A DNA stretch of 62,766 nt, filler included, from Bonamia ostreae (taxonomy: Eukaryota): the NCBI GenBank assembly GCA_040357525.1. It is 24 parts of 24 records of this genome, joined end to end, with 100 filler letters (N's around TTAATTAATTAA, not from the genome) between each part and the next. Parts side by side here need not be neighbours in the genome. Positions count along the whole stretch, not along the records: positions 15,813 to 18,340 come from JBDODL010000791.1; 23 more parts are not named here. One strand, 5' to 3'. The stretch's first letter is position 1. Each line of letters opens with the position of its first letter. The notes under the pieces are model-generated. The model saw nothing but the letters and a program-made list of their open reading frames with translations, had not been told where the DNA came from and searched no databases. The position numbers and the translations under genes are program-made. This document shows, piece after piece, positions 1 to 62,766 of this stretch.

Positions 1-446
1 GATAGCACTTTTTTACCGAGTCCAAATCAGCCGGTTCCGAATTTTGCGAATTTTTGGTCGCAGATTTTTCGTTTTTGTACCGTTTGATAGCGGCTTCCAG
101 ATTCAATAATAACTCTTCTGTTGACCAATGACGTGTATTGCGATTTTTCTTCCATTTGAATTTTTTGTTCTGCGAATCTTCGTTGCTTTCGTCGTCTTCG
201 GAAAAGTAATTGTTCGAGTTCCGTCTGAGGATTTCAGTCTTGAGATTTTTTCAAATTGCAAACTTTTGCTTTTTTTCGTTTTTGGTGTCGGCTGCGACTT
301 TCTGCTCTCGAATTTAGAACTTTTTCTCGTTCGATTTCCGTCAATCTGTTCAGCGCCTCGTAGTCGTCGGAATCTCTGTAAAGTTCGGAATCGTACGAGT
401 CTGAAGAGCTTATTACAATTTCGTCTTCGTTTATCTCGATGTTCAT
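1..446 (-). CDS. RTF1: Rtf1-like (Paf1 complex) N-terminal part, spliced, 3' structure unresolved
   Basis: DSYDSELYRDSDDYEALNRLTEIEREKVLNSR resembles the Rtf1 N-terminal motif (Y-D-x-x-L...L-x-x-L/M-T-E-x-E-R-E); GTTTGC...CAAG intron after KKAK. Confidence 0.5.
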
Positions 447-624
447 TTTCGGGGTTCTTAAGCTTTAATCGATAATACTGCAACTTAGCTTTACTGATAT
501 AATTTCAAATTTTCAAATTATTTTGAATTAATGAAAGCATTATTTTCAAATTATTAAATTATTAATTTTTGTGTTTATATTTATATCAGTAAATTAGCAG
601 TAACAAAATTCGATCGACTGCTTA

Positions 625-2447
625 ATGGATAAGACATCAATGGCGTCGCTTCGAACAAGATTGCCCAATTTTAGAACTGAGGCGAATCCAAGACACATCA
701 GAGGCGGATACAAAACACTTTTGCGAAATTTGAATATCTGCGCTGTTTTGGCTCTGATTTGCTGTATTTTGCCGGCACTGTTCCATCCTGCGGCAATGGC
801 TGCTTACCTCTTTTCGTTGGCCAAGCGATGTTGTTCATACTACAGAACAATTCACTTGTTGCTGTTCACCGTTTTTGCGTTGGCCGCTGTTATGAGACGC
901 GGAAAACGAACATATCTGTTAGACTTCTCTGTTTACAACGGAGAGGACTACATGAAATTGACGAAGAAGCGATTTGACTGGATAATCACACACAACAGTT
1001 GTTCAGAAGAAAGTGCTGAGTTTGCGAAGAGAGTTTATTCAAAATCGCGCATTGGCGACGGAACAATGTTTCCGCCGCAGATAATGGAAAACTTCCCCGC
1101 ACAAATTGACAAGCAAAGCATGGCAGATGCAAAATTTGAGTCGCGAGAAGTAATGTTCAAGTGTGTTAGCGATGTGCTAGAGAAGGCAAAGTTACAGCCG
1201 GTCCAAATTGGTTTCAAAAATTGTAAACGACGAAAGATATTTTGGTTGTGAACTGCTCTTTGTACTGTCCGACTCCTTCGTTGTCCGCGATGGTTTTAAC
1301 GTTCACGAAAAGATTGTGAATCGATTCAAAATGAGAGAAAACATCAAATCCTTCAATCTGGGCGGAATGGGGTGCAGCGCGGGATTGATATCCGTTGATT
1401 TGGCCAGCGATCTGCTCAAAAGCAGCAATTTCAAATACGCTTTAGTCGTGTCCACCGAAAACATAACTATGAACTGGTACAAAGGCAGCAACAAGGTTTC
1501 AAAGAAAACTTTTGACCAGTCGATGCTCATTCCAAACACTCTTTTCCGTGTTGGGGGAGCAGCTTTAATCTTGACCAACGCAAACTGCCGTAATTGCAAA
1601 ATGGAACTTTTGCATCTCGTCAGAACGCATAAAGGAAGAGACGACGCTTGCTTTGACTGCATCTCGCAGGAAGAAGACGACAAAGGGATAATTGGAGTGC
1701 GTCTGAACAAAAACATCTTGAAAGTCGCCGGAAAAGCCCTAAAGACCAACATAACCGTCCTCGCGCCACTGACTTTGCCATGGTTGGAGCAGGCAAAGTA
1801 CATTTTGAACGCATTTGCAAGAGCTTTGTTAGAGCGGAAGGTGTTGAAGAACGCGAATGCGCAGGTTCGAAGAGTTTTTTATTCTTTGGTTGATTTCCTG
1901 CTCGCTAATAAATCGAAGAGGAGCTTTGTTGGTCTCAGTGGATTGGGGCGGAAATTGTGCATGTTGTCAGACGAGGTACTTTTTAAATCGACTCAAAAGG
2001 ACGTTGAAGATAAGACTTACATACCAGACTTTACGAAAGCGTTTGACCATTTTTGTGTTTATAAATTTTATGAGACAGATACACGCGGGTGGGAAGGGGG
2101 TTATAGAAGCCATAGAAGTGAATTTAAAGCTTCCGTTTGATAAAACTAGAGTGTCTTGGAAGGTTTTGGAGAGGTTTATAAAATTTTAAGTTGAGCAAAC
2201 TACAAATTTTAAAAATTTGCAATTTTGCTGAATTTGCGTTAGTTATGGCAACACATCCTCTTCGTCGATTTGGTACCAAATGGATTGCCATTTGAAGGAA
2301 TCTAATGTGAAGACTGGAGACAAAATTTGGCAAATTGGCTTCGGAAGTGGGTTTAAATGGTTTTCAAGAAAAATTTCAATTTTGTAATAATCGAATGACC
2401 AAATTTAAATAAAAAGTAACAGCGCTGTTTGGAAAATGCTTAAATAA
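625..2447 (+). CDS. KCS: FAE1/plant-type 3-ketoacyl-CoA synthase (very-long-chain fatty acid condensing enzyme)
   Basis: After removing introns 1211-1236, 1293-1312, 1496-1519, 2057-2078 and two later ones: N-terminal TM helices, [63 protein letters not shown]. Confidence 0.93.
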
Positions 2448-2539
2448 ATGTTTTTGGTGTGACAATGTTAAATTTTGTCTTTTAAGACAATAAAAGTTTT
2501 GTCTTTTGTTCGACGCTTTTTTCGAAGATATGTCGTCTT

Positions 2540-2639
2540 NNNNNNNNNNNNNNNNNNNNNNNNNNNNNNNNNNNNNNNNNNNNTTAATTAATTAANNNNN
2601 NNNNNNNNNNNNNNNNNNNNNNNNNNNNNNNNNNNNNNN
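2540..2639. other. Artificial contig linker (N44-TTAATTAATTAA-N44), first of 23 identical linkers
   Basis: Same 100-nt block with stops in all six frames recurs every ~2.6 kb; flanking contigs decrease in length. Confidence 0.98.
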
Positions 2640-2861
2640 TAATTTTCGAGTCGTGTTAGATTGATTTGAGCACATAAAAGTCTATTTTTCAAATACGAAA
2701 GAAAGGACTTTATTATTTTACCGACACATTTTTAGTTGATTTTTTTTTCTTTTCTGACAAGGCGATAAAAATTTAAAATAGCAGACAAGTATCAGCCGCC
2801 AGTGATCAGTATTTTTGAGAATCGCACGCACAAAATCTGCAAAAATTTTAACTTTTTTATA

Positions 2862-3530
2862 TCAACCATACAACGTTAAATTTCTCGCTTTTATTGAATT
2901 TTGTAATCGATCTTTGGACTCGCTTTCGCACCCATTAAATCTACAAATATCTTTTTTTATGTTATGCTTTATCGATTCTAAATCTTGATATTGCGAACTT
3001 AACATGCTATCGTCATTGTCTTCAAACGCAAATATTTCTTGGCTAACACAAGCATAAATAGGTAAGTCTTCATCATCGTTTTGCTGATAAAAATATTCAT
3101 TTGTTTGTGGATAAAAGTCTTCATTCATTGACGGATAAACAAATGCATCTTCGTTCATCGATTGGTAAAAAGTTGAGTTTTCGTCCATAATCTGATCGAT
3201 AGAAGAGTCTGTATCGATAGATAAATCAAAAAATTCGCTTTTATCTGTCGACTTTAAAAAAGATTCGTACTCTTCTCTTGTTTGATCGTAATACGTTCTG
3301 TTTGGCGCAAGCAATTCCAGTGAAAAGTACCTTTCTGTATCGAAGCTTTTTGGTATCTCTGCTCGTCTATTATCAAAATTCTCCTCATATTCAGTTAATG
3401 TTTTCGAATAAGGGTGGTCTAAGCAAGTTATGAATTCAGTTCTTTTGTTATCTGACTCAAATATCTCATCTGGATCGCAACCAATATTTTGATCCAAACG
3501 CAATGGATAATATTCAAAACTAGACGACAT
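2862..3530 (-). CDS. Hypothetical acidic protein with short internal SMNED repeats
   Basis: 222-aa ATG ORF in AT-rich DNA, head-to-head with the aldo-keto reductase; 3' end may be spliced. Confidence 0.6.
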   Translation of the reverse strand: MSSSFEYYPLRLDQNIGCDPDEIFESDNKRTEFITCLDHPYSKTLTEYEENFDNRRAEIPKSFDTERYFSLELLAPNRTYYDQTREEYESFLKSTDKSEFFDLSIDTDSSIDQIMDENSTFYQSMNEDAFVYPSMNEDFYPQTNEYFYQQNDDEDLPIYACVSQEIFAFEDNDDSMLSSQYQDLESIKHNIKKDICRFNGCESESKDRLQNSIKARNLTLYG

Positions 3531-3639
3531 TTTTAAATATTATTTTTCGAGATAAATATCAAAATCTATTAGAAGGGAAACATATGCTGCATTTTTTTGT
3601 CGATTTAATTAAGAATTTTAGTACATTTTTTTTGTAAAA

Positions 3640-4864
3640 ATGCGTTATAAAATTTTAGGGCGCACTGGACTAAAAGTTTCAGAGCTATCTTTTGGATGTT
3701 CTGGTTTTGGCGATGTTTATGGAAATGTTTCGCTTGAAACGAGCAATGATTTGGTTTTCAAGCGATTTTTTATTGCTCAAATATGCAATTTAATTTAACA
3801 ATTTTTAAAATTTAACAATTTTGCTTTTTTAAACGCGATTTTTAAAATCTGTTCACACACGATTTTTAAAAGATTGCAAAAGCAGTAGAGAACGGGATAA
3901 ATTATTTTGATACTTCACCTTATTATGGAGCGGGTCGGTCAGAAGAAGTTTTGGGCACCATTTTCCCAAAATTTGAAAGAGAGAAATTAATAATTTCTAG
4001 TAAATGCGGAAGAAGCGGAAAATTGAAGAATGATAACACAATCGAATCCATTTTTAATTTTAGCGCTGAAAGTTTAACAGACAGTATTTACAATAGTCTC
4101 AATGTACTTAACTTGGATTATCTTGACATTGCATTCGTTAAAATTTTTTGCTAATTTTTAATTTTGCAAACTAAATTATTGCAAAAAATCGTTAAATTTT
4201 GATATTTCGTTAAATATTCGTTAAAAAATCGTTAAATTATTGCAAAAAAAAGCTTCACGACATTGAATTTGAAAAATCAAAATCAAAAATTTGCGAAGAG
4301 AGCATTCCAGCTCTGCAAAAACTGAAAGAAAAAGGACTCATTCGCAATATTGGAATTTCTGGGTTCCCCATTGAAATTCTAAATGACTATTTAGTCAATC
4401 CGTCATTAGAAATCGACGTTGTTTTGACATACGGCCATTACTCTCTTCAATCTAATTTGCTCAATAATTACATAAACGAATGGAAGTTTTTTCTGATTTT
4501 CGCAATTTTGCAACAATTGCAATTTTAAAGAGATCGAAATGTGGGAATAATTTGTGCGAGCCCCTTTTCCATGGGACTTTTGACAAACAAAAAACCACCA
4601 AAATGGCATCCTGCTTCAGAAAAATTAAAAAAAGTTAGCGAAGAAGCTCACAGATTTTGCGTTAGAAATGACCAAAATATTTCAAAAACAGCGTTGACTA
4701 AATGCTTAAAAAATGAAAATATTGACACTGTGTTGACTGGTATGTACACAATGAAAGAGTTAGAGGATGCGATAGATGTTGTTGGCAATCCAATTTGCCC
4801 CAAATTTGTCGAAAAAGTGGAAAGTGTGTTCAAAAGAGCCGGAGTTTACAATAAAATGTGGTAG
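3640..4864 (+). CDS. Aldo-keto reductase, L-galactose/D-arabinose dehydrogenase-like
   Basis: Spliced: MRYKILGRTGLKVSELSFG, GINYFDTSPYYG, LDYLDIAF|LHDIEF, GLIRNIGISGFP, ASPFSMGLLT, PPKWHPAS. Confidence 0.85.
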
Positions 4865-6924
4865 CTCTTCAAAATTGATTTTAAAATTATTAATTTAAAA
4901 CTTTGAGATTTAATAACAACAGAAACGACAACGCGATTTTTTCTATTTTTGTAAAAATTTCTTTAAATGTTTGGTACAATCATTTTTTCGATATGTCAAA
5001 ATTTTCCAGTTCCACAAAAAGACCAAAAACTTTTTTTCGAATTGAAAAATTTTTTTTATTCCAATTAGGCGCTAGTCTAACCGAAAACTAAAAACTCTTA
5101 TATTATTTATTTTTCAGTAATTTTGTATTCGTTCATACTTTGAGGAAAACGCCGCATCCCATACCGAATTGCGAAGNNNNNNNNNNNNNNNNNNNNNNNN
5201 NNNNNNNNNNNNNNNNNNNNTTAATTAATTAANNNNNNNNNNNNNNNNNNNNNNNNNNNNNNNNNNNNNNNNNNNNAAAAAAATCAAAAATTCGATTATT
5301 TGAAAAAATTAGCTTTTTGGCCGAATTGGCAAAAAAAATCAAAAATTCGATTATTTAAAAAAATTAGCATTTGTACATCGATAATTGCGAAATCTTCTTT
5401 ATTTTTAAGTTTCACCAACAATCTCGATTTTTGAAGTTCGACGGTGAGATTTTTGGCTCTCGTTTCTTTTGGGAAAGTTAGCGAAACGGCAGTTTCCTAA
5501 TTAAATAACGTTCTTTAAAAACTGAGAGCGTTTGAGTCCAAATATATTTGTCTGTTTTCCCGCCATTTCCGATCGGAGGAACTTCTTTAAACCATTTTTT
5601 AAATTTTGTGATTTTGAAGTAATTTTCATCAAAAAACCGCCAATTTCTTTGTTATTTTCGATTTTTTTTGGTTTTTCAGTTTTGGGTTTTTTTGGTCTTG
5701 ATTTGGAATTGCAAATTTTTGTGTCGTTTGTTTTGTCAAATAATTTTAATAAAATTTTTTGGTTATCCTTTTTATCGTAAAAATCAGTTTTGTTCTTCAA
5801 AAATCCGAAAACTTAATTTTTTCAAATTTTTGTTTTTAATAAAAAATTTGACAAACCTTTTTCGAGAAAAGCGGTTGTTTTGTCGTTGGATTTCGTATCA
5901 TTATAAATCTGTTCTAGCAAATCAATTGACATGTTTTCAACAGAAACCATTTTTAATTATTTTTTGTGAAAAAGTTATATTTAAAATTAATAATATTTGT
6001 TATCGGTTTTAAAAGTTTTTTGATCGATTAAAATTTTAATGGCACTTCAAAACTTGACCGTTTTATTACTAATATATTAATTTTTACTAAAAATAAATAA
6101 AATTTACCAAATCAAAAAAATATTTACCAAAAATAAATGATGAAGCCGATGAAAGAACGATGCAAAATTTTGCAGGAGAATAATAAATGTATTTATGTAC
6201 CTTAATTTTGTATTTATGTACCTTCTAACAAAATTATTCTATTTTGCATTTTCTTCCTATTTTGCTAAAGACGGATTCCAAAAATGCAATCATTTTCATA
6301 AAACTTGAATCGAAAACATTAAAAAATTCTTGTTTGAAATTTGTAGGACCAAAGCAATAATTCCCATTTTAATTAATTGTAACAGTTGAGTTGCGTTGGA
6401 AATAATTTTTTTTAATTAATTGTTTACGGTCCGTTAGAAAAAATATGATTTTAAAAGAAAGCAAACTATATTAAAATCAGACAAAGGCACCTTTGTAGAA
6501 ATAAAAAAAATAAAAGTCGTAAATGAAAAAAATTAAATAATAAATCGAATGAAAAAAAGAAGCCAAAATATGACGTAACGAATAAAAATAGAAATTATTT
6601 TTTAAGATAGAGAATAATCGCATTAGAAAGATGTCAAAATGTACAATTATAGACGATTTGTTTTAATGATCAACAAAACCACTGTAATTAATTGGTACCC
6701 ATTTTTGGAAAATTCGCCGTGATAAATAAGAACTAACAAATATAAAATTGGAAATTTAATTATCGGAACTTAGACATTATAGAAATATTGCTACATCGCA
6801 GAAGAGCAGAGAAGAAACCGTCATTTACCAGATTAAAAAATGTTAGTTTATAAAACATTAAATGAACAAAAACATTTTGGTTTTAGAAAATTAACAAATT
6901 TGTAAAATCGCAAAAATTAAAGTA

Positions 6925-7812
6925 TTAAATAAACGACGGATTTATCGTTATCGCAATAAACAACAAAACATCGATTATCAAACTAACTGTCATCACACGC
7001 GGAGCATTCCCACAAGACTCTCCCTTCAGATCCGTAAAAAACACATTTAAATCTTCACATTTGTTTAGATTCTCCACTTTTTCCGGATAAAAAACTGAAT
7101 CCGGATAAAATTCGTCCATTTTTTCCAATAGCAATTCATAATCGTTTATCAAACCATAAATATATCTGAGCAACGAAAAATCTTCAAAACTTCCTTTCAC
7201 ATCATCGCTATTTTCATCAAGTTCCTTATAAAAGTCCGAAGAATTGTATTTTGTTTTATCGAATTCCGGACTTTTATTTATATCGTCGAATTCGATAAAA
7301 AAATCTAAGATATTTCGGATTTTTTTGATCAATCGTCTAAATTCTTGTACACTATTAAATATTCTGTAGTACAAATCCAAAAATTTTTTTTCGTCGATAT
7401 TCAAAAGCGGAAGAGTGGCACCGAGAAAAGTGCCTTTTTCTTCAAACACACATTTTTTAATAATAGAGTCGATCATCAATTCGTTTATTAGTTTACTGTC
7501 GTAATTGATTTTTTTTAAATGACTGAAACAGCCCTTTCTATCAAAAATAGCGTAAGATCTTTTGTAAACATATCGAAGGGAGTCCAAATTGGTTTCAAAG
7601 TTATTAACAAATTTGCAGATTGAAGTATTATTCAAAACAATGTAAAATTTGCAGATCGAAATAATGGTCACCATTGAACACAGAAAAGAGGTCGCCAAAA
7701 AAATTTTTCGAAAATTTTGGAATTTTCTTTTTCTTTTGATAAAAATTGAGAGAGTTGTAACAACGAAAAGAACTATTCCGTAATTCAATAAAGTAAAAGT
7801 GATAAATAAAGG
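6925..7812 (-). CDS. Hypothetical membrane protein, 5'-truncated by contig end
   Basis: 287-aa open frame with hydrophobic segments at both ends and a Cys-containing middle region. Confidence 0.55.
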   Translation of the reverse strand, partial: PLFITFTLLNYGIVLFVVTTLSIFIKRKRKFQNFRKIFLATSFLCSMVTIISICKFYIVLNNTSICKFVNNFETNLDSLRYVYKRSYAIFDRKGCFSHLKKINYDSKLINELMIDSIIKKCVFEEKGTFLGATLPLLNIDEKKFLDLYYRIFNSVQEFRRLIKKIRNILDFFIEFDDINKSPEFDKTKYNSSDFYKELDENSDDVKGSFEDFSLLRYIYGLINDYELLLEKMDEFYPDSVFYPEKVENLNKCEDLNVFFTDLKGESCGNAPRVMTVSLIIDVLLFIAITINPSFI

Positions 7813-7912
7813 NNNNNNNNNNNNNNNNNNNNNNNNNNNNNNNNNNNNNNNNNNNNTTAATTAATTAANNNNNNNNNNNNNNNNNNNNNNNNNNNNNNNN
7901 NNNNNNNNNNNN

Positions 7913-8093
7913 CTATTATAAAAATTGATAAAACATCAACGACATTTCTTTTTTGCTTGATAGACCTTTTCTTTTGGAGCACTTTCAAGACAATACATAA
8001 ATTCATTGTAAAAATTAACGCAGAGCTTATAATGGTCAAAATCATCCCAACGAACAAAAACGAAAAACCGATTAAATAATCTTCGACTATCAT
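7913..8093 (-). CDS. Hypothetical membrane protein, N-terminal fragment
   Basis: ATG ORF with a long hydrophobic helix running into the linker. Confidence 0.4.
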
Positions 8094-8320
8094 TTCCAGA
8101 AATGATTTTTTTTATTTTGAAGTTTCGGATGTTAAATAAAAATAATTTTTCGTCTCGAGAAGGTAAAATAGTTTTGAAGTGTCAATAAAACAACAACCAA
8201 TATTAATTTTTTTTATAAAAATGACAACTAAAGAAAATATGAATGGCTTCACTGCTATAAAATTTTTATCCAAAACTGTTTTAAATATTATTTGTAAAAG
8301 ACATTTTTACACTGAATCGT

Positions 8321-10013
8321 TTAATATCTAAGAAACAGTTTCATATCAACGAATTTTCTGTGATACAAATCAAGATCAGCCAATTTAATATCGTAAAGAT
8401 ACGCTTTGTTAATCAAATCATTGACTTCCGATGCTTCGACATTTATTTTTTTCAAAAATTGTATTGCATGGTCAAAATGCAAAGTTAAAAGTCTATTTTG
8501 GTTCTTGGCTAACAAAGCTAAAGAAATGGCGTGCAAAAAAGGCCAGCCATCGATCAAAAACAAATCCCAAATACGTTCTGAAAAGTAATCTGGGAAATTA
8601 TAAGTAAAAAGCGTCAAGTACCATTCTGACGCAAACATTCCTATCTTTATGTTTATTCGCCGCTTTTTTGTTATAAAAAATTCAAAAAAAATTTGTTTGC
8701 AAAAATTTCACAAATTCAAAGAAGACAAGCTTAACAATTTGCAATAAATTATTTATCAATGGATTCAATTCGTAAACTACAAATCTTCGAAAACGAAGCG
8801 TCGCCCATTAAAACACAAATTTAAAAGATTTAAATTTCCTCGTTTTCGAAGATGTGTCGTTTTCAAATCGCGTCCATTGATAAATAATTTATTGCAATCT
8901 GACCTGTAATGGCCAAAATACAAAAACAAAGCGTTTCCACGCTCAAAAAGGATGAAATGGAAAGTGGAGAGATCAAATTTTTATTGACTAAAAATCCCCC
9001 AAAAATAAAACAAATTTTCTGTACAACTGCGGCAAATATTTCTTTATAAAGCATTCGAGCTGATAAAGGCTTAATTTGAGCCTCGGCAAATGCTTGAAAT
9101 AATTGGAACGCAAATCGTACTCGAACATCAGCGTCTTCAACAGCAAAAACGAGTCCTATAATTGTTTTGTTTTGAACCTCATCGTCCAAGATTCGGATAA
9201 TCTGTCCGACCAGAAAATTCATTCCTTGGACATAGCCGACTCTGTCGTCCATTTCACAGTATTTAAGGAGGACCCTCTTCAGACTTTGCTCTCTGAAACT
9301 TAAATTTTAGAACCTTCTTTTGTTGCTCTCTTCATTGAAATCGACTCGTAAAGTTCTCTGTAAATATTTAATATAACCGAAATGTCTTTTTCTATTTCAC
9401 GGCGTCTCGTCTCTTGTTCCTGGTTTGTTTCTTCCCGAAGTTGTTTGTTCTCAGAAAATTGTGTCTTTTTTTGACAAAAAAACTTCGAATGTTCCCCTTT
9501 CTTTAAAGTTGGATATGATCAGCCAATAATTTTTTCTGTGCTCCTTCTTGAACCCGCGCATCGCGCACTTGCGGAGAAAGTCTCTACAAATTTGGCAAAG
9601 TTACTTGCTTTTGAGAAAATGGTCTAAAAAGCTTTTCCACGATTTGCTCACTTCTTTAATTCTGCAAAGATCTGATATGTCGCAGTATCCAAAAATGCTC
9701 TGGAAAACTTCTTTTGGCAGGAAATTTTCAAGTCTGCCCAATGAACTTAAATTGGATTTGGAAACGTTTTTCCAGTGTAGTCCTCGATGGAAAGGCCTTC
9801 GTTTATTATAAACGAATTCAATTGACAACACATCAAAATGGCGTTAAAATTTTTGGTTTTGCTCATTGCCGATTCTTTTTTGATTTGCTCCTGTTCTCTC
9901 CTCTTTTTCCGCTCTGCTTCGTCTTCGCCGTTGTTGATCGAGCGCGATAAGCGATAGGCGGCATAACTGACAACGACTCCTGCAATTCCAAGCGTGTATA
10001 TAAAGTTTCTCAT
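8321..10013 (-). CDS. TBC-domain Rab GTPase-activating protein with N-terminal TM segment and F-box-like motif
   Basis: Spliced model: IEKDIS|RT (Arg finger), VGYVQGMNF (Gln finger), FASEWYLTLF, RIWDLFLIDGW; upstream LPKEVFQSIFGYCDISDLCRIKEVSKSWK. Confidence 0.8.
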
Positions 10014-10096
10014 TTCGATTTCGATTTCGATTACGATTCTTAATATATTTGAGTATAGCTTTAATGGACTTAATATAGCTTTAAAACATAATAAAT

Positions 10097-10448
10097 TTAA
10101 TGGATCTTTCTGACACAGTCATTTTTAAGTTCCAGTTTATCGGAAGATCTAATCGCCTTTTATTTATGTTTGTCAACTTTTTTTATTGATTTGAGTGGAT
10201 ACCCGATGAGTTTGTTGTTCAAGAGATATGAAATGGGCAAGAATCCGTCTTTGTCGATATGACTTTTCATGTCGGAATCTGTGAACAAATTTAAGTCTGA
10301 TAGCCATGATTCGATTTTGTCCCGAAGAGGCATTACATAAACAACGGACAAAAAAGGCGAATCTTCGCTTTCGCCGGAATTTCTAAAAAAAGGGAAAAAC
10401 TTTTTCTCTGGTTTAAGAGTGTTTGGATTTTTTCTGGTCTCCATTCGA
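10097..10448 (-). CDS. La-motif (La-HTH) domain protein, C-terminal part
   Basis: LRDKIESWLSDLNLFTDSDMKSHIDKDGFLPISYL matches the La motif; a micro-intron leads to AIRSSDKLELKNDCVRK. Confidence 0.65.
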
Positions 10449-10563
10449 NNNNNNNNNNNNNNNNNNNNNNNNNNNNNNNNNNNNNNNNNNNNTTAATTAA
10501 TTAANNNNNNNNNNNNNNNNNNNNNNNNNNNNNNNNNNNNNNNNNNNNTTAAAAAAAACAAAC

Positions 10564-10958
10564 ATGCTTGGCACAGGACTATCTACGAATACAGACAAAA
10601 ACAACAAACCGTTGATTCTTGGCGGAAAGAAGCAAGAGTGGAAGTATGGACTTTGTTCGTGCTGCGCTGACCCTCTTGCAAGTTTTCTGTTTTATAAAAA
10701 GCTCTTTCTGCTTGCTTTTTCCCTTGTTTCATCCAAGGAAAAACTTATGCGCTTGCGTCTCAAAACGATACAGCGACGGTTTATATTGTTGTGTTCCTTC
10801 TAGTCGATCTTCTTGGTTTAGGGCTTTGTGGGAACTTGTATCTCAGAATCAAAGTTAGAGAAGAAAATGAGATCAGAGGAAGCGGTTGTGACGATTTCTG
10901 CGTGTCCCTTTGCTGTGGGCCTTGCGCGCTAGTTCAAACTTACAGAGAATTGTTATAA
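10564..10958 (+). CDS. PLAC8 / cysteine-rich family protein
   Basis: WKYGLCSCCAD, CFFPCFIQG, LRIKVREENEIRGSGCDDFCVSLCCGPCALVQTYREL after removing introns (e.g. 10682-10701). Confidence 0.85.
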
Positions 10959-11450
10959 ATCTTGATCAACTCTTGTCTTTATTTTTGTCTTTTTCTTCAA
11001 AACTTTGCTGAGATAATATTTTCCTTCAAAACTTTGGCAGACGATGTTTTTTGAAGACGATTATTTTTGTCTTTTTCAAGGCGACAATATTCTCTGCCAA
11101 AACATCGGTGCCAAAGATAACTGCCAAATCTCGGCAATATTACCGGTCCCAATCACTGCTTCTACTAAATTTGACGTGGAAAGACTTAATGATAGATGGA
11201 GCATTTATCAAAGTGACCGAGAACAACAAACGGATTCCCAAATTCCAAAATATTTGAGGAAATATAAAAGTGCATTAAAAATTTTTATTTGGAATTAAAA
11301 ATTTTTGAGTCGTCGTTTTTTTTAGTCAAAAGAGCAGAGAAGATTTAAAGAAGCAAAAAAAGTAATTTTTGAGAGTTAAAAAATTTTATAACGAAAAGTT
11401 GAAAAAAGCATTGGAGACTTCAAAGTTTTTATATTTTATTTTGCAATTGA

Positions 11451-12110
11451 TTACAAGGCGTTGTTTGAATTCATCGGGTGGAACTGATTGGGACCTGGCG
11501 GTGCTTGTCTCATCTGCACGTTGACGTTTGAATTCGACTGTGGATAATTTGGATTTGCAAACTGACGCCGTCCCATCTGCTGTTGCCCCATCTGCTGTTG
11601 TCCTGCTGGCGCGAACTGATAAGCAGCTTCGTTGGAATAATTTTGCGCCATCGCTTGTGGATTGTAAGGTGGTCTGTACATCTGATTAACGCCGAGAGGA
11701 GGCTGTCGATTCTGTTGAACATTCGGATTGAAAGGTTGAATTGGCTGAGAAGGACCGTATTTTTGCGTGTTTAGCGGGTTGTTTTGAGGGTAACCAGAAG
11801 GATATTTTTGTTTTTTGTTCTTCATGTGCGGCTGCGCGTTCGGTTGTGGGAATGGCTGATTGTTGGCGACCGGATATCCTTGAGTCGGCGGGAAAGCCCC
11901 GTGTTGTTGGTTGTAGTCTTGATGGGGAGGAGGAATGTATCCTTGCGTATAAGCAGGATTGTAGCCAGGAGGATATTGCTGGTTGTGCATCTGTTGCTTC
12001 ATCATCTTTTTCTGCATTTTCATCTGCTTCTTCTGTTGCTTCTTCAACTCTTTCTTGTCGTAATAACCCCCCGTCAGTTCATTGACTATATGTTTTTTTA
12101 ACTTGCCCAT
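11451..12110 (-). CDS. Gln/Pro/Asn-rich low-complexity protein
   Basis: 219-aa intronless ATG ORF, K/Q/M-rich N-terminus then YPP/QQ repeats. Confidence 0.7.
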   Translation of the reverse strand: MGKLKKHIVNELTGGYYDKKELKKQQKKQMKMQKKMMKQQMHNQQYPPGYNPAYTQGYIPPPHQDYNQQHGAFPPTQGYPVANNQPFPQPNAQPHMKNKKQKYPSGYPQNNPLNTQKYGPSQPIQPFNPNVQQNRQPPLGVNQMYRPPYNPQAMAQNYSNEAAYQFAPAGQQQMGQQQMGRRQFANPNYPQSNSNVNVQMRQAPPGPNQFHPMNSNNAL

Positions 12111-12497
12111 TAAAATTGATATATTGATAATATAAGCTCTGCTCGATATATTGATATATCAAATATATTGATATTTACTGTAACACCGATTTTGAGCTTT
12201 AAATCTGCATAATTTAACATTTTGTATATCCGAATATAAATGCAGACATCGGTAATTGTCATCATTCTAAACACAAATTTCATTTTTTAGTTTAAAGTCC
12301 CGAACGACATGTCTTCGAAAGCGAAGCGTCGAACGGTCATTAATTTCGGGAACGGTCATTTTTAAATGGGTTGTCGTCTTTCAATTCCCGCATTGTTTGA
12401 AAACAGATAAACAATGTCACTATTTTCTGAAAACGGAAATTAAAAAAAAAATTACAAACCGCTTTTTTTTACTTCTAATCTGCTAAAATCAGTCAAA

Positions 12498-13081
12498 ATG
12501 GTCAAAACTTTAACGCTCAAAAACATCAACAAAAATATCATAAAATTTACTTATCAAGTGCGTGGACCTATTGTCAACAAAGCGTACCAAATTTTAGAGG
12601 AGCTCAAAACTCCCAACCACAACTACCCTTTTAAGAAGATTTATATGTGCAACATTGGCAATCCACAGGAATTGGGGCAGATGCCGATAACCTTCATGCG
12701 GCAGATGGTCGCAGCGTGCGTTTACCCCGAACTGATAAAGAACAAGTCTGTGCCTTCTGACGGTTGCCATTCCTCATAAATAGTCATCGCGCGCTCGAAG
12801 CGCTTGCTAGGAAGCAGGATGTCCATAGGAGCGTACACGCATTCGCAGGGATTGCCATCTGTCAGAAACAGCGTCGCCAATTATCTCACGAACAGAGACA
12901 ATTTCAAGTCCAACCCGGAGAACATCTTTCTCTCCAATGGCGCCACTCAGGTAATAAAAATGGCTCTTCAACTGCTCATCTCGTCTGAAAACGACGGGAT
13001 AATGGTGCCGATTCCGCAATATCCTCTATATTCGGCGAGCATTCAAATGTTCGGCGGAAACTTTATCGGGTTTGTTGTGAA
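12498..13081 (+). CDS. GPT: Alanine aminotransferase, 3'-truncated
   Basis: YQVRGPI, CNIGNPQELGQ, GAYTHSQG, IFLSNGA, MVPIPQYPLYSA; 21-nt intron 12763-12783. Confidence 0.93.
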
Positions 13082-13181
13082 NNNNNNNNNNNNNNNNNNN
13101 NNNNNNNNNNNNNNNNNNNNNNNNNTTAATTAATTAANNNNNNNNNNNNNNNNNNNNNNNNNNNNNNNNNNNNNNNNNNNN

Positions 13182-15712
13182 ACTTGCATTTCTGTGATGA
13201 GTAAACACATTAATTTAATTGAAATTGCGTCTTTAAATAAAGCATCATAGACTGCTATGGGTAACGCATGCGTGGGAATGTAGTCATAGTCAATGGCTAA
13301 CTTGAATCACAGAATACTGTGTAATTATCAATTTAAATGCTTATTCATAGAAATAATAAACAATGACTTGCGTTTTTGCAGTTACTCTCCTTACACTTGA
13401 TGTTGAGGACGCATATGTCTTTGCGGCCCTCAGCTTCATATGAATATTATTAAAAGTGTATAATAAAGGTTACAGTACTGAGTTCTTACAAATTATATCA
13501 TATCTATGATAAAGCAAAATTCAGTTTCTTCGATTTTATNNNNNNNNNNAGAACACTTTTTGAAATGTACATTTCATCATATTGTAGGGTTGGGAAGCCC
13601 ATGGGGATGTAACTGCCGTTTTTGATTTGGTTGTTTGTTTACATGCCGTCTTGAATTGACACCATAACGCTGAAGGTGAAGTGAAAAAATCTCAAAAGAA
13701 CAAAAAACAAACAAAACATCATGACCCTACATCGTCTGCGAAAACAAATCACACAAGGATACGTGTATAAAAATAATCTGTGACTAAAATCAATGTACAG
13801 TTATGTATTTTTCAGTCATTACACTTAATTCTTTGAAACATTCCGAAACTGGCATTAAAGTACAATCAAATATAATAATTTTTCTATCTATTCCTTGTAA
13901 TGATGTCAATAATTGTGAATCGTTACATTGTTTTTATTCCAACTGTTTTCCCCATTGTTTGTTTTATTCATTTTATTTACATTCAAAACAAGAGAGCATG
14001 ATGAAAGTCATATAAGATTACACGTGGAAAAATAAAAGCCATTAGTGAATCAAATCATGTGAAACATGTATTTCAAATAAGATTGATATACTGACTTTGG
14101 CTATCAATTTCTTTTTCTGGTTGTCCTTCTGAAAAAGAAAAAAAGAATTATTGATCATGATATATTGCTACTGGCATTGCATTAACTGATAATATGTAAA
14201 GACAAATTTACGGTTTTTTTATATACATTATATCACCAGAAAATGCGTACTCCTCCTAAGCATCTGATCCAACATCTAGAGTTACATGCTTACGTATTTG
14301 CCCTACTCTTAATTTTGTAATCTAAGTAGGATTTTTGAGGTTGATCATTATTCGTTATTTTCACCTTTTTTCATGAAGGATTGTGGATGTTTTACAAATA
14401 AAATGCAAATAAGACCTACAATATAGGTATACCTTAACAATGCAAAAGTAATTACATCATGGGCAGTAGATAGAATTTACGAATCAAGACTATCAACATG
14501 AAATACGATGAGTTCTTTTCTTACACAGCTTTCAGCTAGATTTAGGAACTAGAAGCAAAGAGTATCAAAACTGCTGAAGTGGTATGTTTCTGTCAAACTT
14601 ACCCCGTTACATATATATTCCTGCTTAGTAAATACGCTCTCAAACTATAATGCAATCGTCGTTCATTTTCTACCAGCTGATGTTGTAGCTGTTTCAGTTT
14701 CAAATATCAATATTGATCATATAGACTATTATGTTACAGTCAACTTATGATATGAATATACATACCTTTGTTATTTTTCACGTTTTCTGGTAATAGATTT
14801 AGAGACTCTCCGGCTATTTAATAATGAATAAAATAAGTTAAATAATATACGTTTGTATTAAAAAATAATAATTTCTTGATCATCTGCAAAACATCGGTAT
14901 ATGTACTTTTGTATCACACAAAATATACGAATGACCAAATATTAGCTACATATGTATCATACATACCAGCTCTGCCATCTTCTCTCACATTCGATTGTGA
15001 TTTCCGTGCTGGAAACAAATGACATTAACGTCATCAGCAAATTATATTGATCAAAATGTAATCTTGATATGAACTCTCATTTGTTATTTTCTGGTCCGAT
15101 ACAATACGATATTCAATATAACTCAAATATAGTAGCCTCATGATTAGGAGATTTTTTTATAATTAATTTTGATTTAGTTCGATGAGGGATTCCACACACT
15201 TTAATTCTACAGGATATTTCAGAAATCATACATCAATGCAAAATATCTCTCATTCCACTGTTTGATAGTATATGCATTCAAAGAAAGTCCTTGCTGAAGA
15301 ATTATATGAAATAAAACAGATTGTGTCGATAAATTCTTACTTCTATACTAATACTCTGTGGTTCAGAAGTACACAGATGATCTCTCATATTACAAATATG
15401 AGAGTGTTGCATACAATTGATATACTCCACTTTTTAATTTTGATCACAATAGTACTATAATGTTGAATTACTTTTTTTATCACTTGTTCAATACATTATG
15501 CATCGCTGATATAAGTGAAACACAAAATGAAATAAAACATGACAAAACCAATACTACTGTAATACATTTTCTGTATATACCTCGTCTTCGTCGATACAGC
15601 CATCCAAGCAATACAACAAACAGAACAATGACAAAAAGAATCAGGAGGTACCTGTAAGTAAAATGTATGCCCCTATGATACAGTTCCTTTAAGGTAGCTC
15701 ACTACATCAACA
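13182..15712 (-). other. Probable host/metazoan contig with a multi-exon TM-protein gene
   Basis: CpG-poor; short minus-strand exons (~15581-15651 YLLILFVIVLFVVLLGWLYRRR, ~14967-15008, ~14766-14812) with GTAT donors and introns of hundreds of nt, unlike the rest of the window. Confidence 0.65.
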
Positions 15713-15812
15713 NNNNNNNNNNNNNNNNNNNNNNNNNNNNNNNNNNNNNNNNNNNNTTAATTAATTAANNNNNNNNNNNNNNNNNNNNNNNNNNNNNNNN
15801 NNNNNNNNNNNN

Positions 15813-16828
15813 ATCTTTTTTACTAGTTTACATTGTTTTTTATAATCTCTGGCAATTTTTATTGTTTTAATGTATTGCATTTGTTTTTTCAATTTATTTC
15901 TTTTTTTAATTTGAATATCTATGTTTCTATTCCACCAAACATTACCGATATATTTTTGATTAAATGACATGTTTATTTTTTTACAGTTTTTATCTAATGC
16001 TTTTTTATAAATGTTCCTAAAATGATTATAAATTTCATTTATGTTTTCTTTTTTACATGTGTTTAGAAATTCAACTAAATTTAATTCAAGTTCTTTATTA
16101 AAATTTTCTATGTTTAGACTTTTCCAATTGTACATTTGCTTTTTTTTAGTTTTGGACTTTGTTTCAATGCTAATGTCAAATTTAACAGGCAAATGATCAC
16201 TACCAACATTAATTAATGTACAAATATTATCAATTTTGTTCTCAAAATTCTTTTTTGTTATAACTAAATCCACATTAGATTTTTCTTTGAAATTATTTAT
16301 TAATGTATATTGGATTTTACCATGTATTTGTAACTTTTTTTCTACTATCAAATTATGTAATTTAATACCGTTCAAGTTATTTATATTATTCGACCAAATT
16401 TTATTTTTTGAATTAAAATCACCGCAAATGACACTTTTATTATCAAATTTTATGTCATCATATAATTCTTTAAAATTTATATTTTTAGACGGGATAACGT
16501 ATATATTAAATAATCTTAAACAATTATTTTTATTATCATAAATTTTTATTCCTTGGATTTCATATCCACAGTTATCATCTAATTTTAGATGTTTTAGATT
16601 TATTACATCAAATTTTATTCTATTTTTTATATAGATTACAAGACCACCACCTTTTTTATTATGTGATCTACATAATTCTATACAGTTGAACAACTTTATA
16701 TTAATTATTTTTTTTGTCCATACTTCTTGGACACATATTATATCAGGTTGATTGTTTTTTATCAAATTTTTTATTTCGTTTATATTTTTATTTAATGACC
16801 TTGCATTTAATGAAATAATTCTTAACAT
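15813..16828 (-). CDS. Retrotransposon ORF2, apurinic-like endonuclease domain (truncated)
   Basis: ISLNARSL, DIICVQEVW, GGGLVIYIK, ICGDFNS, VDLVIT, SDHLPV, followed by linker with WWN motif typical of LINE ORF2. Confidence 0.92.
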
Positions 16829-18273
16829 TTTGTCATATTATTACTATCATTCATTTTCTTATTTATTGCTAGTAAAATTTTATCAAAATAATTTTGAAGT
16901 TTTACTTCTACAATATTCATTATTTTATTAATTAATTGTTCTTCATTTATAATATTCGAGTTTATTTTGTTACTGATATTTTTGTTTTCGTTATTATAAT
17001 TATTTATAATTTTTTCTTTATTTTTGTTATTTATAATTTTATTCTCTTTTGCGATTGGAATATTAATACTTTTAGATTTAACTTTGTTTTCTTCTGTGGT
17101 TTTTTCGTTTTTACTTTTCTTTTTATATAATCTTTTAGCTTTTTTTAATACATCTTCATCAAATGTAAACAATTTATCATTATTTTTATCTTCTAATAAC
17201 ATCCACCGATTTTTTGAAATTATTTTTAATTGTTTATCTTTACATTGAAATGAATTTGATTTATGATTTTTTGAACAAAAACGACATACTACACTTGCAT
17301 TGATACAAATCTCTGCAGTGTGTCCATATTTTTGACACCTAAAACATTGTGTTATGTTTTTATTTATATATCTAGATACTTTGAAATCTCTGCGCGCAAC
17401 AGTAAATTTTTTATTATTAATAAGGTGTTCATACATATGTTGATCTTTTAAATTAACAAAGCCAGTACTAAACATTTCATTATTTTTTAATGGTTTGAAT
17501 ACAATGTTTGTAAATCTTATATTCTCACTTTCAAAATACCTTTTTAAGTCATCAACTGTTATATACTTTGGTATATGGTGAATTACTATTTTATATAAGC
17601 TATGGGTATTATCAATTATTTCAGCCGACTCACCAAATTTTTTAGGGTTTACATTAAATTGAGCCTTTTTTTTGTCTTCATAACTTTTAAAAAATACTCT
17701 TATGTCGCCATATGGCAACAAGTCGCATTCAATAGCTTCTTTAAAATTTTCGGCAACAATCATTTTCAATTTAAAATTGTTCAAGTATATTTTTTTATTT
17801 TCAATATTTTTGATTAATAACGAATGAAAATTTTTATTATCAAATTGTGAATGCAACTCATCACTTTTATAGAACTTTCGTTTTTTATTTAACGTATGAA
17901 AATTTTTATTAGATATTGAAACATGGTCTTCAGTAGTTATTTGAGCTGGTATTAACTCAGCAAACGTTTTAGACTTTATTTGTGGCTCTACTCTATATCC
18001 ATTTTCTATGAGCCATTTCGAGTATTTTTCAAAGCGTTTTTGGCTCATATTAATTTTTTCTTCAGTTATTGGCAGTGTATTATTATTTTCGGTCGTAGAG
18101 CTGTCAAAAAACAGTTTTTTGTTCGAAACTGAAATTCCCGTTTTTTTAGACTTTTTTGATATAATATTTTTTTTCAGCGGTTTTTCAGTTGTGCTTTTCA
18201 GCCTAGAATCGGACAGAGGGGGGGTGTCCTTTGTGTTCTTATTGCTTTCCGAAGTGTTTCCACTTGTGTTCAT
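16822..18273 (-). CDS. Retrotransposon ORF1, gag-like nucleic-acid-binding protein
   Basis: 483 aa; RRM-like KIVIHHIPKYITVDDLKRYF; zinc knuckle CFRCQKYGHTAEIC (CX2CX4HX4C) followed by CRFCSKNH. Confidence 0.9.
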   Translation of the reverse strand: MNTSGNTSESNKNTKDTPPLSDSRLKSTTEKPLKKNIISKKSKKTGISVSNKKLFFDSSTTENNNTLPITEEKINMSQKRFEKYSKWLIENGYRVEPQIKSKTFAELIPAQITTEDHVSISNKNFHTLNKKRKFYKSDELHSQFDNKNFHSLLIKNIENKKIYLNNFKLKMIVAENFKEAIECDLLPYGDIRVFFKSYEDKKKAQFNVNPKKFGESAEIIDNTHSLYKIVIHHIPKYITVDDLKRYFESENIRFTNIVFKPLKNNEMFSTGFVNLKDQHMYEHLINNKKFTVARRDFKVSRYINKNITQCFRCQKYGHTAEICINASVVCRFCSKNHKSNSFQCKDKQLKIISKNRWMLLEDKNNDKLFTFDEDVLKKAKRLYKKKSKNEKTTEENKVKSKSINIPIAKENKIINNKNKEKIINNYNNENKNISNKINSNIINEEQLINKIMNIVEVKLQNYFDKILLAINKKMNDSNNMTKC

Positions 18274-18292
18274 TTGCGTTTTTTTATTATAT

Positions 18293-18340
18293 TTAGGGTT
18301 AGGGTTAGGGTTTTTTTTTAGGGTTAGGGTTAGGGTTAGG
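18293..18340 (+). repeat. Telomeric repeat tract (TTAGGG)n, one unit with T9 instead of T2
   Basis: (TTAGGG)3-TTTTTTTTTAGGG-(TTAGGG)2-TTAGG running to the contig end. Confidence 0.9.
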
Positions 18341-18440
18341 NNNNNNNNNNNNNNNNNNNNNNNNNNNNNNNNNNNNNNNNNNNNTTAATTAATTAANNNN
18401 NNNNNNNNNNNNNNNNNNNNNNNNNNNNNNNNNNNNNNNN

Positions 18441-20968
18441 TTACTTATTCGAATATCTGAAATTGCTTTTGGTGAATGGTAACATCCCATCAAAAGTACT
18501 TTGCAGTTTTTGTGGGACAATATTTTTTGTTTTGTTTTTTCATCGTCGCATTCAACGCTAACGATGGAACAACCCAATCTTATCCCAAACCGGATAAAAC
18601 TCGCGTAGAGATTTTTGTTGTCTGGGAAATATCCTCCCTTTGACTTTGGTAACAATGTGAATATCACTGGTAACTCAGTCGCATTCCAAATATTGTAAAG
18701 TTGTTTAGCGATAAAAATGTCGGAAAAGTTTTTGAGCATATCTACTCTCATTTCTACCGCGTTGTGACCGGTTGTCATTTTTGCAACTTGGTCTAAATTC
18801 TTAATTTTTGTTTTGAATTTTTACCGATTTTTGTTTTGAAATATTTTGTAATTAAAACGGAATATTCTGGAAGGGTAAGACATGCCATGAAAGATTGCCT
18901 TGACAAATATTCTTTAAGGTTAATTTTGGGTTGGAAAATTTTTTTGCAAAATAGAGCAAAATTTTTCTTATCTTTAGCCAAATCTTCAGTTACATAAAAT
19001 TCATATTTGGAAAGTTTTTTATATAACACTTTTCTGTTAAAATAGACATCTCTTTTCAAAATTTAAAGCAAAATTTAGAAAATTTTTAAAAAACAGCATT
19101 TTTCAATTTTATATCATTTGGAAAAAGTTAAATTTTTTTAAAAACAAAAAATCGCAATTCGGCAAACTGATTCTTTTGTTCTTTTCTTTTTGAAAAAGCG
19201 TTTCCTTTATTTTTTCAATATCTCTCACGACAAAAACGACGCAGCAATTTTTTACCATTTTTGAAAAAAGGGCAGTTTCAACAATACCTCCTCCACAAGA
19301 AATAATGGTGTTCCCCTTTTTTTCTAAAATGGCTGAGAAAGTTTCAATTTCCATTTTTCGAAATTTGGCCCAGCCGTTTTTGCGAATAAATTTATTTAAT
19401 GACAAATTAAGCACTTTTTCCATTTGTGCGTCAATATCAAAAAAGTTTGAATTTAGTTTTTCTGCTGCGTATTTTGACAATGTTGTTTTTCCGGCAGCTC
19501 TAAATATATTTTTGTTGTTATCGAAAAAACACTTTGATCAAAATATTGTTACCAAAAAGCACTTTGATCAAAATATTGTTATCGAAAAAATACTTTAATC
19601 AAAATATTGTTATCAAAAAAGCACTTTAATCAAAATATTGTTATCAAAAAAGCACTTTAATCAAAATATTGTTATCAAAAAATCACTTTGATCAAAATAT
19701 TGTTACCAAAAAAACACTTTGATCAAAATATTGTTATCGAAAAAACACTTTGATCAAAATATTGTCATCAAAAAAATACTTTAATCAAAATATTGTTATC
19801 GAAAAAGTACTTTAATCAAAATATTGTTATCGAAAAAATACTTTAATTAAAATATTGATATCTAAAAATTACTTTAATCAAAACAAAACCTCATTCCAAT
19901 TACAATAATTTTGTTACAATATTCAAAATTAAATTCTGATTTTTTATTAATCGCCATTTTCGCAGCTCTGAAATTATGTTTTAAATCAAAAGTTTTTTCT
20001 ATTTGTCTGAAAAATGACGGAAAAGTTTTTTCGACGCAATATTTATCAGAAATGATAACGTTCTCGGTTATTAAACCAAGCAAAGAAAAACTCATCGCTA
20101 AACGGTGATCGTTTTTGCAATCTATTACAGTCCCTTTCAATCTTTTTAATTTAAAAGTCGGTTTTCAATTAAACATATTTTTCGTATTCAAATTTTTCGT
20201 ATTCAATTTAAACAAATTGCAATTAAACAAATTTATTCAATTAAAAAAATGTTCACAAAATTAACGGTTTACCGCCTTTTATAATAAGTCCAGTCTTAGT
20301 TTCTAAAGCTTTGACGCCCATTTTATTTAAATTTGTTACAACTGATTCGATTCTATTGCTTTCTTTCAATCTTTGGTTCTTCAAATTAAATTGTTACAAA
20401 AATAATCGTCCCAATAAATAACTTGAATATTGAAAATCTCAGTTGTTCCGTTAGTGACAGCGGCAACCATCGACATCGCCATAAAAGAGTCGGTGCAATT
20501 TGACATATCAATTTTTTCGAGCGATTTTAGGATTTCTTGATTTCCACGTTTTTCTAGAACCAAATTTTCTTCGTCTCTGTAAACTTTGATCCCCATTTTT
20601 TGTAACAAAGATACGAAAATTGCTTCTCCTTGTAATTTTGTGTTCGGGTACTTCATAACAACGATTTTCTGATTTGTTATCGCGGCTGCAGCTAAAAAGT
20701 ACTTTTTGTTTAAAAATGTTACTGCTGCTGACGAAGCGTCTGGTTCGATGTGTATATCAGACGGGTTTCGGTAGCAACCCTTTTCTACAACAAACTTTTA
20801 ATTTTTTAGGAATAAACGATGGATTTCTTTATTTGTTTAACTTTTGCTCCGAATTGATGCATTAATTCTATCGTCATTGTTACATAGCTCTCAGAAGTTA
20901 TTTTTGTTGCCGTTTTTTCTTTATCTCCTTCCTATTTTAATTCATCGGTAACAATTATAAAAGTTTTT
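18441..20968 (-). CDS. ARO1: Pentafunctional AROM polypeptide, internal part (EPSP synthase, shikimate kinase, type I dehydroquinase)
   Basis: IEPDASSA, LQGEAIF, DMSNCTDSF, NQRLKESNRI, NDHRLAMSFS, CVEKTFPSFF; IGMR|AAGKTT P-loop, ISCGGGIVE; AVEMRVDML, PVIFTL. Confidence 0.92.
19515..19885. repeat. Intronic minisatellite, ~30-31-nt unit, about 11-12 copies
   Basis: AAAAA(G/C/T)ACTTT(G/A)ATCAAAATATTGTTATC tandem units inside AROM intron 19500-19889. Confidence 0.9.
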
Positions 20969-21237
20969 NNNNNNNNNNNNNNNNNNNNNNNNNNNNNNNN
21001 NNNNNNNNNNNNTTAATTAATTAANNNNNNNNNNNNNNNNNNNNNNNNNNNNNNNNNNNNNNNNNNNNAAAATTATTTATTTTCGATATTAAATCATTTG
21101 AGGGAGAGGATTTAAATGACAGATTGATTTGATAACAAATTTGCATTAAACATTGCTTTGATAAATTTGTGAATATTTATTATTGTTTAAAGACTGATTT
21201 GCGAAAAATTAATATTTGTAAATAAGATCATTTGCAT

Positions 21238-21681
21238 TTAATAATATATCTTGTTTTTGTTCTCTTTAAGAGTTGCCATCAAAATAAATATTGAAACGCA
21301 ATCAATAAAAATACATGAAGCGCAAAGATAGAACAAATTAAATTCTATTTCTGAGTTCAATCCAATTTCGACGACTAACATTATTTCGACACTCATCAAT
21401 ATGATAATGGAAATAGAAATGTATCCAAAAATCAATATTTTTTTAAACCAGATAAAAAACAGCGCCAAGACAAATAAAGCAGCGTCAATAAAAATTACTA
21501 AATTTTCAAAATAAAAACATAAACAAACAGACATCATAAATATCGACATATTGCTCACCTTTTCTTGAAAATCATAACCCAATTTGTTGATATAGAAAAG
21601 AAATATCATTTCAATACCGACTTTGATGACATGGACAAGAATGTTTATTCCATAGATGAGTTTTGGGATATCGGGCATCAA
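21238..21681 (-). CDS. Hypothetical multi-pass membrane protein (start uncertain)
   Basis: 147-aa frame with about four hydrophobic helices. Confidence 0.45.
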   Translation of the reverse strand: MMPDIPKLIYGINILVHVIKVGIEMIFLFYINKLGYDFQEKVSNMSIFMMSVCLCFYFENLVIFIDAALFVLALFFIWFKKILIFGYISISIIILMSVEIMLVVEIGLNSEIEFNLFYLCASCIFIDCVSIFILMATLKENKNKIYY

Positions 21682-22193
21682 TTAAGAGTAATTATGATAA
21701 TTGCTTTATCGTTATAGTACCAAATGAATATAAGACAGAGAGATTAAGATAACTCTTTTTTTGTGGGTTTAATGTTGACTTTGGGAAGATATCTGTAATG
21801 TTAAAAAATAATCCACGTTCTGTTATATTGACGATAAGAAACAATTTTAAAAATTTTTAATCAGCAAATTTATTAAATCTTTTGACAAATAAATTTATTA
21901 AACGGCGATATTTTCGCAAATAAATTTGATTCATTTCAAGTTTGTTCAAACAATTTTTTGTAATTGCCAAAAAAATTGTTCCGAGAAAAAATTAGAATCG
22001 TTTGATTTTTATTATTACAATAAAAAATTGGTCGTTTTCGAATAAAAAGAAGACAAAATATAATTTTATAATTGGTTGAAAAGGACTGAAGAGACAAACA
22101 AAACAAAAATGAAATAAAAAGAAGAAGTCACCGCAACATTTTCTTTAATGTTGAAATTCGAAAATTTTATTTAAAATGGAAATGACGATACAT

Positions 22194-23187
22194 TTAAAAT
22201 ATCGCACAACATTTGCTCGAAGACTTTTCTTTTTTCGTCTTTGGGACTTTTTTCTCTGTTTTCTCTTTTTTTTCGGTCGCGCTCTTCTCCTTTCTCGTTT
22301 CCTCTTTTTCGCTCTTTCGCGTTTTCTCCTTTTCTTCCTCGTTCGTTTCCTCCATCTTATCCTCTTCTTCGGATATTTTGTCCCGCGGCTCCTCCTCTTT
22401 TTCCTCTTCGAGCTTTTTAATGTGTTGCTCTAACTTCTCCGGAACCTTTCCATCGTTTGTTCTAATAGCATCTAAAGCTTTGTTGAGAAGCGGGAGATGG
22501 GAATGGTGTGAACAATGTTTGCACAAGATTTCGGTGATCTCATCTTGCGGAATTGCGATTTTGGCGTTTTCGGAAAAACGCCAAACGATTTGCTGTTCGT
22601 CGTTGGAATCAACGAAAGATTGGAATTGGGCGGAAATTTGGTTGATTTTTTCAGCGCGCGCTTTTTCGTCGAGCAATGAAAATTCGCGTCGCATTTCGAA
22701 GATTTTGATGGTTCTATTTTGAAAAATAAAATCGCAAAAACTCTTCTTTCTTTTTGGAATCGGCTTTTTGTTTTTGCTCCAATTGCTCTTTCTCCTTTTT
22801 CTCCATCTCTTCTTTTTCTTTTTTCTGCTCTTCCATAATGCGGCGAGCTTCTTTCTGCTTTTCGAACATGTCTGCCTCATTCTTTTTTCTTTGGTCTTCC
22901 ATCTCTTGAGCTTCTTTTTGCTTCTTCTCTCTCATTTCTTCTTCGAACTTGAAAATGGACGCAGTTTGCTGTTCTTGGTTTTTAAACGCCTTCTCGCGTT
23001 CGTCGGTGGTGAAGGCTTCCAAATTTTCCAGAGTTGGCTTTTCTTCTTTTTCTGCTCTGTCTCTATTGGCGTCATCTCGTTCAGCGGTTTTCTCAGTTTT
23101 GCTTTCGACGACGGCCGCGTCTTTCGTCGTCGAAGTTATTTTTGTTTCGTTTTCTGATATTTCTGTTTGTTTTTGCTTGCCGTCCAT
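22194..23187 (-). CDS. Glu/Lys-rich coiled-coil protein ending in a CaaX-type motif
   Basis: Two ORFs joined by a 28-nt GTTTTT...ATAG intron near 22714-22741; C-terminus KTKKEKSSSKCCAIF. Confidence 0.75.
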
Positions 23188-23945
23188 CTTAAATTGTTTA
23201 GATAAATTTTAGTCAAAATTATAAATGTTTTAATTTTGAGAATTAATAATTTTGTATAAATTTGTTTTGTTTGGATTTTAAGCTAAATGGCAAAGTTGAG
23301 ATCAAAAGTTGAGCCATTTCAACTTTCTAATCGAAACTTTGTCGATTTGCGAAAATTGACAAAACACATTTGCAAAAATGGTTAAATAATTTACGTTGTA
23401 TGTTCGGAAAGTAAAATTTTGTAAATAATTAGTATTAAAAAGCAGTTTTTCAATTTTGAAGGAAATATTTTGTAAATCTGTAAACAACAAAAATGTCAAT
23501 TTTCCGGTAAAATTATTTTATTAAAAATCGGTTGTTTGCGCCTTAAATAAAGACGAATTAATAGAGCTTATTCCAGCACTTCAAGGAAGAGAAGANNNNN
23601 NNNNNNNNNNNNNNNNNNNNNNNNNNNNNNNNNNNNNNNTTAATTAATTAANNNNNNNNNNNNNNNNNNNNNNNNNNNNNNNNNNNNNNNNNNNNAGAAC
23701 AACGACATAACAAAAACGAACAAATAATCAATCTTCTGCACCCACCGAAACACACAATCCCACAAAAAGCGGCTTTACCTATCCCAACAACACAAAGTCC
23801 CAAATTTTTACACAAATGAAGCTACAACCTGATAGCAACTTAGCTAAATCTAATCTCGAAATGGTTAAACTTTTAAAACGACATAACTTCGAAAACGAAG
23901 CGCCGTCAAACCACCAAAAAATGAATAGGAAATTGAGAGATTTTA

Positions 23946-26140
23946 TTACACAAAATATTTTATTGAATAAAAAATGAAGCTGCAAAAACCGATTCGCTTT
24001 CTTTCAGCTTCCTCTTCTCTCTGAACACGTTCCCGTTCGAGACGCTCTTTTTCCTCTTTTTCGCGGCGGATTTCTTCGAGTCGCATTTCCTCCTCGCGTT
24101 TTTTGCGCTCTTCTTCTGCCAAAACAGCTCTTTCCTTCTCTTCTTTCTCGCGTTTCGCGATAAGAGCCAATCGCTCCTTCTCGCGCTTCGCGCGTTCCGC
24201 TCTTTCCCTCTCCTCGCGTTCTTCGCGGATCTTCTCTCGGAACGTCCCGATGACTCGGGAAAACGCCGAGCTGAGGATATAAGGAACCTCCACGACCTTC
24301 TTCAAAACGCGTTCCATTATCATCCGCCTCGCGCGAACATGAACCGTGACGAGCTACGTTTATCTAAGCAAACCCCCCGCAGCTTGTTGAATCGCTGCGC
24401 GACGAAGTACGATTTGATTCTCTGCACTTGTTCTTTGGTCAGATTCCCCTTCTGCTCCTTGATCGTCTGCACGAAGGGGACTCCCGGCTTGAAGAAGATT
24501 TTGGTCAACCCGAATTCGTAGTTGGTCGAGCTGAAGCCGAACCCGACGAGAACGGCTTTCCAGAACTCGTTTCTTTTCAGCCCTTCCAGAATCGGGTGCG
24601 AGACAAGTTTCCTGTAGTTGCGCTCCAGATCCTCGTACGAGATCCTCGTCGGATAGCCCTTCTTCACCACCTTCAGCGCCGGGATGATGCCCGCGCAGCG
24701 GAGTTGCTGCACGACGTGGGGTTTTTCCCAGACTCGGCTCGACTTCGGTCACGGAAAAAACCTTTTCGGTGTTGGGGTTCATGCAGCGGATGAAGTGCTG
24801 CGTCGAGTCGTTCAGCGTCGCGACCAGCTTCTCGAGCGACCCGACGAAGGTTTTGCCCACGTTTTTGCGAACGCCTTTTCTGCGCTTCGCGCCCGCCTCG
24901 AAGATGGAGCTCAAGAGCTTTAGTGGTTGTGCACAAAACCTCGGACTTGCTGCTTGCAAACATGGCGGAGGTCTCGTCGGAGATGAGATCTTTGTTTTTG
25001 AGCAGGAACTCGTTGCAGTTGTAGACCACGTCCTCCGCGAAGTGCACCACCAAAAAGCCGTTGAACTTCTCCTTCGGCAGCAGCGACTTCCGCAGTTCCT
25101 TGTTCATCTTGACCCGCTTCAGCTTCTTGTTTCGGCCGTGGCCCGAGAACACGTTCGAAACCAGGATGTCCGGAGTGCCCTTCGGCATGTTGCAGGCGGA
25201 TTCGAGCAGCTCGAAGACGCCGCTCTTGGCGTTTCCGAACAGGTCCACGATCAAGTCGTTGTTCGGGATGTCCAGGGGGATCCAGTAGACGCCCTCCGAG
25301 ATGTACTCCTTCTGCTCGGCGATTATCAGGCTCTCCGAGAAGAGCTGATGCAAGCGCTCGTTCGCGTAGTTTATGCAGAACTGCTCGAAGGAGNNNNNNN
25401 NNNTCGAGAATGCCGATGTGCCGCAAATCGTGGCTCGCGTCTTTGACGAGGAAGAAGCGGTTGATGCTCGTGAACAGCCAGTCGAAAAGCGCCGAGAAAA
25501 GCGACTTCGCGATCGAGTCTTTGTTCACGAGCGCTTCGTCGTAAGAGAGAGGCGAGTTGATCTCTTCGCGCATGACTTTGATCTTCCTCGTGGTCAATCG
25601 GTTCCGGAGCGCTTCTTTGGCGACTCCGATCAAATCCGCCGCGGTTTCGAGCGCGGCGTCGCTCTTCGGACTGATCTGCGAGTAGCCCTTTTTGTCTTCC
25701 TCGAAGAAGACGTTCCCGATGTGGAGGATGGCGGCGATGTGTTCGATCATGCGGTCCCGTAGTTGTTCGGAGAGGTGGAGGGCTTTCATCGCGGCGCAGA
25801 ACTTGTCGAAGTGCTTCTTCTCGTCCCTGTTTTCGATGGCGACGTTTTGCGCGTGTTCTGTGGTGGCGGCCAAGTAATGGAAGTTTTTCGGGTCGTCGAG
25901 TCGGATGCGTTTGCTGGAGCTGTGGAAGACTTGGTAGAAAATGTGGAAGTTGCGTTCTTTCGGTTCGTGGAACACTACGCGGGATTTTTCGAGGAGGTAC
26001 GACTCGAATTTGCAGCCTTGGACGAAAAGGGAATCTTTCGGTTTCGAGCGGTCGAATTTGTCGAAAACGATTTTTGTGAATTTTCCGAATCGACTCGAAT
26101 TGTTGTTTCGCACTGTCTTTGCGTTTCCGAAGGATTCCTT
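23946..26140 (-). CDS. Myosin heavy chain, motor domain plus ER/K-rich neck (partial)
   Basis: GNAKTVRNNNSSRFGK, YLLEKSRVV, ERNFHIFYQ, FEQFCINYANE, HFAEDVVY, HFIRCMNPN, QQLRCAG, GYPTR, FGLTKIFF; 19-nt intron 24743-24761. Confidence 0.95.
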
Positions 26141-26320
26141 TATTGGAAATTAGAATTGCGATTTTTATAAAAATAGTGGTGGACGCGTTGTTTTAGACGG
26201 AAAAAGATAAAAATAAATTTNNNNNNNNNNNNNNNNNNNNNNNNNNNNNNNNNNNNNNNNNNNNTTAATTAATTAANNNNNNNNNNNNNNNNNNNNNNNN
26301 NNNNNNNNNNNNNNNNNNNN

Positions 26321-27142
26321 AATTATTTTATAATAAAGAAAACTCAATTAACAAAACAACAACGCCAAAAAAAGTCAAATTAACGAATTCGCAAAAGATT
26401 TTAATAAATGAAACAAAAAAGGAACAAAAACTAAAAATTAAAGATTTTGGCCAAATGGGCATTATTGGCCAATTCAATTTGGGATTTATTGTCACCAAAT
26501 TTAATGGTCATCTATATATTGTAGATCAGCACGCTGCTGACGAAAAATATTTATACGAAAAATTTTTGAATGCAAATGACATTACTGCGCAGCGATTAAT
26601 AACGTTAAATTGCAATTTTTAATAACAAATTTTATCAAAAAAATTTTTTAATCGATTCAAATTGAAAAATAGTCCAATAAAGCTAAATTTCACGGAAGAA
26701 GAAAAGAATTTGATAATAGAAAACAGAATTAAATTTATTAAAAAGAAAGTTTGTTTTGGCTTCGAAAACAAAAAACCAGTTTCGGTAACAACAATTCCTC
26801 TTTACAAAAATTTGAATTTTGATTATTTTGGTTTTCTCGAATTTACAAATTTAGATATTAAAGATATGTGCCGCGTGTTAAAAGACGGGTACTTTACAGA
26901 TGATTTCCAATTTAAAAGCGTTTTTAAAATTAAATTTGCTAAAATAGGTCAAATTGGCAATAGCGACAAAGGCATGTCGATCTGCTATTATGGTCGGAAA
27001 AGCGTTAAGCAGAAAGGAGATGCTACAAATTGTTCGAAATTTAGTTCATCTCGAAAATCCTTGGTCGTGTCCTCATGGCAGACCAACCATTTGCCATTTA
27101 AAGGAAATTAATTCGCTTTTAGATAAAAATAAATTAAATTGA
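26321..27142 (+). CDS. PMS2: Mismatch repair endonuclease PMS2 (MutL family), C-terminal part
   Basis: [38 protein letters not shown] metal-binding motifs. Confidence 0.92.
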
Positions 27143-27434
27143 CATTTTTAGTCAAAATTTGTCGTTAATCGCTTCATTTTCGAGGATATGTCGTCTTAGC
27201 ATTTCAACCATTTGCAGATAAGATTTGTTCGAAATTGTTAATTTTTTAATTTGACATTCCGAAATTTTTGCAAATTTAAATAGATATTTGTCGTTGATTT
27301 TGTAGTTTGTAAATCGCTTCATTTTCGAAGATTTTTTGCAATTTTGCATATTAAAAGGCAAAAATTCCATTTTTAAATAAATTTTCGATAAAATTGCGAC
27401 AACAAAAAATTCATTTTTAAAGAAAAAAAGAGCT

Positions 27435-27830
27435 TTAATACCATCCGTGACGCCATTCGAACTCTTTCTTCGGCCTCTTTTCTCTATTTTTATCCTTCCA
27501 TCTTTTATAATCAGGTTGTACTTTTAATCTATGTTCAAGCCATTTTTGCCGTCTCTGCGATTCCATGTCTTCGTACATGGAACCTTTGAATATTTTCTGC
27601 ATTTCGTTTTCACAATAATAGTTCTTTACTTCAGGGCCAATTATTTTGGCCGTCATGTGTTTTTCGTATCGTTTGTGGCCACCCGAACAATCTTGGACTT
27701 TGTGGGGGTCATAAATCTTAGACGAAATTTTTCCAAAGACCTTTTTGCGAAGACTTACGAGCATTTCTTCGTATTTACGCTTTGCTTCTCTTCGCAATCT
27801 TCTTGTTGTGGTGACATGTGGCTTCATCAC
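27435..27830 (-). CDS. Possible mitochondrial ribosomal protein mS33-like, start uncertain
   Basis: Basic 131-aa frame with LRKKVFG...IIGPEVKNYY...YED...RPKK pattern. Confidence 0.45.
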   Translation of the reverse strand: MMKPHVTTTRRLRREAKRKYEEMLVSLRKKVFGKISSKIYDPHKVQDCSGGHKRYEKHMTAKIIGPEVKNYYCENEMQKIFKGSMYEDMESQRRQKWLEHRLKVQPDYKRWKDKNREKRPKKEFEWRHGWY

Positions 27831-28024
27831 AAAAAGCTAAAGACACAATTTTATTGCAAAGATTATCGATAACGGGAAGCTAATTTTTCTAATTTTAAAT
27901 CTAGGGCGAAAATAAGTCATCGTTTTAGACCTCAAACTGTTTTTTCAACATTGCTAAAAATATTGAAATTTCTGTTATAACAAATAACCATATAAAAATA
28001 AAAACCGAAAAAGCTATTTAAAAA

Positions 28025-28697
28025 ATGAGCCTTGGAAGAAAACTTTGTAGGAATTGGTTATTCAGCCGAAATTTAAAAATTTCGCGTTTGCGGCTATCGC
28101 AGAACAGATTTTTCTGCGAGGCTAAAACAGAAAAGAACAAAGACAAAAACATCAACAGCGACAAAGCAAAAGAAGAAGCCAAAATTGAAACAAAATCGGA
28201 CAAAATAAGAAAAGATAAAATAAAAACAATCGGAAAATTTTATCAAGCTTTAATAAAAAAGGGTAAATTTTGCGAATATAAAAATAGACAATAAATCTCT
28301 TCTTGAAATCCTGAAAAAAATGGAAAAAGAAAGCAAAAAAATTCAAGATTTCCATAAAGAAATCGGAGAAAAATCGTTTAACCAGAGCAGAGAAAATTTC
28401 AGAAAAACGAAAAAAATCAAAAAACGAGACAAAGATAATTTGCCAATTCAAATATTTCTAGTTTCTTGTTGTTTGATGGCGACATATTTTTATTCATCAA
28501 AATCCGTTACTCCAAAAATTAAAACGACCGAAGAAAGTCCCAATCCCGATTTTCAAAAATGCTCTTATAGCGCCTTTATAAATAAATTTTTGCAAAAAAA
28601 TTTGGTTGAAAAAATCCAAATCGACGAAAGTATTGGTAAATTATATGTCACCCAAAAAATCGGTTTTTCCAAATTACAGAGAACGGTCAATTTCTAA
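28025..28697 (+). CDS. m-AAA/FtsH protease (AFG3/paraplegin-like) N-terminal part
   Basis: Arg/Ser-rich presequence-like start, one TM helix, SYSAFINKFLQKNLVEKIQI resembling the FtsH extracellular domain; spliced, truncated. Confidence 0.5.
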
Positions 28698-29053
28698 AAT
28701 TCCAAATCGAAAAAAATTTTTAACGCGATTAAAAATTTAAATAAAAAAAGCTTAAAAATTAAATCAAAAATGGCATGAAAAAATTTAGTCGAAAAAATCA
28801 AAAATTAAAAAATAAGTCGAAAATGACAAAAAAAATAAGTAANNNNNNNNNNNNNNNNNNNNNNNNNNNNNNNNNNNNNNNNNNNNTTAATTAATTAANN
28901 NNNNNNNNNNNNNNNNNNNNNNNNNNNNNNNNNNNNNNNNNNCCAAAACAATCGCAATTTTTGTAATTTGTAATAAAACAAGAAAATAGAAACAAGAAAA
29001 ATAAAAAAATCAAGAACACAAAAGAAACAAGAACACAAAAAAAAATTAAGAAA

Positions 29054-29842
29054 TCAGTTTTTATAAGGCGTCTTCGTGTGGAGATAATTACAGTTGGCCT
29101 TCATCCTGCACTTCCCAAACAATTCCGCCGCGCACTGCATCGTCCTCCACCCCAACGCCAGCTCGCCGTTCGCTCCATCGCAGTCCAGCCCGCACTCGCA
29201 GACGCTGTTCTGCTTAAACGGGAAGCAGACGACGTTGAGGTCCAAGACGTTGTAGCTGTTGTTCAGCTGGTTGGGCTGCAACACCACCCCCGAAATCGAC
29301 TCGAACAGCTCTCGCAGCTCCTCCTCGCGCATTTCCAGAAAGTTAATCCGCCGCTTCGCCACCGCGTTGTAGCCCTCCGCGAACATCTTCAGCGTTATCC
29401 GCGGGTTCGAAGACAGAATCCCTTTCGCGACGCGTTTGAAATCCTGCGACATCGCCTCTTCCGCGGGGAAGGAGTCTCGCGCTTTGCGACGGAACTGGTC
29501 CATCGCGATATTTTTAAACAAGAGCTCTTGTTCTGCTCCTCGGACCGGCCGGTGCCGCTCCGACGAGGAGGAAATGATGTCGAAGGCGATCGAGTGGTAT
29601 TTCTGGAACTCGTCGTACAGTTTCTTCAGCTTCTCGACGTAGACGAAAGGGTCGCCGTTGTTCTCGGCGGTTTCTTTGACGAGGGACTCGTAGCGCGCCA
29701 TTTTCTTCAAGACGTGCTTTCTGATGAGTTGGGCGCTTTCGAGCGAAATCGACTTTGCGTTGTCCTCCGTTTCGGCGTTTTTGTGCAGATTTTTGTTTTG
29801 GTCTTTGTTGTATTGTTCGTAAGTAGTGAAGTTCAAGGACAT
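29054..29842 (-). CDS. Hypothetical protein with C-terminal CCCH zinc finger
   Basis: 262-aa intronless ORF; CAAELFGKCRMKANCNYLH = C-x7-C-x5-C-x3-H. Confidence 0.75.
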   Translation of the reverse strand: MSLNFTTYEQYNKDQNKNLHKNAETEDNAKSISLESAQLIRKHVLKKMARYESLVKETAENNGDPFVYVEKLKKLYDEFQKYHSIAFDIISSSSERHRPVRGAEQELLFKNIAMDQFRRKARDSFPAEEAMSQDFKRVAKGILSSNPRITLKMFAEGYNAVAKRRINFLEMREEELRELFESISGVVLQPNQLNNSYNVLDLNVVCFPFKQNSVCECGLDCDGANGELALGWRTMQCAAELFGKCRMKANCNYLHTKTPYKN

Positions 29843-30505
29843 TAAATTCTGTGAGCTTTAAGAAAGCTTTTTTATATATGGATGAAGTTTAATTATATTT
29901 TAGTAATGATAAAAATGATAATGGCTAAATTGTTCAAGTCGTTAAACTACAAATCGCTTTTTTTTTAAAGATTTAAAAGATTTTTAAATTTTTGATTTTT
30001 CAATTTGTCAAAAAAAATTTTCGTCAAAAAACGATTTTTGCTTTTTTTTTAATAATAAAAAACGAAAAATTTTTGCTTTTTTTTACGATTTTTTTCGTTT
30101 ATTGTCAAAAAACGAAGAATCGGTTATTGACGATTATCCGACGAAAATTTTCATTCCAAAAATTAAATCCAATTTTGGTGACAAAAGTCATTATTGGCAA
30201 TTGCATTTATATAAAGGCTTTCCTTCTTTATGAAAATTCGATTTTGATTATATTTTGTTCTAATTAGCGATTATTGTTTTTGGTCGATAAAGATTTGATC
30301 AAATCTGTCAGTTTTGTCGATATTGACATTTTCGAAGGATTTTGATTTTTTCGTAGTTGATAGAATTCTTTTTTTAAAATTTTTTTTGGTCGATAAAGTT
30401 TGACGCATCGTTTTTTAAAGCATTTCAACCATTTCTAGATATGATTTACTTCATTTCAACAATTTTTTGTAAAAACAATTTATCGAAACAACAAAATTTA
30501 ATAAT

Positions 30506-30803
30506 TCACATATCATCGACTCCAAAATCGATGTTACTGGTCACAATCGGTCTTCTTTCTGGATCAGCGAAACGGTACTTTATTATTCCTTCGATTATCA
30601 AATAAGCGTACAGACCCACCAAAACGACACCGAAAATTATAAAGGATCTGTACGGATTGTAGTACCCCAAAAAGCAATATGAAGAGAATGCGAAGAGAAA
30701 GGCCACTGCGAACGAATAGCAGAATAAGCTGCAATGCGCCTGGACTAAATCTGTTTAATTAACGTCAATGCAAACTCATGTTTTGCGATACAAACATAGC
30801 CAT
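30506..30803 (-). CDS. Small two-TM hypothetical protein (5' exon uncertain)
   Basis: Open frame HCSLFCYSFAVAFLFAFSSYCFLGYYNPYRSFIIFGVVLVGLYAYLII. Confidence 0.45.
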
Positions 30804-30984
30804 TTTATATAAAGTTTTGTTGAATTTTTTATGGCTGAATTTTATATAAAAGTATAGTCATTTTACGACTGATTTGTTGTTAATTAAAATTTGTAAATTT
30901 AAATGGAATTGAAAATATTCTGAAATAAAGATTTTTATATTTTTGTTGACGGTTTTGATAACAAAAAATCGCTTTTAATAATTG

Positions 30985-31461
30985 TTAATTTATTCCAGAT
31001 GTGCCGTCTATGTTGACTCTGCTCATCTGAGAAGCGCTAATATCATTTGTACTCGGCGGATTAGGATTCAAAATGTTTTCGTTCAAAATGTTTGAAGACG
31101 AATAAGCATTCTCAAAACGATTTCTTTGTTGGTTGTCACCAGAAGGATATCGATCGTTTGGAATTGGTTGTTGGTGGTTTCTTTGGTTTCTTCGATTGTT
31201 TTGATCAACAAAATAGGGACTGTTTTGATAGTTGACTGCTTCTACAGGATTTGTTTGGTTTATTGTGTTTAGTTGTGCTCTAGCTCTCATTCCGTCTGCG
31301 ATTGAAGTCGATCTAGTCGAAACTGGTTCGCTGTTAAAATTATTTTGGTTTCGCTGAAAATTTTGCTGTGTTGAATTTGCATTGTTGTAAGACGAATATT
31401 TGTTTGGTTGTTGTTGTTGCGATGGGAACTTTTGATAATTTGGTGGTTGTTGCGATGGGAA
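30985..31461 (-). CDS. Asn/Gln-rich protein, C-terminal fragment
   Basis: Frame open from contig end (FPSQQ repeats) to stop at 30985. Confidence 0.55.
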   Translation of the reverse strand, partial: FPSQQPPNYQKFPSQQQQPNKYSSYNNANSTQQNFQRNQNNFNSEPVSTRSTSIADGMRARAQLNTINQTNPVEAVNYQNSPYFVDQNNRRNQRNHQQPIPNDRYPSGDNQQRNRFENAYSSSNILNENILNPNPPSTNDISASQMSRVNIDGTSGIN

Positions 31462-31561
31462 NNNNNNNNNNNNNNNNNNNNNNNNNNNNNNNNNNNNNNN
31501 NNNNNTTAATTAATTAANNNNNNNNNNNNNNNNNNNNNNNNNNNNNNNNNNNNNNNNNNNN

Positions 31562-34079
31562 TCTTGTTTCGAACAGACTTCCGATTATTTTAAAGGTAAA
31601 TATAATAATAGTATATAATGTTTAGAAAGACCCTGTATCAAAAATGTGGAATAAAAAGATATCAAGCGGTGGCTTAGTAAGTGCAATGTCTTGTCTAAAA
31701 TCGAAAATGAAGTGGGTAGGGTATGTTGGAATGGATATACCGAAAGATGAACGACCAAAAGTTAAAGAATTACTTTTTGAGATAAATTGCATTCCCGTGT
31801 TTATTAAAAAGGGTTCTTTAATAAAAATTTTAGAGCTATATGATTTGTATTATAATGGCTTTTCCAATGATGTATTATGGCCTGTTCTGCATTACACTCA
31901 CATATTAGTGAATACATTGATCAAAGAAGAAGAATATTGGAATGCTTATGTGGCTGTAAATAAACTTTTTTTTAAGGCAATCCAAGAAAATTTAACAGAC
32001 ATAGGATCTGTCTGGATTCACGGTACAAATAATAATTATTAGATTATCATTTAATGAAGCTGCCTAACATTTTAAGAGACAACAAGCCCAATTTGAAAAT
32101 TGGTTGGTTTCTACATACTCCATTTCCGAATAGTGATATATTCAGAATATTGCCCAGAAGAAGAGAATTGCTCAAAGGCGTTTTATCAAGTGATTTAATA
32201 GGATTTCACATTTATAACTACGTCCAACATTTTAAAGTTTATTTTATAATTATAGAATACTTGTTCAGAAATTTTAGGTTGTGACGCTGGAGCAGATGTT
32301 TTCTATATAAATTTAAGTCCATTGATTATAACGGAAAATTAACTATGGTCGAGGCTTTTCCAATTGGCATAGACAATACTAAATTCAAAAAATGTCTTCA
32401 ATGCAAAGAATTTAAAGATAAAAAAAGTGAATTAAGAAATAGATATGGAAAAGCAAAAATAATTGTGGGCGTAGATAGATTAGATTATATTAAAGGAATA
32501 ATGCACAAACTTATTGCGTTGGAAAATTTTTTTGATAAAAACAAAGAGTGGATAAACAAAGTGACATATGTTCAAATTGCAGTTCCTACTCGAACAGAAG
32601 TGCCTGAATATCAGTCTTTAAGCGAAAGAGTTCATGAACTGGTAGGAAGAATCAATGGAAAATTTAGCAATTTAATTCATGTACCAATACGTTTTATAAA
32701 TTATTGAAAAGATTACCTTGATACTTCAATACCACTCGAAACATTGATGGCATTATACAGTATTGCAGATGTATGTCTAATAACATCCCTTAGAGATGGG
32801 ATGAATTTAGTTGCATATGAATATATAGCATCCCAAGTTGAAAATGTTGGAGTATTAATTTTAAGTGAATTTGTTGGTTAATTTATATAATTTAAGGGGC
32901 CGCTCAAAGTTTAGGAGCAGGAAGTATACAAATAAATCCATGGAATATTGGGGAAGTATCCATAGCAATAGGCAAAGCTCTTAAAATGGAGAATGAGAAA
33001 AAAATAGAACTTTTTAATTATGTCAAAAATTATGTAGTCAAGCATTCTGCTCAAGTTTTTAAATCAAAATATAGCGTTGGGCAGAAGATTTCATATGTAT
33101 GTTAAAAAAAAGTTGGGAAATAACAAATTCGTTTTTTAAAGAATATTGTTTACCACAAAAGCTTAATTTGAATGAAATAGAAAATGCATTTGTAAATTCA
33201 AGTAAAAAAATTATTTTTCTTAGCTTAGTTGGCACTCTTCTAGATTATGTTTTTTAAATTTATAAATAAGAATTTAAAGGAAAAGATAGAAAATACTAGA
33301 CTTTCAAACGAAATGCAAAAAAGTTTAGAGAGATTATCTCGGTCAAAAAATACTGAAGTTTTTTTTTAATTTTAGATTGTAATTATATCATCTAGATCGA
33401 AACATCACATGGAAAATATTTTTACTAATATACCTGCATTGTTATTGGCTGAGAACGGCTATTATTTAAAGGACAACAAAAGAACAAAAAATTGGACAGT
33501 ATATTTTTTCATATTTATAGAAAACACAAGAAATGCATCTAACTTGGATGGATTCCGCTGAAAAAATGGTGTATTATTTTGTAAAAAGAACTCCTGGAAG
33601 TTTTATTGAAAGATTAGAAACTTCTATATACTGGTATTATGCAGGATGCGTAGGAGCGTTTTCTGAAAAACAAGCAAGAGATTTAATTAGAAATTTACAA
33701 ATGGGCCCTTTAATTAATACGCCAACAGAAGTTATACACGACCAATTGAATAAATTTGTGAAAGTTATTAAATTATATTAAATAGGTTCAATTGATTGCC
33801 TTAAACAAATCATACGCAGTCAAAATTTCACTGAGTTATTTTCATGTTCTTAGTAAGTATGAAAAAGATGAGAAATTATCTGAACAGAAATTCGAATTTA
33901 AAAGTAGTAGTTGGATTGAACATGTATTTAGAAATAATGGGCAAAAAATTATTTATGCATATGAAGAAATAAAAAAATATAATTTTATTCTGTTTGTAGG
34001 AAATAATTTTGAGTTAGAAAAAGATGATTATTATTTATTTAACAAAAAATCTACTTCCAAAAAAAATCCTTTATTGAGA
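31562..34079 (+). CDS. TPS1: Trehalose-6-phosphate synthase with C-terminal phosphatase-like domain (partial)
   Basis: VSNRLP, SSGGLVSA, YYNGFSNDVLWP, WIH|DYHL, FLHTPFP, GVDRLDYIKG, RDGMNLVAYEY, LSEF; many ~20-nt introns. Confidence 0.95.
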
Positions 34080-34218
34080 NNNNNNNNNNNNNNNNNNNNN
34101 NNNNNNNNNNNNNNNNNNNNNNNTTAATTAATTAANNNNNNNNNNNNNNNNNNNNNNNNNNNNNNNNNNNNNNNNNNNNAAAAACTACAATTGTTATAAG
34201 ATTAAATTTAATGTATCC

Positions 34219-35128
34219 TCAAGTTGTCGAACTGTAAATTACATAAACAAAATTCCAGTCTTCGACGTTTTTCAATATATCGCTGTAATGATCAGTTATG
34301 AACCCAGAAATTGACTCTGAATTCTTTCTAAAACAACGAACCTTGTATGTACGGTTACCGGAATGCACTGTGTGCCCATTTTCGTCAAGATGACTGACAG
34401 AACTAGATACATCGCTATCGTCAAATACATAAAAATAATTTTCGACATTCAAACCGAATAGAAATATAAAATTGCCAAAAATGTTATTAGTAAACAAAGA
34501 ATTCAACAAATTGGTGCCATTAATTAAGCTTTTTCTGATTTTTTGCAAGTTTTCATAGAAATTGGGCGTTTTGAAATTTTCGAACAGTGAATTTAGAGAA
34601 CGAAACAGGAAAAAACATAATTGGTCGATAGTTCCATGATTGGGATTTTCAACAAATTCGCATTGAATCAAATTAAAGATGATTGCTCCGCTTGGATCAA
34701 AGTTCACTGTGTTGTTTAAATCAATCTCGTCTACAAAATATAACTTTCTGCTTACTAAAATTCTGATCAATACCGAAATTTGTAAAAATATGCGACCTTG
34801 TCTTCAAAAATGTAGAAACCATAATCTGTAAGTTTCAAACTCGATTTCGTTTTTCTAAATGATCGATTGCATAGATTCAAGTTAGTCTTTCGTACATAAC
34901 AACGCAGCTTGGAGCAATAACTTTCCTCCCCGAGTTGGAAAATAAAAGGCAATGAAGCACCGACATGGAAAATTTTCTCTGCGGTTAATTTGTCTCTTTC
35001 AGAATATTCAATATGTGTCTTTGAAACATTGAATGAAAAGGGCATCCTAGGAGAAAACTTATCGTAATTCACTTTTATGAAATCTTGAAATTTTGTCAAA
35101 CAATGAACCTTCGATTTCTTCTGATGCC
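34219..35128 (-). CDS. Hypothetical protein (spliced)
   Basis: Consecutive 110- and 183-aa frames joinable by micro-introns; no family recognised. Confidence 0.5.
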
Positions 35129-35635
35129 ATATTAGTTTAATGTACAGTTAGAAAACTATTTTTATAACTTTTTCGATTATTTTATTTGTTTAGATTAAGA
35201 CATTTACGTTTTCTTTGTCCAAGAACATTTTAGATTAAGAAAATTACAAATTCGAGACGATAATATCAGAAAAATTTTATCAATTCTTAAGAAAACAAAC
35301 AAGCGAAGGATAAAATAAATGTTAAATTGTGAAGAGAAAATAATAAATATTCAGTAATAACGTCAAATTTTCAAAGTTTTTAATTTTTACAAAAATATTT
35401 GCCATTTTTGCAAAAATTTGAAAAAATGATTTTTTATTATTTTGAAAAAATTTTCGACTCTTCGTTTTCCGAAGTTTTGTCAAATTGGTGATTTGCAAAT
35501 TAAATATTTTGTAGAAGCATTACAGAAACAAAGAACAAACGTAAAATAGCTTAAACCATATAATATATTAAAATTCGTTAATAAGATTTCTGGTGCACTT
35601 TTTTACTATATCTAAAACACATAATAAGTTTGAAA

Positions 35636-36347
35636 ATGGCGGACAACAAAGAAATTCAAAAAATTTTGATAAACAAAAACAAAACTTTTGTAAAAGAACT
35701 GAGCAGAGAAACATTGCAAATTTTAGAGCAAAATCTGAAAAATGTCGAAAACCAAAAAACTGTTGAAAATATCAAAATCGAAAAAATTGCATTGAAAATG
35801 GCGGAAATTTACTCAGAAGAAATGAAAAAATTTTTTGTCGCTGGAAATCGTCTTTTAACTAATTGTTTAAAAGAAAACATTCCTTTCAAAAACAAAGTTT
35901 TTTATAAAAGTTTCAAAGCTTCTCAAGAACTCGGACGAGAAAGAAAAATTTGCAAATAACGAAAACGAAGAAAATGAAAAATGGTCGATTATTGAAACTG
36001 ATAATAAAATTTTGAATGAGCGAATTTTGGAATTAAAATTCAAATTGGCCAAAGTTTTAAATTTTATATTAAAAAAGATCGAAAACGAAAAAAAATCTGT
36101 AAAAAGAGACCGTTTTTTATTTAAAAAATAAAGTTGAAAATTTGGACGAAGCAAAATTATTGTCGGACCCGTTCAACGAACAAATAGATTTACTAAATCA
36201 ACTTTTAGATAAAATTGAAACGAATTTGGAGTTTTCAAATTAAAAAATTTTAAGGATCGCAAACGATTTTAGCGATTTCGATGAAGCCATTTTACCTCAA
36301 AAATCGAAACAAGATTTTTATGGAAACGCAAAATTTGAGTTTAAATA
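35636..36347 (+). CDS. Hypothetical coiled-coil protein (spliced, end approximate)
   Basis: MADNKEIQK start, open segments separated by GTTT...AAG introns. Confidence 0.4.
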
Positions 36348-36390
36348 AATTGTTTTTTCGCATTTTTTCGTTAAAAGCGATTTTAAAAAT

Positions 36391-36560
36391 TTATTCGAGT
36401 CTTTGGCCTTTGCCTTCAAAAGCGACATAATTATTAGAAGGTTCGACTTCGCTTCTGTTGTTCGCTCTTGTGCCACCAAAAAAGTTATTTAATCGACCCA
36501 ACAAGTTTCTCTGATCTTCAAGTTCGAAATCTTCAGAATTTGTTAAATTTACCTGATTTT
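36391..36560 (-). CDS. C-terminal fragment of a protein with an SHP box (p97/Cdc48-binding motif)
   Basis: Ends ...NNYVAFEGKGQRLE*, matching FxGxGxRL. Confidence 0.55.
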
Positions 36561-36796
36561 CTTAGTTCGTTGTAAAGTACCAATGAAAAATATAAAATTG
36601 AAGACTTTTTTAAATTAAGAGATTTTGTGAGAAAATGTTTATTTTCAAATTTTTTACATTTTTATCAAATTTGTTTTTTATTTTCTTTTTATTATTNNNN
36701 NNNNNNNNNNNNNNNNNNNNNNNNNNNNNNNNNNNNNNNNTTAATTAATTAANNNNNNNNNNNNNNNNNNNNNNNNNNNNNNNNNNNNNNNNNNNN

Positions 36797-39311
36797 AGCG
36801 TCACCTGGGTTATATTGACTGCGTTGCCATGCAGGTTTGTAGAAGGCAATGTTGTCTGTGTAAAATTAAAGCAAATGTTAATTATCAGATTTAAAATCAT
36901 ACATTTATTCTGAAGCAATACTATTTCCTCAAAGACACGGTACATTAAAGGACAGTTACAGAGAACACGCTTATGAGAAATCCACGCTGATAGCGAACTG
37001 ATCTATTTCCTGTAGCATTAAAATATATTATTAACGTATCGAATATAATGACGTACTTGTATGGATAATTTTTGTCCCTAAAACTTCGCTATCAGCATGT
37101 GCTATTATACTCTTAATTTTTGCAAATTTTGACATTCTTTGGTACCTTGTAAATGATAACAATAATCAAGGATGAGATGGAAATATTGATAATTTTGTTG
37201 AAGTAAAACTACTATTTTCGGTTTCCGTAAGGAATGCAAACACTAAAACACATACCTGTAATTGCATGGACATACTGTATTTGCACATCAATTAAGATAA
37301 ATTCACTGACCTAAACAAGAAGTACAGATACAGTTGGAGATGGATTAGTAAAGTTTAATTGCTGAGAGCTATATACTCTCACTGATTACAGCAGTGCACA
37401 CTAACAGTTAAAAAACCTAATCGATGTACATATATTTCTAACGAAATAAATAGTTGGGTAGAAATCCTTTCAACAAAATCTCAATTGGAAACGCTATTAG
37501 TTTTAAGGGAAGAAGAATTGAATATTTTCTTTAATGTTATTGCATTCAAATTTAATAGTGCATAGTAACCAACATTAATGAAGTATAATACTGAAATGTA
37601 AGATGTTTTTCTACTAAATTGTACTTATGTTCCTTTATAGTAAGACATATATTTTTTCGCAAATGTGCTAATTAGAGTTTTTAACATACACAAAATGGGC
37701 ATAACAAGGTATCCGCGATACTGTTTATTGTAATATCACATCAGTGAAGTGAAATTATGGTCGTGGCATAAACGTTCTTATTCAGCAGGAAATATGTAGG
37801 ACTAGCTTGACTTTATCGTCTCTATTTCTAGCAGACTTAATATCGCTTGCTTCACTCACACACGCTTGTACCACAACGTATGATCTCCCATTAAGATATT
37901 ACATGTATTAGGTCCATGCTTCGGAAATTAAGTGTGTATCATGTTGTTCGCATTGCTTTCCCCTCCCCTGTTACAAAGTGTGTGAACATATCCCATTTCG
38001 TGCCTTTTAAGATTACTTTACTGTACCTTGTAAACTGATATAGCCTTTGACAACTTAAATTCGCCAGGCATACATTCTAATTGTGCTAACAGCATAGCGA
38101 TATAGTTTGGTAAAATATTCTACCCAGTGGATTAATTTTCCCCCACAATGAGAAGAAATGAAAGTAAAACAGCAGACCAGAAGAATGTTGCAATCGTGGA
38201 TTTTCGCTGTAACATATTCTTTATGCGAGCATGTGTAAAATTTCAGAATGTTCACAGTGCTTTGCAGAATAGATCCTCCAGCTTTCAAATTCTACATATA
38301 GTAAAGAAAGGATCTACAAGACAGCACTACTAATTCTCTTCACGTACCAAAAATAATGCTTTATAGGGGCATCCGCTATTCATGGAATGTTTTACCACAT
38401 TTTCTTAAACATCTCTGCATCCATAAGTAGATTGAGTCCAATTACGAAAGAAACTATTTGAATACATTTTATGAGCAACATCACCCACTCTTTCTTATTT
38501 TGATTTATTTTCAGTTTCAGTTCGATACTTTTGTTTGATTTTATTTACTTCTCGGAGGGTGGATATGAAAAATGGCGATGTGGAATATTTATTACTCAAC
38601 AGTTTATGGATCACTAGTATCCATTGTTGTGCTAATAAATCTGTACAAGATTGAAAATGTAAGCAACTTCAATAAAAAAGCATTGTGTATTAGAATATAT
38701 ATTACTATCTTGTGCATAGATGTACATATTCATGTTCTTTCACGTATACTATAACGAAACCAATGAGAAGTATAATTGTCTGGTATTTCTCGAAATATGA
38801 ATGGTTGATTTTCTGATATTTTACGCAATCATTAAATATAACATATTTCTATGATACAAATGGGAAATGTGAAAGCTCTAACTTTAACCGTTTAAAGGTT
38901 GTGGACACAACACGCAGACAGGCCGAGAGACAGACCATATACTTTATGCTCCTAAATTTTTATTACAGAGGCATAAAAATGATGTGTGTCACTAATACGA
39001 CATGGTTTTTACGTGCATATATTATACAAAATGATACAGGGAATTACTGAAAACCTTATTTATTCGCAGATAAATTTTTCGAATTCTGAACAGATTTTTG
39101 AAACGATGTAAATGTCAATTTTGTCACGTAAAATTTAGATACCAACTGAATGTCTTCCGATTTCAAAAAAATCTACATTGCATGCGAAAACATAATACAT
39201 TGTCAATAAAAAGTCTGTATTTAAGCTTTATATAGCAATGTGCATTTAGTAATCTGTGCACGTGCTTATGATATAACTGATTAGAAATATATCTCATTAA
39301 AAAACGTAAGA
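36797..39311. other. Probable host/metazoan non-coding contig
   Basis: No credible gene in 2.5 kb, CpG-poor, lacks the long A/T runs of protist contigs; 38915-38980 (GACAGAC...TATGCTCC...GAGGCATAAAAA) resembles hairpin ends of invertebrate interspersed repeats. Confidence 0.6.
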
Positions 39312-39523
39312 NNNNNNNNNNNNNNNNNNNNNNNNNNNNNNNNNNNNNNNNNNNNTTAATTAATTAANNNNNNNNNNNNNNNNNNNNNNNNNNNNNNNNN
39401 NNNNNNNNNNNTTTTGTTGATCAAAAACAGACAATATTTTATTGATCAAAACAGACAATATTTTACGGTGTCGGACAAATTTCCTTCAAAAACTATTTTT
39501 CTAAAAAATATTTTACTAAAAAA

Positions 39524-40904
39524 GCTCGGTCGACAAAGCCAAATCGCCTTCCGGCAAAATAGTCGCACTAAAGAGACTGCTCCTTGAAAAAGAAAGCAGT
39601 TTCACGGGCGTTTTTTAAACATTAAACAGTTCCCCGTCACCGCGTTGCGGGAAATCAAGATTCTGTCCTGTCTCGATCACCGCAACATCGTGAAGCTTTT
39701 AGACGTGGTCACTTGTCGCGACGAAGGTTTTGACAATAACGAAAGAAAATTCTGTCAACGAGGTGTTCCTAGTTTTGGAATATGCGGACCACGACTTGGC
39801 GGGGTTGATGGCGAACCCTGAAATCAAATTCGAAGAAAAAAATATAAAATTTTACATGAAAAACCTTTTCGAAGCGTTGTACTATTTGCAAGAAAAGTGC
39901 AAAGTGCTCCATCGCGACATCAAAAGCTCCAATATATTGGTCGGCAACGACGATTCGGTAAAGTTGGGCGATTTCGGGTTGGCTCGTCTTTTGCGTTGTG
40001 ACGGCCGCAAGCACTATACGAAGACGGTCGTCACTCTGTGGTACCGCGCGCCAGAACTACTTTTCGGGGAAAGTTGTTATGACGGCGCAGTCGATATATG
40101 GTCAGCCGGTTGCGTTTTGGCGGAAATGTACCTCAGGAAGCCCCTTTTCCCCGGTAACACAGAAGCTGAGCAAATCGACCGCATTTGCAGTGTTGTGGGG
40201 ACTCCATCCAAAGATAGCTATCCAGAAGGACTAAATTTTGACGTTCGTTGCAGCAAAAAGTATCCTCGAGATTTTTCGCGGATGAAAATGTTTTTGTTGC
40301 AACTCTAACCAATTTCCATTTTCTAAAAAGCTTTAGTTATAATCGGGTTTTAGAATTGCGATATTTTAAAATGGTGTTGTTAAATGTTAGTTTTTAGATA
40401 TAAGTTAAATGCTGATCCAAAATAAATGTTTTTGCGTAAATCGATTTTGCAATAATTCCAAATGTCTTACACAAAAGAGTTAAAGACAAATCCCCGTTGG
40501 CCTTTGATTTGTTGACAAAAATTCTTGTTCTCGACCCCAAAAAACGGCTTACAGCCGAAAAAATATTGGACCACGATTACTTTCACATTGGCGACAAAGC
40601 TGAGCCACTTGATTTGTTTTTTTCGTTTAGTTTAAGGCGACACATATTGCCAAGTCACGAATTCGAATCTCAAAAGAGAAGAAGAGAGCGCAGAGAAAAA
40701 ACAAGGAACAAGAAAGAAAAGTCGAAAAACATTGAACCCAAAGAAGATTTGTTCGACGGCGAAGAACTTAAAAAGCTCAAAGAAGAAAGGTTGGAAAGGG
40801 AAAATGTGCAAATCGAATCGGATAGTTTATCCGAATTTAGCTCGAATGATGAGAATGTTCATTCTGGCAGTGAACCGGGAGAAATAGTTGTTCAAAGTGA
40901 TTAA
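39524..40904 (+). CDS. Cyclin-dependent kinase, CDK9/CDK12 (CTD kinase)-like, 5'-truncated
   Basis: VALKR, FPVTALREIKIL, EYADHDLAGL, LHRDIKSSNIL, GDFGLAR, VVTLWYRAPELL, DIWSAGC. Confidence 0.9.
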
Positions 40905-42065
40905 ATTTTTCAAAATTTTTACGATTTTGATAAAATCCGAAAATGATTAATCTTCGAAATAACTAGTAATACAAAATGGAAAGATTTAATCAAATTATTT
41001 GTATTAATGTTGACCATTTGGCAGGAACAGTCATTTAACTGGTAATTATTTACAAAATTTAAAAAATATTTTGTGTTTAGATTTGTAAATCTCGTAGTCG
41101 CTTCATTAAAACTAGAAATTGCTTTTTAAGGAATAATTTTTTAAAACTTTTACGACAATATTAAGTTTTTCATGATTTACATTTAAGTTTTTCGAAATAT
41201 AATTTTTCAAAAATATTTCTTTTTTTATGCCATGTTTCTTGTGCAAAAACACAGTAAATCATTATTATTTACAAATTGTTTAAATTCATTGGTATTTTTA
41301 AAAGACTCCTTGAGTTCCAAGACATTGCGTTCAATGTGAAGAAAGTATCTTGGACAAGTCATAGTTTTGAAATGAGTTTTTGATAGTTTTAATTGCTATC
41401 TGTTTAACTCTATTCGAAATTAGAGTCATTATTTTCTCGGTAATCCTCTTTTCCAAAGACTCTAAATCGAGGTTTGGATAAGCATTAAATTTTTCAATTT
41501 TGCGTTTTACATTATGTTTAAACTTTTCGTCTTCATTTTCAATGACTCTGCGCGGATAAATTGCTGACTTGGCAAGTATCTCATCATCATCGCAGGAGGA
41601 CTTATTTACAGAGACATTTTTATTTTAACGATTTTTAGTTTTAAATTTTCTTGTCTTTCGCCAAAGTTTCTTTGTCAAAATTTTCAAATTTATTAACATC
41701 TCGTACTTAAAAGCCCATTATTTTTTTGTAAAATTAAATTGAATAAAAGAATTAACATTTTAATACATTTAATGTTAATTTTTCAGTGCAGTTTTTAGAT
41801 TCGTGCTGTTTAGAGCAAAATATACACTTTATGCCATTGAAACAAATTTTGGACGTGTGCCCAAATTTTTTACATTTGTAACATTGTACTATATTTTGGT
41901 TGACAAAACGGGAAATTTTAAAACNNNNNNNNNNNNNNNNNNNNNNNNNNNNNNNNNNNNNNNNNNNNTTAATTAATTAANNNNNNNNNNNNNNNNNNNN
42001 NNNNNNNNNNNNNNNNNNNNNNNNTTAAAATTTGCTAAAATTTTACAATGAAATTTTGGTATTAC

Positions 42066-44480
42066 CATTCGATCGCTAAATCCTCTCCTCTGAACTTTCT
42101 GCATGAAGACTTTCGTCACGCCCCTGACCCCGCGCAAGGCCATCCTGGCGAGCAAGTTCGTGCTCACCTTGCGCAGAAACGCGTCGTCCTGCGATCCCAA
42201 CCGCTGCAACATCTCTTCCTGCTCCTCGCTTCCCCGTCCGACCACGCGCACGCGCAAAACCGGCGTCTCCGCGTTGTCGCTATTGAAGACGCAGTTCAGA
42301 TCGCCTTCGAACTCCGCGTTGATGCGGTCGGCGATCTCCTGGTTCGATATCCCCTTCGTCTGTTTCTTCTTTTTGTCCAACGTCACGCGGAGCACCCAGT
42401 CGCTCAGCTCCTCCGGGTCCGCTGCCTCGTCGTCCCCGAACACCGGCAAATCGCTGTACGCTTGCAGGAACTCCGCGTCCTCTTCGACGATCGTGGGCGC
42501 GCCGACCGGGTCGTAGTAGACCTCCGCGCTAGCCGTGATGTCTCTGAGCGTGGCGTGCTCCAGTTTGTTCAACAGTTCGGTCGCTCTGGCCGCGTCATGC
42601 GACAGCTCCGGCCGCAGGTGCACGGTCATCCCCGGCGTGCGGATTTGCTTCGATACGTTGATCAGTTCGCGCAGCCGCGGGACACCGAGCGTGACGTTCT
42701 TCGCGGACACGCCGGCGTAGTGGAAGGTGTTCAGAGTCATCTGAGTCGCCGGCTCGCCGATCGACTGCGCCGCGAGAGTGCCGATCATCTCGCCGGGCTC
42801 CGCGAGACTGGCTCTGAAGCGGCCCAGGATCTCGTCGGCCAGCCAGGAAAACGCCTGCGTGGTCAATCTGCGGCGCGCCACGAGCAGCTTGGAGCCGAGG
42901 GAGGAGCGCAGCTGCATGCGGAAAAGGATGGTGGCGTTCTCGCGGGCTTCGGCTCGGAGGCGGCCGGGGCCGCGTACAGCGACGCATTGCTCGCAGAGCT
43001 GCTGCACGCGGCGGATGACTTCTCGCGGGTCGAGATCGCTGCGCGTGCGGGGCGAAATCGAGAAGATTTTCTGAGAGTTTGAAACGAGTCTTTCGACGTT
43101 GACCGGAAGGTACACGCTTCGCGAGTAATCATTCTTTTTATTGTTAAATTGGCAATTTTAATGCAATTTTTATAATTTTGATTTTTTTTAAATTTTACTG
43201 AAACGTTTTTAATATTTTTTTGACGTTTTATAACATTTTTTTCGATTTTTAACAAACGTTTTTATTATTTTTTGACGTTTTATATCATTTTTTTCGATTT
43301 TTAACAAACGTTTTTATTGTTTTTTGACGTTTTTATGACATTTTTTTAAATTTTAACAAACGTTTTTAATATTTTTTTGACGTTTTATATCATTTTTTCA
43401 ATTTTTAACAAACGTTTTTAATATTTTTTTTGACGTTTTATATCATTTTTTCGATTTTTAACAAACGTTTTTAATATTTTTTTTGACGTTTTATATCATT
43501 TTTTACATTAAAACACGATATCGAACTTTTAACATTTTATTCGCTGAGCTATAAAATCTGAATGAACATTTTAGTCGTAATATCAAATAAATTTTTGTAA
43601 ATATAAAGTTTAGCAATTGTGGTTACCAGAAAAGCAATGTTTTCGCGATAAAACAATCTGTCTTTCCGGAGTTGCGCTGCTTCGAATTCCAATAATTCGT
43701 CGTCTTCTGCGTTTTGGCTAATCGCTTCGAAGACTTCGCTTTGCACCGCGGCGCGCAGATCGCTCTTGTTCCAAACATACGTTTTCTCGAATTCTGTCTT
43801 GTTCATCCAGACACTTTCTATCACTTGTTGTTCCACATGTGCCCCATCAATGCCGTCTTCCCCATAAAGATACTTTCCATTTAAATTTTTTTAGATTTTC
43901 AAAATGGAATTTTAAAAATTTGCAATCCGAAAATTTGTAAACTTTTTAAACTAAAATTGCTATAAAACCTGTAAAATGTCGCCCAACGAATTTCTAACAG
44001 TTCCGTCATATTGAATCATCAAGTGCTCCATTGCCTTCACAAGTCTTCTTTGAATGTATCCGGTTTCGGCGGTTTTTACCGCTGTGTCCACCAACCCTTC
44101 TCTTCCCCCCATCGCATGGAAAAACATTTCTTGTGGGGTCAGTCCCTTTGAAAAATTTGATTTAAAATGGCCACTTTTCAAATTTAGTTTTTAGTTGTTC
44201 TACGAAATGACCTCTAGATAAGAATTTGCGACGAACCCTCGGCTTTCGGGGCCAAGATCGTCTTTTTTGAAATGTGGCAGCGTCCGATCTTTGAATCCGT
44301 ACGGAATCCGCTTTCCTTGAACGTTCTGCTGGCCAACGCAAGCGATGATCTGGCAGATATTGATAATGTTCCCTTTTGAACCCGCGTCTACCATTTGTTT
44401 GATATTGTTTTCCCGCAGCAAAGATTGCTGCACTGCTTTCCCGGCGTTTTCTGTCGCGGAATTTAATGCGTTGTTTACCT
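42066..44480 (-). CDS. RPB1: RNA polymerase II largest subunit, internal part
   Basis: [88 protein letters not shown]. Confidence 0.97.
43200..43505. repeat. Intronic minisatellite, ~52-nt unit, about 6 copies
   Basis: TTTTAACAAACGTTTTTAATATTTTTTTGACGTTTTATATCATTTTTTCGA repeated within RPB1 intron 43134-43626. Confidence 0.88.
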
Positions 44481-44721
44481 TTTAATGCGCACAATTTATG
44501 TTACATCGATTCAAAATTTTTGTTATTGCGTNNNNNNNNNNNNNNNNNNNNNNNNNNNNNNNNNNNNNNNNNNNNTTAATTAATTAANNNNNNNNNNNNN
44601 NNNNNNNNNNNNNNNNNNNNNNNNNNNNNNNTATTAACGAACAATATTTACAATAATATTCTTTCAAATTATTTTATTTGATGAGATTTATTTTTTAGTT
44701 AAATTTGGATAACAATAAAAG

Positions 44722-46036
44722 TTATTTATTGCTGCAACACCTTATTAATTCGTAATTTTTGTTGGACTCTGCTACAATTTTTTCATTTTGCTCTATTAAC
44801 AGAATATCTCCTTTATTCACAATAATTCGTTCATTGTTTTTGTCTATTGATTAATATCATTTTATAATCTTTTTGACAATCTGTAAATCAAACCATTTTT
44901 TAAGGCCAAGTCCTTTCCTTCCGAAACAAACAAAATTGATTCGTTTTCATGACAATTCAAACAATTTTCTCCCTTTTCAGAACCCATTTTCTCGACAAAA
45001 AATTCTTTTTCTTTATCATTAATAAAACCAATTCCCACATTTTCAGGTGAATTGTAGACTGTTGTAAAATCGTTTTGAATTTCAGGTTTTATCAGAAGCA
45101 CCTCCGTTCCAGACGAAAACTCGGCACAATCGACAAATCGATCCAAATCTTTGCGTTTCGGCGTCAACCCGCATCGGATCACGTTGTCTGAACAGGCCAT
45201 TGCTTCATAGCAGTCGCCTTGTACATAAGCGTGAGGAGTGCCATTTGGAATAAAAATGGCTTCTCCGGGATCCAAAGAGATTTTGTTTAGAAAGAAAGGG
45301 GCCAAAACGCCGATGTCGTTTGGATATTGTCTGTTCAGCAAAATTACCAGATCAGAAAAGTTTTGCTTCAAATTCGAACTGGACAGAATTTTCGCTAAAA
45401 TTTGCGGAAATTTTGGCGAGTCAAAACTGAAAACTTTTGCAAAGATTTGCTTCGTTGTCATTTCTTCTCTAATTTTCGAATCTCGCAAAAATAAATTTTA
45501 AAAAATTTTGTTGACGAAAAACATAAAATATCATCTCAAATTTTGTAAACAGAAGAAAACCTGTCAAATTTAAAATATCGACCAAAATTTCTGGGAACTT
45601 TGCCAAATCGTCTACAATATCTTCAAATGGTCTGAAACCGCAAAGAAGAACAAATTTCGTGATGGCTATGCACATTTCCGGTTTGTGATTGTCGTCTTTG
45701 TAAGTCTCCGGCTCTTCTTTATTGTACAAAACTGCTTTTTCCTTTGACGGGTGCACTTGAACAGACAAAGCCGTTTTCACAGATAAAATTTTGAACAGAA
45801 AGGGCAAATCGCGGCCGAGATAAAATTTCAGAGACAATTTCTCGTTCTTTCGATCGCAAAATTTAAAAATTGCAAACTTTTAAGATCGACATTCCGTTTT
45901 GGTGAGTTCCGAACCACCATTCCGCGTAATTTAAATTTGGATCTTCAGTTTTCTCTTTGCAAAATTGAGCAATAATGCTTTCGTTCCCGACTTTGCCCCA
46001 TTTGTAATTTTTAATTTCGCAATCCAAAAATTTCAT
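44722..46036 (-). CDS. MPI: Mannose-6-phosphate isomerase (type I)
   Basis: NYKWGKVG, YAEWWFGTH, LPFLFKILSV, LSVQVHP, YKDDNHKPEM, PHAYVQGD, EAMACSDNVIRCGLTPK. Confidence 0.95.
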
Positions 46037-46128
46037 TTTTGTGATAAAAATATCCTATTTGAAATCCTAAAACGCAAATAGAAATTTTGCGTTAAAATTT
46101 TGAAATATATAAAATCTAGCTCTAATTT

Positions 46129-47073
46129 ATGGCATTACAACCAAAATTCGGAGATTTTTCAAAGCTCACCGTTGGCATAATTGCGATGTTTTCTTTGTTT
46201 TTGTAAATTATTTTTCCGTTTTCGCCATTTGACGGCGAAAAGCGATTTGAATGCGATAAAAATTGTTAATGTTCAGCCATGGCGATTTCACAGAAAACAA
46301 AATCTGCGTCGAAAAACTGGGCGCGAAGACAAAATTAATAAGGTCCTCCTATGATTTTGACGAAAGCATTAACGCCATTATTATTCCCGGGGGCGAAAGT
46401 TCGACGATCTCGTTGCTTCTAAACAAAGATCGAATTGTTTAATATTTCTAATCGCCAAAAAATAGCTGCTGAACAAGTTGGTAAACTGGACCAAAAACGG
46501 TTACCCGACGTACGGCATTTGCGGCGGAATGATATTGCTATCGGAATTCACAAGATCGACAGAAGTGATTTTCCAATTTATTTAAATTTTTGAAAAAAGG
46601 AGAAAAAGGAAAAAGCGGGATTGTTGAGAGCGTTGCGGATGACAGTCGACAGAAACTTTTTTGAGAAAAATGGGTTTTGCTTCAAAAAAGAACTGGAAAT
46701 CCCGATCTTTGAAGATCCAAAATTCTGCGGAATTTTTATCAGAGGTCTCTCGCTAAAATTTTTATCAATCGCTTTTAAAATCGACCATTTTAATAAAGGC
46801 CCCGCGATAACGAAACCAGTCGACAAAGAAATCGAAGTTTTGTGCTCAATCGAAATCGAAAAACAAAAAGTCATTTTAGCTGTCAGAAAAGGCGCCGTTC
46901 TGGCAACTTCTTTTCATCCCGAACTTACCGGTTCATATTTGCCATTTTGACGCAATATTAAAACAAATTATTGTCATTTTTGGCGTTACATTAAAAATAT
47001 TTTGATCACGAAAGACGATCTGCGGTTTCACAAGATGTTCTTGGAAACGGCTCTGGATTTTAACAAGAAATAA
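46129..47073 (+). CDS. PDX2: PLP synthase glutaminase subunit (Pdx2/SNO)
   Basis: IIIPGGESSTI, YGICGGMILL, VDRNFF, FIR|GPAI, LATSFHPELT. Confidence 0.9.
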
Positions 47074-47339
47074 AATTGAAAAGATTTTTTTATTTTTCTA
47101 ATTTTGGTACAATTTATACTTTTGTTATGTTTTATTAANNNNNNNNNNNNNNNNNNNNNNNNNNNNNNNNNNNNNNNNNNNNTTAATTAATTAANNNNNN
47201 NNNNNNNNNNNNNNNNNNNNNNNNNNNNNNNNNNNNNNGCTTTGTCACTCGTTGTTTTCTTGGCGGCGGAACTAGAAAGCAGCGATAGCCATTAAATCAA
47301 GATTATACTTTGCATTTTTGTTTATTGTTGAGATGTATA

Positions 47340-47541
47340 AAATTTGGTTTGTTCTTTTTATTGCGAAATTTTGGTTTGTTCTTTTTTATTGCGAAATTTT
47401 GGTTTGTTCTTTTTTATTGCGAAAATTTGGTTTGTTCTTTTTTATTGCGGAATTTTGGTTTGTTCTTTTTTATTGCTGAAAATTTGGTTTGTTCTTTTTT
47501 ATTGCTGAAATTTTGGTTTGTTCTTTTTTATTGCGAAAATT
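47340..47541. repeat. Minisatellite, ~28-29-nt unit, about 7 copies
   Basis: AAATTTTGGTTTGTTCTTTTTTATTGC(G/TG) tandem units. Confidence 0.9.
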
Positions 47542-48180
47542 GGCTATAAAATTGAGTTGTTCGATAAAGATTTACGTTCATTCGAAAACGAATTGTTATT
47601 TTTTGCAGATTTGTAGTTTTTTTTGATAATCAAAACAGTTTATTAATCAGAAATGCTGAGCGCACAATTTATTAATGAAAACAGTTTTTTTTTGTGATTT
47701 TTGAAGATGCTGCGTTTTTTATTTTCCATTTGCAGTTAAAACGACATTGTAGACGGCATTGAATTAATTTAAAAAGTCAAACAGTTTACCGTTCGCACAA
47801 AAACTTGCGTCCAAAGGTTATGTACAAAATATTGTTTTAATACAATTTTAATTTCAATAACATAACTTATTGCTTCATGCTCAACAGCAATAATATAATT
47901 ATGCTCTTCAATAATTATCAGTAACTACTTTCTATGCTTTGAAAGTTTAAATAAAAATTATCAGTATCAAAACAAAATTAATTGCTGATCTCAAATCTTT
48001 TTAATTGATAATTTAAGAGATTTGATGACATTGGAGTAATAATGTTTTCTTAGTACGTGTTTGCTATTTAACATTATAAAATCCTCAAAATTTTGTGTGA
48101 GAATCAAAATTTCAAGAAAACAGTTTATTTTGTGTAAAAATAGCCGAATCAACGAAACTTAGTAAAACCGGCTGTTAAAT

Positions 48181-48495
48181 ATGAATATGGTCTTTCCCCT
48201 AATTTTCCTTATTTTACGATTTCAATACTGCAATATTTTGAACGGTTTGCGTTTTTACATAAAGATTACGAGAACTCGAACAAAAACATAGACGAATCGC
48301 ATTTACAAAGACGTGGACTGATATACTGTTTATTAATATTCACTTAAAGCGTCATCGCGCCATGAACTTAACAAACAAATGGAAAAGTATAACAAATCTA
48401 CGGACGAAGCAGAAAAGCGCTTGATAATTGACATGATTATTTTATTGATTCTCGAGAATGACAAAGCCGCAAAAATTCTGATTAACGTTGATTAA
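48181..48495 (+). CDS. Small putative secreted protein (90 aa, two micro-introns), absent from the ORF track
   Basis: Removing 48245-48264 and 48328-48349 (both GTTT...AAAG) gives an uninterrupted frame MNMVFPLIFLILRFQYC...KILINVD*. Confidence 0.65.
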
Positions 48496-48957
48496 ATCTG
48501 TTGACGCTAACCTTTATTGTCATTTAGCATTAAATTTCATGGAGTTCCATTTAAACCGAATAAATTTTGAAAATCGAATTAATTTTTAAAGATTTAATTT
48601 TTATGTTGATTTTGATCTTAATCGAATAAATCGATATTTATCCATTCAAATATCGCGTCGAAATCATTTAAAATCGATATTTGGATAAATTTCGTCTTTA
48701 ATTGATAAATGACGTTATTGGACCAAATAAGATTTTCGAAACGCGATAAACATTTCTATTCCAAAAAGGGATATCGAATTAAATCTCCTTTTGCATCTTT
48801 ATTATTAGTTAAAAATCTCTTTTTTGAATTTGTTTGAAACTGCGATGAAAAGACTATTAATAAAAGGAATTCCATATATTAAAAGCTTTAATTAATCCGT
48901 TGATATTTGTGGTTTATAAAAAGAGCTCATATATTTGCAATATTCAAAAATTATAAA

Positions 48958-49600
48958 ATGCTTTCAGCGACTTTCAACATGCTCTATCTAGTTACCTCCG
49001 CGATTTGCTTATATCTGTCAAATTTCCCGTTCGAACTAAAAGGAGCTAATTTGCTGCAATACTTCTCAAATCCGCTCAACGCTTTCATCTTCTTCAATTC
49101 TTTAGTCGCTTTAACCGTTTCCGTTTTCTTGGTCTCTCTTAAAGCCTCTTACGGAAGTCTCACTTCGGAAGAGACAAAGGTTTTGGATTAACTTTTTACT
49201 ATTAAAAGCCATAAAGCTTTTATTTCTTTTTCGGATTTTGATCAGATTTACTTTTTATTTACACAAAATTTTATAGAAAAGCTTTATGATCCTTTTTAAT
49301 AAAATAAATCTGAATTTTTTAATGGTGTACTTTATCGTTGGAATCTACGACACTTTGGAAATGTTCGCGTGGCTGGCAATTTTGTTCACGTCGAACATTT
49401 TCATTATTTTCAACTCAATCTTTCTCGGGAGACTTCGCACCGCAAATGTCTTCACGGACATCAGTCGACTGAGAAAAGCACTTCGTTTATCGGTCTTTGG
49501 GATTCTAACTCTTCTGAATCTCGTCGCTCTCTTCTTCGGGGTTTCTGTTCTGGTTTCCAATGTCGGAAAAGATATTTTTGTTCTGTTGTATTACGATGTT
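48958..49600 (+). CDS. HRD1/gp78-like ERAD E3 ligase, N-terminal TM region (partial)
   Basis: Multi-TM; LKASYGSLTSEET resembles the F-G-x-L-x-x-x-E motif; later WLAILF...FLGRL pattern; RING not in contig. Confidence 0.5.
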
Positions 49601-49845
49601 AAAATTTTTATTTTTTTTATAGAAAATTTGAAAAAATTAAATTTTATTAGAAAAAATTTAAGTTCAAAAAATAATAATTTTTATTTATTCGAAAAAATTT
49701 AAGTTTCAAAAAGTTTTATTTACAATAAATTTTATCGAATTTTCANNNNNNNNNNNNNNNNNNNNNNNNNNNNNNNNNNNNNNNNNNNNTTAATTAATTA
49801 ANNNNNNNNNNNNNNNNNNNNNNNNNNNNNNNNNNNNNNNNNNNN

Positions 49846-52351
49846 GTTCGAAAAAGTTACAAAAATTTGTTCAAAAAGGATCCGTTTTGCTGCGATTTTG
49901 ATAGTTTCCCTGATTTTTGGGAACATTCGTTTAGAGAAAATCTAAACAAAAAATCTAAAAAATGGTCGAAAACTATAAAAATCGCGCTAAAACTTTCAAA
50001 TTTAAAGAAAAAACAAAATTCTAGACAATTTTTAGAAGACAATTATAAAAAATTCCAAAATGTCGCTGCGCCAGTTTTCTGGTGGACTGCCAAAGACGGT
50101 ATTATGTTTATCTTGAATGTTTTGGACAAAGGATTGACCAAATTTGACCAAATTTTCAAACATTTTGATTTTAGCGACAAATTTGTTTTGTTGAAAAATA
50201 ATTTTGGTTTTTGATAAATTTTGTCTAAAACTTAAAATTTTATTAATTCTAAATCAGAAAGTCACCCGAGAGAACTAATTCAAGTAAATAATATTCAGTG
50301 CAGATGCAAAAAAGGAGAAGTAAAATTTAGCATTAGAAATTTAGCCAAATGTGCCTTGTGCAAAAAATGGATGCACATCGGATGTTTCAGATTCTATTCG
50401 TTTAATGACGGTGCGATTTGTTCAAAGTTTGCTTAATTTTTAAAATTCTTAAACACAATTTTGACGAAATCAATAACTTTTTATCTTTTATTTAATTCGC
50501 AAAAGTTGTAAATTGCCAATTCCACCGAAAAAAATATTGTTGGAATATTTGGACAAAATTTTGACAATTTTGGATATAAGCGAAAAAGAAGAAAAAACAG
50601 AAAATTTTGAAGATGTCATTAAAAAAGAAAACAATTTTGACGAACAGAAAATTTTCTTGGAAAACAAATTTATCAAAAATATAAACAATATAATAAAATT
50701 TGGAGTGAAAGATTATGTTTGGCTATTTTTTAATTTTAGAAATTTCACGGTAATATAAAAACAACAAAATATAATAAAAATTTTACAAAAAAAATTAATA
50801 AAAACGACAAAAAATTAATAAAACAACAAAAAAATTGACAAAGAAATTTAAAAACGACAAAAAATTAATAAAACAACAAAAAAATTGACAAAGAAATTTA
50901 ATAAAAAGCGGCAAAAAATTAATAAAAAACGACAAAAAATTAATAAAAAGTGAAAAAAATTTAATTAAAAAGTGACAAAAAAATTGAAAAAACAATTTTA
51001 ACGAAAAAAATTAATGAAAAAATTAAAAAACAAATTAGTCAAAAACATCAAAAACAACGAAAAAATTGCTTAGAACAAGCTTAGAAATATTTTTAAAAGA
51101 AGAAAAGAAATATCTCGAGGAACACAAAAACGAAAGTTCCGCGAAAAGAAATTTTCTAAAACTGTCCGAATTCGAGAATTTGAAATGCTGTGACAACTTT
51201 TCCGGCGACAAAGCAATAATTTTTTGTTCGATTTGCAACGAATGGCGCCACTCCGATTGCTCTCCCAATCCGGCCACATTTTGCTACAAAATAGAAAATT
51301 GCTCAGAATGCTCCAATCTGAGCGACAACGAAACCCTTTTTAGACGAAAATCGTCCATTTTTAAGCTCAAAAACAAATGGCAATTTTTTTGCGATAAAAT
51401 ATTAAACAAAAACGGCGAAAGGCCGAAATCAAAAAACCCGATGAACGAAAGTAGCGATGAACTCGAAACTTGTCAGTTGTTATTGGTCCAACTCAAAATG
51501 AAAATTCAAAATTTGGCTAAACCTAAAAATTTAGCCAACGGCGAAAAAGCCGAACTAAAATATTTTGCCAAAAAAATGGCCGGAATCGACAGAATCGCTA
51601 GAAATCTGAGTGCTTATCCAACTCCAAATCATTTCGCGGAAGACATTCGAACAATTTTGAGAGAATTGTGGCTAAATTTTAATGAAAATTTGGCAATTCG
51701 CTCCAAAATCGAAAAGACGAAAAAAGAATTTGAGAAGTCCTTTTCGAGGACGGTGCCCAAACATCGCGCCGGTCCCAACAGAAGCGATCAAGATGACTTC
51801 GAAGAAGGTTTTTGGTGGTAACAATCTGTTATGTACATCGTTTTCGATTGCGTCTAACCACTCACAACAAAGAGAGCGATGTAACAACAGCTCAATCGCC
51901 AAAATTATCGTCGAAAATGGCGACGAAAATAATCGAGCGAGTTCGCCTTTTCGACAAAATCCGCTTTTGTCTCTCTCTAGACACAAACACTTTACGAATT
52001 AAAGCTGCTTCAGCAGCTCTAAAACCGTTAGACAAAAACGACAAAAACAAACTTTTCGAAAGTCCGGAAAACAGAGATAATGATAATTTAAACTCCGAAA
52101 GCTCAAGTTATGAAATAAGAATGCCGAAATGGTGGGATCCGCCGTTGCACGACGTTTTGGTGATGTTCGGATTGGAGAGAAATGGTTTTGGTGAAGTTTT
52201 GGCGATAATCACGGATCCCTTTTTCAGACCGGCGCTTTTGTCTTTCGAAGGCATTGTCGATGAGGTTTTATATAAAGTTGGTTTCTTTACACTAAAAAGT
52301 AATTTTTAGTTGAAAACAATGGCCAAAAATTCGTCTAAAAACAAAATAATG
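49846..52351 (+). CDS. Large chromatin protein, CHD-remodeler-like C-terminal region with PHD-like fingers (partial)
   Basis: CALCKKWMHIGC and CSICNEWRHSDC fingers; PKWWDPPLHDVLVMFGLERNGFG resembles the CHD6-9 C-terminal motif. Confidence 0.5.
50760..51037. repeat. Degenerate A-rich intronic tandem repeat
   Basis: AAAAAATTAATAAAA(A)CGAC-like ~20-nt units between exons. Confidence 0.7.
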
Positions 52352-52456
52352 NNNNNNNNNNNNNNNNNNNNNNNNNNNNNNNNNNNNNNNNNNNNTTAAT
52401 TAATTAANNNNNNNNNNNNNNNNNNNNNNNNNNNNNNNNNNNNNNNNNNNNCATAA

Positions 52457-53169
52457 ATGGATTTAGATAAAAGCATCGAAAAGAATGAAGATTTGGCGCT
52501 GTTGAAACGCATTTGGACAATGGAAAAATTTAGTCCGCAACTTCTGAAATTCCACAAAGACCTCTTCGACAGAATCCACAAACAAATCAAAATCCAAGTT
52601 TACCTTACAACCCAAAGAAGAAAAGATTGTCGGAAAACAGAGAGAAGCAAAACGAGAAAGAAGCCGCCAATCGTTTAGATCTGTACGAAATGGAAATCGA
52701 CCGAGTCGAGTTTCTGCTGAATTCTTACTTGAGAACGCGCCTCCAAAAGGTTCAACCAAAAATTCAAAGATCCAAAAATTTTGTCTTTATATCGAAAAAA
52801 CGGACTCGGCCACCAAACTGCTTTCCGAAGCCGAGAACAATTTTGCGCAAAAGTTGGAACATCTCAATTAAAGATATTCCAAAGTTTTAAGAAAAGCGCT
52901 TAAACAGCCGTTTTTAGACAAGCTCCCGAACGAATGGAGCGACATTGATAAACACGGCGCAAAACCTCGTTCGGACAAATTTGTCTTTTTAAGAGCCCTC
53001 TCCGATTTGGGGCCCGTCACAGTGTCGGAAACGACGGGCGAAGACGAATTGTTTACTTTTTAAGTTTAGACTGGAAGACGAGCAATTGGTTAGCAGAGGC
53101 GACGTCTTTATGGCCAACTACAAGTTCTTCAAGATTCTTTTAGAGCGAGGCCGTGTCGAGCTGAATTGA
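52457..53169 (+). CDS. SLD5: GINS complex subunit Sld5
   Basis: LKRIWTMEKFSPQLL, YEMEIDRVEFLLNSYLRTRLQK|I, DKFVFLRAL, GDVFMANY, GRVEL. Confidence 0.92.
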
Positions 53170-53173
53170 ACTT

Positions 53174-53434
53174 TCATTTAATAAATCCATTGTTCTCCAA
53201 AACTTTAAGTACGTCTTTTTCGAGCACGGTCACTCGTTTGTCTGCTTTGGCGTTTGCGTTCGCCCTTCGAAGTGTCAAAACAAACATGTGGGAGATGTAG
53301 AGTATCCATATCGTTGAAGCTCTAGTAATGGATTCTCGGGCTTTCTTGCTTAATAACTTGTTTGAATCTTTTTTAATGTGGCGCGTTATTATTGATGTTG
53401 GCAAGTCGAGAGGCTTTTCTGACTTGGCAGTCAT
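53174..53434 (-). CDS. Histone-fold protein, POLE3/Dpb4 (NF-YB-like)
   Basis: DLPTSIITRHIK, LSKKARESITRASTIWILYI, KRVTVLEKDVLKVLE; probable in-frame 21-nt intron. Confidence 0.75.
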   Translation of the reverse strand: MTAKSEKPLDLPTSIITRHIKKDSNKLLSKKARESITRASTIWILYISHMFVLTLRRANANAKADKRVTVLEKDVLKVLENNGFIK

Positions 53435-53449
53435 TCTTAGTAATTATAT

Positions 53450-53655
53450 GCGACTCGTCTATATCAAACAGCAAATGTGCACAACTCCCGTAGCGGGTTA
53501 AGGACAGTGGCCTGTCAGATTTATTCCACTCTCTGATTGTCGACAATAGGATGATCGACGAGGTCCAGGTGGTTTTAACGGGCAGGTCTCGCACAGAGGC
53601 AGTAGTCACCCTGTCTCCAATTAGAAAATGTGCAAAACATAAATTTTTTGTTCTA
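53450..53655. ncRNA. Candidate structured non-coding RNA, family and strand unassigned
   Basis: GC-enriched intergenic island with several hairpins and no convincing reading frame. Confidence 0.4.
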
Positions 53656-53719
53656 TAAACGTATCGCTGTTCTTAATGCAGGAAAATTATATCTAAAACG
53701 ATAAACTCGCGAAACCTGA

Positions 53720-54957
53720 ATGCCTGTAATAGCTGTTAAAAAAGAAGTTCTCTACGAAAAAATAGGACTTGACGAAAGTTTGCTGTTTTGACGTTTTTAG
53801 ATTTCTCGGTCGAACAGTTCCAAGATTTGTGCTTTGATTTTGGAATCGAGCTGGTTTTGCAAAAATTTACAAAAGGATAATGTCGTTACTGAGAAAGAAT
53901 TAAAAAGTGGGGGAGACAAAACTGAAAGTGACGTCATTTATTACAAAATCGAAGTACCAGGTTTTGTCATTGTCACTGATAGCTAATCGCTATGACCTTC
54001 TATGCGTTGAAGGACTCGTTTATTTTATAATGTTAAAGGCGTATTCTCTTGCCGTTTTTATGGGCAAAAAGGAAATTCTGACTGTGAATTTGGAAAGCTC
54101 TAAAGAAAATGATTTTTATGTCAAAATTGAAAAATCTGTTTTTAATTATTTTATCCATTTCTTCAAAAAAAACATTTCAAAACTGAAAATAAAATTTTAC
54201 CCATTTCTTGCAAAAAACATTTCATTTTAAAACAGAACACCAAAATTATCCATTTCTTCCAAAAACATTTTAAAACCGAAAATCAAATTTTTAACCATCA
54301 AAAAATATTTCCAAATATTTTTGTAAAATTAAAAATTTCCAAAGGTTGAAAAAATCAGGCCATACATCGTTTCGGCTGTTATAAAAAACGTCGAATTAAA
54401 CGATGAATCGTTTAAAAGTCTAATCGAATTGCAAGAAAAATTGCATTTCAATATCTGCAGAGATAGAACTCTCGCATCCATCGGCGTCCACAACTTCGAC
54501 GCACTAAAAATGCCAATCACCTACAAAGCTTTGCGAAACGGTAAAAATTTTCAATAAAAAGACTCAAAATCGTTCGTCGCTTTAAACGAAACCGAATCGT
54601 TTACAGTCGAACAACTTTTCAATGTTTACAGAAAAAGAGTTTCGAAAGTTAACATTTAGTCTGTTTGCAGCGTTCGCCCTTATTTGTCAATTTTGGAAGG
54701 GTTTGACGAATCGCCATTTGTTCTTGACGCCAACGACAACGTCTGCTCTCTTCCTCCGATCATCAACAGTGAACTGACCAAAGTGTCTGAAAACACCAAA
54801 AACATGTTGAAATTTAGAAATGCGTTCGCTAATTGCAAACTTTAAAAAATTTTGAAAAATTAGCCAATCCGAATTTAAAAAAAAATGAAGATTTTTAGAC
54901 ATAACCGCGACGGATTTTACTAAAGCAAAAATTGTTCTGAACACAATTTGCTTTTCT
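53720..54957 (+). CDS. FARSB: Phenylalanyl-tRNA synthetase beta subunit, 3'-truncated
   Basis: MPVIAVKK, LCFDFGIEL, NRYDLLCVEGL, IRPYIVSA, LIELQEKLHFNICRDRTLASIGVH, CSLPPIINS. Confidence 0.93.
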
Positions 54958-55285
54958 NNNNNNNNNNNNNNNNNNNNNNNNNNNNNNNNNNNNNNNNNNN
55001 NTTAATTAATTAANNNNNNNNNNNNNNNNNNNNNNNNNNNNNNNNNNNNNNNNNNNNCAATTTTGTCAAATCGCAATATTTTTGGCAAATTTAACACAAT
55101 ATTTAAAATTGTCCAAAAGCATCAAAATGCCAAAAATTGTCAAAAATCTGCTAAAAATATTGAGATTCATCAAATTTTTCAAATCCCTTCGTAATTTAGT
55201 TTTCGCAGATTTGCCGTTTTTGGATTTTGTCCATTAAAAGATTGTTTTTACGAAACTGAAATTTTTGATTTGTTGAGAATTAAAA

Positions 55286-56229
55286 TTATTGAAAATTTAG
55301 TAAAGTTTCGACTAAACTTTCAGGCTTTGGCATTGAAGAAACTGCGTCTAGTCTTATGTTTCTAGAAATTAAGGCTTGCGCAGTTGTGTCGCCAATAGCA
55401 ACGATTTTGAAGCAGTCAAAAATTCTAAAAAAATCTGGAAACGAGGCGAGGACAGCATTTAGTCCACTGGGACTAAAGAACACAACAAACTTAGCTTGAA
55501 ACTGTGAATTGTTTTTCAGACTCAAAATTTTTTGAGTCAAATTTGGCTGCGACAAAGTTTTATAAGCCGTTATTTCCACAAAGTTGATATTGGCCGCAAT
55601 TAGTTTTTCAGTCAAATTTTGTCTGCGGCTAAATTGAAAAGCTAATTTTTTATAAAACATATTTGAAGACAAAATCAAAAATTGTTTCTGGGGATCGGAT
55701 CTATATTTCAATAAAACATTTTCTGCCAGTTCTTCGGAGTTTTTGAAATAGCTTTTGTCAAATTGGACATTTGTTTTTAATAGTTTCGCCTTCTAAAATT
55801 ATAACGTCGTAAACTTTAACCGATTTTTCGCCAACCGAGAAAAATTTTACATTTTCGAAAAACTTTTTCGATTTATTGTCCATTTGGCAAATTTTGTTTA
55901 TCGCGTCCAAACTAGTCGAGCTTGTTATGATCACTCCTTTCAACAATAAATTTTTAAAATTTGGTCTCAATAAATGACAAATCGACAAAAAATTAAATTT
56001 TTTCTTATTTGCATTTTTGTAATTCCAAAAATAAAAATGAACAACGATCCGAATATAAAAATAGTCAACCCGCAAAATTTGAGGGGCTCTGTTGAGTAAA
56101 CCGAATAATAATTTTTTGGTTAACAAACTCAAATTTGATGACGGGGACAAATAAAGTTTCGAACCCTTTTTCTCGAAAACGATTTTGGTATTCCAAATCG
56201 AAATCTTTGAACAAAACAACTTTCCCCAT
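55286..56229 (-). CDS. UROS: Uroporphyrinogen-III synthase
   Basis: MGKVVLFK, LFVPVIKFEF, GVIITS, FFSVGEKS, ITAYKT, VVFFSPSG, IVAIGDTTA. Confidence 0.85.
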
Positions 56230-56292
56230 TCGGCTAATTTTGTCTATTTCTGGTATTCGAACATAGTCATTTCAAATATAAGTTTTCGCAAA

Positions 56293-57464
56293 ATGACTTT
56301 GTTCGGAATAAATAAAAATAATAATTTTCAGCACATACTTTTAATAGGCGCAGGAGGGATAGGCGGTGAGCTCTTAAAAAACTTGTCAATCTTCAATTTT
56401 GCCAAAGTAACAATTGTTGATCACGACAAGATCGAAGCTTCTAATCTGCCAAGACAACTTTATTTTAGAAAAAGCGACTTAAACTTTTCTAAAATCGCCG
56501 TTTTAGCCCAAAAACTAAAATCGTCTAAACTCATTTTGTTTTTTAAAACCGGCAAAATCTAGTTTTGAGAACGACATCAGAGATTTCGAAATTCATTTTT
56601 TCGACCAATTCGATTTGGTCATTTCTTGTGTCGACAACATTGAAACAAGAAGATACACCGCAAATCTCTTGTTTCAAAAGTACCTCTTTTGTAACATCAA
56701 AATACCTTTTTTTGACTGTGGTTCTGAAGGATTTGCCGGTAAAAATTCTAAGATGTAAAGGACAACTAAGAATTTACGAATTCGATAAAGGGCCATGTTT
56801 TGACTGCACCAAAGAACTATTTAAGTCTGAAACAGATAGTTATCCTTTATGTTCCAAAAATCTCTCTTTTGAAGAAGCCGTCCTAGCTACAAAAAAATCG
56901 TTATTTCCGTCCACGCCGAAAGAAAAGTTATCCATTCTTCAAATCGAGAAAATTCACGAGGCGATTATGACGAAAAAGCCGTCATTACATTCCAAATTTA
57001 ACTCGTTGGAAAAAACAAAATCGTTGCTAAAATCGGTTGTGGTACCAACTCTCAACACAACAAACTCGATTATCGCTGGAATATGCAGTGTCCAGATAAA
57101 AAATTTTGGGAATAATCGAAACAATCTTTTTACTTTTAATGGCGAAAAAGGCGCTTATTTTGCTAATTTTGAATTGAGGAAAAATGAAAATTGCGTTTGC
57201 GCCAATTTTGAGAAGATTTGTTTGAAGGTAAAAAATGGTAAAGGATTTGGGATTCCGTTTTTGAAGAAAAATCTGAAAACGGAAAAAAATGATTTTATAA
57301 AATTCTACAAATCGAAGTTTGGTCAAACGGATTATTTTTGTTTAGAGGATTCGTGTCGCGACAAAATTTTGAGGGACAGGTTTGAAGAATTGATCGGAAC
57401 AAATGAAAATTTTATGATTATTTGTAAAAACAAGATTTGTTTTGTGAATTTGGCTAAATGTTAA
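56293..57464 (+). CDS. Ubiquitin-like activating enzyme E1 catalytic subunit, UBA3-like
   Basis: LLIGAGGIGGELLKNL, DHDKIEASNLPRQ, SCVDNIETRR, DCGSEGFAG|Q, PCFDC, SYPLCS, TTNSIIAGIC. Confidence 0.8.
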
Positions 57465-57662
57465 TTTTTCATTTTGCGCCATTTTTTTTTGATCGATTTA
57501 AATTCCAAAATAAATTTTTTTTTCATTTTAAACTATTTTACATGTGTGGTGATATTTAGTTTNNNNNNNNNNNNNNNNNNNNNNNNNNNNNNNNNNNNNN
57601 NNNNNNTTAATTAATTAANNNNNNNNNNNNNNNNNNNNNNNNNNNNNNNNNNNNNNNNNNNN

Positions 57663-58238
57663 TCAGTTTAGCCAATACTGGCCATTATCGCGTTATAGAT
57701 AACGTTGGTCAATTCAAAAATCGAAATTAATGTGATTTGAATCAAAGCACAGAAAAGCCATAGTTTTTTAGAAAGCAGAAAAAATGAAGAGAAAGATACT
57801 ATCATGAATGCGAGGCTCATGGCTTTTTAAATTAAAAATATACAATAAATTATATCGAAGATCTTAAAATCGCTTATCGATCTCTAAAATGGCGATCTAT
57901 TAACAAACCAACTACTATTTTCTTGCGATTGTTGTTAATGTCAGAAATGCTTCCGATAAGCGGAGATAACACGATTACGATAAAGCTCGTAATGGAATTA
58001 ACCACGAAAACAAAGTTGGCTGGGGTAATCGATAGCACCCCCAAATGGACATATCCATCTTTTGATCGGTTAAATTTGGCCAAATCGAGAATTATCTAAT
58101 TTATTCTTATAATTAGAACTGGAAAGAGAATGGCGAGCGTCGTCATCAAGAAAGGACCTCTTGACATCACAAGGCTAAAATTTAATGTATTTAAAACACG
58201 TAGTACGCCCTTTCCTCAGTTTTATCCATTTTTGGCAT
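57663..58238 (-). CDS. MFS transporter, Atg22/UMF1-like, N-terminal part
   Basis: Spliced TM segments; LSPLIGSISDINNNRKK matches MFS motif A; NVIYNAIMA. Confidence 0.65.
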
Positions 58239-58743
58239 TTTTTAGATTGTTACTATATAATTTAAATATGGCTTTTCTATGTAATTTTCTAAAAAAAATA
58301 TATGCTCATTTTTAGTTGTCATATAATGCAAACCTTTTATTTCACAACATTCAGTATTTTAATGGTCGATATAAATGTTACAAAATACCAAAAACACAAA
58401 ATCTTCGCTTTTAAGCAATTTCAAAAAATTTCTAAATCCAATTATAACGGAATGGCCAAGTTATTTGAGATTGTGGAATTTTCGAACAAGCCATTTTTAT
58501 TTCCAATATTAAACTTATTTTTGTTTATAAAATGGCCAAAAATTAAATTAAGCTTATCTTCCAATATTAAATTCTGATTGGAATTTTCATAAACAATTGC
58601 AAAAATAAAAAAAAGAACGTTTCGAAAACATTTTTAGTAAAATTTGCGCTGAAATCAATTTTTGATAATACAATTGCTTTTTAATAATCTGTTAATACAA
58701 AATTTAAAATTGCGAAAATTTTGTTAAAATTTAATTGCAAAAA

Positions 58744-60000
58744 ATGTCGCAAAATCGGATAAATTGCGTCGATTGTGACTCAATCCGTAAAAATTTTAAT
58801 CGATTTAGACATTAATTGGGTTTCAACAATATTCGACATTCCTCTCTGCGACGATTGCGCCAAAGTGCACAAACAATTTTTCTCTAATCATTCGTTAATA
58901 AAATCAGCGAATCCGCAAGACATTTTCGCGATTAACGGAAATTCTTTTTATAAAACTTTAGTAAAGTCAGAAAGAAAGCACAAAAATTTTGACCACCAAA
59001 ACTTAAAAACAGAACGTTATAATTTTATCTACGACAAATACATTTCAAAACAATTTGCAATAAGCAAAACGAAAATGCGTAAACAAAATGAAATCAAATC
59101 GGAAATTCGATTTTGTGATTATTTTGTTGTTTTGAAAAGAGGAAAAATTGTAAAAAACGATTCGACGTCATTGAGCAAAATCGAATATTCGCCGATCGTT
59201 ACAGACCGTTATCCTTTGACAGATTACGAAGATTACAAGTTGTCTCCATCAATCGGAATGTTCGTCTTTCCAGACAATATCTATCTTTTGACTAATCCTT
59301 CTTACACAAAATATTCATTTTTTGTTTTTAGATTTTTAAGGCGCTCATTTTGTTATTGCAAAAAGTTACTAAAAGGCGAAAAAAATATTTGAAAATTGAA
59401 CAAAATATTTTCGTTATTAAAATTTTAGCGACAAAATTATTTTCGTTATTAAAAATTGCAAATTTGTAAAGTTTTGGCGATAAAATTATTTTCGTTATTA
59501 AAAATTGCAAATTTGTAAAATTTTAGCGATAAAATTATTTTCGTTATTAAAAATTGCAAATTTGTAAAATTTTAGCGATAAAATTATTTTCATTATTAAA
59601 AATTGCAAATTTGTTAAATTTTAGTGATAAAATTATTTTCATTATTAAAAATTGCAGATTAAACAAAAAATATTTTCGTTTATAAAATTTAAGCGATAAA
59701 ATTATTTTCGTTATTAAAAATTGGACTAAAAGACATTAACAAATGAAAACGGAGTAAGACAATTTGGAGCTTGTTTAATATTTTGGGAAAAATTAAATCC
59801 TTTAGAAGTTTTTAAACCTATTCACAGAATGTTTACAAAAAATTACAGAATATTACATTAATATAAAAATAAGATCGTTTCAGTGATAATGGAATCTAAA
59901 CTAGAAAACGAAGAAGAGATCATGCACAAAAATAATTTTGAGCTTTATTCTCCAACTAGTATTGTGATTGTATCACAATGGCCATTTTATCGTTTATTAA
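58744..60000 (+). CDS. ArfGAP-like zinc finger fused to uDENN/DENN domain (partial)
   Basis: With intron 58787-58808 removed: CVDC-x16-CDDCAKVH, RYNFIYDKY; then FCDYFVVL, DRYP, MFVFPD, V|LTNENGVRQFGACL, PTSIVIVSQWPFY. Confidence 0.78.
59405..59722. repeat. Intronic minisatellite, ~49-nt unit, about 6 copies
   Basis: TTTTAGCGATAAAATTATTTTCGTTATTAAAAATTGCAAATTTGTAAAA repeats in the DENN gene intron. Confidence 0.88.
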
Positions 60001-60164
60001 CAGATTTTTTTATTAATTTTGATCAAATTTATCGATTTTTATTAATTTTTACTGATTTTTTAATTAATTTTGATCAATTTTTTTTATTGATTTATCATTA
60101 TTTTTAATCGATTTTTTTATTAATTTTGATCAAATTTATCGATTTTTATTAATTTTTACTGATT
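59988..60164. repeat. Degenerate intronic tandem repeat
   Basis: GATTTTTTATTAATTTTGATCAAATTTATC-type units to the contig end. Confidence 0.7.
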
Positions 60165-60395
60165 NNNNNNNNNNNNNNNNNNNNNNNNNNNNNNNNNNNN
60201 NNNNNNNNTTAATTAATTAANNNNNNNNNNNNNNNNNNNNNNNNNNNNNNNNNNNNNNNNNNNNTTGGCATTGTTTTTGTAATTAAAAGTGAGTATTATA
60301 AAGGTTTGAGGCAAACTTCAGATTCAAAAACATTAAATCTTTGATTTAGTCAATAATTTAGACATACAACATAACATTTTAACAAATTAGCCAAA

Positions 60396-61180
60396 ATGGC
60401 TCATATCAAATCCAATATTAGACCAATTCAAAAAGAATTTGAATATACGACAAAGCTTTTTGAAAACACCGAAAAAGCGAACGAGCTTTCAAAAAGTTTA
60501 ATTAAATTTGATTAAAAGAGATTTTGACGAATTTGTACAAAGAAAATCTGGAGCTCAACCAAGAACTCATTCTGAAAAATAGAGGTTTGTTAACGCAGAG
60601 CCATTTTTGATTTACCAAATTTGCTGCTAAAATCTAAATTGCTAAAATTCGATAGAAGCGAAGAACGAAAAAATGCACGTCTATAAATTATCATCTGAAC
60701 TAGAATCAATGCAAAAAGTGTGCGAAGAACTTCCATCTGTGATCAAAGCTCTTTCAGCCGAAAATATGGCATCGAAAGAAAACTTGAATTCGCAAATTCG
60801 CCAATTGGAAATGACGAAAAGTCTTAACGACCAAAAAATAAAAAATCTGCGAAACAAAATTAATTTGAGAGAAAAATTGCTCGGTGTTCGATTTGAACCG
60901 ATTCAATGTTATTTTTTGAAAAACGGAAATTTTAAAGACGGCGTCAAAATAGTTTTGTTCAATCTGTTGGAAAACAATCCGAACTACGAATGCAATTTTA
61001 GATTGAAAATAGAGAACGGCTATAAAATTACCGATTGCAATCCGAAGATCGATTTTGCGGACGAGCTTAAAAAGTTTTGCCAAACGGAGGATTTCAAGTT
61101 ATTTATGAAAGTTTTTACTTAAAATTAAGTCGATGAGAAATCAGTTTATCAGAAAACTGGAAAAGGAATTGTTTTATTAA
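60396..61180 (+). CDS. SPC25: Kinetochore protein Spc25-like
   Basis: Coiled coil followed by LLGVRFE...GVKIVLFNL...FRLKIENGYKITDCNPKI RWD-type domain. Confidence 0.7.
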
Positions 61181-61411
61181 ATTTATGTGTCTTCAATTTT
61201 TTGGTCGTCAAAAATTTAATTTCGCCATTTCCGTTTCGTCTTTTTGGGGATTTTTATGTTTTTCAAAAATTGAATAAAACATTTTTACAATGCAAACTGA
61301 ATAAAGAGTTTAAGATTTGTTCCAAACTAGTAAATAAATAGGACATTAGTTTTCGGATGAAAACTCCATATACAAATAAAGATTAATAAATTCTCATATA
61401 TCAAAAATTTA

Positions 61412-62766
61412 ATGGCGGACAATGAACTTAAAAATTTGATCGAAAATTTTTTAAGTCAAACTAATGAAAAATCTGTTTTCGCCATTACAGAAATGCCCCT
61501 TTCACTACAAAATATTTACGTCTTTCTAAGACGATCTAAAACTTTTGACTCAAATTTAAACTTTAGTCAAAATTTTATTTTGAGGTTTATTCAAAAATTT
61601 TTAATCTAATATAAAAAATAAAGATTGCGAAGATTCCTTTGCGAAAACAACACTTTCGCAAAAGCTAAAATTATTCATATTTTGCGTTATTTAACTCATT
61701 TTCCATCTTTTAATTACTCGGAATTTTCTCATTGCTTTAACATTCTAATTTCCTGGTTAAACAAAATTTTATTCAAATTAACAAAATTTAAAAAAAAAAC
61801 GAAAATTTTTTTGAAAAATTTAACCAAAAATTTCCCTAAAATTGAATTGCAAAATTTTGAAAATTTTTTTGAAAATTATTAAAAGGTCGTTGATTCAACC
61901 CGAATCCTATCTCAAAGAACGAACAAGTGCTTTTAAGTTCGTTTACAGAATTGTAAAAACAGAATATTCGGCAATTGACATTTCTGTTATCCAATCTTTA
62001 ATTTCCGTCGCTTCCGAGCCCAGCGATTCGTTATGCCGCTCTTCGTTAGATTTGTTAACCGATTTGGCCATTTTGCTACCGGAAGAAGTTTCGATCTGTG
62101 GAGGATATAAAATAATTTTAAATTCGCTTTGCAATCTCACTTTTAGAGTTTTGAAAAATTTTGACATTTTTAATATTTTTGTAAATTTTCAGAAATTTTT
62201 CTCAAAATTTAAATTTGCAAAATTTGATCTTTTTGTTGCGAAAACGACAAAATTGCAAAAATCTATTTTTCAGAATTTAGCAATTTGTTTTCAAAGGATC
62301 AATTCCAGAAAATAACGATGGTCGTTATGGGTTTGATTGAATGTCCAAGAACTCAAAAACTTTTTAATCCGCACGATTTCCACACATTTTTATACAAATG
62401 CAACAACAATAACGAAGAATATGTTAGTTCCATCGGCGTAATCCAAGTTTGGATAATTTCAAAATTTTAGTTTTTAAAAACGGCTTTGTTCAATATTGAC
62501 ACAGCGATATTTCTTCTATCAGATGATGAATTTGTAAAAGGATTGATTGAGACCATTCGTCCTATTAACACAAATTCTGCCACATATTTTTCTGTCTTTA
62601 TTAAAATTTTTAAGATATTTTGTAAAATGAAAAATTTGAACTTTGAAAATTGCAATTTTTTGTAAAATGAAAAATTTGAACTTTGAAAATTGCAATTTTT
62701 TGTAAAATGACAAAATTTGAACTTTGAAAATTGCAATTTTTTGTAAAATGACAAAATTTGAACTTT
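61412..62766 (+). CDS. RICTOR: Rictor (TORC2 subunit) N-terminal part
   Basis: HILRYL, ERTSAFKFV, SLISVASEPSDSLCRSSLDLLTDLAILLPEEVSICGG match the Rictor N-terminal pattern. Confidence 0.65.
62617..62766. repeat. Intronic minisatellite, 40-41-nt unit, at least 3.5 copies
   Basis: TGTAAAATGA(C)AAAATTTGAACTTTGAAAATTGCAATTTTT repeats. Confidence 0.88.

Follow-up and report, generated by a model that had tools for sequence, protein, structure and literature searches.

The window analysed here (62,766 nt) consists of 24 separate contigs of about 2.5 kb joined by synthetic spacers and is not one locus, so that the micro-introns described by the earlier note as pervasive over 625-62766 lie on many separate contigs. 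Tiny spliceosomal introns interrupting genes on these contigs are confirmed. On 10 of the 24, one protein is broken into at least two ORF pieces. The interrupted genes encode, among others, a FAE1-type KCS, TPS/TPP, AROM, aldo/keto reductase, myosin and RPB1. A LINE-like ORF is present and the setting is that of a nuclear genome; no tRNA and no Rfam family were found in the window. The closest named RPB1 cluster contains the rhizarian Plasmodiophora brassicae (51% identity), a weak hint of rhizarian affinity; an atlas search gave generic RPB1 clusters only, PDB myosins were of no diagnostic value, and a metagenome scan returned no close relative, its best match being 50% identical. KCS and AROM genes are not known from animals.

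Interrupted genes and their introns

Introns were called by spliced alignment to homologues with only GT..AG ends permitted, and homology borders were set without using donor positions +3 to +6. The following were obtained on the first contig.

239-263, - strand: intron, 25 nt, GTTTGC..TCAAG; missing from a depth-135 contig of sequencing run X1
1211-1236, + strand: KCS (FAE1-type) intron, 26 nt, GTTTCA..GAAAG; 8/8 queries, flanks matching P0245 at 12/20 residues
1293-1312, + strand: KCS intron, 20 nt, GTTTTA..AAAAG; 8/8 queries, flanks 16/20
1496-1519, + strand: KCS intron, 24 nt (3n, stop-free), GTTTCA..CCAG; exactly these 8 residues absent in 9/9 homologues
2057-2078, + strand: KCS intron, 22 nt, GTTTAT..ACAG; 7/8 queries, flanks 12/20
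2174-2242, + strand: KCS intron, 69 nt, GTTTAT..TTAG; joint in X1 contig 5, 7/8 queries
2360-2416, + strand: KCS intron, 57 nt, GTTTTC..AAAG; joint in X1 contig 5, 6/8 queries

The intron at 1496-1519 does not figure in the list of the earlier note. A further skip at 1841-1999 (159 nt, 3n, stop-free), proposed by 2/8 KCS queries, was taken as an insertion. The other genes yielded the following.

31596-33785, + strand: TPS/TPP gene, 11 introns, each 18-31 nt; five homologue queries
32023-32042, 32237-32255, 32298-32317 and 32691-32711, + strand: TPS introns, each 5/5 queries
32877-32896, 33055-33074, 33358-33375 and 33499-33520, + strand: TPS introns, each 5/5 queries
33249-33279, + strand: TPS intron, 4/5 queries, the fifth using the same donor
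31596-31625, + strand: TPS intron, 3/5 queries, other alignments stopping short of the site
33764-33785, + strand: TPS intron, 1/5 queries, other alignments stopping short of the site
4137-4252, + strand: aldo/keto reductase intron, 116 nt, GTTAAA..AAAAG; 3/4 E. coli AKR queries, sole one-intron solution
4486-4530, + strand: aldo/keto reductase intron, 45 nt, GTTTTT..TAAAG; sole solution, 1/4 queries
9746-9765, - strand: F-box gene, claimed 20-nt intron, GTTTCC..TTAAG; one of two ORF-compatible solutions, donor common to both
10682-10701, + strand: PLAC8 gene, claimed 20-nt intron, GTTTTC..AAAAG; one of 2-3 ORF-compatible solutions, acceptor common to all
12763-12783, + strand: aminotransferase gene, claimed 21-nt intron, GTTGCC..AATAG; one of three ORF-compatible solutions
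20795-20817, - strand: AROM (EPSP synthase part) intron, 23 nt, GTTTAT..AAAAG; fungal AROM P0121 and E. coli AroA concordant
20379-20422, - strand: AROM intron, 44 nt, GTTATT..TGAAG; P0121 and E. coli AroA concordant, flanks 14/20
24743-24761, - strand: myosin head intron, 19 nt, GTTTTT..CGAAG; sole solution, Pfam-supported pieces 37 nt apart
24918-24939, - strand: myosin, probable 22-nt intron, GTTTTG..TAAAG; one of four solutions with tight anchors, medium confidence
43873-43968, - strand: RPB1 fragment intron, 96 nt, GTTTTA..GAAAG; 8/8 queries, flanks 15/20
44146-44211, - strand: RPB1 fragment intron, 66 nt, GTCATT..CAAAG; 8/8 queries, flanks 16/20
45467-45560, - strand: phosphomannose isomerase, probable 94-nt intron, GTTTTC..AGAG; E. 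coli ManA 1/1, medium confidence

Across the aldo/keto reductase intron 4137-4252, Pfam positions continue from 107 to 108, and the probable myosin intron 24918-24939 was also picked by a codon-score DP. For PMI, ThiF and the aminotransferase, the junctions obtained with E. coli homologues were weak: the flanks of 45467-45560 match at 3/20 residues, with eight ORF-compatible solutions, and one of two queries favoured a 99-nt skip in the region of 12763-12783. HEM4 and MutL pieces had no E. coli match. Two further RPB1 "introns" (43654-43526 and 43487-43198), although returned by 8/8 queries, were dropped because of an intervening mini-exon without homology.

The well-supported set comprises 25 introns, with homology-based borders for 11 in TPS, 5 plus one 3n intron in KCS, 2 each in RPB1, AROM and AKR and 1 in myosin; 17 of the 25 come from two genes. 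Eighteen measure 18-31 nt and seven 44-116 nt, a spread not confined to a narrow 2-4-nt class like that of Stentor, mikrocytids and the nucleomorph; "micro-introns" thus describes most of them but not all. Every one begins with GT and ends with AG. When all 256 terminal dinucleotide pairs were compared, GT..AG ranked first for both TPS (score 1796, against 1673 for the runner-up and an average of 1229 for the rest) and KCS (979, 945 and 804, respectively), and collinear full-length alignments of the two proteins required no other end pair. At the junctions no query residue is skipped (at all 11 introns for TPS against P0123), the flanks match, and removal restores the conserved ORF; retention would break the reading frame in 24 of the 25. 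Four of the seven introns listed in the earlier note are independently supported, namely 1211-1236, 1293-1312 and 2057-2078 in KCS and 24743-24761, the only GT..AG solution joining two Pfam-supported myosin pieces. The remaining three (9746-9765, 10682-10701 and 12763-12783) are compatible with splicing, each among two or three ORF-compatible GT..AG solutions, but not proven.

Information on removal comes from run X1, for which RNA is no more than a guess at the type. A run search listed no RNA run containing the window's words; X1 contained 0.45 of them and X2 next to none. Its read cover was examined over 1-2539, where it spans five introns; cover is absent at 862-1239 and 1485-1556, which include the introns 1211-1236 and 1496-1519. 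X1 contigs lack 239-263 (25 nt), 2360-2416 (57 nt) and 2174-2242 (69 nt) with exact GT..AG borders, and two of these three coincide with homology-predicted introns. The 20-nt intron 1293-1312 is unspliced in X1 contig 3, which runs gapless over 1240-1484, as is the 22-nt intron 2057-2078 in contig 5, the same contig being spliced at the next two introns. Unspliced forms of these two therefore exist and may dominate there, although one path was kept per bubble, so that the contigs establish the presence of a form and not the absence of the other.

Attempts at a window-wide count did not give a usable intron density. A fewest-introns enumeration merged small exons, the codon-score DP missed TPS entirely and misplaced the KCS introns, and with a least-removal DP 7 of 10 TPS introns were retrieved but none of those in KCS. 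When ORF-bridging candidates were tallied by their end dinucleotides, GT..AG did not stand out, and GTTT began 31 of 155 of them against a background of 0.18 (p 0.28). A donor-PWM scan at a 2-bit threshold returned 60 donors versus 36 in the reversed sequence, an excess too weak for a census.

Splice-site signals

The 25 donors are T-rich over positions +3 to +7 (21, 18, 13, 15 and 13 of 25). T at +3 exceeds both its frequency in intron interiors (0.39; p 6e-6) and that after any GT in the window (0.443; p 5e-5), and T at +4 likewise exceeds the interior value (p 1e-3). GTTT begins 17 of the introns compared with 0.203 of all GT (p 3e-7); GUA occurs in three, G at +5 in one and GTRAG in none. 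The earlier note's description of GTTT or GTT donors in place of GTRAG is thus borne out, and T at +3 and +4 lies above the intronic background. On the exon side, A is found at -2 in 16 and G at -1 in 11 of the 25. The same donor type recurs on contigs of 28% to 51% G+C, the latter value being that of the contig hosting the myosin intron 24743-24761. U12-type (minor) introns carry a conserved (A/G)TATCCTT donor, which begins none of the 25.

The 3' ends are AAG (15), TAG (8) and CAG (2). The acceptors are A-rich, as the earlier note had it, but A at -3 and at -4 (15/25 each) stays within composition (interior A 0.42; p 0.058). Pyrimidines make up 0.48 of positions -15 to -4, the same as intron composition, with no tract apparent, as the earlier note observed. 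With interiors of 82% A+T, both acceptor features reduce to intron composition. No clear branch motif was found across the 25 introns, yet A shows some excess at -8 (16/25; p 0.024, without correction for positions tested; 15/25 at -9), which tempers the original remark that no branch motif is evident.

Two readings that would dispose of these signals are both very improbable. Reducing the GTTT bias to mere A/T-richness accommodates the composition of the interiors and the acceptor features, but the +3 count exceeds both of its backgrounds and the GTTT count its own, and A, the commonest interior base, occupies +3 in only 3 of 25 introns; the donor bias goes beyond base composition. The second reading takes the short inserts for something other than introns, be it errors of assembly, lesions of pseudogenes, segments eliminated from the DNA or stretches bypassed in translation. 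Ciliate internal eliminated sequences have TA at both ends and are removed at the DNA level. The presence of two inserts in X1 contigs would fit such an origin, but the uniform GT and AG ends (unlike TA), their first rank among end pairs, the donor type shared with the three run-supported introns and the collinear proteins obtained on removal argue against it.

Comparison with other tiny-intron systems

Entamoeba introns are not known to be tiny. Entamoeba was the only system with GUUU donors in the literature searched, the terms otherwise occurring in work on fungal stwintrons. Its donor, GUUUGU(U), matched by a U1 with 5'-AACAAAC-3', shares U at +3/+4 and A/U-rich introns with the window, and E. 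invadens favours a branch A near -8, where a branch A may also lie here; by contrast, +5 G and +6 U are near-invariant there (88-90% GUUUGU; here 1/25 and 15/25), and intron densities are low, compared with 11 introns in one 2.5-kb gene here (10.1101/2022.06.08.495308, as available in part). Mikrocytids (Rhizaria) possess very short GT-AG-type introns, an AT-rich genome and incomplete splicing (63%/37%), but the available portion of that source describes 224 introns per genome of fixed 16-17 nt and none in metabolic enzyme genes, whereas introns here are of 18-31 and 44-116 nt and dense in TPS and KCS (PMC10245619). Introns of the Bigelowiella natans nucleomorph (18-21 nt) fall in the same length class, with GU-AG ends beyond which neither a further motif nor a branch adenosine can be made out; they differ in belonging to a 370-kb relic genome with narrow lengths and mostly 90-100% splicing, unlike the nuclear setting and broad lengths here, and the accessible part of the report mentions no GUUU bias (PMC6009652). 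Stentor coeruleus has 15-16-nt A/U-rich introns, a major-type spliceosome and a branch A at fixed distance, yet its donors are strictly GUA (PMC9505925, partial text). Myxobolids and dicyemids, with median introns of 22-27 nt, have a donor reduced to "GTa" (PMC13644364, in the part available); they are animals, whereas the window carries KCS and AROM genes. Among these systems Entamoeba is the nearest precedent for the donor, apart from the +5 G.

Donor recognition and implications

The data show that the introns exist, where their borders lie, that three of them are missing from X1 contigs and that the donor is biased beyond composition. The introns are very probably ordinary-type, lariat-forming GT-AG spliceosomal introns in an AT-rich eukaryote using the standard genetic code. 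Many would have shrunk to 18-31 nt, others being of 44-116 nt, and the 5' splice-site consensus would have shifted from GUAAGU to GUUU(U/A), its U-richness fading by +8 and +5 lacking G. The 3' end would consist of AG alone amid A/U-rich sequence, an A about 8 nt upstream being the likely branch point, and recognition may act over the whole short intron. The premise from which the earlier note inferred altered U1/U6 is correct: given U at +3/+4 and almost no +5 G, a canonical U1 5' arm would pair with little beyond GU, -2 A, -1 G and +6 U. The donor may be read by a U1 with a changed, Entamoeba-like 5' arm or, alternatively, mainly by the U6 ACAGAGA box, whose A residues could pair with U at +2, +4 and +6 and whose G could wobble with U at +3, aided by a U-binding protein. 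The smallest introns may be spliced out inefficiently. An Rfam search for snRNA within the window returned none, at gathering thresholds or at E<=1.

Whether the snRNA changed at all is nearly balanced, leaning slightly against the view that U1 is canonical or absent and no snRNA has changed in compensation, the U-rich donor being bound by a protein of the TIA-1/Nam8 kind or recognised chiefly by U6/U5. The U-richness forms a stretch over +3 to +7 and not two fixed positions; yeast and Giardia retain a standard U1 despite a +4 pyrimidine, but Entamoeba (GUUUGU with U1 ACAAAC) and Mastigamoeba provide examples of co-evolution between U1 and donor (10.1101/2022.06.08.495308, partial text). In mikrocytids, only U2, U4 and U6 were found and U1 was not detected, according to the available part of PMC10245619, and Stentor keeps ACUUACCU in U1 (PMC9505925, likewise in part). 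It is rather unlikely that elements up to about 22 nt are for the most part retained, leaving many transcripts of such genes unproductive or their splicing regulated, and that efficient splicing is confined to introns from about 25 nt upwards. The split in X1 between retained 20- and 22-nt KCS introns and missing 25-, 57- and 69-nt introns points that way, as do the mikrocytid splicing rates of 63% for 16-nt and 37% for 17-nt introns (PMC10245619). X1, however, covers five introns with one path per bubble and may contain pre-mRNA or DNA, and a TPS protein collinear with its homologues requires the removal of nine introns no longer than 22 nt. Spliceosomes remove 15-21-nt introns in Stentor, mikrocytids and the nucleomorph, in the last mostly at 90-100% for 18-21 nt, in the sections available (PMC9505925, PMC10245619, PMC6009652).

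Beyond the reading as ordinary-type introns, it is possible, if doubtful, that a lineage, perhaps rhizarian, rebuilt donor recognition on GUUU(U) without +5 G, through a new U1 5' arm or a dispensable U1, with introns down to 18 nt that stay mostly unspliced below about 22-25 nt. Public protein P0243 (NCBI, UniRef; first contig) is an ORF from an internal Met that ends by running on into the 22-nt intron, and no public protein of at least 246 residues matches the TPS exon above 67% identity. Gene finders unable to model introns below about 30-40 nt would fragment this organism's genes. Because public gene models run through these introns, the gene content and coding density published for such a lineage would be too low; should a new U1 5' arm be involved, snRNA and donor would have co-evolved independently once more, in addition to Entamoeba and Mastigamoeba. 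With U at +3/+4, no +5 G and introns of 18 nt, the system raises the question of how little RNA-RNA pairing suffices for a spliceosome.

Gene content and contig structure of the window

The window is a set of 24 contigs in falling size order (2,539 to 2,502 nt), not one chromosomal stretch, joined by 23 identical synthetic spacers:

2540–2639 and 22 more sites, ~2.6 kb apart: synthetic spacers, each 44 N, a 12-letter six-frame stop linker, and 44 N

Any ORF or "gene" spanning a spacer is an artefact. Two contigs contain an internal 10-N scaffold gap, and RPB1, AROM, myosin, and TPS appear truncated because contig ends cut them. Pfam searches of the ORF pieces retrieved KCS/FAE1, aldo/keto reductase, TBC, F-box, PLAC8, aminotransferase, AROM, myosin, MutL, TPS/TPP, kinase, RPB1, PMI, HEM4, ThiF, ArfGAP/DENN, Spc25, RICTOR, and a LINE-like endonuclease ORF, which shows a set of ordinary eukaryotic nuclear genes; no tRNA or Rfam family was found within the window. 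Long minus-strand ORFs with a LINE-type endonuclease/exonuclease/phosphatase domain (Exo_endo_phos_2) at 15813–18340, on a contig of 23% G+C, look like a non-LTR retroelement.

Of the 24 contigs, 10 carry one protein spread over at least two ORF pieces. Ab initio methods for a window-wide intron census were all unsuccessful, and the description of introns as pervasive in an earlier, sequence-only note therefore rests on these ten contigs and six aligned genes.

Short GT–AG introns with a U-rich donor

Genes in the window carry GT–AG introns with a U-rich donor, many of them near the lower known length limit of the spliceosome. Homologous proteins were aligned to the DNA with a spliced aligner (BLOSUM62, affine gaps) that admitted as introns only GT..AG segments of 12–300 nt and used no further splice information. 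In the TPS/TPP gene (31596..33785, plus strand), five homologues, one of them 67% identical, placed 11 introns of 18–31 nt; eight were recovered by 5/5 queries, and query residues were skipped at none of the junctions. Eight homologues of KCS, an FAE1-type gene, yielded introns of 69 and 57 nt together with introns of 26, 20, and 22 nt that are exactly the first three micro-introns of the earlier note. Further introns were placed in RPB1 (66 and 96 nt, 8/8 queries), AROM (23 and 44 nt, two independent queries concurring), and the aldo/keto reductase (116 and 45 nt). The 19-nt myosin intron in the same note proved to be the sole possible solution, and its remaining three (9746–9765, 10682–10701, and 12763–12783) are ORF-compatible, but each is one of two to three such solutions. 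In a control that reran the TPS and KCS alignments over all 256 end pairs, GT..AG scored highest for both genes (1796, runner-up 1673, and 979, runner-up 945, respectively). GT and AG are far rarer than TT or AA in these genes, yet GT..AG ranks first.

KCS also holds one segment of intron-like form, which would add eight residues with the frame unbroken if retained:

1496–1519: 24-nt segment, GTTTCA..CCAG, with GT..AG ends, a multiple of three in length and stop-free, missing from 9/9 homologues examined

Between two conserved exons of the RPB1 fragment, the minus strand bears a tandem array at 43181–43504 (53-nt unit, 6.1 copies, 88% match). Every unit has a GT..-type start resembling the adjacent intron border, and an intron may therefore have grown here by tandem duplication. 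The exon structure between 43654 and 43090 is ambiguous.

Signal figures were taken from 25 well-supported introns, 17 of which come from two genes. T occupies +3 in 21 of the 25 (A 3, C 1), +4 in 18, and +6 in 15, while +5 is T in 13, A in 9, C in 2, and G in 1. The interiors of the same introns are 0.39 T and 0.42 A; across the window, a fraction of 0.443 of all GT is followed by T and 0.203 by TT. The earlier note had named a T frequency at +3 and +4 no higher than background as evidence against its donor claim; T exceeds intron-interior composition significantly at both positions (p 6e-6 for +3, 1e-3 for +4), and at +3 it also exceeds its share after any GT in the window (p 5e-5). Most donors are GTTT (17/25, p 3e-7), and GTRAG is seen in 0/25. 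On the exon side, −2 is A in 16/25 and −1 is G in 11/25. In six further, less certain introns, +3 is always T (6/6) and +4 is T in 5/6, a tally that is not independent because three of them were chosen in the earlier note.

Acceptor triplets are AAG (15), TAG (8), and CAG (2). Neither A at −3 and −4 (15 of 25 at each position, p 0.058) nor the proportion of pyrimidines ahead of AG (0.48) goes beyond composition. The A-rich acceptor lacking a pyrimidine tract is thus correctly described, but it does not amount to a separate signal. A at −8 is somewhat enriched (16/25, p 0.024, uncorrected).

G+C varies among contigs between 0.23 and 0.51 and is highest in the myosin contig. The same donor type occurs on this contig (51% G+C) and on the TPS contig (28% G+C); such sharing of short GTTT-type introns across the G+C range argues for one organism, the alternative being a mixed source.

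Introns in a sequencing run and in public annotation

Near-identical contigs from run X1, a public sequencing run presumed to be RNA by guess only, lie over two genes of contig 1 and cover five introns. Three GT..AG introns starting GTTT are missing from these contigs, the latter two coinciding with the homology prediction:

239–263, minus strand: 25-nt intron
2174–2242: KCS 69-nt intron
2360–2416: KCS 57-nt intron

The 20-nt KCS intron at 1293–1312 is crossed gaplessly by one X1 contig, and the 22-nt intron at 2057–2078 by the very contig from which the 69- and 57-nt introns are spliced out; unspliced forms of both thus exist in the run. Spliced forms are not callable as absent, because contigs retain one path only. 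Over the KCS exon at 1557–1815, an X1 contig differs at 6/259 letters, and neighboring contigs differ at 0–1; these mismatches may be allele, paralogue, or strain variation.

The public protein P0243 (269 residues; NCBI, UniRef) is the ORF over 1331–2140. Its start is a Met internal to KCS, and it stops 27 residues after entering the 22-nt intron at 2057–2078, which is left unspliced; the public model therefore takes no account of the tiny introns. No public protein of at least 246 residues matches the TPS exon at >67% identity. KCS and TPS show no correctly spliced model in public data.

Splice-site recognition and relatives

A canonical U1 arm would be expected to pair little with these donors beyond GU, in which case recognition would have to rest on something else. 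Options include a changed U1, the U6 ACAGAGA box (for which U at +2, +4, and +6 are possible pairing partners and U at +3 a possible wobble), a protein that binds U, or definition by intron length. Entamoeba exemplifies the changed-U1 route, with GUUUGU donors and U1 ACAAAC, and standard U1 is kept in yeast and Giardia despite a +4 pyrimidine (10.1101/2022.06.08.495308). In mikrocytids, U2, U4, and U6 are the only snRNAs found (PMC10245619).

Comparably small introns are described in Stentor (15–16 nt, strict GUA donors; PMC9505925), mikrocytids (16–17 nt; PMC10245619), the B. natans nucleomorph (18–21 nt; PMC6009652), and Myxobolids and Dicyema (22–27 nt, 'GTa' donors; PMC13644364). In the literature searched, Entamoeba is the only organism reported with GUUU donors. 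Its +5 G, however, is lacking here (1/25), which places these introns outside the Entamoeba type and leaves a resemblance in kind. The genes here combine tiny introns with GUUU donors, without +5 G.

Among the matches found, identity to the RPB1 fragment does not exceed 51%, and no closer relative turned up in the metagenomes scanned. The fragment's nearest named cluster includes Plasmodiophora brassicae, which hints weakly at Rhizaria; a donor type shared among Rhizaria such as mikrocytids is conceivable.

Follow-up and report, generated by a model that had tools for sequence, protein, structure and literature searches.

The contig at positions 15813–18340 (2528 nt, 23% GC) probably carries the first 2.5 kb, counted from the 5' end, of an intact and probably active two-ORF LINE of the AP-endonuclease (APE) type, belonging to an AT-rich protist and represented here by a copy lying in a (TTAGGG)n tract. 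Read along the minus strand, the contig consists of CCTAA(CCCTAA)3-A7-(CCCTAA)3, a 19-nt leader, ORF1 and the APE region of ORF2, which stays open to the contig end. The LINE family is new and real, it is probably active and it is plausibly telomere-inserted. The window, i.e. the whole 62.8-kb stretch of DNA that was analysed, is composed of 24 length-sorted contigs of ~2.5 kb concatenated with N44-TTAATTAATTAA-N44 spacers, and positions 15813–18340 correspond to one whole contig. The GC content of the entire window is 32.7%, a value that does not discriminate between published ascetosporean assemblies (33.3% for B. ostreae and 32.7% for M. mackini; PMC11069148).

Open reading frames and encoded domains

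ORF1 (16822–18273, minus strand) runs complete from ATG to TAA and, based on the open frame and on the alignment of its relatives, encodes a 483 aa non-LTR ORF1 protein of the RRM and CCHC type. The probability of a stop-free frame of this length arising by chance from the base composition of the contig is ~7e-23. Tandem RRM-like domains were assigned to aa 148–305 (17359–17832, minus strand) employing VIA-align on an AlphaFold model with a pLDDT of 60–88 over the RRM part and 51 overall. Model residues 223–305 were matched to the single RRM 7nto_A (Z 10.6, rmsd 2.2, 77 aligned) and residues 148–305 to tandem-RRM chains such as 5ca5_B (Z 9.7, 147 aligned). Two CCHC zinc knuckles were located by regular expression at 17242–17346 on the minus strand (aa 310–323, CX2CX4HX4C; aa 330–344, CX2CX3HX6C), while a third knuckle carried by the relatives P0002–P0004 is absent from the ORF1 of the contig, which shows a 20-column gap. 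The tandem RRM fold of the model together with the two CCHC motifs points to a nucleic-acid-binding protein. The original prediction of a "gag-like" ORF1 thus holds in the sense of a non-LTR ORF1 with RRMs and CCHC motifs, but not in terms of Pfam, as no family scored above cut-off in a scan of ORF1. Matches in the ESM Atlas at 0.90–0.93 comprised one cluster labelled "Orf1 RNA-binding" and otherwise unnamed clusters from arthropods and rotifers, and serve as leads only.

ORF1 and ORF2 overlap by 7 nt at a stop/start motif, AUGUUAA, read directly at 16822–16828 on the minus strand, with the ORF2 start codon inside the last codons of ORF1. The ORF2 frame opens three codons before the ATG at 16828 and has no stop over the 338 aa up to 15813, where the contig ends, with a chance probability of ~3e-16 given the base composition of the contig. 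The APE domain spans aa 1 to ~235 (16124–16828, minus strand) and was recognized by Pfam, by its predicted model and by Foldseek. Pfam returned Exo_endo_phos_2 at E 6.5e-14 (52.2 bits against a cut-off of 27.4) and, with E 1.1e-10, Exo_endo_phos. The model (pLDDT 77) was matched by Foldseek to L1 EN/ORF2p at E ~1e-12 (best 1.2e-12) with an identity of ~20%, to TRAS1 EN at E 3.3e-11 (TMt 0.76) and to R1Bm EN at E 2.4e-9, the three ranking close together. In an 11-sequence APE alignment the contig retains 15/15 invariant and 9/9 nearly invariant columns. Alignment and model accordingly assign to ORF2 an N-terminal APE with its predicted catalytic residues present, as in APE-type LINEs. In line with what had been proposed from the first reading, both frames are uninterrupted, at 483 aa and 338 aa without a stop, and the second of them has a Pfam APE match.

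Following the APE is a helical linker with a conserved WWN motif, defined by alignment and model at ORF2 aa ~236–338 (15813–16123, minus strand) and cut by the contig end. The contig stops 338 aa into ORF2, and the RT domain and the 3' end therefore fall outside it; the term active is drawn from the open frames. A tblastn search of the window with four APE+RT relatives (P0010, P0016, P0011 and P0014) returned no RT. Both domains are carried by P0010, P0014 and P0016 at 30–32% identity. A profile of the wider APE+RT family reached L1 ORF2p at E 2.4e-75, and L1 EN at 2e-23 as compared to 2.8e-10 for TRAS1 EN. Scanning with the APE alone was performed using a tight profile of 5 sequences, the 11-sequence profile being too diverse for this purpose. 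The tight profile matched 5 L1 EN sequences (E 1e-13 to 2e-11, best 1.4e-13), and among its 18 matches at E<=1 neither TRAS1 nor R1Bm EN was present; kinship specific to TRAS/SART was therefore not found. Searching the PDB with the APE sequence by itself gave chance-level matches only (E at least 0.088), and Pfam detected no Myb-like telomere-binding domain in the 338 aa of ORF2.

The telomere-type tract and the site of insertion

Direct reading of the plus strand at 18293–18340 gives (TTAGGG)3 T7 (TTAGGG)3 TTAGG, with the G-rich strand running 5' to 3' into the contig end. Six of the nine TTAGGG hexamers of the window fall within this tract, which is also the sole place in the window where TTAGGG units are adjacent. 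The (TTAGGG)n tract had been predicted to run to the contig end; it does reach 18340, but is only 48 nt long and is interrupted by T7. The 48 nt could represent a short interstitial telomeric sequence and not a chromosome end. The seven extra T (18311–18317, plus strand by direct reading; A7 on the sense strand of the element) lie exactly between two repeat units. They may have been left by a priming event that was templated by poly(A) and then aborted, or may reflect a telomerase variant of the TnAGn type, which PMC13746701 reports for Plasmodiophora. A poly(A)-primed abortive event would be expected to leave an A7 in this way, flanked by whole CCCTAA units of that strand.

An AT-rich leader of 19 nt (18274–18292, minus strand, read directly) separates the last CCCTAA unit from the ORF1 ATG at 18273, exactly the spacing that had been predicted. 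Element and repeats adjoin without any subtelomeric or unique DNA in between, as would be predicted for an insertion into the tract, and the single 5' junction (n = 1) falls after a whole CCCTAA unit. The alignment of ORF1 to the protein P0001 of B. ostreae starts at residue 1, and the repeats begin 19 nt upstream; by this alignment the 5' end is complete and not truncated. The leader and 5' region had no Rfam match at E<=1, and an HDV-like 5' ribozyme was hence not found; the fold of the first 200 nt was not unusual (z -0.69). The sense strand of the element is the C-rich strand and its 5' end faces the repeats and the contig end, a predicted arrangement that could be read directly and that equals TRAS-type polarity. 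The fixed orientation of TRAS/SART is thus seen, although in one copy only, for which the chance expectation is 50%.

Besides the direct results, i.e. anatomy, intact frames, polarity and protist origin, a route of insertion may be proposed. Target-primed reverse transcription (TPRT) would start from a 3'-OH of the G strand, either at an APE nick or at the chromosome end itself. As priming would take place on the G-rich strand, the cDNA would be the antisense strand and would continue the G strand outward, following which the complete 5' end would be joined to C-strand repeats. ORF1, with its RRMs and CCHC knuckles, would coat the RNA, and ORF2 would be translated via stop/start coupling at AUGUUAA. 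A leader of 19 nt would imply that transcription begins upstream, in repeats or in a further copy, or else at an internal promoter.

Other copies were sought in the window and beyond. A related ORF1 relic was found at 41331–41922, where a kinase gene has its 3' end ~400 nt away and repeats are absent. Searches with the ORF1 profile gave 596 pattern matches in metagenome contigs, 126 in prokaryote genome contigs and 78 in viral contigs, of which 0 were confirmed in each case. The 5-sequence APE profile identified 16 metagenome loci, and runs of the TTAGGG, TTAGG, TTTAGGG or TTGGGG type occurred at 0/16 of these, which at 22–43% identity are too distant to be informative on this family. Related variants of higher abundance also occur in the runs, among them a 920-nt contig of X5 (depth 137) that matches the knuckle region only, differing at 3 of 36 nt. 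Mikrocytid genomes are LINE-rich, with counts of 1730 and 1148 given in PMC10245619. The papers found on ascetosporean retrotransposons do not deal with telomeric elements, and "telomer" is absent from the texts of PMC11069148 and PMC10245619, whose supplements may list repeat families.

One possible, if tentative, reading is that of a dedicated telomere-repeat-specific family, directed by its endonuclease as TRAS is, having evolved independently for TTAGGG and inserting in one register and orientation alongside telomerase. Consistent with this, the complete 5' end sits on CCCTAA units with TRAS polarity, and the upstream A7 resembles a second priming on the same strand and in the same register. 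AT-rich sites would far outnumber telomeric ones in a genome of ~33% GC, so that random insertion into a telomere tract is a priori unlikely. The 19-nt leader, moreover, resembles those of elements using target-derived transcription, on which some site-specific elements depend. Against a dedicated family stands the fact that the one junction was picked from a very large scan, in which one-off events are to be expected, and that one copy is seen by its 5' junction alone. The related relic lies in a non-telomeric place, telomere-type repeats are found at none of the 16 distant APE-relative loci, ORF2 shows no Myb-like domain within its 338 aa and the tight APE profile misses the TRAS1 and R1Bm endonucleases at E<=1.

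We consider it somewhat unlikely that the element is an ordinary dispersed LINE that lacks specificity and landed once in or near telomeric or interstitial TTAGGG, or that was captured at an uncapped end independently of its endonuclease. Subtelomeres do tolerate and accumulate transposons, the ORF1 relic adjoins a kinase gene and the APE is by profile closest to the non-specific L1 EN. More abundant variants, such as the X5 contig at a depth of 137, and the numerous LINEs of the related mikrocytid genomes (PMC10245619) also fit a dispersed element. It would, however, leave the exact abutment of the 5' end, the correct polarity and the A7 scar all to coincidence.

An artefact, in the form of either a chimeric short-read join or a telomerase-healed break near an element that was never inserted in repeats, is improbable. 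The assembly is very fragmented, the window being made up of 24 contigs each ~2.5 kb long, and the repeat tract is short and located at a contig end. Read mapping covered the contig up to 18280 with the repeat part, 18281–18340, masked, and support for the junction from outside the source assembly is therefore indirect. On the other hand, 96–97% of sampled contig words are present in three sequencing runs from two studies, although one of runs X1–X3 may be the source sample. A contig of X2 equals 17255–18280 without mismatch, spanning the 5' end of ORF1, and then continues for 50 letters more. It would also take chance for a break to have healed exactly 19 nt short of a conserved start codon. 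Mapped read pieces were mostly short, 90–95% alike and of low-complexity origin. X5, an RNA run by guess, contained 5 pieces at least 99% alike to the contig, and none of the listed runs containing contig words is recorded as RNA.

Organism of origin

Sequence comparisons largely settle that the element belongs to an AT-rich protist and not to the mollusc host, and its owner is most likely an ascetosporean or haplosporidian-like parasite. The choice between parasite and host had been left unsettled in the original prediction; the B. ostreae match, GC3, reads and linkage of the relic to a CDK gene now largely settle it for the protist. The best named match of ORF1 is P0001 of B. ostreae (48% identity, E 8.8e-78), one of only 4 matches among 8000 scored candidates; its source is a decontaminated parasite assembly, and the same contaminant could be common to both. 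Close animal relatives were not found, the named APE matches being pseudoscorpion proteins at 26–27% identity. Names were attached to 4/10 APE relatives (one a generic EEP label, the others three hypothetical proteins of pseudoscorpions) and to 0/10 in another set, and mollusc relatives were absent among the ORF1 and APE matches. The GC3 values of the two element ORFs, 0.18 and 0.22, compare to 0.29–0.79 in the 35 other stop-free frames of at least 150 aa in the window. None of the other long frames is as AT-rich as the element, and a third organism in the sample is possible.

Only 2 of the 9,211,280 raw reads of organism A (X12) map to the contig, and contig words are near-absent from many runs under the same species label. 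The ORF1-family relic and the CDK gene share one contig, and the best matches of the latter, at no more than 53% identity, are scattered across protists and algae, with molluscs at 43–45%. An arom-type shikimate gene is found on the next contig, and relatives of the element occur in marine environmental assemblies. That the element instead comes from the animal host, a mollusc with TTAGGG telomeres, and contaminates the parasite assembly is very improbable, for although bivalve telomeres are composed of TTAGGG and the composition of the element is unlike that of the other contigs, it is far more and not less AT-rich than these, mollusc relatives are lacking among its matches, contig words are near zero in many same-label runs with 2 of 9.2 million X12 raw reads mapped, and a relic of the family is linked to a protist kinase gene.

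Significance and comparison with known elements

A broader proposal, which we regard as somewhat unlikely, is that of an independent APE-bearing, telomere-specific LINE lineage in Rhizaria (ascetosporean parasites), priming from the G strand on TTAGGG, co-existing with telomerase and leaving poly(A)-only scars of which the A7 run would be an example. If true, this would be the first APE-type TTAGGG-specific element, and it would show directly for the first time how the telomeres of ascetosporean parasites are built and what their sequence is; according to a 2026 paper (PMC13746701), rhizarian telomeres are undescribed outside Bigelowiella and Plasmodiophora. Whatever its specificity, the element provides a first sequence-level hint, from one junction on a 2.5-kb contig, of TTAGGG-type chromosome ends in an AT-rich parasite lineage. 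A marker family with intact ORFs could also help to sort parasite from host DNA in infected-tissue data.

Human LINE-1 provides, in its ORF2p endonuclease, the best profile and Foldseek match of the APE, but differs in not being site-specific. Its ORF1 is of the coiled-coil/RRM/CTD type, whereas that of the element is of the RRM and CCHC type. HeT-A, TART and TAHRE of Drosophila share with the element a distal 5' end and inward transcription, and priming from a chromosome-end 3'-OH would give their polarity too. HeT-A is not known to have an ORF2. These elements replace telomerase repeats in Drosophila, while the element has TTAGGG units distal to itself. Telomere replacement of the HeT-A/TART type was rejected on the basis of the six and a fraction TTAGGG units distal to its 5' end. 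The earlier suggestion that the element may help maintain telomeres is unsupported, and the repeats distal to it are of the telomerase type.

TTAGGG targeting is so far known only for fungal REL-type elements, according to PMC12857005. These elements, MoTeR, FoTeR and Cnl1 of a CRE-like clade, resemble the element in that their insertions, presumably made by TPRT, lie in telomeric repeats of the TTAGGG type and in that the host is a microbial eukaryote or pathogen (PMC12857005). They differ in that one ORF encodes both the RT and, at the C-terminus, a restriction-enzyme-like endonuclease, and in having neither an APE nor an ORF1 (PMC12857005). Membership of this CRE-like group was rejected, the element being composed of an ORF1 and an N-terminal APE.

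The R1-clade elements TRAS1 and SART1 of Bombyx mori, which are specific to telomeric repeats, have in common with the element two ORFs, an APE at the N-terminus of ORF2 and a location inside telomerase-type repeats that are not replaced. The ORF1 and ORF2 of SART1 overlap at a stop/start, as they do here. The TRAS1 EN fold superposes on the predicted APE, and in TRAS, as in the element, the sense strand runs along the C-rich strand. TRAS sits in the CCTAA strand with a first nick at TT^AGG in the description given in PMC7265360, and PMC2868851 places the cut made by TRAS1 EN at T^A of the G strand. Compared to these, the element has a TTAGGG and not a TTAGG repeat, its host is a rhizarian-like protist and not an insect, its putative site preference is judged from one junction only and its contig is without RT or 3' UTR. 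If the family is telomere-specific, the TRAS strategy would have arisen a second time by convergence, in another supergroup of eukaryotes and with the canonical TTAGGG repeat as its target.

Structure of the element and its repeat tract

The element and its repeat tract fill an entire contig of the window (15813-18340; 2,528 nt) at a GC content of 23.3%, that of the whole window being 32.7%. The window comprises 24 contigs, sorted by length from 2,539 down to 2,502 nt, joined through spacers of the form N44-TTAATTAATTAA-N44 and representing more than one locus. As these are separate joined contigs whose GC content spans 23% to 51%, neighbouring position in the window is genomically meaningless; the contigs may stem from more than one organism. 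Two of them (23696-26220 and 42025-44531) have a GC content of 45-51% and GC3 up to 0.79, versus roughly 30% GC elsewhere, and may carry highly expressed genes or belong to another organism; one of the two has a myosin-motor-like frame, as read from translation only. A 219-aa ORF of low-complexity, prion-like composition rich in Q, P and N was observed on the minus strand at 11451-12110, in a contig of 40% GC.

Read on the minus strand, which is the sense strand, the contig opens with a repeat tract (18293-18340) of the form CCTAA(CCCTAA)3-A7-(CCCTAA)3, followed by an AT-rich leader of 19 nt and ORF1, which runs from the ATG at 18273 to the TAA at 16822 (483 aa). ORF2 begins at the ATG at 16828, overlapping ORF1 by 7 nt (AUGUUAA), and stays open for 338 aa up to the contig edge. 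With a stop expected in about one of ten codons from the contig composition, the chance of open frames of this length is roughly 7e-23 for ORF1 and 3e-16 for ORF2. The original prediction of an uninterrupted ORF1, its ATG 19 nt from the repeats, and an APE-encoding ORF2 was confirmed by direct reading and by Pfam. The contig ends before the reverse transcriptase (RT) and the 3' end, and no RT was detected in the window by tblastn with four APE+RT relatives as queries. At the element's 5' end, searches for a 5' ribozyme and for notable RNA structure found neither.

The TTAGGG tract predicted to extend to the contig end is present, albeit only 48 nt long and interrupted mid-way by seven extra T. 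Of the nine TTAGGG hexamers in the window, six lie in this tract, and nowhere else do two units adjoin. Across the interruption the G strand reads ...TTAGGG-T7-TTAGGG..., so that the A7 falls exactly between whole units, and the G-rich strand points 5' to 3' toward the contig end, as at a true chromosome end. A repeat of 48 nt is compatible with either a telomere or an interstitial tract.

Proteins and classification

ORF1 had no Pfam family above cut-off. The AlphaFold model was confident at residues ~148-301 only (overall pLDDT 51), and this region is modelled as two RRM folds: residues 223-305 superposed on a single RRM (Z 10.6, rmsd 2.2, 77 residues) and residues 148-305 on tandem-RRM proteins (Z 9.2-9.7). 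The RRM pair is followed by two CCHC knuckles (aa 310-323 and 330-344); a third knuckle found in relatives falls in a 20-column alignment gap in the element. The region encoding the ORF1 C-terminus contains an AAT-rich low-complexity stretch (17003-17087) with summed word depths of 291 and 623 in the sequencing runs X1 and X2, depths that come from short pieces 90-95% alike and say nothing on copy number.

Of 8,000 candidates scored against ORF1, only four reached E<=1e-3. Bonamia ostreae MHBO_003622 ranked first (E 8.8e-78; 48% identity across 63% of the query), ahead of three unnamed sequences from ENA and MERC with 42-45% identity. As the alignment to the Bonamia protein begins at residue 1, the ATG at 18273 is the true start of the family. 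An exhaustive APE search gave 3,235 matches at E<=1e-3, just four of them at E<=1e-30; the top match was unnamed (37% identity) and those bearing names were pseudoscorpion proteins at 26-27% identity, none of ten additional matches carrying a name. All six matches of a near-length search were likewise unnamed. The scarcity of close ORF1 and APE matches indicates a family that is rare in public data and without a close animal member. Profile scans of metagenome, prokaryote-genome and viral contigs recovered no DNA of ORF1 relatives. The APE profile identified 16 metagenome loci, 22-43% identical to the element, none of which carried telomere-type repeats. In run X5, a 920-nt contig at depth 137 matches the zinc-knuckle region only (17255-17290; 3 differences in 36 nt), pointing to a related subfamily of higher abundance in this sample.

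ORF2 is, as judged from its sequence, an AP-endonuclease (Exo_endo_phos_2, E 6.5e-14; Exo_endo_phos, E 1.1e-10), and no telomere-binding domain was detectable by Pfam in the 338 aa that the contig encodes. In an alignment of 11 APE sequences, ORF2 retains every invariant and nearly invariant column. The model (pLDDT 77) matched human L1 ORF2p and EN (E ~1e-12), TRAS1 EN (3.3e-11, TMt 0.76) and R1Bm EN (2.4e-9) about equally, a comparison that does not discriminate among them. A tight profile of the window APE and its four nearest relatives retrieved five L1 EN sequences (1.4e-13 to 1.9e-11), TRAS1 EN and R1Bm EN being absent from its 18 matches at E<=1. A wider APE+RT profile retrieved L1 ORF2p (2.4e-75), L1 EN (2e-23) and TRAS1 EN (2.8e-10). 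No specific tie to the R1 clade (TRAS, SART) was apparent in these comparisons. The element is a two-ORF APE-type non-LTR retrotransposon with an ORF1 of the RRM+CCHC type.

Organismal origin

Independent observations of several kinds indicate an AT-rich protist as the source. The ORFs have GC3 of 0.18 and 0.22 and an N+K+I content of 39-46%, GC3 being 0.29-0.79 in the 35 other stop-free frames of at least 150 aa in the window; an AT content above that of its neighbours leaves room for a third organism. The closest named ORF1 match stems from the B. ostreae assembly, given in the available text of PMC11069148 (Table 1) as 12.2 Mb in 9,705 scaffolds (N50 1.4 kb, GC 33.3%). The element was found, in whole or in part, in ten runs, three of them with 96-97% of its sampled words. 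Many runs of the same species label contain almost none of these words; in the raw reads of one, X12 (1.38 billion letters), 2 of 9,211,280 matched the element, none at >=99%.

A degenerate relic of a related ORF1 lies at the end of contig 39412-41924. Its knuckle region (41755-41922, minus strand; two or three CCHC, Pfam zf-CCHC E 2.9e-4) is 56% identical to the element ORF1 and 60-67% to P0002-P0004, other public ORF1 relatives; a frame resembling the C-terminal helix follows after a stop (41331-41624, minus strand). About 400 nt away, on the opposite strand, is the 3' end of a CDK-type kinase gene (39588-39821 and 39703-40308, overlapping frames, and 40440-40904; plus strand), whose frames suggest short introns. 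The best matches of the kinase do not exceed 53% identity and come from diverse protists and algae, molluscs reaching 43-45%. Contig 18441-20968 encodes type I dehydroquinase, shikimate kinase and EPSP synthase domains, all on the minus strand, and is an arom-type multifunctional shikimate gene in several frames (introns or errors). Animals are not known to have such a gene. Host origin of the element is highly improbable.

Probable telomeric insertion and possible target specificity

The contig probably represents a true protist LINE copy that entered a telomeric tract through target-primed reverse transcription (TPRT) primed on the G strand. A complete 5' end, with conserved start and 19-nt leader, passes directly into whole CCCTAA units, unique DNA being absent from the junction. 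The sense strand is the C strand, as expected if a G-strand 3'-OH primed reverse transcription. This upholds the TRAS-like polarity originally proposed, as TRAS occupies the CCTAA strand and the nick made by TRAS1 EN falls at TT^AGG (available text of PMC7265360 and PMC2868851). An A7/T7 run would be left behind if poly(A)-templated extension aborted and telomerase then resumed. The run may instead simply be a telomerase variant, since TnAGn repeats are reported in Plasmodiophora, telomeres of other Rhizaria being undescribed in the available text of PMC13746701. An artefact or telomere healing is very unlikely. Runs from two studies contain 96-97% of the sampled words, though one of these runs may be the source sample; a contig of run X2 equals 17255-18280 without any difference and then continues for 50 further letters, a comparison that excludes 18281-18340. 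Indirectly, these matches place the junction beyond one assembly.

In the proposed mechanism, ORF1 would coat the element RNA through its RRMs and knuckles. ORF2 would be translated by termination-reinitiation at AUGUUAA, by analogy with SART1, where ORF2 is reportedly coupled to ORF1 in this way. Priming would occur at an APE nick in the G strand or at a 3'-OH at the chromosome end, poly(A) would anneal to the repeat's TT, cDNA synthesis would proceed outward and the 5' end would finally be joined to the C strand. Given the very short leader, the transcription start may lie within repeats upstream, in another copy upstream or at an internal promoter. X5, an RNA run by guess, contains exact pieces over both ORFs; no run containing the element is recorded as RNA.

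If the insertion is telomeric, a family dedicated to TTAGGG is a tentative proposal that falls well short of an even chance. That a non-specific LINE made a one-off telomeric or subtelomeric insertion is likewise rather unlikely. The relic, the sole other trace of the family in the window, adjoins the kinase gene outside repeats. A member of a different subfamily, it has no ORF2, an absence not accounted for by 5' truncation alone. On present evidence the element is most cautiously described as a new LINE family of a known kind, seen a single time at a telomere-type tract. A literature search of main texts, whose supplements may list repeat families, brought up no paper that connects Ascetosporea with telomeric retrotransposons.

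The element resembles TRAS and SART in its APE, two ORFs and residence within telomerase-type repeats, but these are insect R1-clade elements targeting TTAGG, to which no specific kinship was found. The LINEs known to target TTAGGG-type telomeres, MoTeR, FoTeR and Cnl1, have a single ORF and a REL endonuclease according to the available text of PMC12857005, and the element does not belong with them. Unlike HeT-A and TART, it has telomerase-type repeats distal to it. Because the known systems differ in these respects, a TTAGGG-specific APE-type element in Rhizaria would, if true, be a new combination.
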